DNA of 64,000 bases from Marinicella sp. (GTDB lineage: Bacteria > Pseudomonadota > Gammaproteobacteria > Xanthomonadales > Marinicellaceae): the NCBI GenBank assembly GCA_965230295.1, contig OZ246001.1:800001-864000 (forward strand). The letters are read 5' to 3'. Below are positions 1 to 64,000 of this stretch, in pieces. The notes beneath the pieces were generated by a model. It did not search any database and was not told where the DNA came from. It was given only the letters and a program-made list of their open reading frames with translations. Within the stretch, counting starts at the first letter, position 1; every line of letters begins with the position of its first letter. Position numbers and translations under genes: made by a program.

Positions 1-1365
1 GTCTTCCGCCTGGGACTGATACTGACTGCCCTGGTGCAGTATCATATGTTGGGGGCGTTGAATTACACCATGATCAGTGCTTTGTTCAACATCAGTGTCG
101 TGTTATCCAGCTTATTGGTTTGGATCATCATCTTGAAAAAGACCATTGACCAATTTCCCCAAGCCAAATATTTACTGGTGGCTTGGACCCTGCTCATTGG
201 TTCTGTGGTCTTAAGAATTATATTTTCCATGAACCCCCATCCTGACCTCATCTGGATGGCACACAGTTATGAGATTGCCATCATGTTGGAAGGTTTAATA
301 CTGGCTTTTGGACTGGCCAACAGGACTTCAGAATTTCGAGAACAACGAGACCAAGCTGTCAGCAAATACACCGACGCCGAGCGCTCTATATACAAGCACC
401 AGCTCATCACACAGTTCCAACAAGAAATACAAGAGCTGGTTAAAGACCCCACTTTGGATGTTGCCGAAGTGGCAGAAAAAATTAACATCAAGTTTCATTT
501 ATTGATCAATCGAGCCTTTCCAATAAAGAATTCATTGCTGCACATAGACAAAGAGTTGAGGGGTATTTGCACCACAGGCTTGCAACATATTGATTTGGAT
601 TTATTGACTTTTAAATTAAACGAAGTCTTCTCCACCAATATGAAAAATCAACTGGGCCAATATGAAATCACCACATCAGACCACAAAACCTTGGACTTTT
701 TATACCTGCCTTTAAGCTCTGAAGAATTCAAAAACACCCGATTTGTTTTTGGTTTGAAACACAACAATCCCGTCAATCCCAGATTAATGAAGGAATTCAG
801 GTCATTCTGTGAAGCCGCTTATACAGCGTTAACTCAAGCAGAACAAGTACACCAAGTGGCATTGGCGGCCAACCAAGACAGTATGACCGATTGTCATAAC
901 CGCAGCAGCATTGAAAAGGTCATCAAAGAATCACTGAAGCATGCCAAACGCACAACTGTGGCCTATATTGATTTAGATAATTTAAAAGAGATCAATGACC
1001 AACACGGCCACCACATTGGTGACCAAGGCATTATAGAATTCTCACAATTGTTAAAGCAATGCTTGAACAGCCAAGCAAAAATTGGACGCGTTGGTGGTGA
1101 TGAATTCATCGCTGTTTTTTCCGATGTTGAGTTTGAAAGCTGCGAAGAAATGCTGGAAGATTTTATGCAACAATTGAGCCAATGTGTGTTGACAGAAGCA
1201 GGGTTGACGATCACCAGCAGTATTGGCTTGGCTGAGTCCAGGTTACATGAAACGGATAAATCATTGGTGCAAAAAGCAGATGCGGCCCTGTATCACGCCA
1301 AGGAACAAGGCCGGAACCAAGTAACAGTCTACCAAATGTCTATGGCGAATCGACTGACCGGCTAA
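1..1365 (+). CDS. Membrane sensor diguanylate cyclase (7TM-DISM-like membrane region plus GGDEF), 5' end outside window
   Basis: Frame is open from base 1. Hydrophobic helices end in LEGLILAFGLANR (7TM-DISM-like). C-terminal domain has DSMTDCHNR, YIDLDNLKEIND..GH..GD, RVGGDEF, SIGLA and ADAALYHAKEQGRN. No RxxD I-site upstream of GGDEF. Confidence 0.88.
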   Translation, partial: VFRLGLILTALVQYHMLGALNYTMISALFNISVVLSSLLVWIIILKKTIDQFPQAKYLLVAWTLLIGSVVLRIIFSMNPHPDLIWMAHSYEIAIMLEGLILAFGLANRTSEFREQRDQAVSKYTDAERSIYKHQLITQFQQEIQELVKDPTLDVAEVAEKINIKFHLLINRAFPIKNSLLHIDKELRGICTTGLQHIDLDLLTFKLNEVFSTNMKNQLGQYEITTSDHKTLDFLYLPLSSEEFKNTRFVFGLKHNNPVNPRLMKEFRSFCEAAYTALTQAEQVHQVALAANQDSMTDCHNRSSIEKVIKESLKHAKRTTVAYIDLDNLKEINDQHGHHIGDQGIIEFSQLLKQCLNSQAKIGRVGGDEFIAVFSDVEFESCEEMLEDFMQQLSQCVLTEAGLTITSSIGLAESRLHETDKSLVQKADAALYHAKEQGRNQVTVYQMSMANRLTG

Positions 1366-1378
1366 CAAGGCAGTCAAC

Positions 1379-2368
1379 TTATAAAGTGGTGGTCCACTGC
1401 CAAGTGTCTTGACTCAGGCCGTTTTGAATACCTGTCAATGCAGATTTCAACTGCATTGATTTTTCACCAACACCACCATGACCCACAGCATGTTCATTAC
1501 CATTGAATATCACAGATCCAACAGGTGAAAGGACGGCTGCAGTCCCGGATAAGAATGCTTCTGATTGTGGTAACCACGACAACAAATCTTGAACTGTGTA
1601 ATCCATTTCTTTGACTTTGAAGCCTTGATCAGCCGCCAACTTCAGGATGGAATCACGGGTAATACCTGGCAAAATAGAACCGTCTAATTTCTTGGTGATG
1701 ATTTCAGAACCTTTGATCAGGATGAAATTGGCTGCGCCAGTTTCCTGTACTTGCCCACCTGGGCAAAACAACACTTGATCTGCTCCATATTGTGCCCGGG
1801 CTTGTGTCACCGAGCCCAAAGAAGCCGCATAGTTTCCGCCCGTTTTGACTTGACCGAACTTAGGTGTTGAACGCATGTTTTCGTCATCAATCAACAACTT
1901 CAGTGGCCTGACTCCACCGACAAAATAATCACCCACTGGAGAAGTGATGACATACAACAAGGCTTCCATAGAACCTCGGCCAGCAGCACCAATGTTTAAT
2001 TCAGTGCCAATCAATGTTGGCCTGATGTATAAAGCCCCGGGTAAATCTGGAATTTCATTTTCTACAGCCTTGACAGCTGACAATATCGCTTCTTCTATGA
2101 TCTCGAAATCAGGAACCGGCAAACACAACGCTGCCGCACTGTTACGCAACCGTTCAATGTTGTCTTGGTAGCGAAACAAATGGATTGATCCATCTGCCCA
2201 ACGGTATGCCTTGAGGCCTTCAAAACAAGTGCTGGAGTAATGCAATACATGGGTGGCAGGGTGGAAACTGAAAGGGCCAATGGGTTTGACCTCTACATCA
2301 CTCCACTGCTCATCTTTGTAGTTTGAAACCGCCATTTGAGCGGTGAATGCTTGTCCGAATTCGGCCAT
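1379..2368 (-). CDS. ilvE: Branched-chain amino acid aminotransferase (PLP class IV)
   Basis: LHYSSTCFEGLKAY, LYIRP, VKTGGNY (PLP lysine), ETGAAN, ILPGITR, SGTAA motifs. Confidence 0.93.
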   Translation of the reverse strand: MAEFGQAFTAQMAVSNYKDEQWSDVEVKPIGPFSFHPATHVLHYSSTCFEGLKAYRWADGSIHLFRYQDNIERLRNSAAALCLPVPDFEIIEEAILSAVKAVENEIPDLPGALYIRPTLIGTELNIGAAGRGSMEALLYVITSPVGDYFVGGVRPLKLLIDDENMRSTPKFGQVKTGGNYAASLGSVTQARAQYGADQVLFCPGGQVQETGAANFILIKGSEIITKKLDGSILPGITRDSILKLAADQGFKVKEMDYTVQDLLSWLPQSEAFLSGTAAVLSPVGSVIFNGNEHAVGHGGVGEKSMQLKSALTGIQNGLSQDTWQWTTTL

Positions 2369-2448
2369 GATTGAATACGTTGATTGAAAGGCCGCCTATT
2401 CTAACTGAATGAACTCTGTGATGATAGATTCAGGCGTCAATATTATTC

Positions 2449-2479
2449 TAGCCGGGTACACCCAATAAATACCCAGCTA
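2449..2479 (-). terminator. Hairpin downstream of panD, possible terminator or stabiliser of the pan/CoA transcript
   Basis: Minus-strand TAGCTGGGTA-N11-TACCCGGCTA, a 10-bp stem with one G-U, 23 nt after the panD stop. No strong U-tract. Confidence 0.45.
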
Positions 2480-2502
2480 AGATCAATCATCAGAATTCGT
2501 GC

Positions 2503-2901
2503 TTAGGCAGCGTGTTCAAAATTTTCTTTCTGGTGGGTCTCTTTGTTTTTTAAGATGCTGATTTTATTGTCACTGTCTACAAACACCAAGTTAGGTTGAT
2601 GGGTTTTGGCTTCCTCAGCATCCATTGAACAATAAGCCGCCAAGATCACCAAGTCTCCAGGTTGATTGTGCCTTGCTGCTGCACCATTCAAACAAATTTC
2701 GCCTGGCCCGCCTTCGATCACGTAAGTGGTTAAACGTGATCCACTGTTGCAGTTAAGGACATCGATTTGCTGGTTGATCAGTAAGCCTGCCGCTTTGATC
2801 AAGTCGGGGCAAATTGAAACGGAACCTTCGTAATTGAGGTTGGCATCCGTGATCGTTGCACGGTGTATCTTACTGTGTAACATGGTTAGGTTCATGGGCA
2901 T
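2503..2901 (-). CDS. panD: Aspartate 1-decarboxylase
   Basis: SKIHRATIT..NLNYEG/SVSI self-cleavage site, TYVI, CLNGAAAR. Confidence 0.96.
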   Translation of the reverse strand: MPMNLTMLHSKIHRATITDANLNYEGSVSICPDLIKAAGLLINQQIDVLNCNSGSRLTTYVIEGGPGEICLNGAAARHNQPGDLVILAAYCSMDAEEAKTHQPNLVFVDSDNKISILKNKETHQKENFEHAA

Positions 2902-2903
2902 AA

Positions 2904-3686
2904 TTATTTCTCCTGCTCCTGATTGATTTTTTGTGCCAGATACAGCCCTTTGAGGACCAGATCCGGAATGATTTCGTTGAATATGTTGGCATTCCTGAAC
3001 ACCGAGGTAAATCCTCCAGTGCCAATGATGACAGGTTTCTTGCCTTTGAATGATTTTTGTGTCAATCCAGCAATGATTTCTCGCATGGCCCCTTGGGCGC
3101 CATAAAACAATCCAGACTGTATGCTTTCGTTGGTGGACTTTCCAAGCACATCATTGCGCTCTATGATCTCTACGGACCCCAACTTCGAAGCACCGGATTC
3201 CAGTGCTTTCATTGACATCTTCATACCTGCCATGATCACACCACCCATGTATTCTTTGTGGGCAGAGATGGCGCAAAATGTGGTGGCCGTACCCAAATCA
3301 ATGATGATGACATCTTGATTGGGAAACAGGTGAGTCACTGCGATGGCATTGGCAATGCGATCAGCGCCCACTTCCAGTGGGTTGCGATAGCCAATGCGTA
3401 ATCCTGTTTTAACACCCGCCTGAAGTACAAAGGGCTCTAAGTTAAAATACTTTTGACAACAGGCGTTGATGGGATACAAAACTTCTGGCACCACTGAACA
3501 CAAGGCAATGGCTTCAATGTCATTGTGATCAATGTTGTTTTCCCTCAGGACGCTGCGCAAAAATACACCATACTCATCAGACGATGCACCGGTTTTTGAG
3601 GCCATTCTGAATTGAACCTGCAATTCATCGTTATCAAACACCCCACCATGCATGTGGCTGTTTCCAATGTCTAAACATAAAATCAT
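2904..3686 (-). CDS. coaX: Type III pantothenate kinase
   Basis: LCLDIGNS, EVGADRIAN, IIDLGTATT, GGVI, GTGG motifs. Confidence 0.95.
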   Translation of the reverse strand: MILCLDIGNSHMHGGVFDNDELQVQFRMASKTGASSDEYGVFLRSVLRENNIDHNDIEAIALCSVVPEVLYPINACCQKYFNLEPFVLQAGVKTGLRIGYRNPLEVGADRIANAIAVTHLFPNQDVIIIDLGTATTFCAISAHKEYMGGVIMAGMKMSMKALESGASKLGSVEIIERNDVLGKSTNESIQSGLFYGAQGAMREIIAGLTQKSFKGKKPVIIGTGGFTSVFRNANIFNEIIPDLVLKGLYLAQKINQEQEK

Positions 3687-4345
3687 TCAACTTGCTCCAA
3701 TTTCTGAATCACTGCACCAGCCATGGCATGAACATCAACGCAAGGTGTGACCTCTTCTGTCAGACCATACAAACAAAATCCATGGGTACAATCAGTGATG
3801 TCATTCAAGTCATTGTGTGCCACCATATCAATCACATCTTGTGTGATTAACTTATTGATGGCGGATAACCTAACCTCATGACTCTTTGAATTGGTTAACT
3901 TGAAGGCCACCACCAACACATCTGGGTTAAGTGACCAGTCTTTGATTCTAGAAACCAATTTAGGTTGTTTACTTAATTCCAACCGGACCTTATCGGCTGT
4001 GGGTAATTTGATATCCCTGCCAGCTGCAAATGTCTCACCATCAAGCACGATTGATGAAACTTTGAAATCACTGACGGCAGCCGCTTGAAAAACCGCATCA
4101 TATCGGTTTTTTGACAATGCTTTTTGCAATGAATCTGCCAATTCATCAAACGTCTCATAGAAAATTTTGTGGACATTAGCATTGGGTTGAACTGCACTTT
4201 TGGCTCCCAGCCAAGTCACTTGATGACCTTGTTGGGCCAAAAAATCAACCAGATCTGCCCCTGTTCGCCCACTGCTACAGTTGCCAATGTACCTGACACC
4301 ATCTATGTACTCTTTGGTGCCGCCAGCGGTGATCAATATGTTCAT
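3683..4345 (-). CDS. coaB: Stand-alone phosphopantothenate--cysteine ligase
   Basis: ILITAGGTKEYIDGVRYIGNCSSGRTG, AAAVSDF, PKL, AFKLT, AHND. ATGA-coupled to its neighbours. Confidence 0.88.
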   Translation of the reverse strand: MNILITAGGTKEYIDGVRYIGNCSSGRTGADLVDFLAQQGHQVTWLGAKSAVQPNANVHKIFYETFDELADSLQKALSKNRYDAVFQAAAVSDFKVSSIVLDGETFAAGRDIKLPTADKVRLELSKQPKLVSRIKDWSLNPDVLVVAFKLTNSKSHEVRLSAINKLITQDVIDMVAHNDLNDITDCTHGFCLYGLTEEVTPCVDVHAMAGAVIQKLEQVE

Positions 4346-4872
4346 TTCAGTTGCTCCACAAATCTCATGATTTCATCCACTTCTGGCATGCGACCGTCAC
4401 CTTGTTCACCACAAGCCAATTCGCCTGATTTGGGCAACAAAATATCAACGCCCCACTCGTTCAGCTTATTGATGGCTGCTTGGGTCGCCGGGTAATCCCA
4501 CATCATGGTATTCATGGCGGGAACCAACACCATCGGTTTGCCCAAGCCATGCGCGGCTATCCAAACTGTGGTGACAGGATCGTCGGCTATACCTACTGCG
4601 AGCTTGTTGATGACATTTGCTGTGGCAGGACACAAGATAATTTGATCAGCCCAACGACTGACATGAATGTGATCCATCATGGCATCATTTTCGTAAACAT
4701 TGTTCATGACACGGTGCTGACTCAAACCTTCTAAGGTAGCCACACCTACAAAATTCAGCGCTCCAGGGGTGCACACCACTTTGACCTCGTCTCCTTGTTT
4801 GACCCAAGCGGAAATCAAACCGGTGGCCTTGGCACAAGCAATTGAACCAGTCATTAACAACAATCTTTTCAT
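4342..4872 (-). CDS. coaC: Stand-alone phosphopantothenoylcysteine decarboxylase (HFCD flavoprotein)
   Basis: TGSIAC.K, DHIH..RWAD, PATAN.INKLA.GIAD, PAMN..MW, LACGEQGDGRM (catalytic His and Cys present). Confidence 0.9.
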   Translation of the reverse strand: MKRLLLMTGSIACAKATGLISAWVKQGDEVKVVCTPGALNFVGVATLEGLSQHRVMNNVYENDAMMDHIHVSRWADQIILCPATANVINKLAVGIADDPVTTVWIAAHGLGKPMVLVPAMNTMMWDYPATQAAINKLNEWGVDILLPKSGELACGEQGDGRMPEVDEIMRFVEQLK

Positions 4873-5642
4873 GCTTCACCACCTTGCTCATAGGGCACAT
4901 TGTCAATCAATCTCACCTCGCCCAAACTGGCAGCAGCCAGCAAGCGGTTGTTGTAAATCGACAAATAATCAAGCTCAAAACCCAAATCTGCCAAGCGCTG
5001 TTCTTTTTCCTTGATTGTGGTGTCCGCCACTAGTATGGCATGCAGTTGCGGTGCAATTTTTCGCTGAATCGGGGTTAAGCGTAAATTTCTTGAACTCATG
5101 GCCAAACCATCTGCTTCCCGAATAATGGGACATGAAACAATTTCAACATCCATGAAAAATGCTTTTACCATACCTTGAATCAACATCAACTGTTGGTAAT
5201 CTTTTTCGCCAAAATAGGCTTTGTGTGGTTTCACCAAATTCAGTAGTTTCATCACCACCGACAAGACGCCATCGAAATGTCCAGGTCGATGTGCGCCACA
5301 GAATTGATCACTGAGCTTTTTTTCAGTCATTTGATAGGCATAATCATCGGGGTAGACACTGTGGAAATCGGGCATAAAAACTGCCATCACTCCAGCGCTT
5401 GCCAATTGCTCCAGGTCTTGCTCAAGGGTTTTGGGATAATTGGACAAATCAGACGCTTGATCAAATTGTGTTGGGTTGACAAAAATACTGACGATCACAT
5501 GGTCATTGTGCTCGTTGGCTTTTCTGATCAAAGACAAGTGGCCGGCATGTAATGCACCCATGGTAGGTACGAAACCAACCGATCCAGTTAAACCTGCACG
5601 ATATGACTGTAAAGTTGAAATGTCTGCCAAACGTTGCATCAA
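4869..5642 (-). CDS. panC: Pantoate--beta-alanine ligase (short form)
   Basis: GFVPTMGALHAGH, SIFVNPTQF, RPGHFDGV, FGEKDYQQ, GLAMSSRN, VRLIDN. Confidence 0.96.
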   Translation of the reverse strand: MMQRLADISTLQSYRAGLTGSVGFVPTMGALHAGHLSLIRKANEHNDHVIVSIFVNPTQFDQASDLSNYPKTLEQDLEQLASAGVMAVFMPDFHSVYPDDYAYQMTEKKLSDQFCGAHRPGHFDGVLSVVMKLLNLVKPHKAYFGEKDYQQLMLIQGMVKAFFMDVEIVSCPIIREADGLAMSSRNLRLTPIQRKIAPQLHAILVADTTIKEKEQRLADLGFELDYLSIYNNRLLAAASLGEVRLIDNVPYEQGGEA

Positions 5643-6427
5643 TACTGCTCCGACTCATCTGGAAACTGTTGTTTTTTCACATCATCAGCATAGGCATTGA
5701 AGGCATTCAAGAACAATTCTTCTGTGTTCAAATAGCGGCGCAAAAATTTCGGGCTGAATGCAGATGAATACCCCAACATGTCTTGTAGAACCAACACCTG
5801 GCCATCAACCGCCGCACCCGCTCCAATACCAATGGTAATCATATCAGTGTGTTTGACCAATTCACGGGTCAGTTGATCAGGCACACATTCCAGGACCACA
5901 GAAAAGCATCCCAGCGATTCCAGGGTTTTGGCCTCGTTGATGATCCTTGCTTGGTCATCGGCCGATTTTCCCTGTACTTTGAAGCCGCCGAATTGGTTGA
6001 CTGATTGTGGGGTTAAACCAATGTGCCCCATCACAGGGATGCCTGAATCAACGATGTGCTTAATGAGTGACTCATTGCCTGCAACACCTTCAAGCTTTAT
6101 GGCGTGGGCCCCTGCTTTCATCAAGGCTTCCACTGCTTTCATATTTTCGTCGAGGGATTTTCGGTATGACAAAAACGGCATATCACCAATGATGAACTTA
6201 TCCGGAGCTCCTTTAGCCACGGCGCTCACATGCTGTGCCATGGTTACATAATCTATGGGCAATGTTGAACTTTCCCCATGCATCACCATGGCAGCCGAAT
6301 CACCAACCAATATCATATCCACAGTAGATTGATTCATGATCCTCGCGGAAGAGTAATCATAACAAGTGAGCATCGCCAATTTTTCACTTGCTTGTTGCTT
6401 AGCAAATAATTGATTGATGTTACTCAT
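5639..6427 (-). CDS. panB: 3-methyl-2-oxobutanoate hydroxymethyltransferase
   Basis: MLTCYD, LVGDS, GDMPFLSY, IKLEG, GHIGLTPQS, IGIGAG, DGQVLV. Confidence 0.97.
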   Translation of the reverse strand: MSNINQLFAKQQASEKLAMLTCYDYSSARIMNQSTVDMILVGDSAAMVMHGESSTLPIDYVTMAQHVSAVAKGAPDKFIIGDMPFLSYRKSLDENMKAVEALMKAGAHAIKLEGVAGNESLIKHIVDSGIPVMGHIGLTPQSVNQFGGFKVQGKSADDQARIINEAKTLESLGCFSVVLECVPDQLTRELVKHTDMITIGIGAGAAVDGQVLVLQDMLGYSSAFSPKFLRRYLNTEELFLNAFNAYADDVKKQQFPDESEQY

Positions 6428-7230
6428 GAGTGCCTCCTTTGGTTCGACAACTCAGGTGTTTGGTGTAAATTGTAGAAAGTTTGGTAGACTGCAGACAGTG
6501 GATGATTCCTCAGGGCTTGTTGATGTTTTTCTATGGTGGCAAAATCTCCCCTGACAAATGGTCCCGTTGCTGATTTTTCAGGATTGTTGATGAAGTTTTT
6601 GGTGTTCTGCAACAAATACTGTGACATCAAATCCTTGGGTAAATTAATTTGTTCTAATTCGTGTCCCAGGGTTTTCCACAGCATTTGACTGAAATTACCT
6701 GCCATCACACAATAAGCATGGTAAAGCGCTTTATGATTTGCTTGTATGCCATGAGTTGGATTCTTGAACAATGGAAACAGGGTTTTAAACTCAACACCCT
6801 CATCAACCACAAAAGGTATGGATTGGTATGACTCCAAATCATACAAGTCTGCGCCGAATGTCATCAAGGGGTGACACCCTATGGCCAACTCAGTATTCAA
6901 TGAGCCAGAAAAATGGACACATGTTTTACCCTTTAATACTGGGTTTTGGCGTATAAAGCTTTCTATTTGGTCGTCAGGGATTAACAACAATACGGTATCG
7001 ACGCGTTCAATGGCTGCCGCCAATGACTGAGGTTTTATGAGGGATTGCAGTTTTCGTTTGAACGCCGCTAATTTAGATTGGGCACGTCCTGATGCCACAG
7101 ATTGATTGGCTTTCGATTCACGAAACCAATGTACGAAAGGCTGCCCCACCAATCCGAAATATTGGATCATGTGGTGCGCCACTTTGCCATTACCAACAAT
7201 GGCGATTTTTTCAGGTACCTGTCGATTCAC
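6424..7230 (-). CDS. Rossmann-like plus DUF2520 oxidoreductase, putative PanG-type ketopantoate reductase
   Basis: IAIVGNGKVA Rossmann motif, LIPDDQI, VHFSGS, HPLMTF, KALYHA..V.AGNF, TGP..RGD..TI..H. First gene of the pan operon, GTG start with GAGGA RBS. Confidence 0.8.
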   Translation of the reverse strand: MNRQVPEKIAIVGNGKVAHHMIQYFGLVGQPFVHWFRESKANQSVASGRAQSKLAAFKRKLQSLIKPQSLAAAIERVDTVLLLIPDDQIESFIRQNPVLKGKTCVHFSGSLNTELAIGCHPLMTFGADLYDLESYQSIPFVVDEGVEFKTLFPLFKNPTHGIQANHKALYHAYCVMAGNFSQMLWKTLGHELEQINLPKDLMSQYLLQNTKNFINNPEKSATGPFVRGDFATIEKHQQALRNHPLSAVYQTFYNLHQTPELSNQRRHS

Positions 7231-7309
7231 AGATCAAGTCCTCATTGTGTGGTGACTGATCAGCAGACCAGTCAAGTTAGTAAGTCACTGTTCACAATGA
7301 ATCAGTGCT
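7231..7309 (-). promoter_or_regulatory. Structured 5' leader of the pan/CoA operon (candidate cis-regulatory RNA)
   Basis: Two hairpins (7286-7307, 7253-7274) and a mutually exclusive long-range helix (7293-7300 with 7242-7249) that overlaps the RBS. See findings. Confidence 0.55.
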
Positions 7310-7315
7310 GTTGCT

Positions 7316-7343
7316 ATTATATGATGACTTGTCTGAATATCAA
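7316..7343 (-). promoter_or_regulatory. Sigma70-type promoter of the pan/CoA operon
   Basis: Minus-strand TTGATA (7343-7338), 16-nt spacer, perfect TATAAT (7321-7316). Confidence 0.65.
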
Positions 7344-7371
7344 GTGAATGCCAGTCAGATTCTTTCTCATC

Positions 7372-7962
7372 TTAGGGCACAGATGCTAAAAATGCCCTGA
7401 TCCCATCCAGGAACATTTGCACAGCTATGGCGATCAAGATCATACCCATCAGCCTTTCAATCGCAATCATGCCATTTTTACCCAAATATTTTTGCATGGC
7501 AGTGGCTGAGAACAGAATGATCGCTGATACCAACCAAGCGATGAACAAAGCGATGGCCAGAACATCAAATTGCTCCGGGTGCTTACTGGCCAATAAAATC
7601 AAAGTGGCCAATATAGAGGGGCCTGCCACCAAAGGGATGGCCATGGGCACCAAAAAGGGCGCTTCCTCTGAAGCTTCTTCATCACCGTATTGTTTGCTGG
7701 CAGGGAAAATCATGCGCAAAGCGATGATGAATAGAATAATGGCCCCTGCCAATGACACAGACACTTGTTCCAAATGCAGGAAATCCAACATTTGTTTGCC
7801 AAAAAACAAGAACAAATACAGGATGCCAAGTGCCAACAACAATTCCCTGGCCAACACCCGAAACCGGTTTTCTACTTTTTCCAATTGGGAAAGGAAAATT
7901 GGGATGTTACCCAACGGGTCCAAAATCAAGAACAATAAAATGGTGGCTGATAAAATATCCAT
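7372..7962 (-). CDS. MarC family integral membrane protein
   Basis: LFLILDPLGNIPIF, VPMAIPLVAGPS, IERLMGMILIAIAVQM. Confidence 0.93.
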   Translation of the reverse strand: MDILSATILLFLILDPLGNIPIFLSQLEKVENRFRVLARELLLALGILYLFLFFGKQMLDFLHLEQVSVSLAGAIILFIIALRMIFPASKQYGDEEASEEAPFLVPMAIPLVAGPSILATLILLASKHPEQFDVLAIALFIAWLVSAIILFSATAMQKYLGKNGMIAIERLMGMILIAIAVQMFLDGIRAFLASVP

Positions 7963-7974
7963 GATAACTCCCTC

Positions 7975-8010
7975 AAAAAAAAAGCCAGTTAATGGTTTTC
8001 ACTAACTGGC
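7975..8010 (-). terminator. Rho-independent terminator after bamD
   Basis: Minus-strand GCCAGTTAGTG-AAAAC-CATTAACTGGC followed by T9. Confidence 0.75.
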
Positions 8011-8033
8011 CTTGTTGTGTTTGTTGTGACTGA

Positions 8034-8870
8034 TCAAAAAGGCCAGATGTCACTCCATTTAAGCACATCTGTATCTAAATCCAGTTCCCCATCCGATAAA
8101 TAACTGTGGTTGGGATAGTTTGCTGACAACATGGCTTGGCTTTGTTCTGCCAATTCATCCTCATCAAGTTTTTTATAAGATTCCACCATCAAAGCCAAAG
8201 CATTACCAACCGAAGGTGTGTCCTGAAATGACTCCAGCACAAATTTAGCCCTGTTCACCGCTGCGATGGGCGCGCCACGCCTTAGGTAGTAAGACGCCAC
8301 TTGAACCTCATAAGCAGCCAATTGGTTTTTCAGGTACACCATGCGTTTTCTGGCATCAGGTGCATAAGAACTGTCAGGATACCTTTCGATAAAATTTTTA
8401 AATGAGATGAAGGCGTTGCGTATGTTGTCCTGATTGCGGTCTGCGGCTTTGTCGGGGTTAACCCTTTGGATAAAACCACGATCACTGTCGAAGTAAATCA
8501 AGCCTTTCAGATAATAGGCATAATCCAGGTTCTTGTGCGCAGGGTAATTTTTAACGAAGCGATCAACCGTAGTAACGGCTTGTTCCATTTGATACATCTT
8601 ATATTGGGCGTAAGCCAATTCCAGGTATCCTTGTTCGGTGTAATGTCCAAACGGATAATGTGAACGCAATGCTTTGTATTTATCAGCAGCGGTGGACCAC
8701 ACACCAGCATCCAAAGCCCTTTTGGCTCCTAAATACATTTCCAGTGAAGTCAGCTTAGTGACTTCAACTTCTCTGACCTCGTCTTTTTTCCCACAGGCTT
8801 GCAACACCAATACACTGATGACAATCAATAGGATGGCTTTAAACCCACTTGAGTTTTTGTTATTCAACAT
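8034..8870 (-). CDS. bamD: Outer membrane protein assembly factor BamD (lipoprotein)
   Basis: Lipobox LQAC, TPR repeats (YPFGHY, YAYYLKGL, YPDSSYAPDA, LAAYE..VA.YY), divergent from rluD as is typical. Start moved to ATG 8870 (AGAGG RBS). Confidence 0.93.
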   Translation of the reverse strand: MLNNKNSSGFKAILLIVISVLVLQACGKKDEVREVEVTKLTSLEMYLGAKRALDAGVWSTAADKYKALRSHYPFGHYTEQGYLELAYAQYKMYQMEQAVTTVDRFVKNYPAHKNLDYAYYLKGLIYFDSDRGFIQRVNPDKAADRNQDNIRNAFISFKNFIERYPDSSYAPDARKRMVYLKNQLAAYEVQVASYYLRRGAPIAAVNRAKFVLESFQDTPSVGNALALMVESYKKLDEDELAEQSQAMLSANYPNHSYLSDGELDLDTDVLKWSDIWPF

Positions 8871-9010
8871 GTAAAAACCTCTTTGAATCACTGAATTCTC
8901 AGTGTCAGACATTAACAAAGGGACACATTAACCGCCCTGGGCTTAAATAAAAGTTAAAACACACGGCTTTTTCATAGTTTATATGAAATGGGTCAATGTA
9001 AAATACGGCC

Positions 9011-10012
9011 ATGAGTGAAAACGATAACAAGATTAAGCAGCAACTGCATGTCACCCCTGAATCTTCCGGTTTGCGTCTTGACCAGTACTTGACACAACTG
9101 TTCCCAGATCATTCCAGAGCGAACATTCAGCAATGGATAAAACTGGGCAGTGTCAAAATCAACGGCCATAATACCAAAAGCAAAACCCTTTTGAAAGGAT
9201 TTGAAGTGATTGACTTGGATATCACCATTGAAAAGGCGGTTGATGACCAACCTGAAGCCATGGATTTAGACATCAGATACGAAGATCAATACCTGTTGAT
9301 TCTAAACAAACCAGCTGGCCTGGTCGTACATCCTGGCAGCGGTAACCCAAATGGAACTTTGCTCAATGGTTTACTGGCCATCAGTGAAGAACAGGCCATG
9401 CTCACTCGAGCAGGTATTGTTCATCGGCTGGATAAAGACACTTCTGGTTTGATGGTGGTGGCCAAAACTGCCGCCTGCCAACTGAAATTGATTGACCTGC
9501 TTAAGACCCATGATGTCAAACGCCAATACTTTTGTGTGGTCAAAGGTCACATTGGTCAGGGTGGCACCATACTCAATCAAATGGGCCGGCATCCAACGCA
9601 ACGCATAAAAATGGCTGTGGTCATGAATGGTAAAGAGGCCATCACCCATTACGAACCATTTGACAATTTTGACCATTACACCAGTTTAACCATCAACTTA
9701 GAAACCGGCCGCACCCATCAAATCAGGGTACACATGCACCACTTGGGACACCCCTTGGTTGGAGACCCTTTGTATGGCAACCCCAATCGGGTGGACGCCG
9801 ATGTCGATGCCGAGCTTAAGGGCATCATCAGATCGTTTCCGAGACAAGCGTTACACGCTGAAAAGCTTGAATTTATACATCCAATCACAAATGAGCCCAT
9901 TTCTGTCAATGCCGAATTACCTGACGATTTGTGTCAATTATTGGAAGAATTGGAATTTTTGGACCTAAAACAAGCAGATTTTGATGATTTTGACGTGGAA
10001 TACGTCGAATAA
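9011..10012 (+). CDS. rluD: 23S rRNA pseudouridine(1911/1915/1917) synthase
   Basis: S4 domain RLDQYL, NKPAGLVVHPG, IVHRLDKDTSG, LETGRTHQIRVH, RQALHA. Confidence 0.96.
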   Translation: MSENDNKIKQQLHVTPESSGLRLDQYLTQLFPDHSRANIQQWIKLGSVKINGHNTKSKTLLKGFEVIDLDITIEKAVDDQPEAMDLDIRYEDQYLLILNKPAGLVVHPGSGNPNGTLLNGLLAISEEQAMLTRAGIVHRLDKDTSGLMVVAKTAACQLKLIDLLKTHDVKRQYFCVVKGHIGQGGTILNQMGRHPTQRIKMAVVMNGKEAITHYEPFDNFDHYTSLTINLETGRTHQIRVHMHHLGHPLVGDPLYGNPNRVDADVDAELKGIIRSFPRQALHAEKLEFIHPITNEPISVNAELPDDLCQLLEELEFLDLKQADFDDFDVEYVE

Positions 10013-10158
10013 TTCAATAAATATGAGCATTTGCTCGCATTTTCAGCTAATATTAGTTTATTGGAATATTATCTAACGGGGTCAATTACTCAATTCCTAG
10101 ATACTTGTGGCTTTACTCCCTCTTCCACATATTTACTTAAATTGGCCCTTCTTTTTTT

Positions 10159-10866
10159 ATGACTCACTTGATTGAACAATGGCATCGTCCAGCGAATGTG
10201 TTTGCTCTACAAACCACTCAATCACTGGATTCATTCAACCATTTCAGTGTACACCCCAGTGATGCCAATCCGGACCTCATGAAGCTGTTGGTGGATAATT
10301 TTCAATTGCCCCATGAGCCCATGTTTTTACACCAGGTGCATGAGAACAACATTGTTGAATATCACAGTCGACCTGGAAAACAAATGCAAATCCAGGCGGA
10401 TGCTTGTTTCACCCGTCAACCGGATGTGATTTGTGCCATCATGACCGCTGACTGTTTACCGGTTTTGTTGACTGACGCCAAAGGCTCATTCATAGCTGCC
10501 ATTCATTGTGGATGGCGCAGCTTGTATGCCAACATCCTGGAGGAAACAATGTCAACGATTAACCCGTCTGCTGAAGTACTCGCCTGGTTTGGCCCTTGTA
10601 TCCAACAAGCACAATATGAGGTGGGTGAGGATTTTGTCGAGCATTACGTAAAAAAGCACCCTGAATCCAAACCTGCTTTCACTCTTAATGCGGGTGGAAA
10701 AAGCCTGGCAGATCTGACCCTATTGGCAACATCTCAACTACAGCAAGCCGGCGTTTGTCAAATTGAAAAAGACCCTCGATGTACTTTCCTTGATCCAGAT
10801 TTTCACTCCTGGCGCCAAGATCAAACAACCATGCGCATGGCGACCATGGCTTGGCTGTACAATTGA
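10159..10866 (+). CDS. pgeF: Peptidoglycan editing factor PgeF / YfiH family
   Basis: LHQVH, ADAC.T, TADCLPV, AIHCGWR, GPCI...YEVG, CT....FHSWR. Follows rluD. Confidence 0.92.
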   Translation: MTHLIEQWHRPANVFALQTTQSLDSFNHFSVHPSDANPDLMKLLVDNFQLPHEPMFLHQVHENNIVEYHSRPGKQMQIQADACFTRQPDVICAIMTADCLPVLLTDAKGSFIAAIHCGWRSLYANILEETMSTINPSAEVLAWFGPCIQQAQYEVGEDFVEHYVKKHPESKPAFTLNAGGKSLADLTLLATSQLQQAGVCQIEKDPRCTFLDPDFHSWRQDQTTMRMATMAWLYN

Positions 10867-10947
10867 ACGTCCCAATGACTTTCGGCACAAACATTTCAAT
10901 GGTCTTGTTGCTAAAATTTGAAACTTAATTCTCGGGAAGCGTAAGCA

Positions 10948-13900
10948 GTGAAATTAACAGAAGCATCGTTATCAAATCGGGTCGCCGTCATGGTAGGCAT
11001 CATTCTGATTTTGATTTTTGGTATCATCAGTTTGAATCGCTTGCCGGTGCAAATGGCCCCCAATGTTGAAAGGCCCATCATCACTGTTACCACAGTATGG
11101 CCGGGGGCTGCTCCGGAAGAAGTCGAATCTGAAATTCTGGAACTCCAGGAACAAGTATTCCGGGGCATGCCCGGAGTTGAGCGCATGTCTGCCAATGCCA
11201 GCTATGCCCAAGCTTCAATCAACCTTGAGTTTGATATCGAAGTTGACTTCCAAAAGTCCTTGATTGATGTCATCAATCGTTTGAACCAAGTACCATCCTA
11301 CCCAGTGGATGCCAACGAACCCACCTTACTGATTGGTGGCAATCAATTTGGCAATACCATTGCCTGGTTCGCCATTCGTCCATTGGAGGGTAATGATCGC
11401 CCCATTGTCACTTACCAGGATTTTGTTAATGACAATGTTTTGCCCAGGTTTGAACAAATCAACGGCGTTTCTTCAGCCAACGCTTTTGGCGGCCGAGGTT
11501 ATGAAATCCGAATCACATATGACCCACACCTGGCTGCAGCCCTCGGGGTTGATTTAACCGAAATCACTGCACTTGGTGGCAATTTTAACAACACCTCAAT
11601 GGGCACCAAAGATGTGGGGAAAAGACGCTATACACTGCGTTTTGAAGGTAAATATGATTACCTTGCACTCAGGGATTATGTGATTGACTGGCGTGATGGT
11701 AAGCCCATCTACTTGAAAGACATTGCCTTGATTGAAAAGGTGATGCAAGATGCACAAGGTGGCTTGTATCAAAATGGCGGTCCTTCAATTGCCACAAACA
11801 TCATTCCAGAGGCTGGTGTCAACTTATTGGACCTGATGGACGAAATCAAATTAAAAACCCAGGAAATTGATGAAACAGTTTTGAAACCGGCAGGGTTATC
11901 CATCGTTCAGGTTTATGATGAATCCATCTACACCAATCAATCGGTGTTGATGGTGCGCAATAACCTGGTGTTGGGTATGGTGTTGGCCATTTTTATCCTG
12001 TGGGCTTTTCTCAGGAAAAAGACCCCGGCTTTGATTGTAGCAGTGGCCATTCCAATCTGTTTACTGGGTGCTTTTGTACTATTGGATGCACTGGGTCGCA
12101 CCTTGAACATCATTTCTTTGGCGGGTCTGGCTTTTGCGACTGGCATGGTGTTGGATGCGGCCATTGTGGTGCTGGAAAACATTGTGCGCCACCGGGAAAT
12201 GGGCAAAAGCGCCAACGAAGCTGCTTTGATTGGTTCCAAGCAAGTTTGGGGCGCCTTGTTGGCGTCAACAGCTACCACGGTGGCAATCTTTCTGCCCGTG
12301 GTGTTTCTCAAAGATGAGGCCGGTCAATTGTTCACAGACTTGGCATTGACCATTTCAATATCGGTGGTATTGTCTTTGATAGTGGCTATCACAGTGCTAC
12401 CCGCAGCCACGGTCAAATTCATCAAACGCAATGATTTTGATGACCGACAAAAGGCGATGTGGGAATCCATCACCCGTTTCATCAACAACCTCACCAGAAC
12501 ACCCAGCTTACAAAGAATGTGGGTGGTGATTCTGATTGTGGTGCCACTTTCTTTGGCATATTTCCTCAGACCACCTGCTGATTACTTACCTGAAGGAAAA
12601 CGTAATTTTGCCTTTGGCGTGTTGTTTCCACAGCCTGGTATATCCGTGGAATCCTCTCGCACAGAACTGGCTGATGTCATTGTTGAACGCATGCAACCGT
12701 ATTTGGATGGCGAGCAGCAACCCAAAATTGAGAACTATTTCTTGGGCGTGTTCGGATCTCAGGCCTTTTTTGGGTTCCGGGCTGAGGATGTATCAAAGAT
12801 GGATCAATTGTTGGGCATCGTCAATGGACAGGTTCTTACCGGCATCCCTGATGCCTTTGGTTTTGCTGGACGCGCACCCGTTTTCGGTGGTGCCCGAGGC
12901 GGTCGAAACATCAATGTAGATTTACAAGCAGATGATTTCGAATCCTTGCTGCTGGCAGGTCAATCAGCCATGGGCATGATTCAGGGCTTGATCCCCAATT
13001 CCCAAATTCAACCACAACCCAGTCTAGAACTGGGTGCACCAGAACTTAACATCAAACCCAATGATCGGGCCATCGCCGAGGCAGGCTGGTCAAGAAACCA
13101 ACTGAATGCGGTACTCAGGTCATTTGGCACCGGTGCCTTTGTGGGAGAATATTTTGATGGCAACAAGCGGATGAACGTGATGTTGCGCTCAACAGAATGG
13201 GACACCCCTGAGGAACTGGCCGCGCTGCCTTTATATACTGCACATGGCGATGTGGTACCTCTGGATCACTTGACATACATTGATCGCACCGCTGGCCCTT
13301 CACAAATACTGCGGGTGGACCGTAAAAGAACCTTGACGCTGCAAGTTAAGCCACCACAGGAAGTGCCATTAGAGGATGCGATTTTCTTACTGAAGAGCCA
13401 ATTAACACCACAACTCATGCCCTTATTGCCAGAAGGTGGATCCATCACTTACCGGGGCACCGCTGAAGCCTTAGACACGGCCTTAGACAGCCTCAAATGG
13501 TCTTTTGCACTGGCCATTGTGATTTTATACCTGCTGATCAGCGCCATGTTTCAATCCTTCAAAGATTCGCTGCTGGTGGTCACCACCTTACCCATGGCAA
13601 CTGTCGGTGGACTCATTGGGTTACGCATCCTGGATTGGGTGTTGGTCCTATTGGGAGGTACCGGTCAGTCCATGGACTTGTTAACCATGATTGGGTTCGT
13701 GATCTTGTTAGGCCTGGTGGTGAACAATGCCATCTTATTGGTGTTGCGGGCCAGGGACTCACAAAAGATCGGCATGAGCACCCAAGAAGCGGTGGCCAAC
13801 GCCGTGCGTTTGCGATTAAGACCCATTTTTATGAGTACATTCACCAGTATTTTTGGTATGCTGCCTTTGTTATTGATACCTGGATCAGGTACCGAACTCT

Positions 13901-14028
13901 ACCGCGGTTTGGCTGCAGTGATTGTCGGTGGCATGCTCATCAGCACTTTATTTACCTTGGTCCTGTTACCAAGCTTACTTAAATTGACCGGAAACAAACA
14001 TCAGGAGCAAAGCGTTGCAACCGTTTAA
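10948..14028 (+). CDS. RND efflux transporter permease (AcrB/AcrD/AcrF superfamily)
   Basis: 1026 aa. WPGAAPEEVE, LNIISLAGLAFATGMVLDAAIVVLENI, GLVVNNAILLV, RLRPIFMST. Confidence 0.93.
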   Translation: MKLTEASLSNRVAVMVGIILILIFGIISLNRLPVQMAPNVERPIITVTTVWPGAAPEEVESEILELQEQVFRGMPGVERMSANASYAQASINLEFDIEVDFQKSLIDVINRLNQVPSYPVDANEPTLLIGGNQFGNTIAWFAIRPLEGNDRPIVTYQDFVNDNVLPRFEQINGVSSANAFGGRGYEIRITYDPHLAAALGVDLTEITALGGNFNNTSMGTKDVGKRRYTLRFEGKYDYLALRDYVIDWRDGKPIYLKDIALIEKVMQDAQGGLYQNGGPSIATNIIPEAGVNLLDLMDEIKLKTQEIDETVLKPAGLSIVQVYDESIYTNQSVLMVRNNLVLGMVLAIFILWAFLRKKTPALIVAVAIPICLLGAFVLLDALGRTLNIISLAGLAFATGMVLDAAIVVLENIVRHREMGKSANEAALIGSKQVWGALLASTATTVAIFLPVVFLKDEAGQLFTDLALTISISVVLSLIVAITVLPAATVKFIKRNDFDDRQKAMWESITRFINNLTRTPSLQRMWVVILIVVPLSLAYFLRPPADYLPEGKRNFAFGVLFPQPGISVESSRTELADVIVERMQPYLDGEQQPKIENYFLGVFGSQAFFGFRAEDVSKMDQLLGIVNGQVLTGIPDAFGFAGRAPVFGGARGGRNINVDLQADDFESLLLAGQSAMGMIQGLIPNSQIQPQPSLELGAPELNIKPNDRAIAEAGWSRNQLNAVLRSFGTGAFVGEYFDGNKRMNVMLRSTEWDTPEELAALPLYTAHGDVVPLDHLTYIDRTAGPSQILRVDRKRTLTLQVKPPQEVPLEDAIFLLKSQLTPQLMPLLPEGGSITYRGTAEALDTALDSLKWSFALAIVILYLLISAMFQSFKDSLLVVTTLPMATVGGLIGLRILDWVLVLLGGTGQSMDLLTMIGFVILLGLVVNNAILLVLRARDSQKIGMSTQEAVANAVRLRLRPIFMSTFTSIFGMLPLLLIPGSGTELYRGLAAVIVGGMLISTLFTLVLLPSLLKLTGNKHQEQSVATV

Positions 14029-15055
14029 ACTAATAACAATCTGTCTGATCATTATCATGAGCGCTGGCCTGGCGCAGGCTCAAATGCCTGCCCCTTTGGT
14101 TAAAACCGCACCCGCGGTGAAAACCCAAATGGCACCTACTCGCGTAGTGGCTGCTTACACCAAAGCCCGTTACATCACCACCATCAAGGCCGAAACCAAA
14201 GGCCGGGTGTTGGAAATGGCCTATGTGGGACAAAACATGATCCAAGGTGAACCTTTGGGATTAATCGCTGACGAAGAATATGCGTTGCGTTTAGCAGAAT
14301 TGAGAGGCGCCATTGCCAGTCAGGAAGCGCAAGTTGAGTTTTTAAAATCAGAATCAGTGAGGCTGAAATCATTACAAACCCAAAACCTCACTTCAGCAAC
14401 GGCTTCAGAAAAAAACACCGCCGACTTAAAAACCGCACGTGCAGATTTGGTGCAAGCCAAAGCCAGGTTACAACAGTTAGAAAGTGACATTGCCAAACTG
14501 ACTCCCAAAGCACCATTCAATGGTTTTGTGACTCAACAATTGGCCCAGCCAGGACAATACTTGGATCAGGGACAAAATCTACTTGAAATCATGTCTTCTG
14601 ACGACACCGAAGTGGTGGCGCAAATTCCATTCAAGCTGAAATCAGTGATTCAAGTCGGCCAAGTCTGGCAATTCATGGATCAGGCTGGCTCAGTTCATGA
14701 TGCTGAAGTCACTCGCTTCATTCCTGCCGCAACGTCAAACAGCCGCCTGATTCAAGTACACCTCAAAGACCTTTCTGATCAATTGATGCCGGGTGAACCC
14801 ATCAAACTGATGGTACCTGAAGCCACTCCACAAGAAGTGGTTGCAGTTCCAAGAGATGCGTTGGTGTTGAGAAGACAAGGCGCTTATATCTACACCATTA
14901 AAGAAGGAATGGCTCACAAAGTTGATGTCACTACTGGTTTGGCACAAGGCGATATGATTGCTATTAATGGAGCGGTCAACGCCGGAGATCAAGTTGTGGT
15001 TCGGGGCAATGAAAGGCTGCGTGACCAACAAGCTGTTCAAGTGTTAGATCAGTAA
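14015..15055 (+). CDS. RND efflux periplasmic adaptor (MFP)
   Basis: Signal peptide, lipoyl halves flanking a coiled coil, APFNG.V, VPRDAL, GDQVVVRG. Confidence 0.9.
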   Translation: MQPFKLITICLIIIMSAGLAQAQMPAPLVKTAPAVKTQMAPTRVVAAYTKARYITTIKAETKGRVLEMAYVGQNMIQGEPLGLIADEEYALRLAELRGAIASQEAQVEFLKSESVRLKSLQTQNLTSATASEKNTADLKTARADLVQAKARLQQLESDIAKLTPKAPFNGFVTQQLAQPGQYLDQGQNLLEIMSSDDTEVVAQIPFKLKSVIQVGQVWQFMDQAGSVHDAEVTRFIPAATSNSRLIQVHLKDLSDQLMPGEPIKLMVPEATPQEVVAVPRDALVLRRQGAYIYTIKEGMAHKVDVTTGLAQGDMIAINGAVNAGDQVVVRGNERLRDQQAVQVLDQ

Positions 15056-15059
15056 CGCC

Positions 15060-15971
15060 TCAATAGAGTGTGATTTTATCTTTGATTGCATTGATGACAG
15101 AGTCACCTAACATATGAAACTCTTTGCTGCGTGTGCTGCCTTTGCGCCAGGCCAAGCCAATTTCACGATAAGCATCAAACTCCAGGGCATCCACTTGAAT
15201 TTCTGTGTTGTTAAACAATGGCAGCTTCAAAGCCATTTCAGGTATGAAACTCACCCCCAAGTCTTGTTTCACCATTTCGACCAGGGTTAACAAGCTGCTG
15301 GCTGTGAACTGACTGACTTTATCAACATGCTTGATGTGGCAGGCACTGATGGCATGGTCGCGCAGACAATGCCCATCATCGAGCAACAAGACCGACCCAT
15401 CACCAATGTCATCAATATTGAATTTTCGACCATGTAGCCATTGGTTATTGATCGAACTGATCAAACGAAACCTATCCTTAAACAAGGTCAGCGTCTCCAC
15501 ACTGCGCATTTCATAAGGCAATGCCAACAAAATGACGTCCAGTTGGCCTCGCATCAGCTGATCATAAATATCTGCTGATTTGCCTTCATGAATTTCCAAA
15601 TCCAGGTCTGGATAATTGTCATTCAATTCCGGTAACAAGTCAGGCATCACAAACGGGCCAATGGTTGGAATCATACCAACCGATAATTGACCTGACAAAG
15701 GCAGTAAATTACCTTGAGCCATATCCAGCATTTTTTTCATTTCAGCCATAACAGCCAAAGATTGTTGATAAATTTCTCTGCCTAAATTGGTGACAGTAAC
15801 ACTCTTATTGGTGCGATCTACCAAGCGGCCACCCAAAGCATTTTCCAGCTCTTTGATCGCCACACTGAATGCTGATTGTGACACAAAACAACTGTCTGCT
15901 GCTTTGCCAAAATGATTGTGTTCAATCAACGCATTGAAATATTTTAATTGTTTAATGGTAGGAAAGTGCAT
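15060..15971 (-). CDS. oxyR: H2O2-sensing LysR regulator OxyR
   Basis: HFGKAADSCFVSQS HTH, GMIPTIGPF, GHCLRDHAISAC (both redox cysteines, C-x8-C), REIGLAWRK. Confidence 0.9.
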   Translation of the reverse strand: MHFPTIKQLKYFNALIEHNHFGKAADSCFVSQSAFSVAIKELENALGGRLVDRTNKSVTVTNLGREIYQQSLAVMAEMKKMLDMAQGNLLPLSGQLSVGMIPTIGPFVMPDLLPELNDNYPDLDLEIHEGKSADIYDQLMRGQLDVILLALPYEMRSVETLTLFKDRFRLISSINNQWLHGRKFNIDDIGDGSVLLLDDGHCLRDHAISACHIKHVDKVSQFTASSLLTLVEMVKQDLGVSFIPEMALKLPLFNNTEIQVDALEFDAYREIGLAWRKGSTRSKEFHMLGDSVINAIKDKITLY

Positions 15972-16035
15972 ACCGATCCTTCATTGATGAATTGGAACAA
16001 AGATTGAATTTTATCCGTTTTTATCAATTAATCAA

Positions 16036-18681
16036 TCAAACTTCGCTTAAATTTATGGCGCGATCAACGATTTCAAATACATTCGCAGACAGGTTACTAA
16101 TTCCATGTATTCGCTTGAGTTCTGATAACATCATCGTTTGTGCAGCTGCATGGTGCTGCTGATAGTTATTAAACAATCCAACCAGACGAGCAGCAACTTG
16201 AGGGTTGATGGCATCAAGTGCAATCACTTGATCAGCCAAAAAAGCATAACCACTGCCATCCTCAGCATGATAACAGGTGATGTTACCCGCACAAAATGAC
16301 CCGATCAAACTGCGCACAACATTGGGGTTTTTCATTGAGAATATGGGCAAGTCCATCAATTGCTTAACCCGTTCCAAGGTGTCTTCAGCAGGTATAGTTG
16401 CCTGGATAGACAACCATTTGTTTATCACCAGTGAATTGTCCTGCCACTGGGTATAGTAGGCACCCAACAAATCTTCATATCCATCAACCTGGCGGTGTGT
16501 CAGTAAACTCAATGCCGCCATTTTATCGGTATAATTATTGGCGTTCTGGTATTGCTCTGCTGCCAACAGTGCCATTTCTTTCGGGACTTCACCTTGACTC
16601 TGCAACAAGTACCACAAACAACGGTTCTTCAGACTGCGTTGTGCCACTTGTTTTGAGTCAACCTGATAGGTCTCATGAGAGTAGTTCTGGTTATACACAG
16701 ACAACAGCTCCACCTTAAATTTCTCTGCCAGGATATGGACCAACCACTCTTTGGCCTCATGGAGCTTGATGATATCAACCGCAGTCAGTGACAACATCAT
16801 GGATTTCAAAGCAGGCAAAGTGATGGCTTCCGCAACCAAAGCAGGGTCGGATGTGGTATCTAACAATACATGTCTGAAAGAACTCAATACCTCATCAGGG
16901 CAACGGTATTCTTCGTCATTCAACAGCGACTGGTATTTATTGATGATCACTTCACTTTGCATCTGTTGAGCCGCGTTCCAACGGTTGAACGGATCCAAGT
17001 CATATTTCATCAAAAACGACAAATGGTTGCTTTGTTCTTTGTGATTAACGATAACTGGTGCAGAAAACCCTTGAAACAAGGAACTGATCGGCTGGTGATC
17101 AATGTTCTCGAAAACCCAAGTTTGGGTCATGTCCTTTAACTCATACACTTTTTGTGTGGTTCCAGATTCATCCAGCGCAAAAGGTTGACCATTGTCTTGA
17201 TACAATGACAACTTAACCGGCATGTGCATGGCTTGCCAATCTGATGCACCTTGAAAATTGGCAGGTGATTTTTGTATCAGGGTGATGGCATGCTTTCGCT
17301 TGGTGGCATCGTAGGTTTCCTGAATCTCAACACAAGGTGTGCCATTTTGTGAGTACCACAATTCAAACTGATCCAAATTGATGCCGTTGGCGTCTGCCAT
17401 GGCCAGTCTGAAATCATTACAGCTGACCGCTTGACCATCATGTCTTTCAAAATACAGTTTCATGCCTTTTTGAAACCCTTCTTCACCCAACAAAGTGTGA
17501 TACATCCTCACCACCTCTGAGCCTTTTTCATAAAGGGTTAAGGTATAGAAGTTGTTAATTTCGATGTATGAATCTGGCCTGACCGAATGAGACATGGGAG
17601 AGGCATCTTCAGCAAACTGCGCAGCACGTAAGTAACGAACGTCTTCAATCCTTTTGACCGCCCTGGATTGCAAATCAGCAGTGAATTCTTGATCCCTGAA
17701 GACCGTTAAGCCTTCCTTCAATGACAATTGAAACCAGTCTTTGCAGGTGACACGGTTGCCTGTCCAATTGTGAAAGTATTCATGGCCAATCACGGCTTCT
17801 ACATTGATAAAATCCTGATCTGATGCCGTTTCAGGATTCGCCAGTACATATTTTGAGTTAAAGATGTTGAGGCCTTTGTTTTCCATGGCACCCATGTTGA
17901 AATCGTCGGTGGCCACAATGTTGTAAACTTTTAAGTCATAAGCCAAATTAAACCTGCTTTCATCCCATTGCATGGAATTGATTAATGACTGCATGGCAAA
18001 TTCACAGGCATTCAGGTTCTTTTCTTCGGTGTATATATTAAGAGTGACCTCTTGGCCTTCACTGGTGGTGTATTGATCTGTTAAAACCGCCAGATCACCT
18101 GCCACCAAAGCAAATAAATAACTGGGTTTTGGATGCGGATCCATCCATTTGGCATAATGTTTACCTTCACCCAATTCACCCTGTGACAAGGGATTGCCGT
18201 TTGACAATAAGACGGGGTATTGTTTTTTGTTGGCAACAATGGTCACCATAAATGGTGCAAGCACATCAGGCCTGTCCAGATAATAAGTGATTTTTCGGAA
18301 CCCTTCGGCCTCACATTGGGTAAGAAAAAAGTCGCCAGACTGATACAATCCTTCAAGCGCGGTATTTTTATGCGGAAATATCCTGACCGTTGTACTTAAC
18401 GTGAACTCGTCAGGTAGCTGATTCAAAGATAAACCACGATCAGAAACCTGATATTCAGATTCATCTAATTCAGAGCCATTGATCTTAAGTGACTCTAAAG
18501 TCAGATCCACACCATCAAGAAACAAATTGTTTTCTGCGGCAGATGGGTTTTTATAAAAATTAATTCGGGATTTAACCAGAGTGTATTCAGGTTCAACTAA
18601 AAAAGCCAAATCCACTGATCTGACCCAAAAATTCGGGGCCAGGTAATCCTTGCGATAAATGATCTGTTTCTTGGCACTCAT
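16036..18681 (-). CDS. pepN: Aminopeptidase N (M1)
   Basis: TQCEAEGFR, GAMENKGLN, HEYFHNWTGNRVT, LKEGLT, NPNVVRSL, NPQVAARL. Confidence 0.97.
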   Translation of the reverse strand: MSAKKQIIYRKDYLAPNFWVRSVDLAFLVEPEYTLVKSRINFYKNPSAAENNLFLDGVDLTLESLKINGSELDESEYQVSDRGLSLNQLPDEFTLSTTVRIFPHKNTALEGLYQSGDFFLTQCEAEGFRKITYYLDRPDVLAPFMVTIVANKKQYPVLLSNGNPLSQGELGEGKHYAKWMDPHPKPSYLFALVAGDLAVLTDQYTTSEGQEVTLNIYTEEKNLNACEFAMQSLINSMQWDESRFNLAYDLKVYNIVATDDFNMGAMENKGLNIFNSKYVLANPETASDQDFINVEAVIGHEYFHNWTGNRVTCKDWFQLSLKEGLTVFRDQEFTADLQSRAVKRIEDVRYLRAAQFAEDASPMSHSVRPDSYIEINNFYTLTLYEKGSEVVRMYHTLLGEEGFQKGMKLYFERHDGQAVSCNDFRLAMADANGINLDQFELWYSQNGTPCVEIQETYDATKRKHAITLIQKSPANFQGASDWQAMHMPVKLSLYQDNGQPFALDESGTTQKVYELKDMTQTWVFENIDHQPISSLFQGFSAPVIVNHKEQSNHLSFLMKYDLDPFNRWNAAQQMQSEVIINKYQSLLNDEEYRCPDEVLSSFRHVLLDTTSDPALVAEAITLPALKSMMLSLTAVDIIKLHEAKEWLVHILAEKFKVELLSVYNQNYSHETYQVDSKQVAQRSLKNRCLWYLLQSQGEVPKEMALLAAEQYQNANNYTDKMAALSLLTHRQVDGYEDLLGAYYTQWQDNSLVINKWLSIQATIPAEDTLERVKQLMDLPIFSMKNPNVVRSLIGSFCAGNITCYHAEDGSGYAFLADQVIALDAINPQVAARLVGLFNNYQQHHAAAQTMMLSELKRIHGISNLSANVFEIVDRAINLSEV

Positions 18682-18719
18682 AGGTCTGCTTTCATAGGTT
18701 TAATGACAATTCCATCAAT

Positions 18720-19457
18720 TCAATTTTGTTCTGAATTCTCTTTCTTTTTACGCAAGGTTTTGCCCATCATTAATCCAAATTCAAATAAAATCCACATCGG
18801 GATAGCCAAGAGGATTTGTGAGCTGGGGTCTGGTGGGGTCAAAATCATGGCCACCACCAAAATACCGATGATAACATAAGGCCTTGATCGCGCCAGCTTT
18901 TCAGCTGAAGTGACACCCATTGAAATCAAAATAATGACCGCCACCGGTATTTCAAAAGCCAAACCAAAGGCAAAAAACAACCTGACTACAATATCCAGGT
19001 ATGAATTGATGTCTGGCATGTAAGTAACACCTTCTGGTGCAATGCTGGGTAAAAACACAAACAATATTGGAAAGACCACAAAAAAAGCAAAGGCACAACC
19101 CAAATAAAATAACACGATGCTTGATATTAAAATCGGCAAAGCAACTCGTTTTTCAGCCTTGTATAAGCCCGGTGCAACAAAAGCCCATATTTGATAAATG
19201 ATGACGGGCATGCTGATGATGACTGCCAGAATGATCACCATTTTAAATGGCGTTAAAAATGGTGATAACACACCGGTGGCAATCATGTCTGTGCCTTGAC
19301 TTAAATTATTGAGCACCGGTTGAGCGATGAGTGTATATATTTCACCTGCAAAGGGAAACATAGCCACCACCAGTATCAAAACTGAAAAAACCGCTTTTAA
19401 CAAGCGGCTTCTGAGTTCAACCAGATGCGAAACCAATGATTGTTCTTGATCTTGCAT
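18720..19457 (-). CDS. tatC: Twin-arginine translocase subunit TatC
   Basis: SHLVELRSRL, WAFVAPGLY..E, FGLAFEIP, LTPPD..SQ. Confidence 0.97.
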   Translation of the reverse strand: MQDQEQSLVSHLVELRSRLLKAVFSVLILVVAMFPFAGEIYTLIAQPVLNNLSQGTDMIATGVLSPFLTPFKMVIILAVIISMPVIIYQIWAFVAPGLYKAEKRVALPILISSIVLFYLGCAFAFFVVFPILFVFLPSIAPEGVTYMPDINSYLDIVVRLFFAFGLAFEIPVAVIILISMGVTSAEKLARSRPYVIIGILVVAMILTPPDPSSQILLAIPMWILFEFGLMMGKTLRKKKENSEQN

Positions 19458-19778
19458 TTAAGTCTTTTCTGCCCCTGCTTTATTGTCTTTAGATTGCTTA
19501 TTAATGCTGTTAGATGGTTGAACAGTTTCTATGGTTTTTGACAATTCCTGTTCTAATTCTTTGGCTTCTGCCAACATGGCATTTTCTTTTAATTGTGCTT
19601 TGACTGCTTCAATTTCCAGCTCTTGTTCCACTTCATTTTTTATGGATTGAAATGAACGCCGCATTTTTCCAAGATACAAACCCACTTTTCTTGCCACAAC
19701 GGGTAAGCGTTCTGGCCCAATGACCAACAATGCCACCACAAAAATGACCATCAACTCAGTGAAACCAATGTCAAACAT
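19458..19778 (-). CDS. tatB: Twin-arginine translocase subunit TatB
   Basis: MFDIGFTEL...[13 protein letters not shown]. Confidence 0.96.
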
Positions 19779-19996
19779 TATTTTTGGACTGGGTCTTCTT
19801 TGTTTTGATTGGCTGTTTCGATTTCATCCCCAGTTGATTCATTTTTCAACTCCTGGGTTTCTTCATCTGCAATGCCTTTTTTAAAACCCTTGACTGCACT
19901 GCCTAAATCATTCCCAATGTTTCTGAGCTTTTTGGTACCAAAAATTAAAGCCACCACCAGTAATATGATGAGTAATTGCGGCATACTGATTCCCAT
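19778..19996 (-). CDS. tatA: Twin-arginine translocase subunit TatA
   Basis: [24 protein letters not shown]. Confidence 0.96.
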
Positions 19997-20213
19997 AATG
20001 GATTCTCCGAAATATAAATTAATAAGCCTATTATAACTTGAATTGGATGCATGAAGTACCAGACCAGTTCAAGAAAAACAGACCAACAAGCGTTCTTGCC
20101 AGTTAGCGATGAACTATAACAGGATGGGGATTAAATGATCGTAAAACAACACCCACAAAAAAAGAATCCAATATGACCAATCGAATTCAAATGATTAAAA
20201 CTCAATGAAACTG

Positions 20214-21107
20214 TTAAGCTTGTCGGCGCAATACCAGCCAACCGACAGACAACAACATCAGCAGCATAATCAACAGGCCAACCCGATCGATGGCAGGTAC
20301 TGGAACAGCAGAACCTCTTACGACGTTACAGCCTCCTGGTCCTGCAATGGCCAAAGATTCGATGCCAACCAAAGTTTCAGAAACCAAATTGGCTTGACCA
20401 GTGGCGGTATCAATTTTGAATATGCGTGAAGGAAATGGGTTCAATGGGTCTGACAAGCGAAGGTTAACAGCCATCCATAATTCACCTTCTTCATCAAAGG
20501 ACATACCAGAGCCTGCCAATTCAATGTCTCCACCCAAATCACCCAACGAGCCCACCAATGTGGTTTCAGCATTACTTGGGTTGATTTTATAAAGGTTGAA
20601 GTCACCAGACGCAATGGCATATAAGTCCTCGCCCCAGGCTGCCAAAGAAGTGAAATTGTGACCGGTGTTACCAATCAGAGCGGCGGCTCCTGTGGTGGTG
20701 TTGACTTCGAATAATTCCTGGGTATGTTTGACCACCATATATAGGCTGTCATTACAACCAAAACTCAAACCAAAGTCATAACTGTCCGGTATCGAACCAA
20801 AACCAAAATTTTGATTGGCATTGGCCACAGCAAATGCCCTGCCTTCATCGGGATTGATTTGAACCAAAGTTTTGGTGTTGTCATCAGCACCATACAAAGT
20901 ACCATTGGCTGACAATGCCAAACCTTCTACTGCGATGAAAGGGTCAGCGATTTGTCCCATGCTTTGGTAATCGCCAGTTTCAAGGTTAATTTGCACCAAA
21001 TGATCGGGGATTTCGAAATTATCGTCTGCCACGGAATAGGCCATCACTGCTGCATAGGAAGATGAGCAGATCGCCGTTAGCATCATTGTTATTGTTAGGC
21101 GCAGCAT
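20214..21107 (-). CDS. Secreted beta-propeller-like protein with IPTL-CTERM-type C-terminal sorting signal
   Basis: Signal peptide ending SSYA. About 45-aa repeats with L..IN..TG....G. C-terminus VPAIDRVGLLIMLLMLLSVGWLVLRR (motif, TM helix, basic tail). Confidence 0.75.
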   Translation of the reverse strand: MLRLTITMMLTAICSSSYAAVMAYSVADDNFEIPDHLVQINLETGDYQSMGQIADPFIAVEGLALSANGTLYGADDNTKTLVQINPDEGRAFAVANANQNFGFGSIPDSYDFGLSFGCNDSLYMVVKHTQELFEVNTTTGAAALIGNTGHNFTSLAAWGEDLYAIASGDFNLYKINPSNAETTLVGSLGDLGGDIELAGSGMSFDEEGELWMAVNLRLSDPLNPFPSRIFKIDTATGQANLVSETLVGIESLAIAGPGGCNVVRGSAVPVPAIDRVGLLIMLLMLLSVGWLVLRRQA

Positions 21108-21222
21108 GGCTAAATTATAGTTATATTTATGTTTTTATCGTATTTATGCAGATGTTAGCAAATAAAATCCCAATAAACAACTTTCTTTTTGTTGCAATTG
21201 TATCCGTTCATCATTGAAAAAA

Positions 21223-21795
21223 TCAGTCAGAAATCAACTGCGACGCCACATACTTGGCATAATTTTCAATGTTTTCAGTGTCTTTGAATTTACCATGTAA
21301 TGTTTTGGCCATATGCAAATAACCCACATACACCGAATATGACAACAAGGCCTGCTGTTTAGCCCGCGCTTCCTCATAACCAATCCCTTGGTATGACTTT
21401 TGAAGATATGACAACCGTTCCAAGGTGACTTCCTTCAAAACTTTGGCGACAAAATCATGCTGTCTGTCAGCCAAAAGTGTGGCATAGATCAAATGACTTT
21501 GTAACGGCTCAGCGCTCAACAAGAACCAAGCCTGTAAACGCTCATGCGCATCTGGGATGGACCATATTTTTTCTTTGATCACTGCACGGTCATCTTCTTG
21601 CCAACGTTTCAACGCCGCCACTATGAGGTCTTTGCGGTTGGTAAAATGCCAATAAAAGCTGCCTTTGGTGACACCCAGGTCTTTGGCAATGTTTTCTACT
21701 GCCACAGCACTGACACCTTGATGGGCAATCACATCTAAAGTGGCGACCTCCCAATCAGAAGGATTTAAAGATTTTCTTTTAGAATTGTTCTTCAT
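21223..21795 (-). CDS. TetR/AcrR family transcriptional regulator, divergent from fadE
   Basis: HTH VENIAKDLGVTKGSFYWHFTNRKDL. Confidence 0.93.
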   Translation of the reverse strand: MKNNSKRKSLNPSDWEVATLDVIAHQGVSAVAVENIAKDLGVTKGSFYWHFTNRKDLIVAALKRWQEDDRAVIKEKIWSIPDAHERLQAWFLLSAEPLQSHLIYATLLADRQHDFVAKVLKEVTLERLSYLQKSYQGIGYEEARAKQQALLSYSVYVGYLHMAKTLHGKFKDTENIENYAKYVASQLISD

Positions 21796-21868
21796 TTCTT
21801 TAAAATAGCATAGTTGGCTATTATCTTAACCAGTAATTGTGTAGGGTCAATGAGATTTTTTACTTTTC

Positions 21869-21921
21869 CATACGCATGCGTATTGACAAATTGACAACCA
21901 AACACCATACTATACCGTATG
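21869..21921 (+). promoter_or_regulatory. fadE promoter with two CATAC-N6-GTAT(G/T) operator palindromes
   Basis: CATACGCATGCGTATT (21869-21884) and CATACTATACCGTATG (21906-21921). TTGACA (21883-21888), 17-nt spacer, CATACT (21906-21911). Confidence 0.7.
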
Positions 21922-21945
21922 TTACTAACAAACTAGGAAACAACC

Positions 21946-24414
21946 ATGACTTTTTTGACATTATTAGGGCTGATTTTAGCGGCTACATTGGTGGCAGGCT
22001 ATTTCAGGATGAGTGTAACCGGCTGGACCATTTTAACCGCTGCGACACTGATTTTAGGCATTGTGTACATTGACAGCGGGTTTTTCCCTGCTTTCTTTGC
22101 AATATTGCTGTTTGCCGCACCAGCTGTTTTCTTAAATTCAAAGGCTTTGCGCCAACAATACTTCACCAAAGGTTTTTTAAAGTTCTACCGCAAAGCATTG
22201 CCTGAACTTTCAGAAACCGAAAAAGTGGCTTTGGAAGCCGGCACAGTCTATTGGGATGCTGAACTGTTCACTGGCAACCCTGATTTCAAAAAACTGCATG
22301 ACATCAAACAACCTGAACTGAGCAGCGATGAAAAAGAATTCTTAGCCGGGCCGGTCGCCGAGTTGTGCAGCATGCTGGATGAACATGAATACAACCATGA
22401 AAAAGGTGACATGCCGCAAGAAGTTTGGGATTTCATCATGAAAAAGAAATTTTTTGCCATGATCATCCCCAAAAAATATGGCGGTTTGGGTTTTTCAGCC
22501 TTGGGTCATTCGGCCGTTCTACAGAAAGTTTCCTCAAGAAGTGGCGTGGCAGCAGCCACCATTGCAGTACCCAACTCACTGGGACCTGCTGAGCTGTTAT
22601 TAGAATATGGTACAGAAGAACAAAAGGACCATTACCTGCCCCGGTTGTCCCAAGGACTTGAAATCCCTTGTTTTGGCTTGACCGGTCCATCTGCCGGCTC
22701 AGACGCCACCTCCATTCCTGACACCGGTGTGGTTTGCAAAAAGAAAATCAACGGTCAAGAAGTTTTGGGTATTAACCTCAACTTCGACAAACGTTACATC
22801 ACTTTGGCACCTGTGGCCACTGTGGTTGGTTTGGCCTTCCAAATGATGGACCCTGATAATTTACTGGGTGATAAAAAACAACTTGGTATCACCCTGGCTT
22901 TGGTTCCAAGAGATACCAAAGGCATGGAAATAGGCAACCGCCATTTACCCTTGGATGTGATGTTCATGAACGGCCCAATCCGCGGTAAAGACGTCTTCAT
23001 TCCTATGGACTACATCATCGGCGGTCAAGACATGATCGGCCATGGTTGGCGTATGCTGGTTGAATGTTTGTCTGTGGGCCGGGCGATCTCACTGCCTTCA
23101 TGCTCGACCGGTGGCGCCAAAATGGTGGCATTTGCCACTGGTGCCTATGCCAGAATCCGTAAGCAGTTCAATTTACCCATTGGGCGTTTTGAGGGCATAG
23201 AAGAAGCCTTGTGCCGCATTGCAGGTAAAACCTATTCATGTGCTGCACTGTCTACCATGACGGCGTTGGCTGTTGACCGCGGTGAACGACCTGCTGTCCC
23301 ATCGGCCATTGCTAAAATGCATGCCACCGACATGACCCGCAGCATGATCACAGACTCTATGGACATCCATGGAGGTAAAGGCATCATCATGGGACCAGGA
23401 AATTATTTGGGCAGGGCTTGGATGGGCGCACCCATCTGGATCACCGTGGAAGGGGCCAACATCCTGACGCGCAGCATGATTATATTTGGCCAAGGCGCCA
23501 TTCGATGCCATCCTTATGTACTCAAAGAAATGGAAGCGGCTTATTTACCAGATATGGAAGAGTCTTTACAACAATTTGATAAGGTGTTGTTCCAACACAT
23601 GGGTTATTCATTCCAGAATGGCGTCAGATCATTCTTCCAGGGCTTAGGTACTTGGCGCCTGGAACGCAGTCCTGGTGACAAATTCACCAAACAGTTTTAT
23701 TCAAAAATCACCCGTTACAGCGCCGCTTTTGGTTTTGCGGCAGACGTATCGATGCTGACCTTAGGTGGTTCACTGAAAAAACGGGAAAAAACTTCGGCCC
23801 GTTTGGGTGATGTACTCAGTCATCTCTATATGGCTTCAGCTGTACTGAAACGATACCGGGATCAAGGCAAGCAGCATGCTGATCAACCCATTGTTGCCTG
23901 GGCCATGCACCATCATTTCTATGAAATTGAACAAGCCCTGAAAATGTTGTCTTACAACTTCCCAAGCAAAGGTGTGGGCATGTTCTTACGCCGGGTGATC
24001 TTTCCATTAGGCACCCATGAGCTGCCTCCAGGTGATCGCTTAGGCCACAAAGCGGCCAGCTTGTTGTTGTCACCCAATGAAACCAGACAGCGATTAACTG
24101 ATGGTATCGACAAAGATGAATCTGAGCATCACTTTGTGGCTAAGATGAATCATGTGTTAGCCAAAGTGATTGACACTGAGCCATTAGAAAGGCGCGTCTT
24201 GAAGGCCATCAAAGGTGGTGAAATCAATGAAATTGATCCAGCCAAGCAATTGGCGCAAGCCTTAGAAAAAGAAATCATTTCCAAGAGTGAATTCAACTCA
24301 TTGACCAAAGTCAGGGCTCAAGTGGCTGAAATTATTGCTGTCGATGAATTCCCATTTGATGCTTTTGATCGAACCAAAGCACAAGATGAGAGTGAACAAA
24401 GCAAAGTGGCTTGA
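21946..24414 (+). CDS. fadE: Acyl-CoA dehydrogenase, FadE type with N-terminal membrane anchor
   Basis: 822 aa. SETEKVALEAG, VPNSLGPAELL, CFGLTGP.AGSDA, KRYITLAP, ITVEGANILTR, DUF1974-like C-terminus. Confidence 0.95.
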   Translation: MTFLTLLGLILAATLVAGYFRMSVTGWTILTAATLILGIVYIDSGFFPAFFAILLFAAPAVFLNSKALRQQYFTKGFLKFYRKALPELSETEKVALEAGTVYWDAELFTGNPDFKKLHDIKQPELSSDEKEFLAGPVAELCSMLDEHEYNHEKGDMPQEVWDFIMKKKFFAMIIPKKYGGLGFSALGHSAVLQKVSSRSGVAAATIAVPNSLGPAELLLEYGTEEQKDHYLPRLSQGLEIPCFGLTGPSAGSDATSIPDTGVVCKKKINGQEVLGINLNFDKRYITLAPVATVVGLAFQMMDPDNLLGDKKQLGITLALVPRDTKGMEIGNRHLPLDVMFMNGPIRGKDVFIPMDYIIGGQDMIGHGWRMLVECLSVGRAISLPSCSTGGAKMVAFATGAYARIRKQFNLPIGRFEGIEEALCRIAGKTYSCAALSTMTALAVDRGERPAVPSAIAKMHATDMTRSMITDSMDIHGGKGIIMGPGNYLGRAWMGAPIWITVEGANILTRSMIIFGQGAIRCHPYVLKEMEAAYLPDMEESLQQFDKVLFQHMGYSFQNGVRSFFQGLGTWRLERSPGDKFTKQFYSKITRYSAAFGFAADVSMLTLGGSLKKREKTSARLGDVLSHLYMASAVLKRYRDQGKQHADQPIVAWAMHHHFYEIEQALKMLSYNFPSKGVGMFLRRVIFPLGTHELPPGDRLGHKAASLLLSPNETRQRLTDGIDKDESEHHFVAKMNHVLAKVIDTEPLERRVLKAIKGGEINEIDPAKQLAQALEKEIISKSEFNSLTKVRAQVAEIIAVDEFPFDAFDRTKAQDESEQSKVA

Positions 24415-24440
24415 TTAACTGACTCTGAGCTACGGAAATA

Positions 24441-24474
24441 GAGCCCATTTGCTTCAATCGAATGGGCTTTTTTT
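24441..24474 (+). terminator. Rho-independent terminator after fadE, overlapping the glnE 3' end
   Basis: GAGCCCATTTG-N7-CGAATGGGCTT followed by a T run. Confidence 0.7.
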
Positions 24475-26889
24475 ATGCTTCAACAATTTAGGTTTATCAG
24501 CATCAATCAAACCTTTATCCAACAGTATTTGCTGTAATTCTGACAAACTGCTCACAACCAATAACTCCGGTTCTGTCCAACTGTGTTTTAACACCCCTGC
24601 CAAAACTGCAAATTCACTGTCATGGGATTTCCCGGTTGAAGTATGTCGCAGTTTTTCAACCATCTCCTGCAAAGCTTGGTCTACTGATTCTGCCGGTCTT
24701 TTGATAGACAACACCTGTTCACGAAAGGCCTTATGCCACTGTCGCTGTTGCTTGGTACCGACCAAAAGTTTTGACTTGACCATGGCAGCATGTTCCCAAA
24801 CCCAAGCTTCATGCAATTGATAACTTTCAAACTGCTTTCGGGTCGTCACCAATGGGCCAGAATGGCCATTGGGCCTGAGCTGCATATCCAAGTCATAGAG
24901 TTTGCCGTGGTACATCTGACTGGTGAGGTGATGGATCACACGTTTGACCCATTTTTGGGTGAACAACTGCTGTTCAGCTTGACTCAGATCAGCATCAACC
25001 AGAAAGACCAAATCAAGGTCAGACCCTACAGTCATGTCATTGACTGCAGCTGAACCATAAGCAATCACCATCAAAGAATCTGATGTCATAGAAATTTGCG
25101 GAAATTTTTGCGCGATCTCATGAAAACAATATTGCACCACCTCGGCCAAAATGAACTGTGCCAACGTGGTCATTTGCTGACCTATTTGAGTCCTGGTAAC
25201 CCTTTGATCAACCCAACCCATGATCCAATTGAATTGCTGTGCCAATTTAAAGTTTCGGATGGCTTCCATCCAACCTTCCAAATCGTTTTGAACAGCTTGT
25301 GATTGCCACAAAACTTGTAATTCATCAGCTGAATCTATGGCGGCTTCATGCTGCTCAAACAGTTGCTCCAACAACATGGGGTAAGCTTGTAATTGATTGA
25401 CAAAATAAGGGCTTTGACCCAGTAATTGCAATACCTTTCGAAACACATTAGACTCTTTTTGCAGCATCAATAAGTAACTGGGTCTGGTTAATAGCTTTTT
25501 AACCAAATCTATGAAGTCTTGTAACACCGCTGGTTGATCCATACTCACAGCCATCCTCACCAATTGTTCCACTTGCTCGCTGCGGTCTTGAGGCAGCCTG
25601 TTTACTGGCAGCTGTGCCATTAACTGTTGGCAAGTTTGCTGTTGTTCTGGCAATAAAGATTCTTCGGCATCACTGGATTCAAACAATTCAGCAAACAAGC
25701 TACTGACGGTTAACCGATGATTCTCCAACTTGTTTTTAAAATCTTCCCAATCGACACATTCAAAGGCTTCTGCTAAGACTTGCCTGACCGTTCCATTGTC
25801 ACTGATTTCATGGGTGTCTTGATCAGCCACAGATTGGCTGATGTTCTCAGTTTTTCGCAACCACAGCCATGCCATGTGCAGTAAGTCAGCCTCTTTTGGC
25901 TTCAATTTTCTGGCAGCTGCCAAGGCCTTGATCTGTGGGCTGATGGAGTTGCCTTGAAGTTGGGTGTTGCGTCCCCCAAAAACCATTTGTAGACTCTGAA
26001 CAATGAATTCCACCGCCCTGATGCCGCCGGACCCTTGTTTTAAATCATCATGACTGAAACTGAGATTGCCGGCAATTTCAGTTTTGATGTGCGCCAGAGA
26101 TTGGAACACGGCATAATCCAAATGCTTGCGGTAAATGAATGGCAAAACATCTCTCATCACGGTAGCCTGTAATGAGGGTTCACCGCCCACCATGCGGGCG
26201 CGCATCCAGGCAAATCGTTCCCATTCACGGCCCTCATACAACAGGTATTGTTGAAAAGCGGCAACCGTACAAACCAAAGGAGCTGCAGAACCAAATGGTC
26301 GCAAGCGCATATCGACACGGTAAACCTGGCCATCCTGGGTGAAATGATCCAATAATTTGATGATTTTCTGGCCTAAACGGACAAAATATGCGGCTGCTGG
26401 CAATGACTTTCGGCCATTCGATGCACCATCAGAACGGTACATAAATACCAAATCCACATCTGACGAGTAGTTCAATTCATAAGTACCCAGTTTACCTAAT
26501 GAAAACACCATCAACTCAACCACTTCACCTTGGGCATTGACCACCTGACCATACCTCTCAGACATTTCAGCAGCTGCCATAGCATGGGCCTGGATGATCA
26601 TCAGGTCAGCCAAGGCAGAAACCCGATGCATGGTGCCCAGGTGTTGTTCAACGGGCAAGAACAAGTCTTGATAGGCTAAATATGCCAACCTGGATTGCCT
26701 GAATATCCGCAACATGGCATAACAATCAACTGTGGTGTGTCTGGCTTGATAAGCAGCTAAAAAGGTGTCCCAGTCCTCTTGCAGATCATATAAACCTAAG
26801 TCGGGATAACGGTGAGTGACGCCTTCAATTGCTGACCACTGAGTTTGTAAGAATGGAAACTCCGGCAACCAATTGGGGGCCGTCATCAT
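24454..26889 (-). CDS. glnE: Glutamine synthetase adenylyltransferase / adenylyl-removing enzyme, shortened
   Basis: N-terminal domain LGKLG.YELNYSSDVDL, RVDMRLRPFGS.G, GREWER.A. C-terminal domain SDLDLVF, LYDLDMQLRPNG.SG, AWVWEH.A. Confidence 0.87.
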   Translation of the reverse strand: MMTAPNWLPEFPFLQTQWSAIEGVTHRYPDLGLYDLQEDWDTFLAAYQARHTTVDCYAMLRIFRQSRLAYLAYQDLFLPVEQHLGTMHRVSALADLMIIQAHAMAAAEMSERYGQVVNAQGEVVELMVFSLGKLGTYELNYSSDVDLVFMYRSDGASNGRKSLPAAAYFVRLGQKIIKLLDHFTQDGQVYRVDMRLRPFGSAAPLVCTVAAFQQYLLYEGREWERFAWMRARMVGGEPSLQATVMRDVLPFIYRKHLDYAVFQSLAHIKTEIAGNLSFSHDDLKQGSGGIRAVEFIVQSLQMVFGGRNTQLQGNSISPQIKALAAARKLKPKEADLLHMAWLWLRKTENISQSVADQDTHEISDNGTVRQVLAEAFECVDWEDFKNKLENHRLTVSSLFAELFESSDAEESLLPEQQQTCQQLMAQLPVNRLPQDRSEQVEQLVRMAVSMDQPAVLQDFIDLVKKLLTRPSYLLMLQKESNVFRKVLQLLGQSPYFVNQLQAYPMLLEQLFEQHEAAIDSADELQVLWQSQAVQNDLEGWMEAIRNFKLAQQFNWIMGWVDQRVTRTQIGQQMTTLAQFILAEVVQYCFHEIAQKFPQISMTSDSLMVIAYGSAAVNDMTVGSDLDLVFLVDADLSQAEQQLFTQKWVKRVIHHLTSQMYHGKLYDLDMQLRPNGHSGPLVTTRKQFESYQLHEAWVWEHAAMVKSKLLVGTKQQRQWHKAFREQVLSIKRPAESVDQALQEMVEKLRHTSTGKSHDSEFAVLAGVLKHSWTEPELLVVSSLSELQQILLDKGLIDADKPKLLKHKKSPFD

Positions 26890-27986
26890 CTGGCCTGTAA
26901 ATAAGCCATTTCAGATATATTCAGCCAGGACTTGGTTTGACTCGCAAAATTTTGATAAGACTGATAGATCTCATTGGATAAGTCGCTGTGTTGACTTAAC
27001 TCTAACAACACTTCATCTGCATAGACTTTGAATTCCCCCAACACTTCTTGGGGGAATTGACGAATTTGAACTTGATGTTCATTCTTTAATGCATCCAAGG
27101 CCCGCTGGTTGTTGGCGGTGAAATCTGACAGCATGTTCTGATTGGCAGCCATGGCAGCCAATTCAACCACCGCTTGCAAATCCTCAGGCAATTGATCAAA
27201 TGCGTCTTGATTGACAAGGCCTTCAATACATGCGGTTGGTTCATGCCAGCCCGGGTAATAATAAAATTGAGCGGCTTGATATAAACCGAATGCCAAATCA
27301 TTGTATGGACCGACCCACTCTGTGGCATCAATGGTTCCTGTTTGCAAGGCGGTGAATAATTCTGCACCTGGTAAAGCTTGCGGTGTGCCGCCAGCTCGGG
27401 ATAACACTTCCCCACCCATGCCTGGAATCCTCATCACCAATCCTTTGATGTCCTCTTTGCGGTTAATTTCTTTATTGAACCAACCACCCATTTGAACCCC
27501 TGATTGTCCAGCTGGAAATGGTTTCAAACCAAACGGTGCATAGGCTTTTTGCCACAACTCCAAGCCACTTCCATGGTACAGCCATGCATTCATTTCATTG
27601 GCATTCATGCCAAATGGCACCGCCCCAAAGTACTGGGCCTCTGGCAATTTCCCTTTCCAGTAGTAAGCCGCACTGTGACCCATTTGTGCCGTACCGGCCG
27701 AAACCGCATCAAACACCTCAAATGCAGGTACCAGCTCACCACTGCCATAAACCTTAACCGTTAATCGACCACCAGACATGTTGGTGATGGCATCGGCTAA
27801 AAATTGTGCACCTGTGCCCAGCCCGGGGAAATTTTTTGGCCAAGCTGTCACCATTTTCCATTGAATTTTTTCTTTGGCAGTGACTTTCTGAGCATTCTTA
27901 TCAGAGGCTGATTGGTTGTTACAGGCACTCAACCCCACAGCTGCTGAAGCCAACGCAGCTGTCTTCAATACTTTTCTTCTGTCCAT
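26886..27986 (-). CDS. TRAP transporter substrate-binding protein (DctP family, TakP-like), Tat-exported lipoprotein
   Basis: MDRRKVLK twin-Arg signal plus LSAC lipobox. WKMVTAWP, SAAYYW.GK, QMGGWF.KEI, MRIPG, DATEWVGPY.D, YYPGWHEP. Confidence 0.92.
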   Translation of the reverse strand: MDRRKVLKTAALASAAVGLSACNNQSASDKNAQKVTAKEKIQWKMVTAWPKNFPGLGTGAQFLADAITNMSGGRLTVKVYGSGELVPAFEVFDAVSAGTAQMGHSAAYYWKGKLPEAQYFGAVPFGMNANEMNAWLYHGSGLELWQKAYAPFGLKPFPAGQSGVQMGGWFNKEINRKEDIKGLVMRIPGMGGEVLSRAGGTPQALPGAELFTALQTGTIDATEWVGPYNDLAFGLYQAAQFYYYPGWHEPTACIEGLVNQDAFDQLPEDLQAVVELAAMAANQNMLSDFTANNQRALDALKNEHQVQIRQFPQEVLGEFKVYADEVLLELSQHSDLSNEIYQSYQNFASQTKSWLNISEMAYLQAR

Positions 27987-27998
27987 TAAAATCCCTGC

Positions 27999-28466
27999 TT
28001 ATTTACAAAACCGTTGGATGCCCAAGCGGGCGTTTTTCAATGCATTGACCCTTTCATCATCAGTCATTCTGACCACCTGTCCATTGGCATCTCTTCGAGT
28101 CACTCGTGTGGTGGCATTTAAAGCATCATAGTTTCTGCGGGCCAACTCGCATTGCTTTCTGTTGTTCACCCTGTCTGCCTCAGCCAATTGCTTTCTGGCC
28201 GCTTCTTCTGCTGCGGCTTCTTCTTCAATTTCTTCGTCGGTCAACTCTTCTGCCACAGCTGCCCCACCCTCACTGGCTTGCTCTTCAGCTGGTTGTGGCG
28301 TGACTGTAGGGCCTTTTCTGATTTTTACAGTTTCAACGGGCTGGTTTTCTGGTTTTTGAGATGAATAGTGAATTTGCCCATTTTCATCAACCCATTTATA
28401 GATTTTCTCAGCCCAAACCGGACTTGAAATCACCAAAATAAAGGCCATTGTTATTAACTTAGACAT
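27999..28466 (-). CDS. DUF4124 domain secreted protein
   Basis: Signal peptide, IYKWVDENGQIHYS..P, acidic linker, C-terminal C..AR.N...L and terminal Cys. Start moved to ATG 28466. Confidence 0.85.
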   Translation of the reverse strand: MSKLITMAFILVISSPVWAEKIYKWVDENGQIHYSSQKPENQPVETVKIRKGPTVTPQPAEEQASEGGAAVAEELTDEEIEEEAAAEEAARKQLAEADRVNNRKQCELARRNYDALNATTRVTRRDANGQVVRMTDDERVNALKNARLGIQRFCK

Positions 28467-28574
28467 ACATTTCTCCAACGTTTTCGTTTCATCTTAGAAA
28501 TTTTACCATCAAATTTCAAGCGAGGGTTAGCTCAAATCTTGTACAATGAACATTAACTAAATTAACAGAAAAGC

Positions 28575-29378
28575 ATGACAAAATTAGACACCGCTAAACG
28601 CAAAGGCATATACCTGCTGCCCAACTTATTCACCACAGGTGCCCTGTTCGCAGGGTTTTACTCCATCATTGCCGGGATTCAAGGCAAATATGAGATGGCT
28701 TGCTTTTGTATTTTTATTGCCGCCTTGTTGGATGCATTGGACGGTCGTGTTGCCCGATTAACCAACACTCAATCAGAATTTGGGGAACAGTACGACTCCA
28801 TGTCTGACTTGGTGTCTTTTGGCGTAGCCCCCGGATTATTGATGTTCAACTGGTCCCTGTTTCACCTCACATCGGTACATCCGGTGATGGGTAAAATCGG
28901 CTGGCTGGCGGCGTTTATTTTTACCGCCAGTGGTGCATTGCGACTGGCCAGATTCAACACCCAAATAGGTGTGATCGACAAAGCTTACTTTCAAGGGTTG
29001 CCTTCACCAGCAGCAGCGGCAGTCATCAGTTCATTTGTTTGGATTTGTGTAGATTTAGAGCTGGTAGGGGCAGATTTGAAATACATCGCTTTACCATTGA
29101 CGGTTATCACTGGTTTGTTGATGGTATCCAGAATCCGATATTATTCATTCAAAACCATACCATTCAAAGAAAATGTATCATTCATATGGATTTTATTGTT
29201 GGTTCTGGTGTTTGTGTTACTGACCATAAAAACAGCCTGGGTGTTGTTTGTGGTTTTCACCGGGTATGCATTTTCAGGCATTGTTTTTACCATGGTCAGC
29301 ATCAAGCGCAAAAGGGCGATGAAAAAAACATCCAATGATGATGCAGACAAAATCCGGAAAGAAGACGATGAAGACTGA
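28575..29378 (+). CDS. pssA: CDP-diacylglycerol--serine O-phosphatidyltransferase (type II)
   Basis: KGIYLLPNLFT, DALDGRVAR...S.FG.QYDSMSD..SFGVAP, LRLARFN, FQGLPSP. Confidence 0.94.
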   Translation: MTKLDTAKRKGIYLLPNLFTTGALFAGFYSIIAGIQGKYEMACFCIFIAALLDALDGRVARLTNTQSEFGEQYDSMSDLVSFGVAPGLLMFNWSLFHLTSVHPVMGKIGWLAAFIFTASGALRLARFNTQIGVIDKAYFQGLPSPAAAAVISSFVWICVDLELVGADLKYIALPLTVITGLLMVSRIRYYSFKTIPFKENVSFIWILLLVLVFVLLTIKTAWVLFVVFTGYAFSGIVFTMVSIKRKRAMKKTSNDDADKIRKEDDED

Positions 29379-31068
29379 AAGTAATTACTTTACCCAAGCG
29401 GCCAGCGATCCCACCAAAGAGTCCGCCGGCACTTTGGAACAACTGACATTATTGGCAGATTTGAGTCAGGATTTTGTCAAATCCATGGACATCAACGACA
29501 TCCTGAGTCGAGCAGTTAAACGCATCAAAAGTTACATGCATGCTGAAGCTGCCAGTATTTTCCTGGTTGATCGCAGCCAACAAAACCTGATTTGTCGGGC
29601 CAGTGCCGGCCCCGTCGATGTCACCGATATGGCCATCAGCGTCGATAATGGCATCATTGGTAGAACCTTCAGTACCGGCGAAAGCCAAATCATCATCGAT
29701 GCGCGAAAAGATGCTGATTTTGTCTGCCATGTCGACACCTTAACTGGCTTCCAAACCCGTTCTGTGTTGTGTACGCCTTTGATCACCCAAGGCAACACCA
29801 TAGGGGTGTTACAGGTGTTAAATAAACAAGACGAGCAATTGTTTAGAACCAGAGACTCTGACATTTTAAGGTTGTTGGCCACACCCATCGCATTGGCGGT
29901 ACAAAACGCCAGATTCACTTTGAATTTTGTCGAACAAAAGCGCATCAAAAAAGAACTGACTTTAGCAAGAAAACTACAACGGTCTTTGTTACCTGGCAGA
30001 CTCAAGCCACCTTTTCCTGTGGTTGGCACCAACATTTCTGCCAATGAAGTTTCTGGCGACTTTTACGATTATTTTGAATTGAATGATGGTACCGTTGGGT
30101 TCATCATTGGTGATGTTTCAGGCAAAGGATTGGATGCATCGATGCTGATGGTGCGAGCCAGCAGCTTGTTGCGCTGGATTGGCAAAGACCATTTACCTCC
30201 CGGCCAGTGGCTGGCCAAAGCCAACAAAGAATTGGTCGAAAAAGCCTCTCGGGGCCTGTTTGTTTGTGCAGCAGTTGGGTATTACAACCCGTCCACTGAT
30301 GTGGCCACCTGGTCCAATGCAGGCTTACCACCGGTCATCTACAAATGCCCTAAATGTAACATCAATACTTGGAAAGCTGATGCCCCACCATTAGGCATCA
30401 AAGCCAGCGACTTGTCTTTCGAACAGCAAAGCATGCAGTTGAATCAAGGCGGCTTGTATTTCCTGACTGACGGGTTGACCGATGCGCGCAACCATGAAAA
30501 CCAACGGCGCGAGCTGGATGGTATCATTGAAGACATCAAGATCACTGAATCAGAATCTCCTGAAGTGCGTATCGGTAAAATCATCACCTCAGCAAGAAGA
30601 CACACTTTGAACGATGATGCCACAGTTTTGTTGATCGAAAAACGCGACCATTTACAAGAACACACTTTACTGTTTGAGCATTTCAAGGCCAGCCCTTGTC
30701 AGTTAAAACACATCAGGCACAAAATCATGGAAGTGTCCAAACAAGTCGGGTTTGAGGAAGCCTGTTGCCAACAAATCATCCTCAGTTTGGATGAAGCCAT
30801 CACCAACATCATTCGACACGCATACAAGGGCGTTGATGATGGTGAAATAGAAATAGAAATCAAAACCCAGAACAAAACCCTGGTGTTTTACCTCAGGGAT
30901 TTCGCCCCTGAAGTTTATGACAGCTCCATTCGTCCCAGGGACTTATCCAACCCCTTGCCCGGCCAGATGGGCATCAACTTCATTGACAGTGTGATGGACA
31001 CCTGGGAATTCGCTACACCCAAAGACGGCTATGGCAATCTGTTGATCATGAAGAAAGAGATTGCTTAA
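29368..31068 (+). CDS. GAF - SpoIIE/PP2C phosphatase - RsbW-like HATPase fusion (partner-switching regulator)
   Basis: GAF (D..TGFQTRSVLC.P...GVLQVLNK), PP2C (VSGDFYD, GDVSGKG, TDGL.D, DDAT), HATPase_c (EAITNIIRHAY, RD, GN.L.M.K). Start moved to ATG 29368, overlapping the pssA stop. Confidence 0.88.
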   Translation: MKTESNYFTQAASDPTKESAGTLEQLTLLADLSQDFVKSMDINDILSRAVKRIKSYMHAEAASIFLVDRSQQNLICRASAGPVDVTDMAISVDNGIIGRTFSTGESQIIIDARKDADFVCHVDTLTGFQTRSVLCTPLITQGNTIGVLQVLNKQDEQLFRTRDSDILRLLATPIALAVQNARFTLNFVEQKRIKKELTLARKLQRSLLPGRLKPPFPVVGTNISANEVSGDFYDYFELNDGTVGFIIGDVSGKGLDASMLMVRASSLLRWIGKDHLPPGQWLAKANKELVEKASRGLFVCAAVGYYNPSTDVATWSNAGLPPVIYKCPKCNINTWKADAPPLGIKASDLSFEQQSMQLNQGGLYFLTDGLTDARNHENQRRELDGIIEDIKITESESPEVRIGKIITSARRHTLNDDATVLLIEKRDHLQEHTLLFEHFKASPCQLKHIRHKIMEVSKQVGFEEACCQQIILSLDEAITNIIRHAYKGVDDGEIEIEIKTQNKTLVFYLRDFAPEVYDSSIRPRDLSNPLPGQMGINFIDSVMDTWEFATPKDGYGNLLIMKKEIA

Positions 31069-31205
31069 ACCACTGAACATTATTTACAATTCAGACAGAA
31101 ATTCGCAGGCAGATTCATTTTAAGCGTTTGAATCAGCCCAAAAATCCAATTCATCTCTTTGAGCGTTAGAGATGAGTTGGCCACTAAATCATAAAAGGAA
31201 TACAA

Positions 31206-33161
31206 ATGAAATATCTTTTGATACTACTGCTGTCAATGTCTACTTATGTAAACAGCAAACCCATCCCACTTGAACATTTTGCCCAAAAAGCTAAGTTTAT
31301 TAACATGAAGATTGCACCAGATGGCAAACACCTGGCCTTTACTTATGAGGATGAAAGCCAAATAAAATTGGGCATCATGAACATGAAAACCATGCAGGGT
31401 ACCTTTTCATTCGACATGGGGCCAAACAGAGAAGCGGCTCAATTCTGGTGGGCAAACAATGAACGGGTAATCATCATCAGTCAGCGAATCACTGGCTGGC
31501 TTGATGGCAAAAACACATACCCAGAGATGTTTGCGGCAAATATTGACGGCAAAAAACGCCAGGTATTATGGAACTACCAAAGATCTGATGTACGCTTGGT
31601 TTCCCTCCTCCGCGATGACCCGGATCATGTCTTGGTATCCAAACATCATTTCACTGAAAACATGAGTGGCAAACTGCAAAAACTCAATGTTTATAACCGC
31701 AATATGGATTACCAACAAGACACCCCTAAATTGAAGGGAGGCAGAAACTCAAGAATCACATACATAGCGGTGGATAACAATGACGTTCCCAAGATTGCAT
31801 TTGAAAGGGACCCGATGAATCTGGATGATTTCTATGACGATGTGGCCTATATTCATATCAAAAACAGTCAAAATGTATGGGAGGTGTTGGACTTGCCCAA
31901 AAACCGTGACGACAGCGCTTTGATCCGCCCTTTGGGATTCAGCAAAGACAACCAAAAATTCTATTTCACCTCCAACCATGACCTGGATTACAAAGGCACC
32001 TCTGGATTATTCGAGTTTGATTATAAAGACAACACCATAAATCTCCTCTACAGGCATCCTGATGTAGATATCCAGGGTTCCATCCGGGGTAAGGACGGTG
32101 AAGTCATAGGAGCAGTTTACGAGGCTGGCTATCCAGGTTATTTTTATGTCAATGATGAAGTAGCAAAAGAACAAGTTAATTTCCATAAACAACTTCGTGC
32201 CAGTTTCAAAGGCCAGGAAGTTGTGGTGGGCAGTTACACACAAGACCAGACACAAACCACAGTCTATGTATATAGTGATCAAAATCCCGGTTCCTTTTAT
32301 TTATTTAACCGGGAAACCAACAAGGTTGAGTTTATAGCCAGCAGGCAACCTTTGATTGATCCAGTTAAAATGGCCAAGGTAGAACCCTTTACGTTGGAAG
32401 CCAGAGATGGCCTTAAAATGTATGGCCAAATGACCATTCCTCCAGGTAAGGAACTGAAAAACTTACCGATGGTGATATACCCCCATGGTGGCCCTTATGG
32501 TGCTGCAGATAATTGGGGATGGGAAAACAGACCTCAACTGTTTGCCAGCCGAGGATATTTGGTGTTACAACTCAATTTCAGGGGATCAGGTGGCTACGGG
32601 AAAGCATTTGAGGAATCAGGGAATACCCAATGGGGTGCTAAAATGCAAGATGACTTAACAGACGCCACTTTATGGGCTGTTAATCAGGGTTTTGCTGACA
32701 AAGACAGAATTTGCATACACGGCGTTAGCTATGGGGGGTATGCAGCTATGCACGGTGTCATTCATGAGCCAGACCTCTACAAATGTACCATTCCGGATGC
32801 AGGTATTTATGACATCGAACTGCAATGGAAAAAAGCCGACTCTTTCAGAGGCAACAAAAAAGCGAAAAAACTGTATTTCATGAAAATGTTTGGCACCGAT
32901 GATGATGAATCAATCATCAACCCGAGATCGCCATCTGAGAATGTGGATAAAGTGAAGGCAGACATTTTGTTGGTTCACGGCTCGGAAGATGTTCGTGTCC
33001 CCATTGAAAACGCCTACTATTTGGAAAAAAAGTTAAAGGCAGCAGGCAAGCCATATAAAACCCTATATCGGAAAGACGGTCATGGTTTTCAGAAAGTACC
33101 TTACCGCATTGAGCTGTACAAGAAAATGCTTGAATTTTTAGATAAACACATTGGCAGTTAA
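31206..33161 (+). CDS. Secreted S9 family (prolyl oligopeptidase / dipeptidyl peptidase-like) serine peptidase
   Basis: Signal peptide, beta-propeller region, PHGGP, NFRGSGGYG, GVSYGGY nucleophile, HG..D.RV, GHGF. Confidence 0.93.
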   Translation: MKYLLILLLSMSTYVNSKPIPLEHFAQKAKFINMKIAPDGKHLAFTYEDESQIKLGIMNMKTMQGTFSFDMGPNREAAQFWWANNERVIIISQRITGWLDGKNTYPEMFAANIDGKKRQVLWNYQRSDVRLVSLLRDDPDHVLVSKHHFTENMSGKLQKLNVYNRNMDYQQDTPKLKGGRNSRITYIAVDNNDVPKIAFERDPMNLDDFYDDVAYIHIKNSQNVWEVLDLPKNRDDSALIRPLGFSKDNQKFYFTSNHDLDYKGTSGLFEFDYKDNTINLLYRHPDVDIQGSIRGKDGEVIGAVYEAGYPGYFYVNDEVAKEQVNFHKQLRASFKGQEVVVGSYTQDQTQTTVYVYSDQNPGSFYLFNRETNKVEFIASRQPLIDPVKMAKVEPFTLEARDGLKMYGQMTIPPGKELKNLPMVIYPHGGPYGAADNWGWENRPQLFASRGYLVLQLNFRGSGGYGKAFEESGNTQWGAKMQDDLTDATLWAVNQGFADKDRICIHGVSYGGYAAMHGVIHEPDLYKCTIPDAGIYDIELQWKKADSFRGNKKAKKLYFMKMFGTDDDESIINPRSPSENVDKVKADILLVHGSEDVRVPIENAYYLEKKLKAAGKPYKTLYRKDGHGFQKVPYRIELYKKMLEFLDKHIGS

Positions 33162-33169
33162 TCATAACC

Positions 33170-33203
33170 AGCCCTGACCCAAAAGTCGGGGCTTTAAATT
33201 TTA
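33170..33203 (+). terminator. Probable terminator after the S9 peptidase
   Basis: AGCCCTGAC-CCAAAA-GTCGGGGCT followed by TTAAATTTT. Confidence 0.55.
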
Positions 33204-33439
33204 TGGAATGGTTTTTATCAATAACAGCGGGGCTGGTGGTACTGAGGTACACCTTTCATTTCTTTTTCGATGATTGGCAAGAGCTGGCTGAATGCCTCAA
33301 ACACTGGTTCACGCCAGAAGTCATCTCCATCCTGCGCGGCGAATGGGATCGCAGTTTATGGGCTGAACTGAAAATATTTGCCTGGTTATTACTGGGCATC
33401 TTGGCAAGCTATGGCAGCCATCAATTTCTGCTTGATTAA
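33203..33439 (+). CDS. Small hypothetical membrane protein (78 aa, two hydrophobic segments)
   Basis: Fills an otherwise empty gap. TM - Trp/Phe-rich loop (FFDDWQE...WFTPE...RGEW) - TM. Confidence 0.6.
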   Translation: MEWFLSITAGLVVLRYTFHFFFDDWQELAECLKHWFTPEVISILRGEWDRSLWAELKIFAWLLLGILASYGSHQFLLD

Positions 33440-33534
33440 TCCTTCAAGATCCTCCCCCTCCAACCCCAACAAACATAGACGAAACCTCAGTCGCATGAGA
33501 TAATATGGCGCTTTCATTTAACTGCTGTTAAACC

Positions 33535-35586
33535 ATGCCAACGACCGACAAGAAAGTCAGAAATATTTTCGTCACTTCAGCACTGCCCTATGCCAGTGGA
33601 TCACTGCATATTGGCCATTTTGTAGAACACAGCCAATCTGATATCTGGGCGCGCATGATGCGTTCCTTGGGGCATCATGTGAAATTCTTGTGTGCTGATG
33701 ACGCACATGGCACACCGATCATGCTCAATGCTGAAAAACAAGGCATGACTCCCGAAGCCATGGTGGATGGTATTCGCGAAGAACACTGGCGCGACCTGCA
33801 GGCTTTTGGGGTTTCCTATGATCATTACCATTCAACCCATTCACCTGAAAACAAAGAATTGGTGGAGCAGATCTATTTAAAACTGAAAGCCGCTGGCCAC
33901 ATTGACTCGAAGATTGTGGAACAATATTTCGACCCAGAAAGAGAGATGTTCTTGCCGGATCGCTTTGTCAAAGGCACTTGTCCAGTATGCAAAACCGAAG
34001 ATCAGTACAGCGATGGTTGTGAAGCTTGTGGCTCAACCTATGATCCGACAGAAATCATTAACCCCATATCAGTGGTCAGTGGCGCTACACCGGTGATGAA
34101 AGAATCCAAGCATTTATTCGTCAACTTGAAAAACTTCGAAGCCATGCTCAAACAATGGGTGGCCTCTGGTACCTTACAAGAAGAAGTCACCAATAAACTG
34201 GCAGAGTGGTTTGAAGCCGGCTTGCAGTCGTGGGACATCTCTCGTGATGCCCCTTATTTTGGTTTTGAGATTCCTGAAGAAGAAGGCAAATACTTTTATG
34301 TTTGGATGGATGCCCCGGTAGGCTATCTGGCCTGCCTGAAACACGTGTGTGATCAACAAGGTGAAGATTTTGCTCCTTGGGTTGACCCCAACACTGAACA
34401 TGAGATGTACCATTTTATTGGTAAAGACATCCTGTACTTCCACTCCTTATTTTGGCCGGCCATGCTTTATGGTGCTGGCATGAAACTACCCAATGCCGTC
34501 TATGTTCACGGTTTCTTAACCGTCAATGGTACCAAGATGAGTAAATCACGAGGTACATTCATCAAAGCGTCTACCTATCTGGAGCATTTAAACCCAGACT
34601 ATCTGCGTTATTATTTTGCCGCCAAATTATCTGATGGCTTGGTCGACATTGACCTCAACATGGAAGATTTCAGGCAACGGGTCAATTCTGACCTGGTGGG
34701 CAAAGTCGTCAACATTGCTTCGCGTTGCGCTGGTTTTATCAAGAAAAAATTCAACTCTACCCTATCAACAGAATTACACAACCCAGCCTTGTACGATGAA
34801 TTCCTCAGTCATTCAAACGACATAGCTGTCCTGTTTGAAAAGCGTAAATACAATGCCGCCATCAGACAAATCATGGCCCTGGCAGACAAAGCCAATCAAT
34901 ACATTGCTGACATGGCACCCTGGGTGGCGATCAAAGAGGATGGCAAATTGGATGAAGTCCATCAAGTGTGCTCCACCGGCATCAATCTGTTTCGGGTTTT
35001 GATGACCTGGCTGGCTCCGGTGATTCCATTCACTGCCCGCAAAGCCGAAGACTTCCTACAAGTGGATTTGAATGACTGGTATGCCATTGAGCAACCCTTA
35101 TTGGACCATGGCATCAACAAATTCAAGCCCTTGATCAGTCGCATTGAGCCGGAAACCCTGGAAGCCATCATTGAACAAAGCAAAGAAGATTTAGAAGCCT
35201 CCAAACAAGTGGTAAAAGCCAATGAGTCCAATGGACAACTGGCCGGCGATCCCATCAGTGCTGAAATTGATTTCAACGCCTTCGCCCAAGTGGACTTGAG
35301 GGTGGTCAAAATTGTTGATGCCCAACATGTTGAAAAAGCCGATAAGTTATTACAACTGACCCTGGATTTGGGCGGGGAAACCCGCAACGTTTTTGCAGGT
35401 ATCAAAGCGGCTTATCAACCCGAAGACCTGATCGGCAAGCACACCGTGATGGTGGCCAATCTGGCTCCACGCAAAATGCGCTTTGGAGTTTCTGAAGGCA
35501 TGGTATTGGCTGCCGGACCAGGAGGTGAAGAGATCTTCATCCTGGAACCCGATGATGGGGCACAACCTGGCATGCGGGTGAAATAA
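33535..35586 (+). CDS. metG: Methionine--tRNA ligase
   Basis: ALPYA.G.LHIGH, Zn knuckle [25 protein letters not shown]-terminal tRNA-binding domain. Confidence 0.98.
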
Positions 35587-35593
35587 TTCTGAC

Positions 35594-36175
35594 ATGAGTG
35601 AAATTTTCCTCATTTTTATCGGCGCGGCCTTCGTTAACAACTTTGTGTTGGTTAGGTTTTTAGGGTTGTGTCCGTTTATGGGGGTATCCACTCAATACAA
35701 ATCTGCCATGGGTATGAGCTTTGCCACGGCCTTTGTGTTAACCATGTCTTCCATTGCCAGTTATCTGGTGAATGAATACCTGCTGGTGCCATTGGGGCTG
35801 GAGTATTTGAAAACACTCAGCTTCATCTTGGTCATAGCAGTGACCGTTCAAGTGACTGAAATGATTTTACACAAATCATCTCCTTTGCTGTACCAGGTCT
35901 TGGGGCTGTTTTTGCCATTGATCACCACCAATTGTGCGGTCTTGGGCGTGGCTTTATTGAATGTACAAAAACAAAACAGTTTGATTGAATCTGCTTTCTT
36001 TGGCTTTGGTGCGGCTTTTGGTTTTGGTCTGGTACTGGTGTTGTTCTCTGCCATAAGAGAACGGTTAGAAATGGCCAATGTACCCAACTCATTCCGGGGG
36101 CTGCCGATCGCCTTGATGACAGCAGGCATCATGTCTTTGGCCTTCATGGGATTTTCCGGGATGACCAACACATGA
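35594..36175 (+). CDS. rnfA: Rnf/Rsx electron transport complex subunit A
   Basis: [28 protein letters not shown]. Confidence 0.96.
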
Positions 36176-36771
36176 GTGTTGAAACCACCAATTGGCTGTT
36201 GGCATTAGCTGGGATGGTGGCCTTGGCCACTGTTTTTGGGGTTTTGATTGTTTGGGTGGCACAAAAGTTTAAAGTTGAAGGCAACCCAATTGTCGAACAA
36301 ATCAATGCCATCTTGCCCCAAACCCAATGCGGTCAATGCAACTACCCAGGGTGCAAACCCTATGCTGAGGCCATAGCCAGTGGCGAAGCACCAATCAATC
36401 AATGTCCACCAGGTGGTCAGGAAGGGATCAAAAAGCTGGCCGATTTATTGGATGTTGAGGTATTGGAGTTGAACCCGGAAAACGGCGCCGAAGTCGAAGA
36501 CCAGGTGGTAGAAATCGTTGAACCGGATTGCATCGGATGTACCAAATGCATACAAGTTTGTCCTGTTGACGCCATTGTGGGTGCCGCCAAACAAATGCAC
36601 ACCGTCATATTGGATGAATGCACCGGATGCGATTTATGCATCCCTGCCTGCCCGGTGGATTGCATCATCAAAATACCAGCTCCGGTGCCGGCAAAAATTG
36701 TTCGCTCAACAAAACCCGATTTATACCAAGTGATTGAACAGGCCCAAGCCTTCACTCAGGAGCCTTCATAA
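36172..36771 (+). CDS. rnfB: Rnf/Rsx subunit B (Fe-S)
   Basis: [19 protein letters not shown], two CxxCxxCxxxCP motifs. Confidence 0.96.
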
Positions 36772-38300
36772 TGACAGAACGCCTGTCACATTTTCATGGT
36801 GGTTTGGTATTGAGACACCACAAAAAAATGTCATGCGATCATGAAATGCGCATGGCGGGTTTGCCTGACCAATTGGTGATCACACTGAAGTCCAACCGAG
36901 GACATAGACCTGAGCCTGTGGTTGGTAAGGGCGATCACGTCTTGAAAGGTCAGGTGATTGCTCAAGCTGAACACCCAGACGGTTCATATGTGCATGCGCC
37001 CACCTCTGGAACCATTGGTGATTTTACCCAGACTGCCACTGCCGGGCCTGATGCTGTTCATGCACCCGGTGTCACACTGATTCCGGATGGCCATGATCAA
37101 TGGCTAAAACAACCGGAAATGGAAAAACCATCAACCCGAAAAGAAATCATTGCTCGCATCAGAGCCGCTGGCATCATTGGGTTGGGCGGAGCCGGGTTTC
37201 CTACCCACAGTAAGTACCATGGAAATAGCAGCCAAGCCACCACCTTGATCATCAATGGAGCTGAATGCGAGCCTTATATTTCATGCGACGAAAGATTGAT
37301 GCTGGATCACCCGGCAGACATTGTCAGTGGTACCCAATGGTTGATGCAGGCAGCAGCGGCAGAATATGCCATCATTGCATTAGAAGACAATGTGGGTGGT
37401 GTCAAGCAACAAATGGAGGCCGCCATTAAGGCACAACAACTGAGTCACATCTCAGTCGTCAAAGTACCCACCATTTACCCCACAGGTGGTGAAAAACAAT
37501 TGATCAAGGTATTGACCGGACTGGAAGTTCCGAGTGGACAAACGCCGATGTCCTTGGGTCTGATCATGCAAAATGTGGCCACAGCCAAAGCAGTTCATGA
37601 CGCCATTGAGCTCAACCGGCCACTGCTAGAACGGGTGGTCACTGTTACGGGCGACTGTGTGGCCAATCCGGGAAACTATTTGGCACTCATAGGCACACCG
37701 TTTGAACACCTACTGAAACTGGCCAATTGTGACATGTCACAGTTGAATAAACTGATCATTGGAGGACCCATGATGGGTTACGCCATGCCACATGCCGACA
37801 TCGGCATTGAAAAAACCACCAATTGTTTGTTGGCACTGCCAGCGGAAAGTACCAAACCAGAAATTGACCCCATGCCCTGTATCCGGTGTGGAGACTGCGT
37901 CAAAGTTTGTCCGCAGGAATTATTACCCCAACAATTACTCTGGTACATCAATGGCAATGGCCAAACCAATGATCTAGAGAAAGCCAGAGAGCACCATGTG
38001 TTTGATTGCATTGAATGCGGTGCCTGTTCCTGGGTTTGTCCCAGTCACATCAACCTGGTTGATTTTTACCGCTTTGCCAAATCGGAAATCACCTACCTGG
38101 ATCACAAAAAGGCCAAAGCCAATGCCGCCAAAAACAGGTTTGATGATCGTGAAGCCCGGTTGGCACGCATCAAAGCTGAGCGACAAGCCAAACGGCGGCA
38201 AAAAACTTCAAAGTTAACTGACAAGACAAAAGCCAAAAAAGAAATATCTGCCGTCTTGGAACGGATCAAACAACAATCCAGGGAAACCAGCAATGAATAA
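36771..38300 (+). CDS. rnfC: Rnf/Rsx subunit C
   Basis: GLGGAGFPT, NGAECEPYI..D, YP.GGEKQL, CIRCGDC, CIECGAC. Short C-terminal tail. Confidence 0.96.
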   Translation: MTERLSHFHGGLVLRHHKKMSCDHEMRMAGLPDQLVITLKSNRGHRPEPVVGKGDHVLKGQVIAQAEHPDGSYVHAPTSGTIGDFTQTATAGPDAVHAPGVTLIPDGHDQWLKQPEMEKPSTRKEIIARIRAAGIIGLGGAGFPTHSKYHGNSSQATTLIINGAECEPYISCDERLMLDHPADIVSGTQWLMQAAAAEYAIIALEDNVGGVKQQMEAAIKAQQLSHISVVKVPTIYPTGGEKQLIKVLTGLEVPSGQTPMSLGLIMQNVATAKAVHDAIELNRPLLERVVTVTGDCVANPGNYLALIGTPFEHLLKLANCDMSQLNKLIIGGPMMGYAMPHADIGIEKTTNCLLALPAESTKPEIDPMPCIRCGDCVKVCPQELLPQQLLWYINGNGQTNDLEKAREHHVFDCIECGACSWVCPSHINLVDFYRFAKSEITYLDHKKAKANAAKNRFDDREARLARIKAERQAKRRQKTSKLTDKTKAKKEISAVLERIKQQSRETSNE

Positions 38301-39342
38301 GGGACTCAACACCAGCAGTGCTCCACACATCCCGGCCCGCATCAGTGTCAGGCAAGTTATGTTGTGGGTTTGTATCACGCTGGTTCCTGCGACCCTGGCA
38401 CATATGTATTATTTCGGCCCGGGTATTCTGATCCAATTGCTGCTGGCAACTGGCAGTGCCTATTTGTTTGAGTTGTGGTGTTTGAAGTGGCGGAAACAGC
38501 CCATGAAGCCCTTTATGACCGACCTCAGTGCTTTGGTTACAGCGTGGTTGTTTGTGTTGTGTATTTCCCCGATTGCCCCCTGGTATGTGCCCGTGGTTGG
38601 CATGTTTTTTGCCATTGTGGTGGCCAAACACCTTTATGGCGGCTTGGGCAACAACATCTTTAATCCGGCCATGGTTGGTTTTGCAGTCATACTGATTGCC
38701 TTTCCGCAGTCGATGTCACTGTGGTTACCACCTGGTGGTTTGATGGATCACATGCATGTCAGCCAATCCTTATCCATCGCTGAATTATTCGAGTGGGTGT
38801 TTATTGGCCATGCAGTTGAAGCTGTGGATGCAGTCACTGCAGCCACCCCATTGTCATCAGTACAAACTGGCTTACAACAAGGCTACAGCTTGAGTGAGAT
38901 CACTGAACAGTCCATTTTTGGCGATTTTGGTGGGCAAGGTTGGGAGTGGATTGCCAATTGGTTGTTTTTGGGTGGCGTGGTGTTGCTCTACAAACGCATC
39001 ATCACCTGGCATGTTCCTGCTGCTGTTTTATTGACCACCATTGCAGCAGCCACACCGTTCTATCTATTCAATGGTGATATGTACATGTCTCCCCAGCAGC
39101 ACTTGTTTTCAGGCGGCACCATGTTAGCGGCTTTTTTCATTGCCACTGACCCCACATCAGGGTGCTCAAGCAACCGCGGCAAGATCATTTTTGGTGCAGG
39201 TGTGGCCATTCTGACTGTATTGATCAGAAATTTTGGCGCCTTTCCTGACGGTGTGGCATTTGCCGTGTTGTTAATGAACATGTCTGCGCCTTTGATAGAC
39301 CGCCTCACCATTCCAAACCCATATGGTAAAAAAGGTCAGTGA
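38293..39342 (+). CDS. rnfD: Rnf/Rsx subunit D
   Basis: KHLYGGLG.N.FNPAM, TAATPL (FMN Thr), FFIATDP, PDGVAF. Confidence 0.96.
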   Translation: MNKGLNTSSAPHIPARISVRQVMLWVCITLVPATLAHMYYFGPGILIQLLLATGSAYLFELWCLKWRKQPMKPFMTDLSALVTAWLFVLCISPIAPWYVPVVGMFFAIVVAKHLYGGLGNNIFNPAMVGFAVILIAFPQSMSLWLPPGGLMDHMHVSQSLSIAELFEWVFIGHAVEAVDAVTAATPLSSVQTGLQQGYSLSEITEQSIFGDFGGQGWEWIANWLFLGGVVLLYKRIITWHVPAAVLLTTIAAATPFYLFNGDMYMSPQQHLFSGGTMLAAFFIATDPTSGCSSNRGKIIFGAGVAILTVLIRNFGAFPDGVAFAVLLMNMSAPLIDRLTIPNPYGKKGQ

Positions 39343-39971
39343 AGATGTCTGTTGAGAATAAAAAACCTTGGATCTTGCCTGTCATCTTAGCCGCCATGAC
39401 CTTATTGACCAGCGCTTTGTTGATGTTCAGTCACCATTTAACTGCCGATAAAATTGCAGAACAGAAACTGCAGGCAAAACTGGCTTCACTGACGCGTTTA
39501 TTTCCCAAGGGGATATCCGATAACAACCTGATCGAAGATGCCATTGACTTGTTTGAACCCGATAAATTAGGACACCGACAAACAGAACAACTTTACCTGG
39601 GCACCAAAGGCGGTGTGCTGAGTGCTGTGGCCATTCCGGTCACAGCCCAAAATGGATATTCAGGTGACATCGAATTGTTGGTCGGGGTTGACATCAATGG
39701 CCAAATCACAGCCGTTGAAATCCTTGCCCACAAAGAAACACCTGGCTTGGGTGACCTGATAGAAAGCAACAAAAGTGACTGGTTGTTACAATTTCCAGGC
39801 ACTTCGTTATCTCAGCCACATGCATCCGAATGGGCTGTCAAAAAAGACCAAGGACATTTCGACCAAATCACTGCAGCAACCATCACTCCCAGGGCCGTGG
39901 TGGGCGCACTGAAGAAAGCCTTGATTTACCATCAAGAATTCATACAACTGAGGACACCAAATCATGAGTGA
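39339..39971 (+). CDS. rnfG: Rnf/Rsx subunit G
   Basis: GYSG.I, HKETPGLGD, FDQITAATIT (FMN site). Confidence 0.95.
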   Translation: MKMSVENKKPWILPVILAAMTLLTSALLMFSHHLTADKIAEQKLQAKLASLTRLFPKGISDNNLIEDAIDLFEPDKLGHRQTEQLYLGTKGGVLSAVAIPVTAQNGYSGDIELLVGVDINGQITAVEILAHKETPGLGDLIESNKSDWLLQFPGTSLSQPHASEWAVKKDQGHFDQITAATITPRAVVGALKKALIYHQEFIQLRTPNHE

Positions 39972-40623
39972 ATTCATTAGAAATCGTTTGTTAGATAACA
40001 ACGCAGCCTTGGTACAAATGCTTGGTTTATGTCCTTTGTTAGCCGTCTCAAACACGGCCATCAATGCCATGGGCATGGGCACTGCCACCATCTGTGTGGT
40101 TGTGGTCACCAATTTATTGGTCTCACTGATCCGCCCCATCACCAGGAAAGAAATCAGGATACCACTTTTTGTGTTGCTCATAGCCAGTGTGGTGACCACC
40201 CTGGAAATGATGATGAATGCCTTCTTTCACGAACTGTATTTAACCTTAGGTATTTTCATTCCATTGATTGTAACCAACTGTTTGATCATGGCCAGGGCGG
40301 AAGCGTTCGCCTCAAAGAATGATTGGTGGCTGTCTGTCAAAGATGGTTTTTTTGTGGGATTGGGTTTTGCCCTGGTGATGTTGGCCATCGGCATCATGCG
40401 TGAGGTCACCGGACAAGGTACATTATTTAGCCATGCACACCTGTTGTTTGGTGAATGGGGGCATCACTTGGAATTAACACTGATTCCTGATTATGATGGA
40501 TTTTTGATTGCTATACTACCCCCAGGTGCCTTCTTTGCCTTGGGCCTATTGGTGGCGATTAAAAATAAAAGAGACGCAAAAATAGCTGCAGTTCAAGAGT
40601 CTGCTGTTAACAATCATGGATGA
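39964..40623 (+). CDS. rnfE: Rnf/Rsx subunit E
   Basis: LGLCPLLAVS, EIRIP, GIFIPLIVTNC, LPPGAF. Confidence 0.96.
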   Translation: MSEFIRNRLLDNNAALVQMLGLCPLLAVSNTAINAMGMGTATICVVVVTNLLVSLIRPITRKEIRIPLFVLLIASVVTTLEMMMNAFFHELYLTLGIFIPLIVTNCLIMARAEAFASKNDWWLSVKDGFFVGLGFALVMLAIGIMREVTGQGTLFSHAHLLFGEWGHHLELTLIPDYDGFLIAILPPGAFFALGLLVAIKNKRDAKIAAVQESAVNNHG

Positions 40624-40939
40624 AACCAAAAGCTACCACTTATATATCTTACTGTGTGACAACAAGGTCTTATATACAGGCATCGCTATAGATCCTCATG
40701 CCAGACTATTACAACATCGGCAAGGAGCGCCTTATGGAGCCAAGTTCACCCGCAAATTCAAACAATTAGAGATCGCCTATCAAGTCGAAGTCGGTGATAA
40801 AGTTTTGGCTCACCAATTGGAATACCGAGTCAAGCAGCTAAACCGAAAACAGAAGTTACAAATCATCACTGACCAAATGAACATCATTGAGATATACTCA
40901 ATGGTTGGAATCAAAATACCTTCAGCAAGCCATGAATGA
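40616..40939 (+). CDS. GIY-YIG nuclease family protein (YhbQ/UPF0213-like)
   Basis: YHLYILLC....LYTGIA.D...RL.QH..G..GAKFTR, A...E..VK.L.R..K. Confidence 0.88.
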   Translation: MDETKSYHLYILLCDNKVLYTGIAIDPHARLLQHRQGAPYGAKFTRKFKQLEIAYQVEVGDKVLAHQLEYRVKQLNRKQKLQIITDQMNIIEIYSMVGIKIPSASHE

Positions 40940-40947
40940 AATCAATG

Positions 40948-41289
40948 TCAGGAATTGAATTCTGCATGATCTACGATGTTGTTGACGATTTTATTCAAAT
41001 CAAAATCATCATTGTAAACATCCACAACTATCACCAAATGAGTCACCGATTCTGAATGGTTAGTGATCAGGGAATCAACCAAAATTTCATCATCTTCCAA
41101 AATCAATCGGTTGTTACCTAAATATTCGAATGCTTCAAAAGTGATGTCTTTTGTTTGATCGGGTTTCGATTGGGATGAAAACAAAAATGCCGACCATTGA
41201 GAAGAATTAAAATAGCGCTTTTTGAACCGCTCAGTCCCTATGTTGAGGCTCGTTTCTATTTTGATGCTGTTGCCAACGACTACATTCAT
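40948..41289 (-). CDS. Hypothetical protein (113 aa, acidic)
   Basis: ATG with AAGGG RBS, fills the gap, no recognisable motif. Confidence 0.6.
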   Translation of the reverse strand: MNVVVGNSIKIETSLNIGTERFKKRYFNSSQWSAFLFSSQSKPDQTKDITFEAFEYLGNNRLILEDDEILVDSLITNHSESVTHLVIVVDVYNDDFDLNKIVNNIVDHAEFNS

Positions 41290-41369
41290 AATCCCTTAAT
41301 GATAGCCAAAAAACAAACACCTAAATTAAAAACAATGTAAATTATAGTTTCTTGCTGATGTTGCTCAGT

Positions 41370-42791
41370 TCAATAACCCATTGAGATGCGTTGTCGTATT
41401 TTGGCCTTTGGCGCTGTGTTATTGAATTTGATCCCACCGTAATAACTGTGTTTGATACCCAGATCTAATAACAAATCATCGTATTCAGGATAGCGCATGC
41501 GTTTCACTTCTTGTTCATATAAATTTGTAAAAACTTTTGTTTGGGTGATTCTGTCCAGCTCTGAGAACAAAGATTTCGCCGACCAACTTTTTCCAGTATC
41601 CAGGCAACAGTCTTGTAAACCCGACAATGCTTTAGATAAATTCATCTCGCCATTGGTTTGCTGTTGTAAGGCCACATCCGCTTTAAGCGCTATCACCGCA
41701 CCACCCCAATACATCTGCATGTTATTCCTCCGCCCGGCTTGTTTGAGCTTCGGTGCCGACCTTTGATTGGCAGATTTCCTGCCCCGTTCAAAACCTGCAA
41801 TCAGCTTACTCCATGCCGTGGATTCATCCAGCAAGCCACCACGTAAACGGCTGATGTTTTGGTGGTAACTGGCAAAACCCTCAGACAACCAACGGTCATT
41901 TGGGGTGTATGGCATCAATAAGTGGCTGAACTCGTGCGCTGCTGTCCAGTCACTGAACAGTTTCTGTTTGTTTTGTGTGGGATTAACCACCAACAAGACA
42001 CCTTGCCCACCGGCTCGATTGACCTGCCCCCAGGGCACAGGCCCTCCAGACCCTGTCATCATGACCACCAAAACCTGAATGTCTTTAAGAGGAAATGTTT
42101 CTCCCACTTGGGCCACTGTTCCTGCCATTTGGGTGATCCACTCTTCGATCAGGTTATTTTTATGCCGGTTTTGACCAAACATGATGGCCAACCTCAATCG
42201 CGCATCACCCAGTTGAATAGGCCTCACATCCATTGGGCCAATGGCTAAAAATCCATTGGCATATTTTGGGGTGGGTTTGATCTGATAAGTGGTTTGATTC
42301 TGGGTTCTTTCAATTAATTGCCAGGGTGCTGACACTTGAATGTGTTCACCGTGGTTGATGGTGATTTTGGGCAATGGCCTGGATTTGTGGTCATTGGCTT
42401 GCCACATCCAATCGTCTACTGACAACAACAAGCTATTGGGGTGTTGTTTTTTGAAACGGCTGGATCGCCTGTTATTGGTATCGACTTGGGGTTCAATGGT
42501 GTACCTCAGGCAACCTGAAGCGCCTTCAGGTAATGAAGCATAACCTCGGGAAAATCTGATTGGCTTATGCTGCCAGCTTAATTCTTTGGTGGCCGCAGTT
42601 GTGCTGTCATCAGTGGCATATACATACGAAGGAGCCTGAGCGAAACACTGTTTCACGCGTAATGTTTTTTGTGTAGATTGGTATTCGACATTGATATCAG
42701 CAATGGCAAAAGACGCTAAAGATGTGCTGAACAACAGCAGAACTAACAGGTAAGGCTTTGAGCTAACATTCATAGATTTGATCCAGTTCAC
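41370..42791 (-). CDS. Secreted gluzincin-type zinc metallopeptidase (M1/M61-like)
   Basis: Signal peptide, AAHEFSH, third ligand in WLSEGFASY, YWGGA. Confidence 0.8.
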   Translation of the reverse strand: MNWIKSMNVSSKPYLLVLLLFSTSLASFAIADINVEYQSTQKTLRVKQCFAQAPSYVYATDDSTTAATKELSWQHKPIRFSRGYASLPEGASGCLRYTIEPQVDTNNRRSSRFKKQHPNSLLLSVDDWMWQANDHKSRPLPKITINHGEHIQVSAPWQLIERTQNQTTYQIKPTPKYANGFLAIGPMDVRPIQLGDARLRLAIMFGQNRHKNNLIEEWITQMAGTVAQVGETFPLKDIQVLVVMMTGSGGPVPWGQVNRAGGQGVLLVVNPTQNKQKLFSDWTAAHEFSHLLMPYTPNDRWLSEGFASYHQNISRLRGGLLDESTAWSKLIAGFERGRKSANQRSAPKLKQAGRRNNMQMYWGGAVIALKADVALQQQTNGEMNLSKALSGLQDCCLDTGKSWSAKSLFSELDRITQTKVFTNLYEQEVKRMRYPEYDDLLLDLGIKHSYYGGIKFNNTAPKAKIRQRISMGY

Positions 42792-42860
42792 CGCCCCTAA
42801 CGATTACTGAGACCATCTTACCCAAAATAAATTCAAATTGATGTGAATTTTTTCCCTGAT

Positions 42861-43343
42861 TCAATCCGTGGGGCATTTAAAAACATCGAAATACCAGATG
42901 TTGATGATCAACTGATCTTTGATTTGATAAACAGACAGGCTGCACTGAGACTGCTTGTTACCTTCGGCATCTTGCCACAGAGCCCGCTCAACTTGATGGA
43001 TAAAAGTCCCATTTTGTGTTGAAGAAATCAACTCTGATCTGGCATGTGGCTTATTGTCAAAAAAGGGAGGTAAAAATGCTGCCAAGGCAGGCTTTCCGGA
43101 AGTTTCTGTATAAATGCTGTCATTGCTGATATACATATACCGGATATCAGCATGAACCCATTGCAACATACCAGTCACATCATGTCGGTTGTATGCATAG
43201 ACAAACTGCTCCGCAACATTCTGTTCAGTCAGTGCTTGAGGGTTCAATTGATCGGGTTTCCGGTCTACACCGTGACAACTCAGTAATAACAAACAACCCA
43301 TGTATGTCAGGTACCTGAACATAAGATCAATCGGTGTATTCAA
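42861..43343 (-). CDS. SnoaL/NTF2-like lipoprotein
   Basis: LLSC lipobox, FV.AYN.HD...M, GK.AL, SVYQIKD.LI..IWYF. Confidence 0.75.
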   Translation of the reverse strand: MNTPIDLMFRYLTYMGCLLLLSCHGVDRKPDQLNPQALTEQNVAEQFVYAYNRHDVTGMLQWVHADIRYMYISNDSIYTETSGKPALAAFLPPFFDNKPHARSELISSTQNGTFIHQVERALWQDAEGNKQSQCSLSVYQIKDQLIINIWYFDVFKCPTD

Positions 43344-43917
43344 AAATCTTAACCACCCTTTCTACACCACGCAGGTGTCTGATCCGGTCCACCACCGCTT
43401 CAGCTTCTGCTCTGCTGACAATGCCCATGAGATAAACCTCTCTGTTGGCAGTGGTTATTTTCACCCTGGATGGGTTGAAGTCCGGCAAATCTATTTTTAG
43501 CAGCGAAGCTTTGGCTTTGGAACCGATGTAACTGTCTTTGGTGCGACGACCAAATTTTGATATATCAGCGACCAGTTTCAATTCATTGACCACATTGATC
43601 ACACCATCCTTGATGGCAGCAGCATCTTCTGCCTTGATGCGGTCATCATCGGTTTTCACTTCACCGGCTAACAACACCACCCCATTGTAGGAATCAACTT
43701 TGATGCGACTGTCATCAGCCAAAGACTTGCGCAACTCATTTTTCACGCTGGCAGTGATGATTTTGTCATCCATGACTTGACCTGCCGAGCGCCTGTCGTT
43801 GGCCACATTGACCCCAGTTACGAGGGCACCACCCACAATGACCGGTACACAGGCAGACAATCCACCTGCCAACAGCGTAATCAAGAACAAGGTTTTCAAT
43901 ATCGATAAGTGCTTCAT
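43327..43917 (-). CDS. dolP: Dual-BON domain lipoprotein DolP/YraP
   Basis: LSAC lipobox, DRRS.G..MDD, YNG.VLL.GE, D..I..K.K, EVYLMG.V, GV.RVVK.FEY. Synteny with lpoA-yraN. Confidence 0.9.
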   Translation of the reverse strand: MKHLSILKTLFLITLLAGGLSACVPVIVGGALVTGVNVANDRRSAGQVMDDKIITASVKNELRKSLADDSRIKVDSYNGVVLLAGEVKTDDDRIKAEDAAAIKDGVINVVNELKLVADISKFGRRTKDSYIGSKAKASLLKIDLPDFNPSRVKITTANREVYLMGIVSRAEAEAVVDRIRHLRGVERVVKIFEYTD

Positions 43918-43981
43918 TATGATTCCTCAATAAAAATTTGTTGTTAAGTCAATTTCACAGACTGTTTGGCAGCCATTTAAT

Positions 43982-44344
43982 TCAATAAAACGCATGCTTG
44001 ATCCAGTCTATTTTCTGGTGACCAACAGTGTTTTCTATGGTCACCACATCAAACCTACAGTCCACTTGATCTGACAGTTTATTAACCTGTAAATACTGTT
44101 TGGCTGCTTTTTTTATTTTCAGTTGTTTTTGCATGGTGACTGACTCAGCGGCTTGCGCCCATTCTGATGCTGATCGGTATTTTACCTCAACAAATACCAC
44201 ACAGTGTTCATGACGCATGATTAAGTCAATTTCTCCGGCTTTGGTTGAATAGTTTTTACTGAGTAACTTCAACCCGTGTTTTCTTAAAAAGTCAGCCGCT
44301 TTGTGTTCAGCCCACTGCCCAGAATTCAAGGGCTTTGACTTCAA
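43982..44344 (-). CDS. yraN: YraN family (UPF0102) PD-(D/E)xK nuclease-like protein
   Basis: G..AE..A..FL, GEIDLIM, VFVEVKYR, CRFDVV, WIK.AF. Start uncertain (TTG 44344 or 44329). Confidence 0.92.
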   Translation of the reverse strand: MKSKPLNSGQWAEHKAADFLRKHGLKLLSKNYSTKAGEIDLIMRHEHCVVFVEVKYRSASEWAQAAESVTMQKQLKIKKAAKQYLQVNKLSDQVDCRFDVVTIENTVGHQKIDWIKHAFY

Positions 44345-44367
44345 TAAATAAATCTTGCTCTTCGTTC

Positions 44368-46131
44368 TCAATGCGGCAAGGCAATGACTGATCCATCCGA
44401 ATACTGAGCCCACTCCAATCCCCTTTTGAACTGTCCATCAAATGCCAAACTGACTGTACCTGATAACCCATCAATAATACCGGTATTAACCCGACTCATC
44501 CACTCCAACCTGGCTATCAACTGGTAGGCATCATAACCAAATGCAAATAACTTGTTATTGGCTTTGATGAGGTTTAAATCATAAGGCAATGTTTCTCTTA
44601 ATCGACTTGATTGCAGCTGGATGGGACTCAAGGCAAACATGAGATTCTGTAAATCCCTGTTGTGTTGCTCATTATCTAAACCATCAAATACATGAGAGGT
44701 CGCATAGACTGGAATCTCTGCAGCATGATGAAATTTGAGCTGTGGTACCATCAATCGGGCAAATGCAGGTCTGGCCGCCAAGAAGATGGCATCCACATCT
44801 GACCTCACCACTTCATCAGCTTGTAAATTTAATTTCAGGAACTGTTGGAGGTTTCTGGCCCTTAACTGGCTTTCCACCAGACCCAAAGTTTGTCTCAGCT
44901 GTGCCGAATAATCATTCTGCTGAGGTTGAAAGTAACTGTTGCTGACGATTTGTCCACCCAAATCAACAAACCTTTGAGCAAAGGCTTTGGTCATTCGTTC
45001 ACCCCAGTCTTCATTAGGCGCCATGATCAATACACGTTTGTGACCATCTTGTATCATCCTTTCAGCCACTTGTTCTGCCTCACCTTCAGGTGACAAAGTG
45101 AATTGGAAATAAGGAGCTTCCGATTGATTGAGCAAAACCACTGGAATGGTGGCTTCGGGCATGGATGCTGCTGCTGTAATTGATGCTTTGTCCAAAGGAC
45201 CTATGATCATATCAGCACCATTTTCTTGAGCCGAGTACCAAGCACTGGCCAGCCCTTCTCCTTGACTGCCGGTGTCATAAAATTCAAGTTTATTCTGATT
45301 CCCCGCATCAACTACTGAAGCCGTAAGCAAACCTTTCTGAATGGCCTTGGCCACTTCTGAGAAGCGACCTGAAAACGGCAACAAAACAGCCACCACTTGC
45401 TGAGAGTTGACCTGATTTAAATCCAGAAAATACCTGGCTGCAGGGTGATCCGGCCATTGCAACAACCAATTATCACCTGAAATGCCATCGGCTCCGAAAT
45501 TAACATAAGCGGCTTCAATCCACCCTTGTTCCACCAACCCATATTCAGGATTACCCACAGCTAAAATCAACTCATCGTCATTGATTTGAATTAAACTTTT
45601 CACAATCTGGTCATGTAACAATTCTCGAGCCATCTGATCTTCAATCAAAGGCTCACTGGCAATCAAGGCCAATGTGGCTTGTAGGTGCTGACCCGAGCTG
45701 GACAAACAGTTGGCTTTTAAGCCCCAAAACCTGGGTAGCCAAACATCGCTCAGATATTCGGCATCACCTGTGTGCAAGAGATTCAGTGCTGTTTCGCATT
45801 GCTTGTCTGCCAGAGCCAATTCTGCCTGTATCAAACGTGTTTCTGCGGTCGAAATTTCAGTTTCATTCAACAGTTGCCATATTTGCAAAACCTCACCCAA
45901 TTGGCGCCATGAATCTAACAAGGCAATCAGTATTTCACTGTCTGCAGGATTTCTTTCCCATGCCTGTGTTAACCAATTGCTCGCTTCAAAATACTTTTGT
46001 TGCTGATACAGATCAATGCCATTGCGTTTGGCAATGTCATCATCCTTCCTGATTTGGGTCCCTGAGCCACATGCCACCAAGATTAACACCAAACTGACAA
46101 ATAGCAGGGTCATTCGAATTTTATTTAACAT
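44368..46131 (-). CDS. lpoA: Penicillin-binding protein activator LpoA (lipoprotein)
   Basis: LVAC lipobox, W...WPDHPA, AVLLPFSG, IIGPLDK, LSPEGEA, YATSH, L.AFGYDAY, GLSG. Confidence 0.88.
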   Translation of the reverse strand: MLNKIRMTLLFVSLVLILVACGSGTQIRKDDDIAKRNGIDLYQQQKYFEASNWLTQAWERNPADSEILIALLDSWRQLGEVLQIWQLLNETEISTAETRLIQAELALADKQCETALNLLHTGDAEYLSDVWLPRFWGLKANCLSSSGQHLQATLALIASEPLIEDQMARELLHDQIVKSLIQINDDELILAVGNPEYGLVEQGWIEAAYVNFGADGISGDNWLLQWPDHPAARYFLDLNQVNSQQVVAVLLPFSGRFSEVAKAIQKGLLTASVVDAGNQNKLEFYDTGSQGEGLASAWYSAQENGADMIIGPLDKASITAAASMPEATIPVVLLNQSEAPYFQFTLSPEGEAEQVAERMIQDGHKRVLIMAPNEDWGERMTKAFAQRFVDLGGQIVSNSYFQPQQNDYSAQLRQTLGLVESQLRARNLQQFLKLNLQADEVVRSDVDAIFLAARPAFARLMVPQLKFHHAAEIPVYATSHVFDGLDNEQHNRDLQNLMFALSPIQLQSSRLRETLPYDLNLIKANNKLFAFGYDAYQLIARLEWMSRVNTGIIDGLSGTVSLAFDGQFKRGLEWAQYSDGSVIALPH

Positions 46132-46171
46132 GGTTAGGATTTTACCTCAGAAAACATTAAAATACTGTTCG

Positions 46172-47026
46172 ATGAATCATTCTTCTAAAAACGAAGTTGG
46201 CACTTTATATGTTGTGGCCACGCCTATTGGAAACCTCAAAGACATCACCTTCAGAGCCATTGAAGTACTCAAGTCTTGTGATTTGGTGGCTTGTGAGGAC
46301 ACCCGACACAGCCAACGTTTGTTTCAAGCCCATGACATTCGCAGTAAAACCAAGTCACTGCATCAACACAATGAAAACAGTGACTCAAGAAAAATCATCG
46401 ATTTAATCCTACAAGGTCAAAATATAGCTTTGGTTTCAGATGCCGGAACACCACTGATCAGCGACCCGGGATTTCCATTGGTTAAATTGGCACACCAGCA
46501 CGGCATTTCTGTGGTTCCTATTCCTGGTCCGTCTGCCATGGTTGCTTTGATGTCTGTTGCTGCCATGAACACCCAACCTTTCACATTTCATGGTTTTTTG
46601 CCACCCAAGTCACAACAACGGCTGCATGTTCTGGAAAGCTGGTTACCGCTGAACACCACCCATGCTTTCTATGAATCCTCACACCGGATTGTTAATACTG
46701 TTGATCAAATTGTGACTGTATTCGGTCCCCAAGCAGAAGTGGCCATGGGCCGAGAATTAACGAAAAAATTTGAACAGGTGTTCAGAGGAACAGCACAAGA
46801 ACTACAATGCCTCATCAATGAGGATAAAAACCAACAAAAAGGTGAATTTGTATTGGCCGTTCAGGGCGAATCTAAAGAAACCACTGAACAGTTAACCGCC
46901 AATCAAATAAAATTGGCCAACAACTTAAAGCAACATTTGCCCCCCAAAGTGGCGGCCAAGGTCGTCGCTGATCAATTTGGCATCAACAAAAAACTGGTTT
47001 ATGAATTCATGATAAAGCAAGGATGA
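46172..47026 (+). CDS. rsmI: 16S rRNA (cytidine1402-2'-O)-methyltransferase
   Basis: LYVVATPIGNL.DIT.RA, ACEDTR, VSDAGTPLISDPG, FYESSHR, RELTK.FE, KGEFV. Start moved to ATG 46172. Confidence 0.96.
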   Translation: MNHSSKNEVGTLYVVATPIGNLKDITFRAIEVLKSCDLVACEDTRHSQRLFQAHDIRSKTKSLHQHNENSDSRKIIDLILQGQNIALVSDAGTPLISDPGFPLVKLAHQHGISVVPIPGPSAMVALMSVAAMNTQPFTFHGFLPPKSQQRLHVLESWLPLNTTHAFYESSHRIVNTVDQIVTVFGPQAEVAMGRELTKKFEQVFRGTAQELQCLINEDKNQQKGEFVLAVQGESKETTEQLTANQIKLANNLKQHLPPKVAAKVVADQFGINKKLVYEFMIKQG

Positions 47027-47813
47027 ATTTAACCAATGCAGCCTCCCAACTTGGCCGATGTTGCTTAAAATACCTAAGCATCCCTTGCTTTTTCCAAACT
47101 TTGATCTGTTTGGGCAATTGTTTTGATTGGCCTTTGAGGTGTACCACTTCAACCGAAGGGTCATATAAGACATGCCCCCCGTCTTTTTGCAACCTGACGA
47201 ACAAGTCCAAATCTTCAAAGTGCAAAGGATAGCTTTCATCAAACCCTTTTATCTGTTCAAAAGCGGTTCTTTTCACCAATAAACAGGCACCATTGACTGC
47301 AGTCACTTTTATTATCCCTGCAAATTGTCCCGTATCATTGATGTTAATGCCTTGAAACCAAGACCATCGACTCAGTCCGGTCACATGAAACACGACCCGC
47401 CAGAAAGTCGGTAGCCGGCGCCTGGACGCGGCTTGCAAACCACCGTCTTCATTCAACACTCGACAGCCTATCAGGGCAGCCTTGGCATCATTTTTTAAAT
47501 TTTCAGACAACTTCTGCAGTTGTTGAACAGTCACAAAACAATCAGGATTGATTACCGCGATGAACTCAGCCTTCCCTTGCTTTGCACCCTGATTACAGGC
47601 CTTGGCAAAACCTAGATTCTCAGCATTTTTGATGATTGAGAGCGGCAAGTCCGACGGTAAATCTGCCATCGAGTCATCCACCGAAGCATTGTCAACCACC
47701 GAAATATTCAAACCTTCAGAACCGCCTTTCTGAAGGGTCTTCAGGCATTGGCCCAAGGCCTCACCCGAGTTGTGGTTCACCAAAATAACATCGATAGCAG
47801 GTATGGGGTTCAT
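47007..47813 (-). CDS. GT2 family glycosyltransferase (rhamnosyltransferase-like)
   Basis: VILVNHN, VVDNASVD, NLGFAKACNQG, INPD, GACLL, GFDE.Y.L.FEDLDL. Start ATG 47813 is ATGA-coupled to the upstream gene. Confidence 0.92.
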   Translation of the reverse strand: MNPIPAIDVILVNHNSGEALGQCLKTLQKGGSEGLNISVVDNASVDDSMADLPSDLPLSIIKNAENLGFAKACNQGAKQGKAEFIAVINPDCFVTVQQLQKLSENLKNDAKAALIGCRVLNEDGGLQAASRRRLPTFWRVVFHVTGLSRWSWFQGININDTGQFAGIIKVTAVNGACLLVKRTAFEQIKGFDESYPLHFEDLDLFVRLQKDGGHVLYDPSVEVVHLKGQSKQLPKQIKVWKKQGMLRYFKQHRPSWEAALVKFILALS

Positions 47814-49612
47814 TGTCCCAAACAAAATGCCCACAGTTTAGGCCACACTTCCATGGCTTCCACCACTTCTTTCAAGTCATGACGCGCTTTGGCTACACAT
47901 GATGCTGTATCCATGGTCTCATCCCAGTCTGTCAGAACAGGTGCTTGTGCAGATTTAACGGCCTTACCATTGGCTTGAATGATTTCACGCACATCGGCTT
48001 GCCAGTAAATCGGCGCATCAGGTACTTCATCAAGGATATTTTGTAATGACAACACCAGATTTGAACGGGTTTTGGTCATGTACTCATTCAAACGATTGGC
48101 CAAAGCCTGGTCTTCACAGGTACGCAAGTCATCTATGGCTGCCTTGATGTTTTCAAAACGTGCATTCACATCCAAGGTATAAATGTTGCCCAAAATTGAA
48201 AAAACATAATCCGCCACGAAGTTATTGAAGTTGGGCCTTCTTGCAATGTGATTAAAACCACTTCTTTCACGTTTACTGGTTTGGATGTGCCCCATCATCA
48301 ACGGAAAATGCAGTGAAACCTGATTGGGGTAACAACCCATCATCATGCAATTGAAAAAATGATCCTCATTTTTATTGATAGGCATCACAAATGGTGTCAA
48401 AGTACTGTTATCAAGACCCGATGGTGCGAAATTAGAAAAAGCCAAGGCTTGATAATGGGGAGAGTAGTGTAATAAATGTGACGCTTCAATGTTATCTAAA
48501 TAAGTTTCCCTGTCCTGCCAAAAAGCTTCACGCTGTTCTCCTTTGAGCAAGTACAGCCAATAATTACTTTCCGCTCTTGGGCTGCCCCATGTACCATTGC
48601 CAGTAGATTTGATGATCGAATCTTCACTTAAACGATTTAAATCCATCAAACGCCATCCATATAAATTGGAAGTGGTCTTATCTTCGCCCTCAGCCAACCA
48701 TTGTCCAAAGTGAATACCACATGCATCAACCATCTCTTGCAGTACATTTGTTTCTATCTTTTGACTCTTGTCCTTGATGTCCCTGATGTTCAAACCAAAC
48801 CCCACATCCAATGTGGCATCATCAGCCAAATCAACATTCAAAGGGTCATAATGTGCTGATTTACGTGGTTGAATCAAATAATCATCATCGAAGAATGTGA
48901 ACTTTTTACCTGCCAATGCCAACAAGGCAAAATTCCATACCCGGCCTCCGGTAAAGCCAGCTTGTTCGCTTAACAACCAATCAATTTCTTTGTGATGTTC
49001 AGTGAATTCATTTTTCAACATCGCAATGAATTGATTTTGCCATGACTGACCATGGTATTTGACATTGCACTTGGCATCCTGACAAATCTTTTGATTGGCT
49101 TCTTGTGATTTGATGTCTGAAGAATCATCAAAAACCAAAATGGTGTCATTGCCACCATGGTTCTGGAAATACTGGCTACATGAATCCAGCAACCGTTGTA
49201 AATTATCCGGTCTTTGACAAGTCCTGATCACCATACCTGCGTGTTGGATGTCTCGCTTGGGCGCATGTTTGTCTTTCACTTGATCAAGCCATTGTTGATC
49301 ACTGATCAACAATCCTTTATTTTGCAGAAAGCCCAGAACCTTTTCGATGGCTGCAGACTGACCTTTTAACTCAGGTATGTTGGCTTCAATCAACTGAATA
49401 TGCTCATGCATGGGTTTGAATTGTTGTGTCAGACCCATGGCTTGTAGTACTTGCATGGTCATCACATGATTGACACCAGTCCCATGGTCCATGAAAACCA
49501 GTTCCTCTTTTGACAGTTGTTGTACAGTGCCTGCTACTGACGCATATAAGGTCGGATCCACAGGTGCAGGTGTACTGATCTTCTGTTCGCCAAAATTAAA
49601 TTCAAATTCCAT
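47810..49612 (-). CDS. Uncharacterised 600-aa protein: N-terminal PqqD/RRE-like winged helix plus GT-A (GT2-like) domain
   Basis: ATG 49612 with AAGGAG RBS. GT2-like pattern VIRTCQRP..L.RLL.S, ILVFDDS, GG.VWN.ALL, FTFFDDD, NEDH. Confidence 0.65.
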   Translation of the reverse strand: MEFEFNFGEQKISTPAPVDPTLYASVAGTVQQLSKEELVFMDHGTGVNHVMTMQVLQAMGLTQQFKPMHEHIQLIEANIPELKGQSAAIEKVLGFLQNKGLLISDQQWLDQVKDKHAPKRDIQHAGMVIRTCQRPDNLQRLLDSCSQYFQNHGGNDTILVFDDSSDIKSQEANQKICQDAKCNVKYHGQSWQNQFIAMLKNEFTEHHKEIDWLLSEQAGFTGGRVWNFALLALAGKKFTFFDDDYLIQPRKSAHYDPLNVDLADDATLDVGFGLNIRDIKDKSQKIETNVLQEMVDACGIHFGQWLAEGEDKTTSNLYGWRLMDLNRLSEDSIIKSTGNGTWGSPRAESNYWLYLLKGEQREAFWQDRETYLDNIEASHLLHYSPHYQALAFSNFAPSGLDNSTLTPFVMPINKNEDHFFNCMMMGCYPNQVSLHFPLMMGHIQTSKRERSGFNHIARRPNFNNFVADYVFSILGNIYTLDVNARFENIKAAIDDLRTCEDQALANRLNEYMTKTRSNLVLSLQNILDEVPDAPIYWQADVREIIQANGKAVKSAQAPVLTDWDETMDTASCVAKARHDLKEVVEAMEVWPKLWAFCLGQ

Positions 49613-49614
49613 TG

Positions 49615-50487
49615 TTACTCCTTTCCAAACCACTTGATACAGCGGCCGATGATGGGATGTTTCAACCAAGTACGTTGTTTATCTATTAATGCCTCACAAT
49701 CTTTTTCAGCTTTGATGTGGGCCCGAATGACCGCGTTATAATGGCCATAAATTTGTTCAGATTGTTCAGAGAAGTGATAAAAATCTTTCTTGATCTCGGG
49801 ATCAATGGGCTGATCACTGGCAGCCACAATAAAGTAGACAGGGTTAAATTCAGGTCGGTCACTCAAACTGTTGTCTTGTTTCATACAGTCATATTGAACC
49901 TTATGGATGGGCCCATCTAACTGCCATATAGCCGATGAAAACATCAGTTTTTGCCCAAACCAGGCTGAATGCTCAAAAGATTGATCAATCAATTCCGCAA
50001 ACTCATTTTTGTACAGTTCCTTAACATGGTATTCGTTGTTAAAACCCGTTTTGTCTGAATACTCTTGTTTATCAGGTGTGGAAATCAATAACACACCATC
50101 AGGCTTGAGCACCCTTTTAAACTCTTTAACCAACTCGTCATGTTCAGCCAAATGCTCAAGGGTTTCAAATGAAACCACCACATCAAAGCTGTTTGTAGGA
50201 AAGTCCAATTTTAAGACATCACAAGCAACATATTTTAAATTGCTTTTGCGATAGGTCTGACTGGCATGGTTGATGGTTTGGTCTGAAATATCTACACCGG
50301 TCACTGATTTGGCTTTTTGCGCCAACACATGACTGCCATATCCTTCTCCACATGCGGCATCCAAAACATCTTTGTCTTTGACCCAACTTTGAGCCATGGT
50401 ATAGCGATGGTAATGCTCATACCATATTTCTCTTTCGCAATTGGGCAGGAATCGTTCTCCCGTAAATAACAAGCCTTCTTCAGACAT
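49615..50487 (-). CDS. Class I SAM-dependent methyltransferase (surface-glycan associated)
   Basis: FTGERFLP, EHYHRY, VLDAACGEGYG, GVDIS, FDVVVSFETLEH, LKPDG.L.ISTP, N.YH.KE. Confidence 0.9.
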   Translation of the reverse strand: MSEEGLLFTGERFLPNCEREIWYEHYHRYTMAQSWVKDKDVLDAACGEGYGSHVLAQKAKSVTGVDISDQTINHASQTYRKSNLKYVACDVLKLDFPTNSFDVVVSFETLEHLAEHDELVKEFKRVLKPDGVLLISTPDKQEYSDKTGFNNEYHVKELYKNEFAELIDQSFEHSAWFGQKLMFSSAIWQLDGPIHKVQYDCMKQDNSLSDRPEFNPVYFIVAASDQPIDPEIKKDFYHFSEQSEQIYGHYNAVIRAHIKAEKDCEALIDKQRTWLKHPIIGRCIKWFGKE

Positions 50488-50499
50488 GCATCACCTGAT

Positions 50500-51300
50500 T
50501 CAAAAAGCAGCTATTTTATCAACGATTGATTGTCTTAACTGCTTTAACGGGTCATTTTCGATGAATTTTTGCACCAGATGTAAATATTCCGGATGTTTTT
50601 CTAACAGGCGATCCATGGTATCCTGACTGGGTTTGAGTGACCGCTCTTTGAATGACTGGTTTCCTACATGTGCGACATAACAGTCATCCACCAAAACATT
50701 GCGTAAACCTACAGACTTAACCCGCAAAGAATAGTCATTTTCTTCACCATAGCCTAAACCAAACCTTTGCTCATCAAAGTACCCCGCTTGTGCTTTGGCA
50801 GCAGCAGTGATCAACATACAAAAACCAACGGCTGTTGGCAATTCAGGATACTGTGGCTGATGGTTTTCTGCCAATTGAACAGACAACACATCCAGTTGTT
50901 CAGGGATGGTGTTATTGTGTAATGTTTTTGGCAGCGAACATATTTCTGCATTGTTCGACCAAGGTGTGGCGGTACCCAAATTGCTCACATTTTTAATCAC
51001 TTCACGAAACCGATCCAGCCAACCTTCACTGACCAATGTATCGGAATTGAGTAAAACACTGTTTCCGGCATTCAGTTGAAGTCCCAAGTTGGCTGTTTTT
51101 ACGAAACCTAAATTTTGTGGGTTGTCTAACACCCTCCAATTGCTTGGCAAGTTGTCAAACAATGATTGAATTCTGCTGTCAGTGGATGCATCATTGATCA
51201 ACACCACATCATCATGGTTGTTGTGCCGCAATAATGTCTTGATCAGGTTACGTGTTGCTTCAAACGCGTTATAGATAGGAACTACGACTTGAATATCCAA
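50500..51300 (-). CDS. GT2 family glycosyltransferase
   Basis: VVVPIYNA, INDASTD, NLGFVKTANLG, LLNSDT, GFCM, GYGEENDY. Confidence 0.92.
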   Translation of the reverse strand: MDIQVVVPIYNAFEATRNLIKTLLRHNNHDDVVLINDASTDSRIQSLFDNLPSNWRVLDNPQNLGFVKTANLGLQLNAGNSVLLNSDTLVSEGWLDRFREVIKNVSNLGTATPWSNNAEICSLPKTLHNNTIPEQLDVLSVQLAENHQPQYPELPTAVGFCMLITAAAKAQAGYFDEQRFGLGYGEENDYSLRVKSVGLRNVLVDDCYVAHVGNQSFKERSLKPSQDTMDRLLEKHPEYLHLVQKFIENDPLKQLRQSIVDKIAAF

Positions 51301-51301
51301 A

Positions 51302-52462
51302 TTACTTCCAATGCATTTCTAACTGACTGGTACCCAATTCTCTGGTCTTACCAGTTACCCGTAAATCTTTTTCATAGGTATCAATCATTTGAATATTTTC
51401 CGGGGTCATGGCGTGAAATTTAAATTGATAAGAACCGGGTAAAAGTTTCAACTGAGGCATTTCTACTTCATAGACCAGCATGCCGTCATTATCTTTCTGC
51501 GGCGTTGTGTGGTTAAGTTCTGAGTAGGTACCGTAAACGGCTTTACCATCATGGGTTACGATACCGATACAAATCCCAGGTATTTCATCATCAGGAGAAA
51601 ATACCTTAACCGTTAGAGTGATGTCGCTGCCAAAGGCAACTTCGCTGCAGGGTTGTCCGTTTTGGCAAATGCTGGCCTCATGAATGTGGTATGTGGTGCG
51701 GTTGACAGATGCACCTGAAGGCATAACATTCGGGTCAGTGATGGAAGCTTGATAAGCTTGTGTAACCTTAAACACATCACCATATTCCTTGATCGCCCCA
51801 TGCTCTAACCACACGGCTTTTGTACACAATTTTTGAACATGATAAATACTGTGAGAAACCAACAGCAATGTTCCACCTTCGCTCAAATAGTCATCAATCC
51901 ATTTCAAACATTTCAATTGAAAACTTTCATCGCCAACTGCCAAGACCTCATCGGTAATCAACAAATCCGGTTTGGTTTGGGTGATGACGGAAAAACCCAG
52001 CCTGACAACCATGCCTGAAGAATAGTTTTTAACCGGTTCATTGATGTAATCACCAATGGCAGCAAATTCAATCATGTTATGAATTTTCTGCTCAGCATCT
52101 TTACCTGTCAATCCAGCCAGGGCAGATGCCATTTTCAAATTTTCCAAACCTGTATACTCAGGATCAAATCCTGAACCCAGCTCCAACAAGGCGCCAATAC
52201 CACCATTCACTTTGAAGTGACCTGAGGTGGGTTGAATCACATTAGACAATATTTTTAGGAGGGTACTCTTACCTGCCCCATTCTTACCTATGATGGCCAA
52301 AGATTCCCCTTGATCTACGGCTAAATTGATGTCTTTTAAGACATGTGCACCATGTTCATCTGAACGATTCAACAAGATGTTTAACATGCCCCTGACACGC
52401 TGCTTGTTGGTTGCAACATGCGGATAAAATTTATTTAAATTTTTTATTTCTATCAATTGCAT
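51302..52462 (-). CDS. wzt: Polysaccharide ABC exporter ATPase with C-terminal carbohydrate-binding domain
   Basis: GKNGAGKST, LELG.GF, YSSGMVVRLGF, ITDEVLAVGD..FQ.KC, VSH. About 140-aa beta-rich Wzt_C extension. Confidence 0.93.
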   Translation of the reverse strand: MQLIEIKNLNKFYPHVATNKQRVRGMLNILLNRSDEHGAHVLKDINLAVDQGESLAIIGKNGAGKSTLLKILSNVIQPTSGHFKVNGGIGALLELGSGFDPEYTGLENLKMASALAGLTGKDAEQKIHNMIEFAAIGDYINEPVKNYSSGMVVRLGFSVITQTKPDLLITDEVLAVGDESFQLKCLKWIDDYLSEGGTLLLVSHSIYHVQKLCTKAVWLEHGAIKEYGDVFKVTQAYQASITDPNVMPSGASVNRTTYHIHEASICQNGQPCSEVAFGSDITLTVKVFSPDDEIPGICIGIVTHDGKAVYGTYSELNHTTPQKDNDGMLVYEVEMPQLKLLPGSYQFKFHAMTPENIQMIDTYEKDLRVTGKTRELGTSQLEMHWK

Positions 52463-53217
52463 CAGGCAAAGTCATCAAATCTAGGGGCTAATTTTTGAAA
52501 GAATCGATTACTTAAAAACAACAAGACCAATGCAGCCAAAGCAATATAAAATGACGAAGACCAATTCAATGGATTCAAATTGAATACCACATCATGGATG
52601 AAATTTACAATGGGCAATATTGGGTTCAACATAAAATAGGGCTTGGCTGAATCAGGAACTATGGTCCAGGAATAAATGATGGGTGTACAAAAAAACACCA
52701 AGGGCAACAATGCCGATATGATTTGTTTTAAGTCGCGATAAAACACATAAAAAGCTGAAAACAATAAACTCAAAGCGACTGCCAATACATACAGAATGAC
52801 CAATGGAATCAACAATAAAAACAAGTCCAGTGAAGGTGCCAATCTGCCCATCAACATCAATAGAATCAAAATAGCAATAAATCCGATGCCATGCAGAATA
52901 AAATTGGCCGTTGTTCCTGCCAATACAACATGGCGCAAGTCCATTTTAACTTTTCCTAACAAGTCTTTTCGATTGACCACAGCAGTGATTGAATTGAGTA
53001 CTGATTCAGAAAATGCCATCCACGGCCAAAGGCCAATGGCCAAATAAGTAATGAATGCATTATCAGGTAGATTTGGCACCCGTGCTTTAAACAGGATGCC
53101 AAATACAAAATTATAAATCAGTAATGTGATCAGAGGATGAACAATGATCCAAACCAACGCCGAAGAATTTCCAAGATAGCGATCCTTGATCTCTTTCTTC
53201 AAAAAGAATTTAAACAT
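52462..53217 (-). CDS. wzm: Polysaccharide ABC exporter permease
   Basis: K.RY.G.....W..V.PL, GLWPW..F.E, RDL.Q, F.TPIIY, LNP, F.D. Confidence 0.92.
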   Translation of the reverse strand: MFKFFLKKEIKDRYLGNSSALVWIIVHPLITLLIYNFVFGILFKARVPNLPDNAFITYLAIGLWPWMAFSESVLNSITAVVNRKDLLGKVKMDLRHVVLAGTTANFILHGIGFIAILILLMLMGRLAPSLDLFLLLIPLVILYVLAVALSLLFSAFYVFYRDLKQIISALLPLVFFCTPIIYSWTIVPDSAKPYFMLNPILPIVNFIHDVVFNLNPLNWSSSFYIALAALVLLFLSNRFFQKLAPRFDDFA

Positions 53218-54159
53218 TTATTCTTCGATGAATACTTTATATCTTTCGAATATATGTGCGATCAGTTCAGGGTTTACCTCAATTTCATGCTGTACTTTCG
53301 CATTGATGATACTTTGAAATTTTCTTTTCACAGCTTTTTTCTTGAGTTGTTGGTATATTTCAGTTTTGGCATCTGCTAATTTGCCAGGTTCTGACGGTAC
53401 AATCTTGTTAACCCTGATGATATAACGGGTACCTTTGTCGGTTAATACCTCTGGAATCACGCCCAATGGGGCATTGAACACTTTTTCCTTAAATGCATAA
53501 TTAAATTGATTCTCCCTGAATTCACCCCAATGTCCTTCATTGATACTTTTACTGGGATCAGTTGAGATTTCAGATGCTTTGATTTGGAATGATGCCTGGT
53601 CAGAAGATTTAAGTTCATTCAGTATTGCGTCTGAATCATTTGTATCAACCTCATCTAACATGATGACAGACAAATCTCTTTTGGCTGGCTTAATGAATTT
53701 AGCTTTATTCACCATGAAATACTCTTTGATCGAGTTTTTCAACATTTCTTCAGTGGTGGTTTCCTCAAGGTATGCCAACAAAGTCTTGTAATATTCTCGT
53801 TTTATGACATAAGACCTGACCGATTGTTCCATGGTTTTAGATTCTAGATCTAGCATCTCTAAGAAGACAGTTTCCGGTATCCATTCATCTTCATTGACTG
53901 TTTTAATGACATCCTTAAAACGATCCAAATCTTTAAGATCAGAATTCAGAATGTGTTGGTAAACAATGTTGATGTTCAATAAAGTGAAAACATTTTTTTC
54001 TATTTGTTGCTGTTGAACGGCAAACCCACCCCTCTTGTCTTTTTTCAACAGATATACATAAGCATCTAAATCAGACAACGGCACTTCAATGCCACCTTGT
54101 TTAACCAGGTAAGCATCCTGGTTAAACAAGGAAGAGATCAATAAGATCAATAATTTCAT
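53218..54159 (-). CDS. Exported parvulin-type (PpiC/SurA-like) foldase, degenerate active site
   Basis: Short N-terminal hydrophobic segment. YF..NK.KF..P, F...A.E.S.DPS...N.G..G.F, VF.A..G, IIRV, L.DAK.EI. Confidence 0.75.
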   Translation of the reverse strand: MKLLILLISSLFNQDAYLVKQGGIEVPLSDLDAYVYLLKKDKRGGFAVQQQQIEKNVFTLLNINIVYQHILNSDLKDLDRFKDVIKTVNEDEWIPETVFLEMLDLESKTMEQSVRSYVIKREYYKTLLAYLEETTTEEMLKNSIKEYFMVNKAKFIKPAKRDLSVIMLDEVDTNDSDAILNELKSSDQASFQIKASEISTDPSKSINEGHWGEFRENQFNYAFKEKVFNAPLGVIPEVLTDKGTRYIIRVNKIVPSEPGKLADAKTEIYQQLKKKAVKRKFQSIINAKVQHEIEVNPELIAHIFERYKVFIEE

Positions 54160-55379
54160 AGGCCAGATTGCACCCCTTCGTTATAGAAAATGGTACATGC
54201 AAAGTTGCTACTGATTTCACATGAAGGTGGTGTGGCTAACGGATTAGGCGAATTGACATAATTCACATAATATGACTTGCCTGCTTCTAAGATACAGAAA
54301 GTACCCGGATCGTCTGTAACCACCGTTGAAAACCTTGCAGTAGAATTGGCCGCTGAAAGAGGAATCACACAAACTGCTGATTGGGTGAAGTCTCCTGGAC
54401 ACTCACTGATTGACATGGTACTTTGACTGATTTGTCTTTGAGTTGGTGCATCTTGTAAAGTGATTTTTCTTCTGTTGTTAAACGGCGGATTGTCAGCCTC
54501 TAATGAAAAACCTGACAGGGCGTAAAATTTGCTGTTTTGAATGTCTAATTCAAAATTAACGTTGTTATTTTCACCAAATGGTTGTCCTTGATTGAATTCA
54601 GTATAAGTACCTTGAACCATGTCTAAATTCGGTGGCAACACCACTGAGCTACAACTTTCATCTAAAGTATAGGTAACACCCACTGTACTGATTGCACCAT
54701 TACAATTCAGGGTCAGGGTTGTATTTTGATTGATTGTGACTGGGGACGATCCAGACGTGCCTTTTGCACCTGACCAACCTACAACAGCAGGAGAGGCACT
54801 GGCTGTACAACCAGTGGTATTGGTGGAATTCCATGCCACTGTTGCACTGGTAGAAGGTCCAACAATAGCATTTGTAGATTGTGAGTTAACTGTAAAGAGG
54901 GTGATAGAGGGTGACCCGCCGCCACCGCCTGATTGTTCGGTCAATAAAAATGATTTTGTTGTGGTTTGCGCTGCAGCATTTTGGCATGACAATTCCAAAG
55001 TGGCAGGCAAGGTAGTCACTGTCACTGATTGAGAATAACTGCCATCTGCAGCTGTTTTTGCTCCATTCCAAGTTGCAACACCGCTGGTGGTATCAGCCGT
55101 ACAACTGGCTGCATAGGCAACACTCCAACTGACGGTGATTGAACTACCTGTGGTGATGTCATAATCACTTGGATAGAATCCCAGAATTACGGGGGTGTTT
55201 TGATTACCACTGACAATAAAATGCTCACCAACTGTGGTAACTGACACATCACCAGTTACAAAATCAATTTCTACATTTTCGGTGATTTCTACTTCTTCGT
55301 TGTTGTTGGTAAATACCAATTTTTCAGCCGCAGCGGACTGAATGAACAAAACGAAAACTAATATTAACGCGTTTTTCAT
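54156..55379 (-). CDS. Secreted Ser/Thr/Cys-rich surface protein with two tandem Ig-like repeats
   Basis: Signal peptide from ATG 55379 (ending SAAA). Repeat V.W......CTA......W.GAK...GS....T....TL.L.C occurs twice. Six further Cys in the C-terminal domain. Confidence 0.7.
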   Translation of the reverse strand: MKNALILVFVLFIQSAAAEKLVFTNNNEEVEITENVEIDFVTGDVSVTTVGEHFIVSGNQNTPVILGFYPSDYDITTGSSITVSWSVAYAASCTADTTSGVATWNGAKTAADGSYSQSVTVTTLPATLELSCQNAAAQTTTKSFLLTEQSGGGGGSPSITLFTVNSQSTNAIVGPSTSATVAWNSTNTTGCTASASPAVVGWSGAKGTSGSSPVTINQNTTLTLNCNGAISTVGVTYTLDESCSSVVLPPNLDMVQGTYTEFNQGQPFGENNNVNFELDIQNSKFYALSGFSLEADNPPFNNRRKITLQDAPTQRQISQSTMSISECPGDFTQSAVCVIPLSAANSTARFSTVVTDDPGTFCILEAGKSYYVNYVNSPNPLATPPSCEISSNFACTIFYNEGVQSGL

Positions 55380-55441
55380 GGGTTTTCTCATTTCATCTAT
55401 AAACTTCGGATTATACAAGATGTTGTGTTAATTTTTTATTC

Positions 55442-55476
55442 AAAAAAAAAGGACAAGATCAGATCTTGTCCTTTTT
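55442..55476 (-). terminator. Strong Rho-independent terminator after the S-layer-like gene
   Basis: Perfect inverted repeat AAAAAGGACAAGATC-A-GATCTTGTCCTTTTT, with T9 on the minus strand. Confidence 0.85.
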
Positions 55477-55495
55477 ATTTTCATGTACTCAGGTA

Positions 55496-56905
55496 TTATT
55501 GAGAAACAACATTACCTTTGTGTACGAACAGACCAGCGTACTGAGCCAGTAAGCCAGCACCAGCATTACCATTGGTAAATTGCTGTGCTGAGAAACCAGT
55601 TACAGGTAAGCCCAAGTAAGCAGGACCTGCAGTAGGAGCTGTAACAAATGCCAAATCACTGAAAGACATGTTAGCCCAACCATTCTCAGTAGCAGCACCA
55701 CTTGGAGTGGTAACAGTTACTAAGTTGTCAGAACCCATGATTGATGATTCTGCACCAGCAGCACCGCCAGGTAACATGAACTCAACAACGTTGACTTCTT
55801 TACACAAGCTTGGGTTTGCACCAGCAGGAGGACGTGGAGATACACCGCCAACTGTCAAGATTTCCAATTGCTCTTCTCTGTCCCAAATAGTTAATTCAAA
55901 CTCGTGACAAGAGTTAACACCATCCCAAACATCATTGAATGGAGGAATTGCAGCAGCAGGAGCTACGTCAACGTGGAAACGCTTAGTTGGGAAAGAAATA
56001 ACCCACTCAGATTTACCAGCAACCAATGAATCTAAAGCGTACTCATTGTAAACAGATTGTCTGGTGAACAATGAAGAAATAGACTCAGCACCTGTAGCGT
56101 AAGTAGAAGTTTGTGCAGCACCTTCAAAGAAAACTGTAGAGCTTTCAATACCTTGTGCTAACGATGGGAACAAGCTGCCTGGCTCAGAGTGAGTACCCAG
56201 ACCTAACTCCCAAAACTCATCAACTGCAATCGCATCATAAGTCATGGCCAAACCTTCAGCTACATTTACGATAGAAGCAGAACCGAACAAACCGCCAGTT
56301 ACTAAATCTTCATCAGCCAATGTGTCATAAAGACCATTGTCAGACCAATCGCCTTCGATGGTGCCACAAGAAGCTGGAACACCAGATCCACCGTGATCAG
56401 CAGCAGTAACAGTACCACCATTGAAAGTAGCCATTTCGATGATTTCGAAGTGACCATCAGTAGCACGACGCATGCTCATGTTAGTAGGATCAAGGTCAGC
56501 ATCGATTGTGAATGGCAAGAACTCTTGGCCACCTTTAATCAAGAAAGGAGCACAAGAAGTGTCAGTTGTAACGTGAGCAGCAGAAGGCTCACCAACGTGA
56601 CCAGCTTGAGTTGAGTTGGTAGGAACCAAAGCACCAGTCCAAACGTCAAAAGCTGACAAGTAAACGTTAAAGTCAAGAACCTCTAAAGAGTTTTCACCTT
56701 CCAAGAAACGTACTTTAACAGCTTTGGTGTCAGCAGTCGTGTTAACAACTGAGTACAAAGTGTTCAAACCGTTATTAACTGAGTAATAAGGGTAAATCAG
56801 TACTTCACCAGTACCTTCTGGGTTAACAAACTGTTGTGCATTTGCCATGCCCGCGACACCCGCGATACCAGCAACAACAGCCATAGTTAGTTTATTTTTT
56901 TTCAT
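55496..56905 (-). CDS. Highly expressed secreted cell-surface protein, probable S-layer protein
   Basis: Sec signal MKKNKL...ANA with GGAG RBS. N-terminal VNPEGTGEVLIYPYYSV...VVNT....KAVKVRFLEG.NS.EVLDFNVYLS.FDVWT, recalled as the proteobacterial cell-surface / NpdA-like family. Acidic and rich in A/G/S/T/V. Extreme codon bias and its own terminator. Confidence 0.72.
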   Translation of the reverse strand: MKKNKLTMAVVAGIAGVAGMANAQQFVNPEGTGEVLIYPYYSVNNGLNTLYSVVNTTADTKAVKVRFLEGENSLEVLDFNVYLSAFDVWTGALVPTNSTQAGHVGEPSAAHVTTDTSCAPFLIKGGQEFLPFTIDADLDPTNMSMRRATDGHFEIIEMATFNGGTVTAADHGGSGVPASCGTIEGDWSDNGLYDTLADEDLVTGGLFGSASIVNVAEGLAMTYDAIAVDEFWELGLGTHSEPGSLFPSLAQGIESSTVFFEGAAQTSTYATGAESISSLFTRQSVYNEYALDSLVAGKSEWVISFPTKRFHVDVAPAAAIPPFNDVWDGVNSCHEFELTIWDREEQLEILTVGGVSPRPPAGANPSLCKEVNVVEFMLPGGAAGAESSIMGSDNLVTVTTPSGAATENGWANMSFSDLAFVTAPTAGPAYLGLPVTGFSAQQFTNGNAGAGLLAQYAGLFVHKGNVVSQ

Positions 56906-56992
56906 TTCTAACTCCAAATTTAATAAAAATATCAGGGCTATTTTAAAATATCCCCGCTCATATGAACGAAGCTATACAAGATAGCAAAGTGA

Positions 56993-57021
56993 ATGATAAT
57001 TTATCTGTGTTTCAGAAACAA
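56993..57021 (-). promoter_or_regulatory. Possible sigma70 promoter of the S-layer-like gene
   Basis: Minus-strand TTGTTT (57021-57016), 17-nt spacer, TATCAT (56998-56993), with an AT-rich upstream tract. Confidence 0.35.
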
Positions 57022-57072
57022 GCACTTTTTATTATTTTTTGATTAAAAATGTACTTGCAAATACCGTTATTT

Positions 57073-57489
57073 TCACTCACCCTTTGGCACAAAATACCAC
57101 TTTCCTTCCACCTGAATCCAATTCTCTGAAACCTCAGTGTTGACAGCCACACCGCCCAGGCTTCTCTTGGAAAAACTGTACTCATAATCAAGTTTTATTT
57201 TGACCTCACAAATCGTTTCCTCTACACAGTTTGCACTGACGAATTCGCCTTTGGTCCATTTCATATTCATCTGTGCCGTCAGCATCCTCAATGAAAACGC
57301 TTCTGCGGTTTCAGTTTCCTTGTGTCCAGGAGAAAAATATTCATAGGCACTTTCAAAATCTTGTTCAATGATGGCAAGCCACCTCGATTCTACACTAGAC
57401 TGAAGGTCTTCAGTTTGTTGGCAACCAACCAGCATCATCACCGATAGCAAAGCGGTCCATTTCATAAAACTTCTATTCTTTTTATTCAT
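57073..57489 (-). CDS. Small lipoprotein coupled to gspD (NTF2-like fold suspected)
   Basis: LVGC lipobox. RW.AI...DF..AY.YFSPG, C....C, E.W....GKWYFVP. Start uncertain (57507, 57489 or 57465). Confidence 0.75.
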   Translation of the reverse strand: MNKKNRSFMKWTALLSVMMLVGCQQTEDLQSSVESRWLAIIEQDFESAYEYFSPGHKETETAEAFSLRMLTAQMNMKWTKGEFVSANCVEETICEVKIKLDYEYSFSKRSLGGVAVNTEVSENWIQVEGKWYFVPKGE

Positions 57490-59626
57490 CATTTTCTTCT
57501 GTTTCAATTTTATTTACCTTTATGGGCTGTAAGCCACGGAATTTTTTGGCATATTCTCTGGTCACCAATCTGGCTTGCTCAGGGTTTTCAACCACAGTTG
57601 GCGTGATCAACAGCATCAACTCAGTGCGGTTTGATGATTTACTCTTCGACCCAAAAGCATTCCCCAGGACGGGAATCCTGCTTAACAATGGGAAACCAGA
57701 TCGAGACAGCGTTTCTGCTTCTCTGATCAAGCCACCCATCACAATGGTGTTGCCACTTTGTACAGCAATTTCAGTATTCAAAGCACGGGTCGAAATCGGC
57801 GGAGTGGTGGTACCTTCAGTAGGTGTCCCGGGAGCACTCACGTCTTGACTGATTTCCATATAGACCAATCCACCTGGGTTGACCCTTGGAGTGATGTCAA
57901 CCTGAACACCAGTCTGGATAAAACGGGTGCTGGATATGGTGCCATTGTTGACATTTCCACCGTTGTTAATGGAGCCTACATTGGTGATGGGTATTTGGTC
58001 ACCTACATTAATGGTGGCATTCTTGTTATTCAAAACCAACATGGAAGGACTTGACAACAAGGAAACCCGGCCTTCTTTCTCCAAAGCCGTTAACCTTGCT
58101 TCAGCATCGGTACCCAAGAAACTGTACGACACCAAACTCCCATTGATTCTGGCTCCTGAGGTGCTGAAATTATAAGGCACATCTTTGGGTTCAGGATTCA
58201 CGCTGTCGCCACCATCTATCTCACTGGAACCATCACCAAACAACAAATCCATGCCATATGAAATCGAATCATCCAAAGTCACTTCGATGATTTTCAGTTC
58301 AACCAAGACCTGTAGTGGCTCAATATCTAACCGTTGAATCGCTGATAAGATTTTTTCATAATCAACAACCCCGGCCTTGATCAACAGTTGATTAGAGTCT
58401 TCAATGGCAGAAATGAAAATGTCGTTGATGCCCGAGCCAGCTGTATTGGTGGCCCTGCGCCGATTGGTGTTGGTGCTTTTCGCGCCACTTGAACTGACTT
58501 CTTTGCCTTGAGCACCTGGCGCCACGGAGCCGCCACTGGCTTTTCGAGATGAACTGGAGCCACTGCTGCCTCCAAACACATCATTCAGATAAGCAGCCAA
58601 ATCGTCCGCTTTGATGTTTTTCACACTGTAGACATATAAATTAGACGCCCCGTCTGCATCAGCACGATCCAACCGTTCTATCCATTTTTTGGCCTGATGT
58701 AAATAATCTTCTTGAGGCGTGATGACCATCACTGCGTTCAAGCGTTCTAATGGCAAAAACCGAAACATACCAGCCAAGGGATTGTCTGCCCCTTCGCCAA
58801 ACAAGGCTTCTAACTCAACCAAAATATCCGCTGACTCAACTTGCTTCAGGTAAAAGATTCCGGTAGACATGCCTGCCAACCAATCCACATCAAATATTTC
58901 AATGGTATCTAAGTAGTTGGTTAATTCGCTGTTGGTTCCAGATAAAAACAAAATATTTCTGGCATTGTCCGCTTTGACCACTGCGCCATCTTTGGCATAT
59001 GGCTCCAAAATCTTTTCCATCTCAGTGGGTGACACATAAGTCATAGGCACGGCCAAAACTTGATAGCCGCCACCTTGAGTGACGCGGTTTAACTTGGGTG
59101 TCAACAAGCCTTTAATCGCTTGTTTTTCTGGCAGCACATGATAACGATCTTCAACCATCACCAATGCAGCATTGTTCCAACTCAACATCATTTCCAAAAT
59201 AGGGATGATTTGTTTCTTGGAAACCGGCTTGGCAGTGGCAAAGGTTACTTTCCCGTTAACCCCAGGAGCGATCACATAATTTTCTTTCAAGACCTCCCCT
59301 AAAATAAAATGCACAACAGCCTGTAATGATTCCCCTTCAAAGTTAAAAGTCACAGCTCCTTGCTCTGAAACAGTGGGCCTTGATCGGGTGGCTGCATCGT
59401 AATTGATGAATTCGCCGGTTCCTGGATACAAGTCCTCTTTGGTGTCACGCTTGACAGACTCTTCCCCACTGTTGAACACTTCACCTGAGTAAATGGTTGA
59501 TTCCACACCTTCTAAATAGTCAGAATTGTCCAGTTCTCTACTGAGGTCTTTAGGTTGAGTCACACAACCACTGACGGTGATTGCCAGCAAGCTTAAAACC
59601 ATTAAGTTGTTACGTTTTTTTATCAT
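57482..59626 (-). CDS. gspD: Type II secretion secretin, XpsD-type lipoprotein
   Basis: VSGC lipobox, FNFEGESLQAVV..ILG, IFDVDWLAGMS, QVLVE..IIEV, A.INVGDQIP, TG....TPRVN, P.LS.IP.LG..F, RTEL...ITP. Confidence 0.95.
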   Translation of the reverse strand: MIKKRNNLMVLSLLAITVSGCVTQPKDLSRELDNSDYLEGVESTIYSGEVFNSGEESVKRDTKEDLYPGTGEFINYDAATRSRPTVSEQGAVTFNFEGESLQAVVHFILGEVLKENYVIAPGVNGKVTFATAKPVSKKQIIPILEMMLSWNNAALVMVEDRYHVLPEKQAIKGLLTPKLNRVTQGGGYQVLAVPMTYVSPTEMEKILEPYAKDGAVVKADNARNILFLSGTNSELTNYLDTIEIFDVDWLAGMSTGIFYLKQVESADILVELEALFGEGADNPLAGMFRFLPLERLNAVMVITPQEDYLHQAKKWIERLDRADADGASNLYVYSVKNIKADDLAAYLNDVFGGSSGSSSSRKASGGSVAPGAQGKEVSSSGAKSTNTNRRRATNTAGSGINDIFISAIEDSNQLLIKAGVVDYEKILSAIQRLDIEPLQVLVELKIIEVTLDDSISYGMDLLFGDGSSEIDGGDSVNPEPKDVPYNFSTSGARINGSLVSYSFLGTDAEARLTALEKEGRVSLLSSPSMLVLNNKNATINVGDQIPITNVGSINNGGNVNNGTISSTRFIQTGVQVDITPRVNPGGLVYMEISQDVSAPGTPTEGTTTPPISTRALNTEIAVQSGNTIVMGGLIREAETLSRSGFPLLSRIPVLGNAFGSKSKSSNRTELMLLITPTVVENPEQARLVTREYAKKFRGLQPIKVNKIETEENDE

Positions 59627-60333
59627 TGTTTATTTCCTTTCGCGGCATTTGCCCTCATTTGCGCCCTGCGCTCAGCTATTTTCTTTCTGATTTCCTCAGC
59701 ACTGTTTTTTTGTGCTTTTTGCTTATTTGAGTCAGACTTGTTCTTATTCTTTCCATTGTTTTTACCTTTGTTGTTTCTGCCCTTATTTTTGGCTGCATTC
59801 CTTGTCGCTTTGCCCAGCTGGCCACTGAAGACTTCAAGTTCCAACTCAACAGGCTCCTCTCCTTCTGCAACAAATGTAACTGCCCTTGGTTTGATGTCAC
59901 CAACCACCCACAATCCTTGATCTCCAGGCAAAGGCATGCCTTGTTTTAAAGTAATGCGCTCTCGACTTAATTCATCAAAAACCATGGCATAACTGTTTTC
60001 CTCCGTGATGATGATACTGGTCACTTTGGCTTTCAAAGGTTCAGCTTCTATCTCAGGTTCTTTTTCTTCCACTTCAAGATCCTCTGGCGGAGCCACATAA
60101 GGGGTGCGATCCATACTGAACAAAGGTGCATCTGTAATTTGCACAATGGCCTTGTCATCAATCACGGCAGTTTCGACATCTTCAACATCCAGCTTATTCA
60201 ATGTTGAAGCATCAAAAACTTCTGCTTCAAGTGACGCAGTTCCACGCCCCCAACCAAACATCTGCATGGCAGCCAACAACAGCAAAATGCCAATCAAAAC
60301 CAGCAATGTATTGGTGAATAAATTATTTTTCAT
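59623..60333 (-). CDS. gspN: Type II secretion protein N (XpsN, GspC-like)
   Basis: Single N-terminal TM, PLFS.DR.P, position between gspM and gspD. Lys/Asn-rich linker and IR.KI.ERRAQMR tail. Confidence 0.75.
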   Translation of the reverse strand: MKNNLFTNTLLVLIGILLLLAAMQMFGWGRGTASLEAEVFDASTLNKLDVEDVETAVIDDKAIVQITDAPLFSMDRTPYVAPPEDLEVEEKEPEIEAEPLKAKVTSIIITEENSYAMVFDELSRERITLKQGMPLPGDQGLWVVGDIKPRAVTFVAEGEEPVELELEVFSGQLGKATRNAAKNKGRNNKGKNNGKNKNKSDSNKQKAQKNSAEEIRKKIAERRAQMRANAAKGNKQ

Positions 60334-60934
60334 CGTCTTTTTCAATTGGATTTTTTAAATACGCATACAAATCAAATCGAATCTCTAAATTTTCTGGGGC
60401 TGCTTGAGCGGCGTTTTTGCGATAGCGATTAACATTGCGAGATTCAACCCGCAAATCGCTGACAAACAAAGAAGGGGTGTTCTCTTCTATCAACTCAACA
60501 ATTTTGACAAAGATTTCATATTGGCAGCGCATTCTAACACGCAAAGTAATTTTTTCAAATTGCTCAGGCTCTCTGTCTTGGGTGGGTGATTGGCTGACAA
60601 TTTGACATTTGGCGGTTTCATCGGTTTGTTGATTCACGATGTTCTTAAAAATTGAAGTGATCTCAGCATTGCCTAAGTTTTTTGAATCCGCTTGTAAAAA
60701 CTCATTGTTTGAGCCCACTGCTTTTTTGACATCATCCAATAGTTTTCGCAAATCCGGAGTTTTGGCCGCTTCATTGATGTACTGCTGTCGCGACTCATTC
60801 AATGAAGTGATTTCTTCATTCAAATCTGCATGAGCCACAAAAAACCAATGAAAAAACAAAAAGTATACTGTCGTCAACACCAACAACAAAACCAAAATGG
60901 CAGACCACCGACTGACCCTGGGATCAAGATTCAT
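60323..60934 (-). CDS. gspM: Type II secretion protein M
   Basis: TM plus coiled coil plus VRMRC, IE...P.LFV..L, L...FDL.AYL. Synteny. Confidence 0.85.
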   Translation of the reverse strand: MNLDPRVSRWSAILVLLLVLTTVYFLFFHWFFVAHADLNEEITSLNESRQQYINEAAKTPDLRKLLDDVKKAVGSNNEFLQADSKNLGNAEITSIFKNIVNQQTDETAKCQIVSQSPTQDREPEQFEKITLRVRMRCQYEIFVKIVELIEENTPSLFVSDLRVESRNVNRYRKNAAQAAPENLEIRFDLYAYLKNPIEKDDEK

Positions 60935-62075
60935 TGCCTGTCTCCTCTTCATTGTTGTCTTTAAAATCAGACCTGATGGTGAACTTTTCTTTGTTGGTTC
61001 GTGGGTCCTGGGTCACGTTGCCAATAATTTCAGGTTCATGCCACATGGTTGATTGATTTAAAATAGGAATCAAAGCATTTGCATTGTCTGACTGTCCTAC
61101 CACTTCTAACCGTTCTTTATCTATCATGATTCGAGTCAAGTAAGTATTCATCGGAATTTTTCGGGTCAGTTCATTGAACATCAACAAGCGACTTGGGGTG
61201 TTCTTTTTGAGGTTGCCTAAGAAATTGGCTGCTTGAATGGACTCATTCAACTGGTTTTCAATCAGCTTGGCCCTTCTGGCATCTTTTCGTAATTCAGTGA
61301 CCTGGGATTCCAATGACTCAATCTTGACTTTCTTATTATCCAAAGACGAGTACATCACAAACCACAACAACACCAAGGCGACCACAGTCAAACCGGCATT
61401 CCATTTTATACTGGTCCAATCTTTTTTCTTGCGGACTTCCTTAGGCAGTATATTGATACCCAAGGCTTGAGGTGCTTCTTGGCTACCCATATTGACATCA
61501 ATACCAGACAATTGAACCCCTTTGGCTTCAAACAAAGCAACCAATGCATGTAAATCCTGCTTCTTAATGGCGCAGATGGTTATGGGGAATTTCTCACTGC
61601 CTTCAACCATTTCTCCTTTGATGTAAGCGAACACCACATCTTCTGCTTTGAACGGTATGTACTTATCCAATTCAAATGTCAACACAGATTCAATGTCATT
61701 AACTATAGCCACAGGCATGGCAACATTGCGAACCAATACTTTAGACTCATCCAATAAACAAGTGACTTCGGTGGCCAATTCAGCGGTGGCTAAATGGTGA
61801 TTCAACTGATGCCACCATTCTTTTCCTTCAACAGAATCATCAAAAGTCAGTGTGTTCATGGCACCACCTTCCTGTTGCCAAATTTTGACGTCTTCATCTT
61901 TACCCTGAGTATCGGTTAAAAACAGAGCCAATGATCTGGGAAACAATGTGGCTTGGTATTCATTGGGAACCATGGCCTTGAGTTCACTTGTCCACCAAAC
62001 CATAAATGCATGGATGCTTGATTCGTGATACCACTGCACCATGGGTTCAGTAAATTTTTCTATATAAGTTGTCAT
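60924..62075 (-). CDS. gspL: Type II secretion protein L (PilN domain)
   Basis: F..WW..EL, L.FELDK..PF....V, GINILP, TM, ELT..IP..TYL, G.S..A..LI..L. Confidence 0.87.
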   Translation of the reverse strand: MTTYIEKFTEPMVQWYHESSIHAFMVWWTSELKAMVPNEYQATLFPRSLALFLTDTQGKDEDVKIWQQEGGAMNTLTFDDSVEGKEWWHQLNHHLATAELATEVTCLLDESKVLVRNVAMPVAIVNDIESVLTFELDKYIPFKAEDVVFAYIKGEMVEGSEKFPITICAIKKQDLHALVALFEAKGVQLSGIDVNMGSQEAPQALGINILPKEVRKKKDWTSIKWNAGLTVVALVLLWFVMYSSLDNKKVKIESLESQVTELRKDARRAKLIENQLNESIQAANFLGNLKKNTPSRLLMFNELTRKIPMNTYLTRIMIDKERLEVVGQSDNANALIPILNQSTMWHEPEIIGNVTQDPRTNKEKFTIRSDFKDNNEEETGNES

Positions 62076-62953
62076 TTGTGCTCGTTATCTCTCCAACGTA
62101 CCACCCGATAGGGTCGTCCTTGTAAATTACCACCCATTCTGATGGTGGCATCAATTTGGGCAAATTGTTTGTTTGGTAATGTCGCCTTGCTGATGATGCT
62201 GAAAGTTGTTCCGCCTCCCCTGAACTGACCAGAATATCCTTCAGCCAGAAGCGGCAACTCCATATTGACATCATCGATGTTGTGTCTTTCTGTTAAGTAG
62301 TTATCGGCCATGTCTGCCGTTATGCCATCAATCGACATCAACACTTCTTTAGGAGCGAATGCCAGGTTGATGTTTTTCCTGCCAGAATAAACTGTCAAAG
62401 CCGGTTCGATTTTTTTATAAAGCTCGTAACTGATGTCCATCACTTGGATCAATTCAGGCACAGTATCAAAAGGCGCATCCTTCGCACCATGTTGATAACC
62501 AGCTGCAAAATAATCCCCATCTTCGGCACCGGCTAATCGAATTTCTTCATCGGCATCTTTCCAATCAAGAATTTTATCAACCAATCCAATCGCTTCATCA
62601 TAATCGATGCCTACTGAGGCAAACAAACCAATCAAAAGTTCCTCTCCAGCTTGGTTCAAATCAATTTTACCTGATTCGTCAGTCACCTGAATTTCAATTT
62701 GGGCCCCTTCCAATTCGAACTTGTGCACCCGGCCATCAGCAATCCACCTTGTTTCAGGATCAGGGTTTCTGAGCTCGTACACTGTTCTGTTTAATCCGGC
62801 TTCTGCCAAAAACCTGGCTTGGGTTTCATTGAACAAAATACGTGACTGTAAACTTTCTGTCCTGGCGGACAAAGCAAAACTACCCGCAATGACACTCATC
62901 AACAAAGCCACCCACAAGACCAGGACCAATGCAATGCCATGCTGCTTGTTCAT
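62072..62953 (-). CDS. gspK: Type II secretion minor pseudopilin K
   Basis: G/IALVLVLW prepilin site, A...AEAG, DESGKIDLN, ILDW.D, F....EL..V, ININ-like NINLA. Confidence 0.93.
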   Translation of the reverse strand: MNKQHGIALVLVLWVALLMSVIAGSFALSARTESLQSRILFNETQARFLAEAGLNRTVYELRNPDPETRWIADGRVHKFELEGAQIEIQVTDESGKIDLNQAGEELLIGLFASVGIDYDEAIGLVDKILDWKDADEEIRLAGAEDGDYFAAGYQHGAKDAPFDTVPELIQVMDISYELYKKIEPALTVYSGRKNINLAFAPKEVLMSIDGITADMADNYLTERHNIDDVNMELPLLAEGYSGQFRGGGTTFSIISKATLPNKQFAQIDATIRMGGNLQGRPYRVVRWRDNEHK

Positions 62954-63651
62954 TGAGTATCTCCAGCTGTTCTGCGGTTATTCTGCAACATGTTTAAGGT
63001 ACTGTTTCTGCGTCGGCTTGATGTACTTGAACCATCAACCTGTACAGCCACCTGAAGCAGCGGCCAACGCTCTTTTGCGGACCGCTGCATTTCCAAATCA
63101 AGCTGCACCATCAATGGCATAGCCATTGGGTTTTCCAGTTCATTGACCCACTCTGTTGGCAAGCCTTCTTCATCCACTTCGATGAAGGCAAATGCGCCAT
63201 CTCTTATGTTTTCTAACAACACAATGGGCTCTGCTGTATCAAAGGCGGATTGCTCATCCTCGTCGTCATAATTACTGACCAGCCCGTGGGTAAACTGTAA
63301 CAGTTTGCCGCCATCGGCATTAACCAATTCAAGCTTTTGTATGTGAGGGCCGCCAGAACCAAGGTAACCTGGCATTTGTGCCACAAAGGTGATCGAATTT
63401 TCATCACCCATAAATTTCAGCAGTTCACCTTCATCTGAGAAAGCCACGCCAATACCCATGGCCCTGGATATTTGGTGTCGAATGATGCCCTGAATGACTC
63501 GCATTTCATTGATGGCAGTGATCCGCTGCTCACCTTTTTCAGCCGTTCTGCGACCTGAGTCTATACCTGAAAAGATCATGGCCATGATCATGGCCAACAG
63601 TGTAAACACCACAATCACTTCTATTAAAGTAAAACCAGCGTTGCGTTTCAT
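62950..63651 (-). CDS. gspJ: Type II secretion minor pseudopilin J
   Basis: G/FTLIE N-methylation site, FVA.MPGYLG.GGP. Synteny. Confidence 0.9.
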   Translation of the reverse strand: MKRNAGFTLIEVIVVFTLLAMIMAMIFSGIDSGRRTAEKGEQRITAINEMRVIQGIIRHQISRAMGIGVAFSDEGELLKFMGDENSITFVAQMPGYLGSGGPHIQKLELVNADGGKLLQFTHGLVSNYDDEDEQSAFDTAEPIVLLENIRDGAFAFIEVDEEGLPTEWVNELENPMAMPLMVQLDLEMQRSAKERWPLLQVAVQVDGSSTSSRRRNSTLNMLQNNRRTAGDTQ

Positions 63652-64000
63652 TTGCCCAATCCTTGTGCTTCAGAGTAATCTGGGGTCATGGCCTTGAGGG
63701 TGAAAAAGTCGACACTGCGGCGATTGTCATGCCCGTCAAACCAACTCAATGTCAATTTAACTTTAAACAATTCCACTGGAGCAAAATCCATTTCCACATT
63801 GCCTTCGTATGGCACATCATAAGGCTGGATCACCACATCCCAGTCCACATCTTCTTCAAAGCTTCCAGAAACAGAACCTTCTTCAACGGGTATGATCAAT
63901 CCCACTTCATCCATTTTACTTTGGGCCAACAAGGCAATTTTAGAACGCTCTGAAGATTTAATGGTGTTGGTACTGGAATTGGATAAAATTTCCAACACCA
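63648..64000 (-). CDS. gspI: Type II secretion minor pseudopilin I, 5' end outside window
   Basis: A.L.AQSKMDE.G, EG...G.F....W, L....L...W. Directly upstream of gspJ with ATGA overlap. Confidence 0.8.
   Translation of the reverse strand, partial: VLEILSNSSTNTIKSSERSKIALLAQSKMDEVGLIIPVEEGSVSGSFEEDVDWDVVIQPYDVPYEGNVEMDFAPVELFKVKLTLSWFDGHDNRRSVDFFTLKAMTPDYSEAQGLGK

Follow-up and report, generated by a model that had tools for sequence, protein, structure and literature searches.

The closest described system is the NpdA S-layer of Delftia and Paracidovorax, in which NpdA has been established as an S-layer protein by mutants and microscopy and its gene lies after a type II secretion system (T2SS) cluster (passages in PMC3110197 and PMC10765051). 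In the first of these accounts the mutant loses its S-layer, NpdA oligomers are SDS-stable, and assembly is LPS-dependent (PMC3110197). The passages of the second describe deletion, proteomics and cryo-EM for NpdA of P. citrulli, with 12 gsp genes upstream, and list Rudaea as an npdA carrier with an imaged S-layer; its authors also ask for mutants of the linked T2SS to be analysed (PMC10765051). The described carriers are Delftia sp. Cs1-4 and Paracidovorax citrulli AAC00-1, with orthologues in Rudaea, Tahibacter, Thiothrix and Nitrotoga. S-layers of the NpdA type occur widely in Beta- and Gammaproteobacteria.

The A-layer locus of Aeromonas salmonicida is ordered as wzm, sps T2SS genes, vapA and wzt, and the A-layer is tethered by LPS (passages of PMC4483657). 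Slr4 of Pseudoalteromonas tunicata is an abundant marine gammaproteobacterial S-layer protein without a Pfam domain, encoded directly after a conserved T2SS operon (PMC7821379). A Burkholderiales S-layer subunit is called "a remote protein homolog of slr4" in a preprint, which we treat as a lead only (10.1101/2025.11.11.687616).

The locus considered here lies in a window of 64,000 nucleotides (the whole stretch of DNA that was analysed) from Marinicella sp., assembly GCA_965230295.1, contig OZ246001.1, positions 800,001 to 864,000. A sequence-only reading had interpreted it as an S-layer gene set flanked by a T2SS and a Wzm/Wzt glycan cluster. It cited the precedent of Aeromonas, where the S-layer gene stands between T2SS genes and a polysaccharide ABC transporter, and the common anchoring of Gram-negative S-layers on LPS O-polysaccharide. 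The precedent is as claimed in the passages of PMC4483657, and the central inference holds up on NpdA homology and conserved synteny. The S-layer reading is supported; the protein family is already known, and some parts of the locus are new to description.

Composition of the gene block

The block consists, as had been claimed, of 17 co-oriented genes on the minus strand between 47007 and 64000, the majority of which overlap or abut. In the direction of transcription the features are:

63648..64000, minus strand: gspI, XpsI-like minor pseudopilin (XpsI, E 4.4e-19), truncated at the window edge
62950..63651, minus strand: gspJ, minor pseudopilin (PRK08808, E 1.5e-27, under the cut-off)
62072..62953, minus strand: gspK, minor pseudopilin (NF037980, E 4.6e-25, under the cut-off)
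60924..62075, minus strand: gspL-like assembly platform protein (weak PilM/GspL matches; position kept in relatives)
60323..60952, minus strand: gspM of XpsM type (NF040576, 109.6 bits against a cut-off of 60)
59623..60345, minus strand: 240-aa protein at the XpsN/GspC position (0 family matches; position kept in relatives)
57482..59626, minus strand: gspD, secretin (TIGR02517, 454.5 bits against a cut-off of 351)
57073..57507, minus strand: small lipoprotein with lipobox LVGC and a 26-nt gene overlap with the gspD end; NpdA is its predicted partner
55496..56905, minus strand: putative npdA-family S-layer protein gene, 469 aa (homology to NpdA; start ATG at 56905)
55446..55476, minus strand: intrinsic-terminator-like hairpin, 14-bp stem and T run, directly after the npdA stop codon
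54156..55391, minus strand: Cys-rich accessory protein, secreted, of about 411 aa (start ATG at 55391)
53218..54159, minus strand: PpiD-like parvulin-type peptidyl-prolyl isomerase (PPIase)/chaperone with a hydrophobic N-terminus (Rotamase_3, E 1.3e-8)
52462..53217, minus strand: wzm, ABC-2 polysaccharide export permease (KpsM/Wzm-like)
51302..52462, minus strand: wzt, ATPase (PF00005) whose C-terminus carries the carbohydrate-binding domain Wzt_C (PF14524, 32.4 bits; cut-off 30.4)
50500..51300, minus strand: GT2 glycosyltransferase (family match)
49615..50487, minus strand: SAM-dependent methyltransferase (Methyltransf_11, PF08241, E 2.6e-26)
47810..49669, minus strand: 619-aa protein with a weak GT-A-like signal; family unnamed
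47007..47834, minus strand: GT2 glycosyltransferase, the last gene of the block (PF00535, E 8.6e-18)

The entire gspI product has 150 aa, and its gene extends to genome position 864100. Further upstream, beyond the window, lie gspH, gspG, gspF and gspE (XpsH E 3.6e-35, GspG 97 bits, XpsF E 2e-130, GspE 637 bits), then a gene for an NF041730 membrane protein (163 bits), then purL. The Xps-type T2SS set is complete in one operon, comprising E, F, G, H, I, J, K, L, M, an N-like protein and D, with the secretin gene last. Of the proposed series gspI-J-K-L-M-N-D, the members I, J, K, M and D have family matches and L is weakly PilM-like, whereas N is named by its position alone. The N-terminus of GspD ends in VSGC, which appears lipobox-like. 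Horizontal acquisition of the block as an island is not favoured, because base composition shows no break and the block is kept in 16 of 16 sampled relatives from 12 families of the order.

Downstream of the terminator, the Cys-rich protein has a signal peptide and a pair of Ig/PKD-like domains, and its C-terminal beta domain is rich in Cys. A role could not be assigned from the fold, as the Ig/PKD-like domains match many surface proteins (Z of about 8-9) and are too generic. A TGTATAAT motif lies upstream of the gene at 55417-55410; both start codon and promoter motif are a reading of the sequence. The parvulin-like chaperone was correctly recognized: its best NCBIfam match is PpiD-like, and Rotamase matches are obtained for its orthologues from the Delftia, Thiothrix and Rudaea loci. 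Likewise wzm, wzt, both GT2 genes and the methyltransferase gene have the family matches that had been claimed for them. The 619-aa protein, in contrast, had been called an RRE-like glycosyltransferase and has only a sub-threshold GT2 match (21.3 bits against a cut-off of 23.3), with no support for an RRE; its nearest atlas clusters are unnamed. The true start of this protein may be later than annotated.

NpdA homology and conservation of the locus

The S-layer reading of the 469-aa protein is carried by full-length homology to NpdA. The homologue in Rudaea cellulosilytica DSM 22992, the single match in that genome and encoded in the same gene order as here, is 40% identical over 506 columns (BLASTP, E 1e-94). 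An alignment of 32 rows matches 13 Comamonadaceae proteins with a probability of 100 (hhalign, E 8e-44, 434 columns); these were drawn from records titled Delftia, Acidovorax delafieldii 2AN, Paracidovorax and others, and stand in as named-record relatives for the mutated P. citrulli AAVE_RS20655 and Delftia Cs1-4 DelCs14_2799. Membership of the 469-aa protein in the experimentally established NpdA S-layer family is supported, as judged from sequence comparison. None of the 32 family members matches Pfam, and the 469-aa protein has no match in NCBIfam. Its AF2 model (pLDDT 88) has no Foldseek match at E <= 0.001; the best VIA-align row, with Z 8.8 over 104 residues, is a beta-sandwich of 116 residues and unknown function, and a sequence search against solved structures returned chance-level rows only and no solved homologue. 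The fold is therefore uninformative on function, since the model has no clear solved counterpart.

The start ATG at 56905 is preceded by GGAG, and the N-terminus, MKKNKLTMAVVAGIAGVAGMANA followed by QQ, is a Sec signal peptide that, read by eye, ends in ANA directly before QQ. A promoter-like site at 57060-57031 ahead of the gene is a weak lead. The claim of a terminator of its own is borne out by the 14-bp-stem hairpin and T run at 55476..55446. The protein had further been called highly expressed, which is backed by codon usage alone: the codon adaptation index (CAI) of the linked copy is 0.78, rank 10 among 2836 ORFs and level with EF-Tu. A look-up of RNA runs for this organism returned none. 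Ten paralogues with signal peptides are dispersed through the genome, with CAI ranks of 1005-2719. Eleven paralogues are unusual for a single-lattice protein.

To describe the neighbourhood, 128 NpdA-like genes in 116 loci were surveyed. At least 8 kb are available on both flanks of 80 genes, and gspD lies upstream in 67 of these. Among the 67 T2SS-linked loci the lipoprotein and PPIase genes occur at all 67, wzm and wzt at 65 each, the methyltransferase gene at 59, the Cys-rich protein gene at 55, the last GT2 gene of the block at 49, the gene for the 619-aa protein at 44 and the GT2 gene after wzt at 38; since the loci were picked by NpdA similarity and many come from related genomes, these counts overstate independence. 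Within the order, 16 of 16 loci from 12 families have gspD, the lipoprotein and the NpdA homologue in this sequence, and wzm and wzt are found at 15 of them, the sixteenth stopping at a contig end. The same gene order recurs at loci of Delftia (L129 in our survey), Thiothrix (L117, L123) and Nitrotoga (L107); the whole arrangement is conserved across orders. The co-occurrence that the sequence-only reading had proposed to look for among homologues is present, and the linked-locus counts rule out chance adjacency of T2SS, npdA and wzm/wzt.

The idea of a new design around a different S-layer family does not stand, as the locus is the known NpdA/T2SS arrangement. The supposed extra parts, among them lipoprotein and chaperone, are indeed present, but they are not special to Marinicella: lipoprotein, PPIase, wzm, wzt and methyltransferase genes are also found at the Delftia (L129) and Thiothrix (L117) loci. 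No mention of these downstream parts was found in the main text of the 2023 NpdA paper; its supplementary Fig. S5, on gene neighbourhoods, may draw them (PMC10765051). As in the NpdA system, the protein has full-length homology, a Sec signal peptide and no Pfam family, the gsp cluster is directly upstream, and several npdA copies are present, as in some of the genomes covered by the passages of PMC3110197. In place of the 12 gsp genes in the passages of PMC10765051 there are 11 Xps-type genes (E to N, then D) and no PDZ-type gspC. The protein has 469 aa, whereas Comamonadaceae NpdA ORFs have about 510-600 aa (start codons unchecked). An additional gene, for the Ig-like Cys-rich protein, separates npdA from the PPIase gene, the NF041730 membrane protein gene lies upstream of gspE, and 10 further paralogues are present in the genome.

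Compared with the A-layer locus in the passages of PMC4483657, the S-layer gene here likewise follows a T2SS and stands among polysaccharide genes of the ABC-2 (Wzm/Wzt) type. In Aeromonas, however, T2SS and vapA lie between wzm and wzt, whereas here both are adjacent and downstream; those passages mention no small lipoprotein or parvulin-type gene, and the likeness concerns gene arrangement. Slr4 has 578 aa and is found mainly in Alteromonadales-type genera and Vibrio; it was compared with the 469-aa protein by description only (PMC7821379). Marinicella is named neither in the main text of that paper nor in the examined part of the carrier table of PMC10765051, and no paper in the literature collection searched pairs "Marinicella" with "S-layer".

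A putative secretion and anchoring pathway

We consider it quite probable that the locus is this genome's copy of an NpdA S-layer locus, encoding a pathway for secretion and anchoring. From the homology, gene linkage, codon bias and terminator computed here we infer a lattice, a secretion route and roles for the chaperone and the glycan, to which the predicted binding of the lipoprotein is added. The 469-aa protein would be the major S-layer subunit, made in large amounts and exported by Sec. The PpiD-like parvulin chaperone would handle the subunit in the periplasm, and the adjacent Xps-type T2SS would carry it across the outer membrane. The lipoprotein may bind the conserved N-terminal beta-sandwich of NpdA, and would then serve docking or hand-over close to the secretin, or else anchor the subunit at the membrane. 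The downstream genes would build a glycan that is exported via Wzm/Wzt, probably methyl-capped, and ligated to lipid A-core, and on this exported glycan the lattice would assemble. The Ig-like Cys-rich protein may be an accessory surface component that is absent from some npdA loci. The comparison suggests a fixed parts list of lipoprotein, PpiD-like chaperone and Wzm/Wzt glycan with methyltransferase, with the Ig-like accessory protein in one lineage.

Alternatively, the T2SS may be the general Xps system of the cell, with the NpdA-like protein as one abundant substrate coded alongside and no dedicated S-layer machine. We regard this as a substantial possibility that falls somewhat short of an even chance. 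The best family matches are Xps-type (XpsF, XpsH, XpsI and the GspM/XpsM model). Orthologues of the Xps-type cluster, spanning gspE to gspD (gspD about 40% identical, tblastn), are present in two genomes of the same order that show no match to NpdA or the lipoprotein, so the T2SS need not be dedicated, and the caveat to this effect in the sequence-only reading stands. A count of T2SS clusters, which that reading had suggested, gives a second set in this genome, of which gspCDEF and gspGHIJK were found, but neither L nor M. The NpdA authors leave dedication open in the passages of PMC10765051. Against a purely general system, gspD is directly upstream of 67 of the 80 well-flanked NpdA-like genes, in several orders. 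The alternative also touches the exclusivity of the T2SS only, and is compatible with NpdA as an S-layer protein exported by it. A division of labour is favoured by the existence of the second, partly found set.

For the glycan, the comparison is with polysaccharide export of the E. coli O9a type, which combines Wzm/Wzt, a carbohydrate-binding domain on Wzt and a terminating methyltransferase. The corresponding parts of a capped-glycan system are all present here: an ABC-2 permease, an ATPase with Wzt_C and, two genes downstream, a SAM-dependent methyltransferase as candidate capper of the glycan chain. Unlike the O9a type, the locus has neither a WbdD-like kinase nor a coiled-coil ruler. Instead of a dedicated anchoring polymer, the product of the wzm/wzt and glycosyltransferase genes might be an ordinary O-antigen or a glycan attached to NpdA itself, which we consider possible but rather unlikely. 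The S-layer-linked glycan of Aeromonas salmonicida is the normal LPS O-antigen (passages of PMC4483657). A single WaaL-type gene is found in the Marinicella genome, as would suit an O-antigen, but the genome also has, elsewhere, another ABC-2 polysaccharide cluster whose tailoring genes differ. O-antigen loci are usually variable, whereas wzm and wzt follow npdA at 65 of the 67 loci across orders. Gram-positive S-layer glycoprotein loci do have wzm, wzt and a methyltransferase gene after the S-layer gene, in line with a glycan on the protein; the absence of an oligosaccharyltransferase gene within the block argues against this variant. If the proposed parts list holds, the LPS need of NpdA assembly would gain a genetic basis.

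The lipoprotein as a predicted NpdA partner

The window's lipoprotein has no match in Pfam or NCBIfam, and a weak match to DUF4864 was obtained for 5 of 30 members of its family. Prediction of a complex with the conserved N-terminal domain of NpdA gave a score of 0.80 in three runs, against 0.00 for the best of 3 controls; solved complexes pass the mark applied to this score in 58 of 80 cases, mismatched pairs in 2 of 110. The contacts agree between runs to at least 91%, with a partner pLDDT of at least 87. Across the 11 paralogues, residues of the predicted interface are more conserved than the rest (0.64 vs 0.50), and 29 of 5000 random sets reach 0.64. The complex prediction supports binding of the lipoprotein to the conserved N-terminal NpdA domain, and offers a concrete predicted contact.

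Small lipoproteins coded next to secretin genes are classically pilotins, and the lipoprotein could accordingly be a pilotin-like helper for GspD and not a partner of NpdA. The overlap of its gene with the end of gspD by 26 nt points this way, as does its low codon adaptation (CAI 0.58, 5th percentile), as in T2SS genes. We nevertheless judge this improbable. The NpdA complex prediction passed with clean controls, and the lipoprotein is kept beside NpdA-like genes at three loci with no gspD in range (L110, L112, L116). In the three genomes of the order that gave no NpdA match, a search for the lipoprotein yielded a marginal hit in one (E 0.0066) and nothing in the other two, which have the orthologous secretin. 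Lipidated secretins are known to function without pilotins, and GspD carries its own lipobox-like N-terminus. For a lipoprotein acting on NpdA, a role as one-per-subunit anchor fits poorly, because its gene overlaps gspD.

The weakest alternative, and a very improbable one, is that the 469-aa protein is a secreted or surface protein with some other function, for instance in adhesion or binding, and builds no lattice in Marinicella. The ten scattered paralogues with signal peptides, the uninformative fold and a lattice imaged only in relatives speak for it, but the NpdA homology is full-length, the gene ranks among the top 10 of 2836 ORFs by codon adaptation, the arrangement is that of organisms with imaged S-layers (passages of PMC10765051), and NpdA carriers with 2-3 copies are on record (passages of PMC3110197).

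Several of these strands can be joined in a single, more speculative extension of the NpdA reading, which we hold only tentatively and think doubtful as a whole. The lipoprotein, as an NTF2-like outer-membrane receptor, would grip the N-terminal beta-sandwich of the subunit at the secretin exit, and Wzm/Wzt would export a dedicated methyl-capped polymer that bears the lattice. The ten paralogues would be interchangeable subunits with the same docking surface, allowing coat switching, and the Xanthomonas-type Xps system would descend from an S-layer exporter that lost its cargo module. The NpdA family itself is extended to marine Marinicella with 11 copies, only one of which is, by codon usage, apparently highly expressed.

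NpdA family membership and the gene block

The S-layer proteins to which the secreted 469-aa protein of the locus belongs have been characterized in two organisms. The S-layer of Delftia sp. Cs1-4 is formed by NpdA: passages of PMC3110197 describe loss of the layer in the mutant, SDS-stable oligomers, and a requirement for LPS in earlier reconstitution. In Paracidovorax citrulli, NpdA was confirmed as S-layer protein by deletion, proteomics and cryo-EM, with 12 gsp genes upstream of npdA; sections of the same source catalogue orthologues in 62 species of Betaproteobacteria and 49 of Gammaproteobacteria, carriers including Rudaea cellulosilytica, Tahibacter, Chiayiivirga, Thiothrix and Nitrotoga (PMC10765051). 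Exactly those genera are represented among the relatives found here in named records. The sole homologue in the genome of Rudaea cellulosilytica DSM 22992 is 40% identical to our protein over 506 columns (E 1e-94) and lies in a locus with the same gene order. One Burkholderiales homologue is identical to a Delftia tsuruhatensis protein, whose kin occur in records of Delftia acidovorans, Acidovorax delafieldii 2AN, Paracidovorax and others. A profile comparison of our own alignment with 13 such proteins, the two mutated reference proteins not being among them, gave a probability of 100 and E 8e-44 over 434 columns. Homology and conserved context together support the S-layer interpretation proposed in the sequence-only reading; the lattice is known from the relatives and is here predicted from the genes alone. 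It is not a new design around an unknown S-layer family but the NpdA/T2SS S-layer locus known from earlier descriptions. A bioRxiv preprint (10.1101/2025.11.11.687616) describes, in a passage of its text, one S-layer subunit as a remote slr4 homologue, a remark which hints at a possible relationship between Slr4 and the S-layer subunits of Burkholderiales.

The NpdA homologue consists of 469 aa from an ATG at 56905, preceded by GGAG, and its signal peptide ends ANA|QQ. The terminator attributed to the gene is present, as a T run and a hairpin with a 14-bp stem at 55476..55446, after the stop codon. Pfam and NCBIfam scans gave no family match for this protein, nor for 31 relatives. The AF2 model is all-beta and confident (pLDDT 88, pTM 0.88); structure and sequence searches of solved proteins returned no informative counterpart for it.

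The source genome is a single contig of 4.0 Mb (window G000:C1:800001-864000), and the nearest named relatives of its proteins belong to Marinicella species. The 17 genes of the locus are co-oriented as claimed, all on the minus strand and mostly abutting or overlapping. Family scans yield the following assignments.

Family assignments in the gene block (minus strand)
GspD secretin: TIGR02517, 454 bits
GspM, XpsM type: 110 bits
GspK, GspJ and GspI: identified by family scans; the GspL match is weak
Parvulin-type PPIase: top NCBIfam match PpiD-like
Permease: Wzm-like
Wzt: Wzt_C domain at 32.4 bits (cut-off 30.4)
Two GT2 enzymes and one Methyltransf_11 enzyme
Genome 868007-868615, just outside the window: membrane protein, 202 aa, NF041730 'exosortase H-associated membrane protein', 163 bits

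The 240-aa 'gspN' had no family match in the scans and owes its name to position. The 619-aa protein had been read as an RRE-like glycosyltransferase, a label that finds no backing: its single match is a sub-threshold GT2, and the closest atlas clusters are unnamed. GspD has an N-terminus ending with the lipobox-like sequence VSGC. The operon extends past the window through gspH, G, F and E to the NF041730 membrane protein, followed by purL. In each of five relatives inspected from the same order, gspE is directly preceded by a homologue of this membrane protein; the Delftia and Nitrotoga loci gave no such match. Exosortase H is encoded about 1.5 Mb away (2414702-2415169).

The Cys-rich protein probably starts at the ATG at 55391, near which a TGTATAAT motif was read by eye at 55417-55410. 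In its model (pLDDT 84) a signal peptide is followed by a pair of Ig/PKD-like domains, at 72-163 and at 168-252, and the C-terminal end is a Cys-rich beta domain; the fold so predicted is generic among surface proteins.

Conservation of the downstream module

Locus proteins were compared by tblastn with the best match in each of 16 relatives, which represent 12 families within the order. The succession gspD, lipoprotein, NpdA homologue is found in all 16, and wzm together with wzt in 15; the remaining locus runs into a contig end. For a wider sample, each locus protein served as a jackhmmer query against the ORFs in 116 loci: those of the 16 order relatives, 78 recovered by scanning named genomes, and others obtained by searching at class and order level. 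These contain 128 NpdA-like genes, 80 of them with at least 8 kb on both sides. A same-strand upstream gspD accompanies 67 of these 80, and at these T2SS-linked loci the co-occurrence of neighbours expected by the sequence-only reading is strict for the lipoprotein and the PPIase (67/67 each) and nearly so for wzm and wzt (65/67 each), followed by the methyltransferase (59/67), the Cys-rich protein (55/67) and the 619-aa protein (44/67), counts that are not independent because the loci were picked by NpdA similarity and many are kin. Of the 13 genes without gspD, eight are tandem paralogues from Marinicella records and one is at a locus where gspD went undetected; of the remaining four, three still have the lipoprotein next to them. 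At the Delftia, Thiothrix and Rudaea loci, the gene that separates npdA from wzm encodes a parvulin domain according to Pfam. The main text of PMC10765051 mentions neither polysaccharide, glycosyl, lipoprotein nor wzm; Fig. S5 of its supplement may draw such genes. The fixed downstream module of npdA loci appears to be undescribed.

By analogy, the methyltransferase and the Wzt_C domain suggest a capped polymer exported by Wzm/Wzt, as in the E. coli O9a system. The genome harbors one WaaL-type gene, at 2.544 Mb. It also contains a second ABC-2 polysaccharide export cluster (L184, genome ~2371000-2380000) with a sulfotransferase, an AT3-SGNH acyltransferase, a GT4, an FkbM/RfbT-like methyltransferase and a short Wzt without C-terminal domain; this cluster is a candidate source of ordinary O-antigen or of a capsule. 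Hence the glycan linked to npdA may be a conserved polymer in its own right. The Aeromonas precedent had been cited accurately: relevant passages of PMC4483657 give wzm, sps genes, vapA and wzt, with LPS tethering the layer.

Secretion system and predicted NpdA-lipoprotein contact

NpdA is likely exported by the adjoining T2SS. Further T2SS genes are found near 655-660 kb (gspC, D, E, F) and near 2.608 Mb (gspG, H, I, J, K); no L or M of this second set was located in the genome. Three genomes of the same order, all from one family, have no NpdA match, and the lipoprotein was not found in them save for one marginal match (E 0.0066). Two of the three retain an orthologous gspE-to-gspD cluster (L187, G036:C1:1008000-1027999; L186, G420:C145), so that the cargo module looks lost while the T2SS stayed. 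At L187, gspD is directly followed by two GT2 genes related to those ending the NpdA locus, and it looks as if the lipoprotein-to-wzt block had been deleted. The persistence of the cluster without NpdA indicates that the T2SS need not be NpdA-exclusive.

The small lipoprotein carries an LVGC lipobox and is encoded by a gene that shares 26 nt with the end of gspD; weak DUF4864 matches occur in 5 of 30 relatives. Complex prediction with mature NpdA (residues 28-473, counted from a TTG at 56917, so that numbers in the 469-aa protein are lower by 4) and lipoprotein residues 30-144 gave scores of 0.80, 0.80 and 0.79, and 0.00 for all three controls. In a benchmark, the score mark was attained in 58 of 80 solved complexes and in 2 of 110 mismatched pairs. 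Contact agreement between runs is at least 91%, with partner pLDDT of at least 87. The model supports, without proving, binding of the lipoprotein to NpdA. The predicted contact surface on NpdA (residues 50-58, 92-100, 116-118, 213-226 and 448-459) falls within the best-conserved parts of the family; its conservation among the 11 paralogues of the genome is 0.64 versus 0.50 for the rest, a value attained by 29 of 5000 random residue sets. The codon adaptation of the lipoprotein gene is low (5th percentile), an argument against an anchor present once per subunit. This is easier to reconcile with a nucleation point, or with a factor close to the secretin that serves in docking or hand-over. The contact, as predicted, appears to be undescribed.

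Paralogue expansion and codon usage

Ten more full-length NpdA-like paralogues, 31-53% identical to the linked copy and all with signal peptides, are dispersed or arranged in tandem arrays.

Genome positions of the ten NpdA-like paralogues
233751-235193
494636-497468
1418106-1419566
2432775-2436986
2579249-2580706
2682126-2683586
3720947-3722338

No T2SS, lipoprotein or wzm/wzt of their own was found near them. Relative to 39 ORFs around two EF-Tu genes, assumed by position and not gene by gene to be the tuf, RNA polymerase and ribosomal-protein operons, the codon adaptation of the T2SS-linked copy is 0.78, rank 10 among 2836 ORFs of at least 150 aa; the ten paralogues rank 1005-2719, near or below the median. 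By codon usage, a single one of the 11 copies looks highly expressed, and an expansion of this kind appears to be undescribed. We note that the family model matches the second EF-Tu copy (genome 2742516-2743704) as two segments in separate frames (positions 1-254 and 252-394), a pattern that a frameshift or an error of assembly could explain.

Candidatus Nitrotoga sp. 1052 (G439, locus L107) harbors four NpdA-like genes, one of them T2SS-linked and the other three forming a tandem array on the same contig, about 40 kb off. Paralogue expansion therefore recurs beyond Marinicella.
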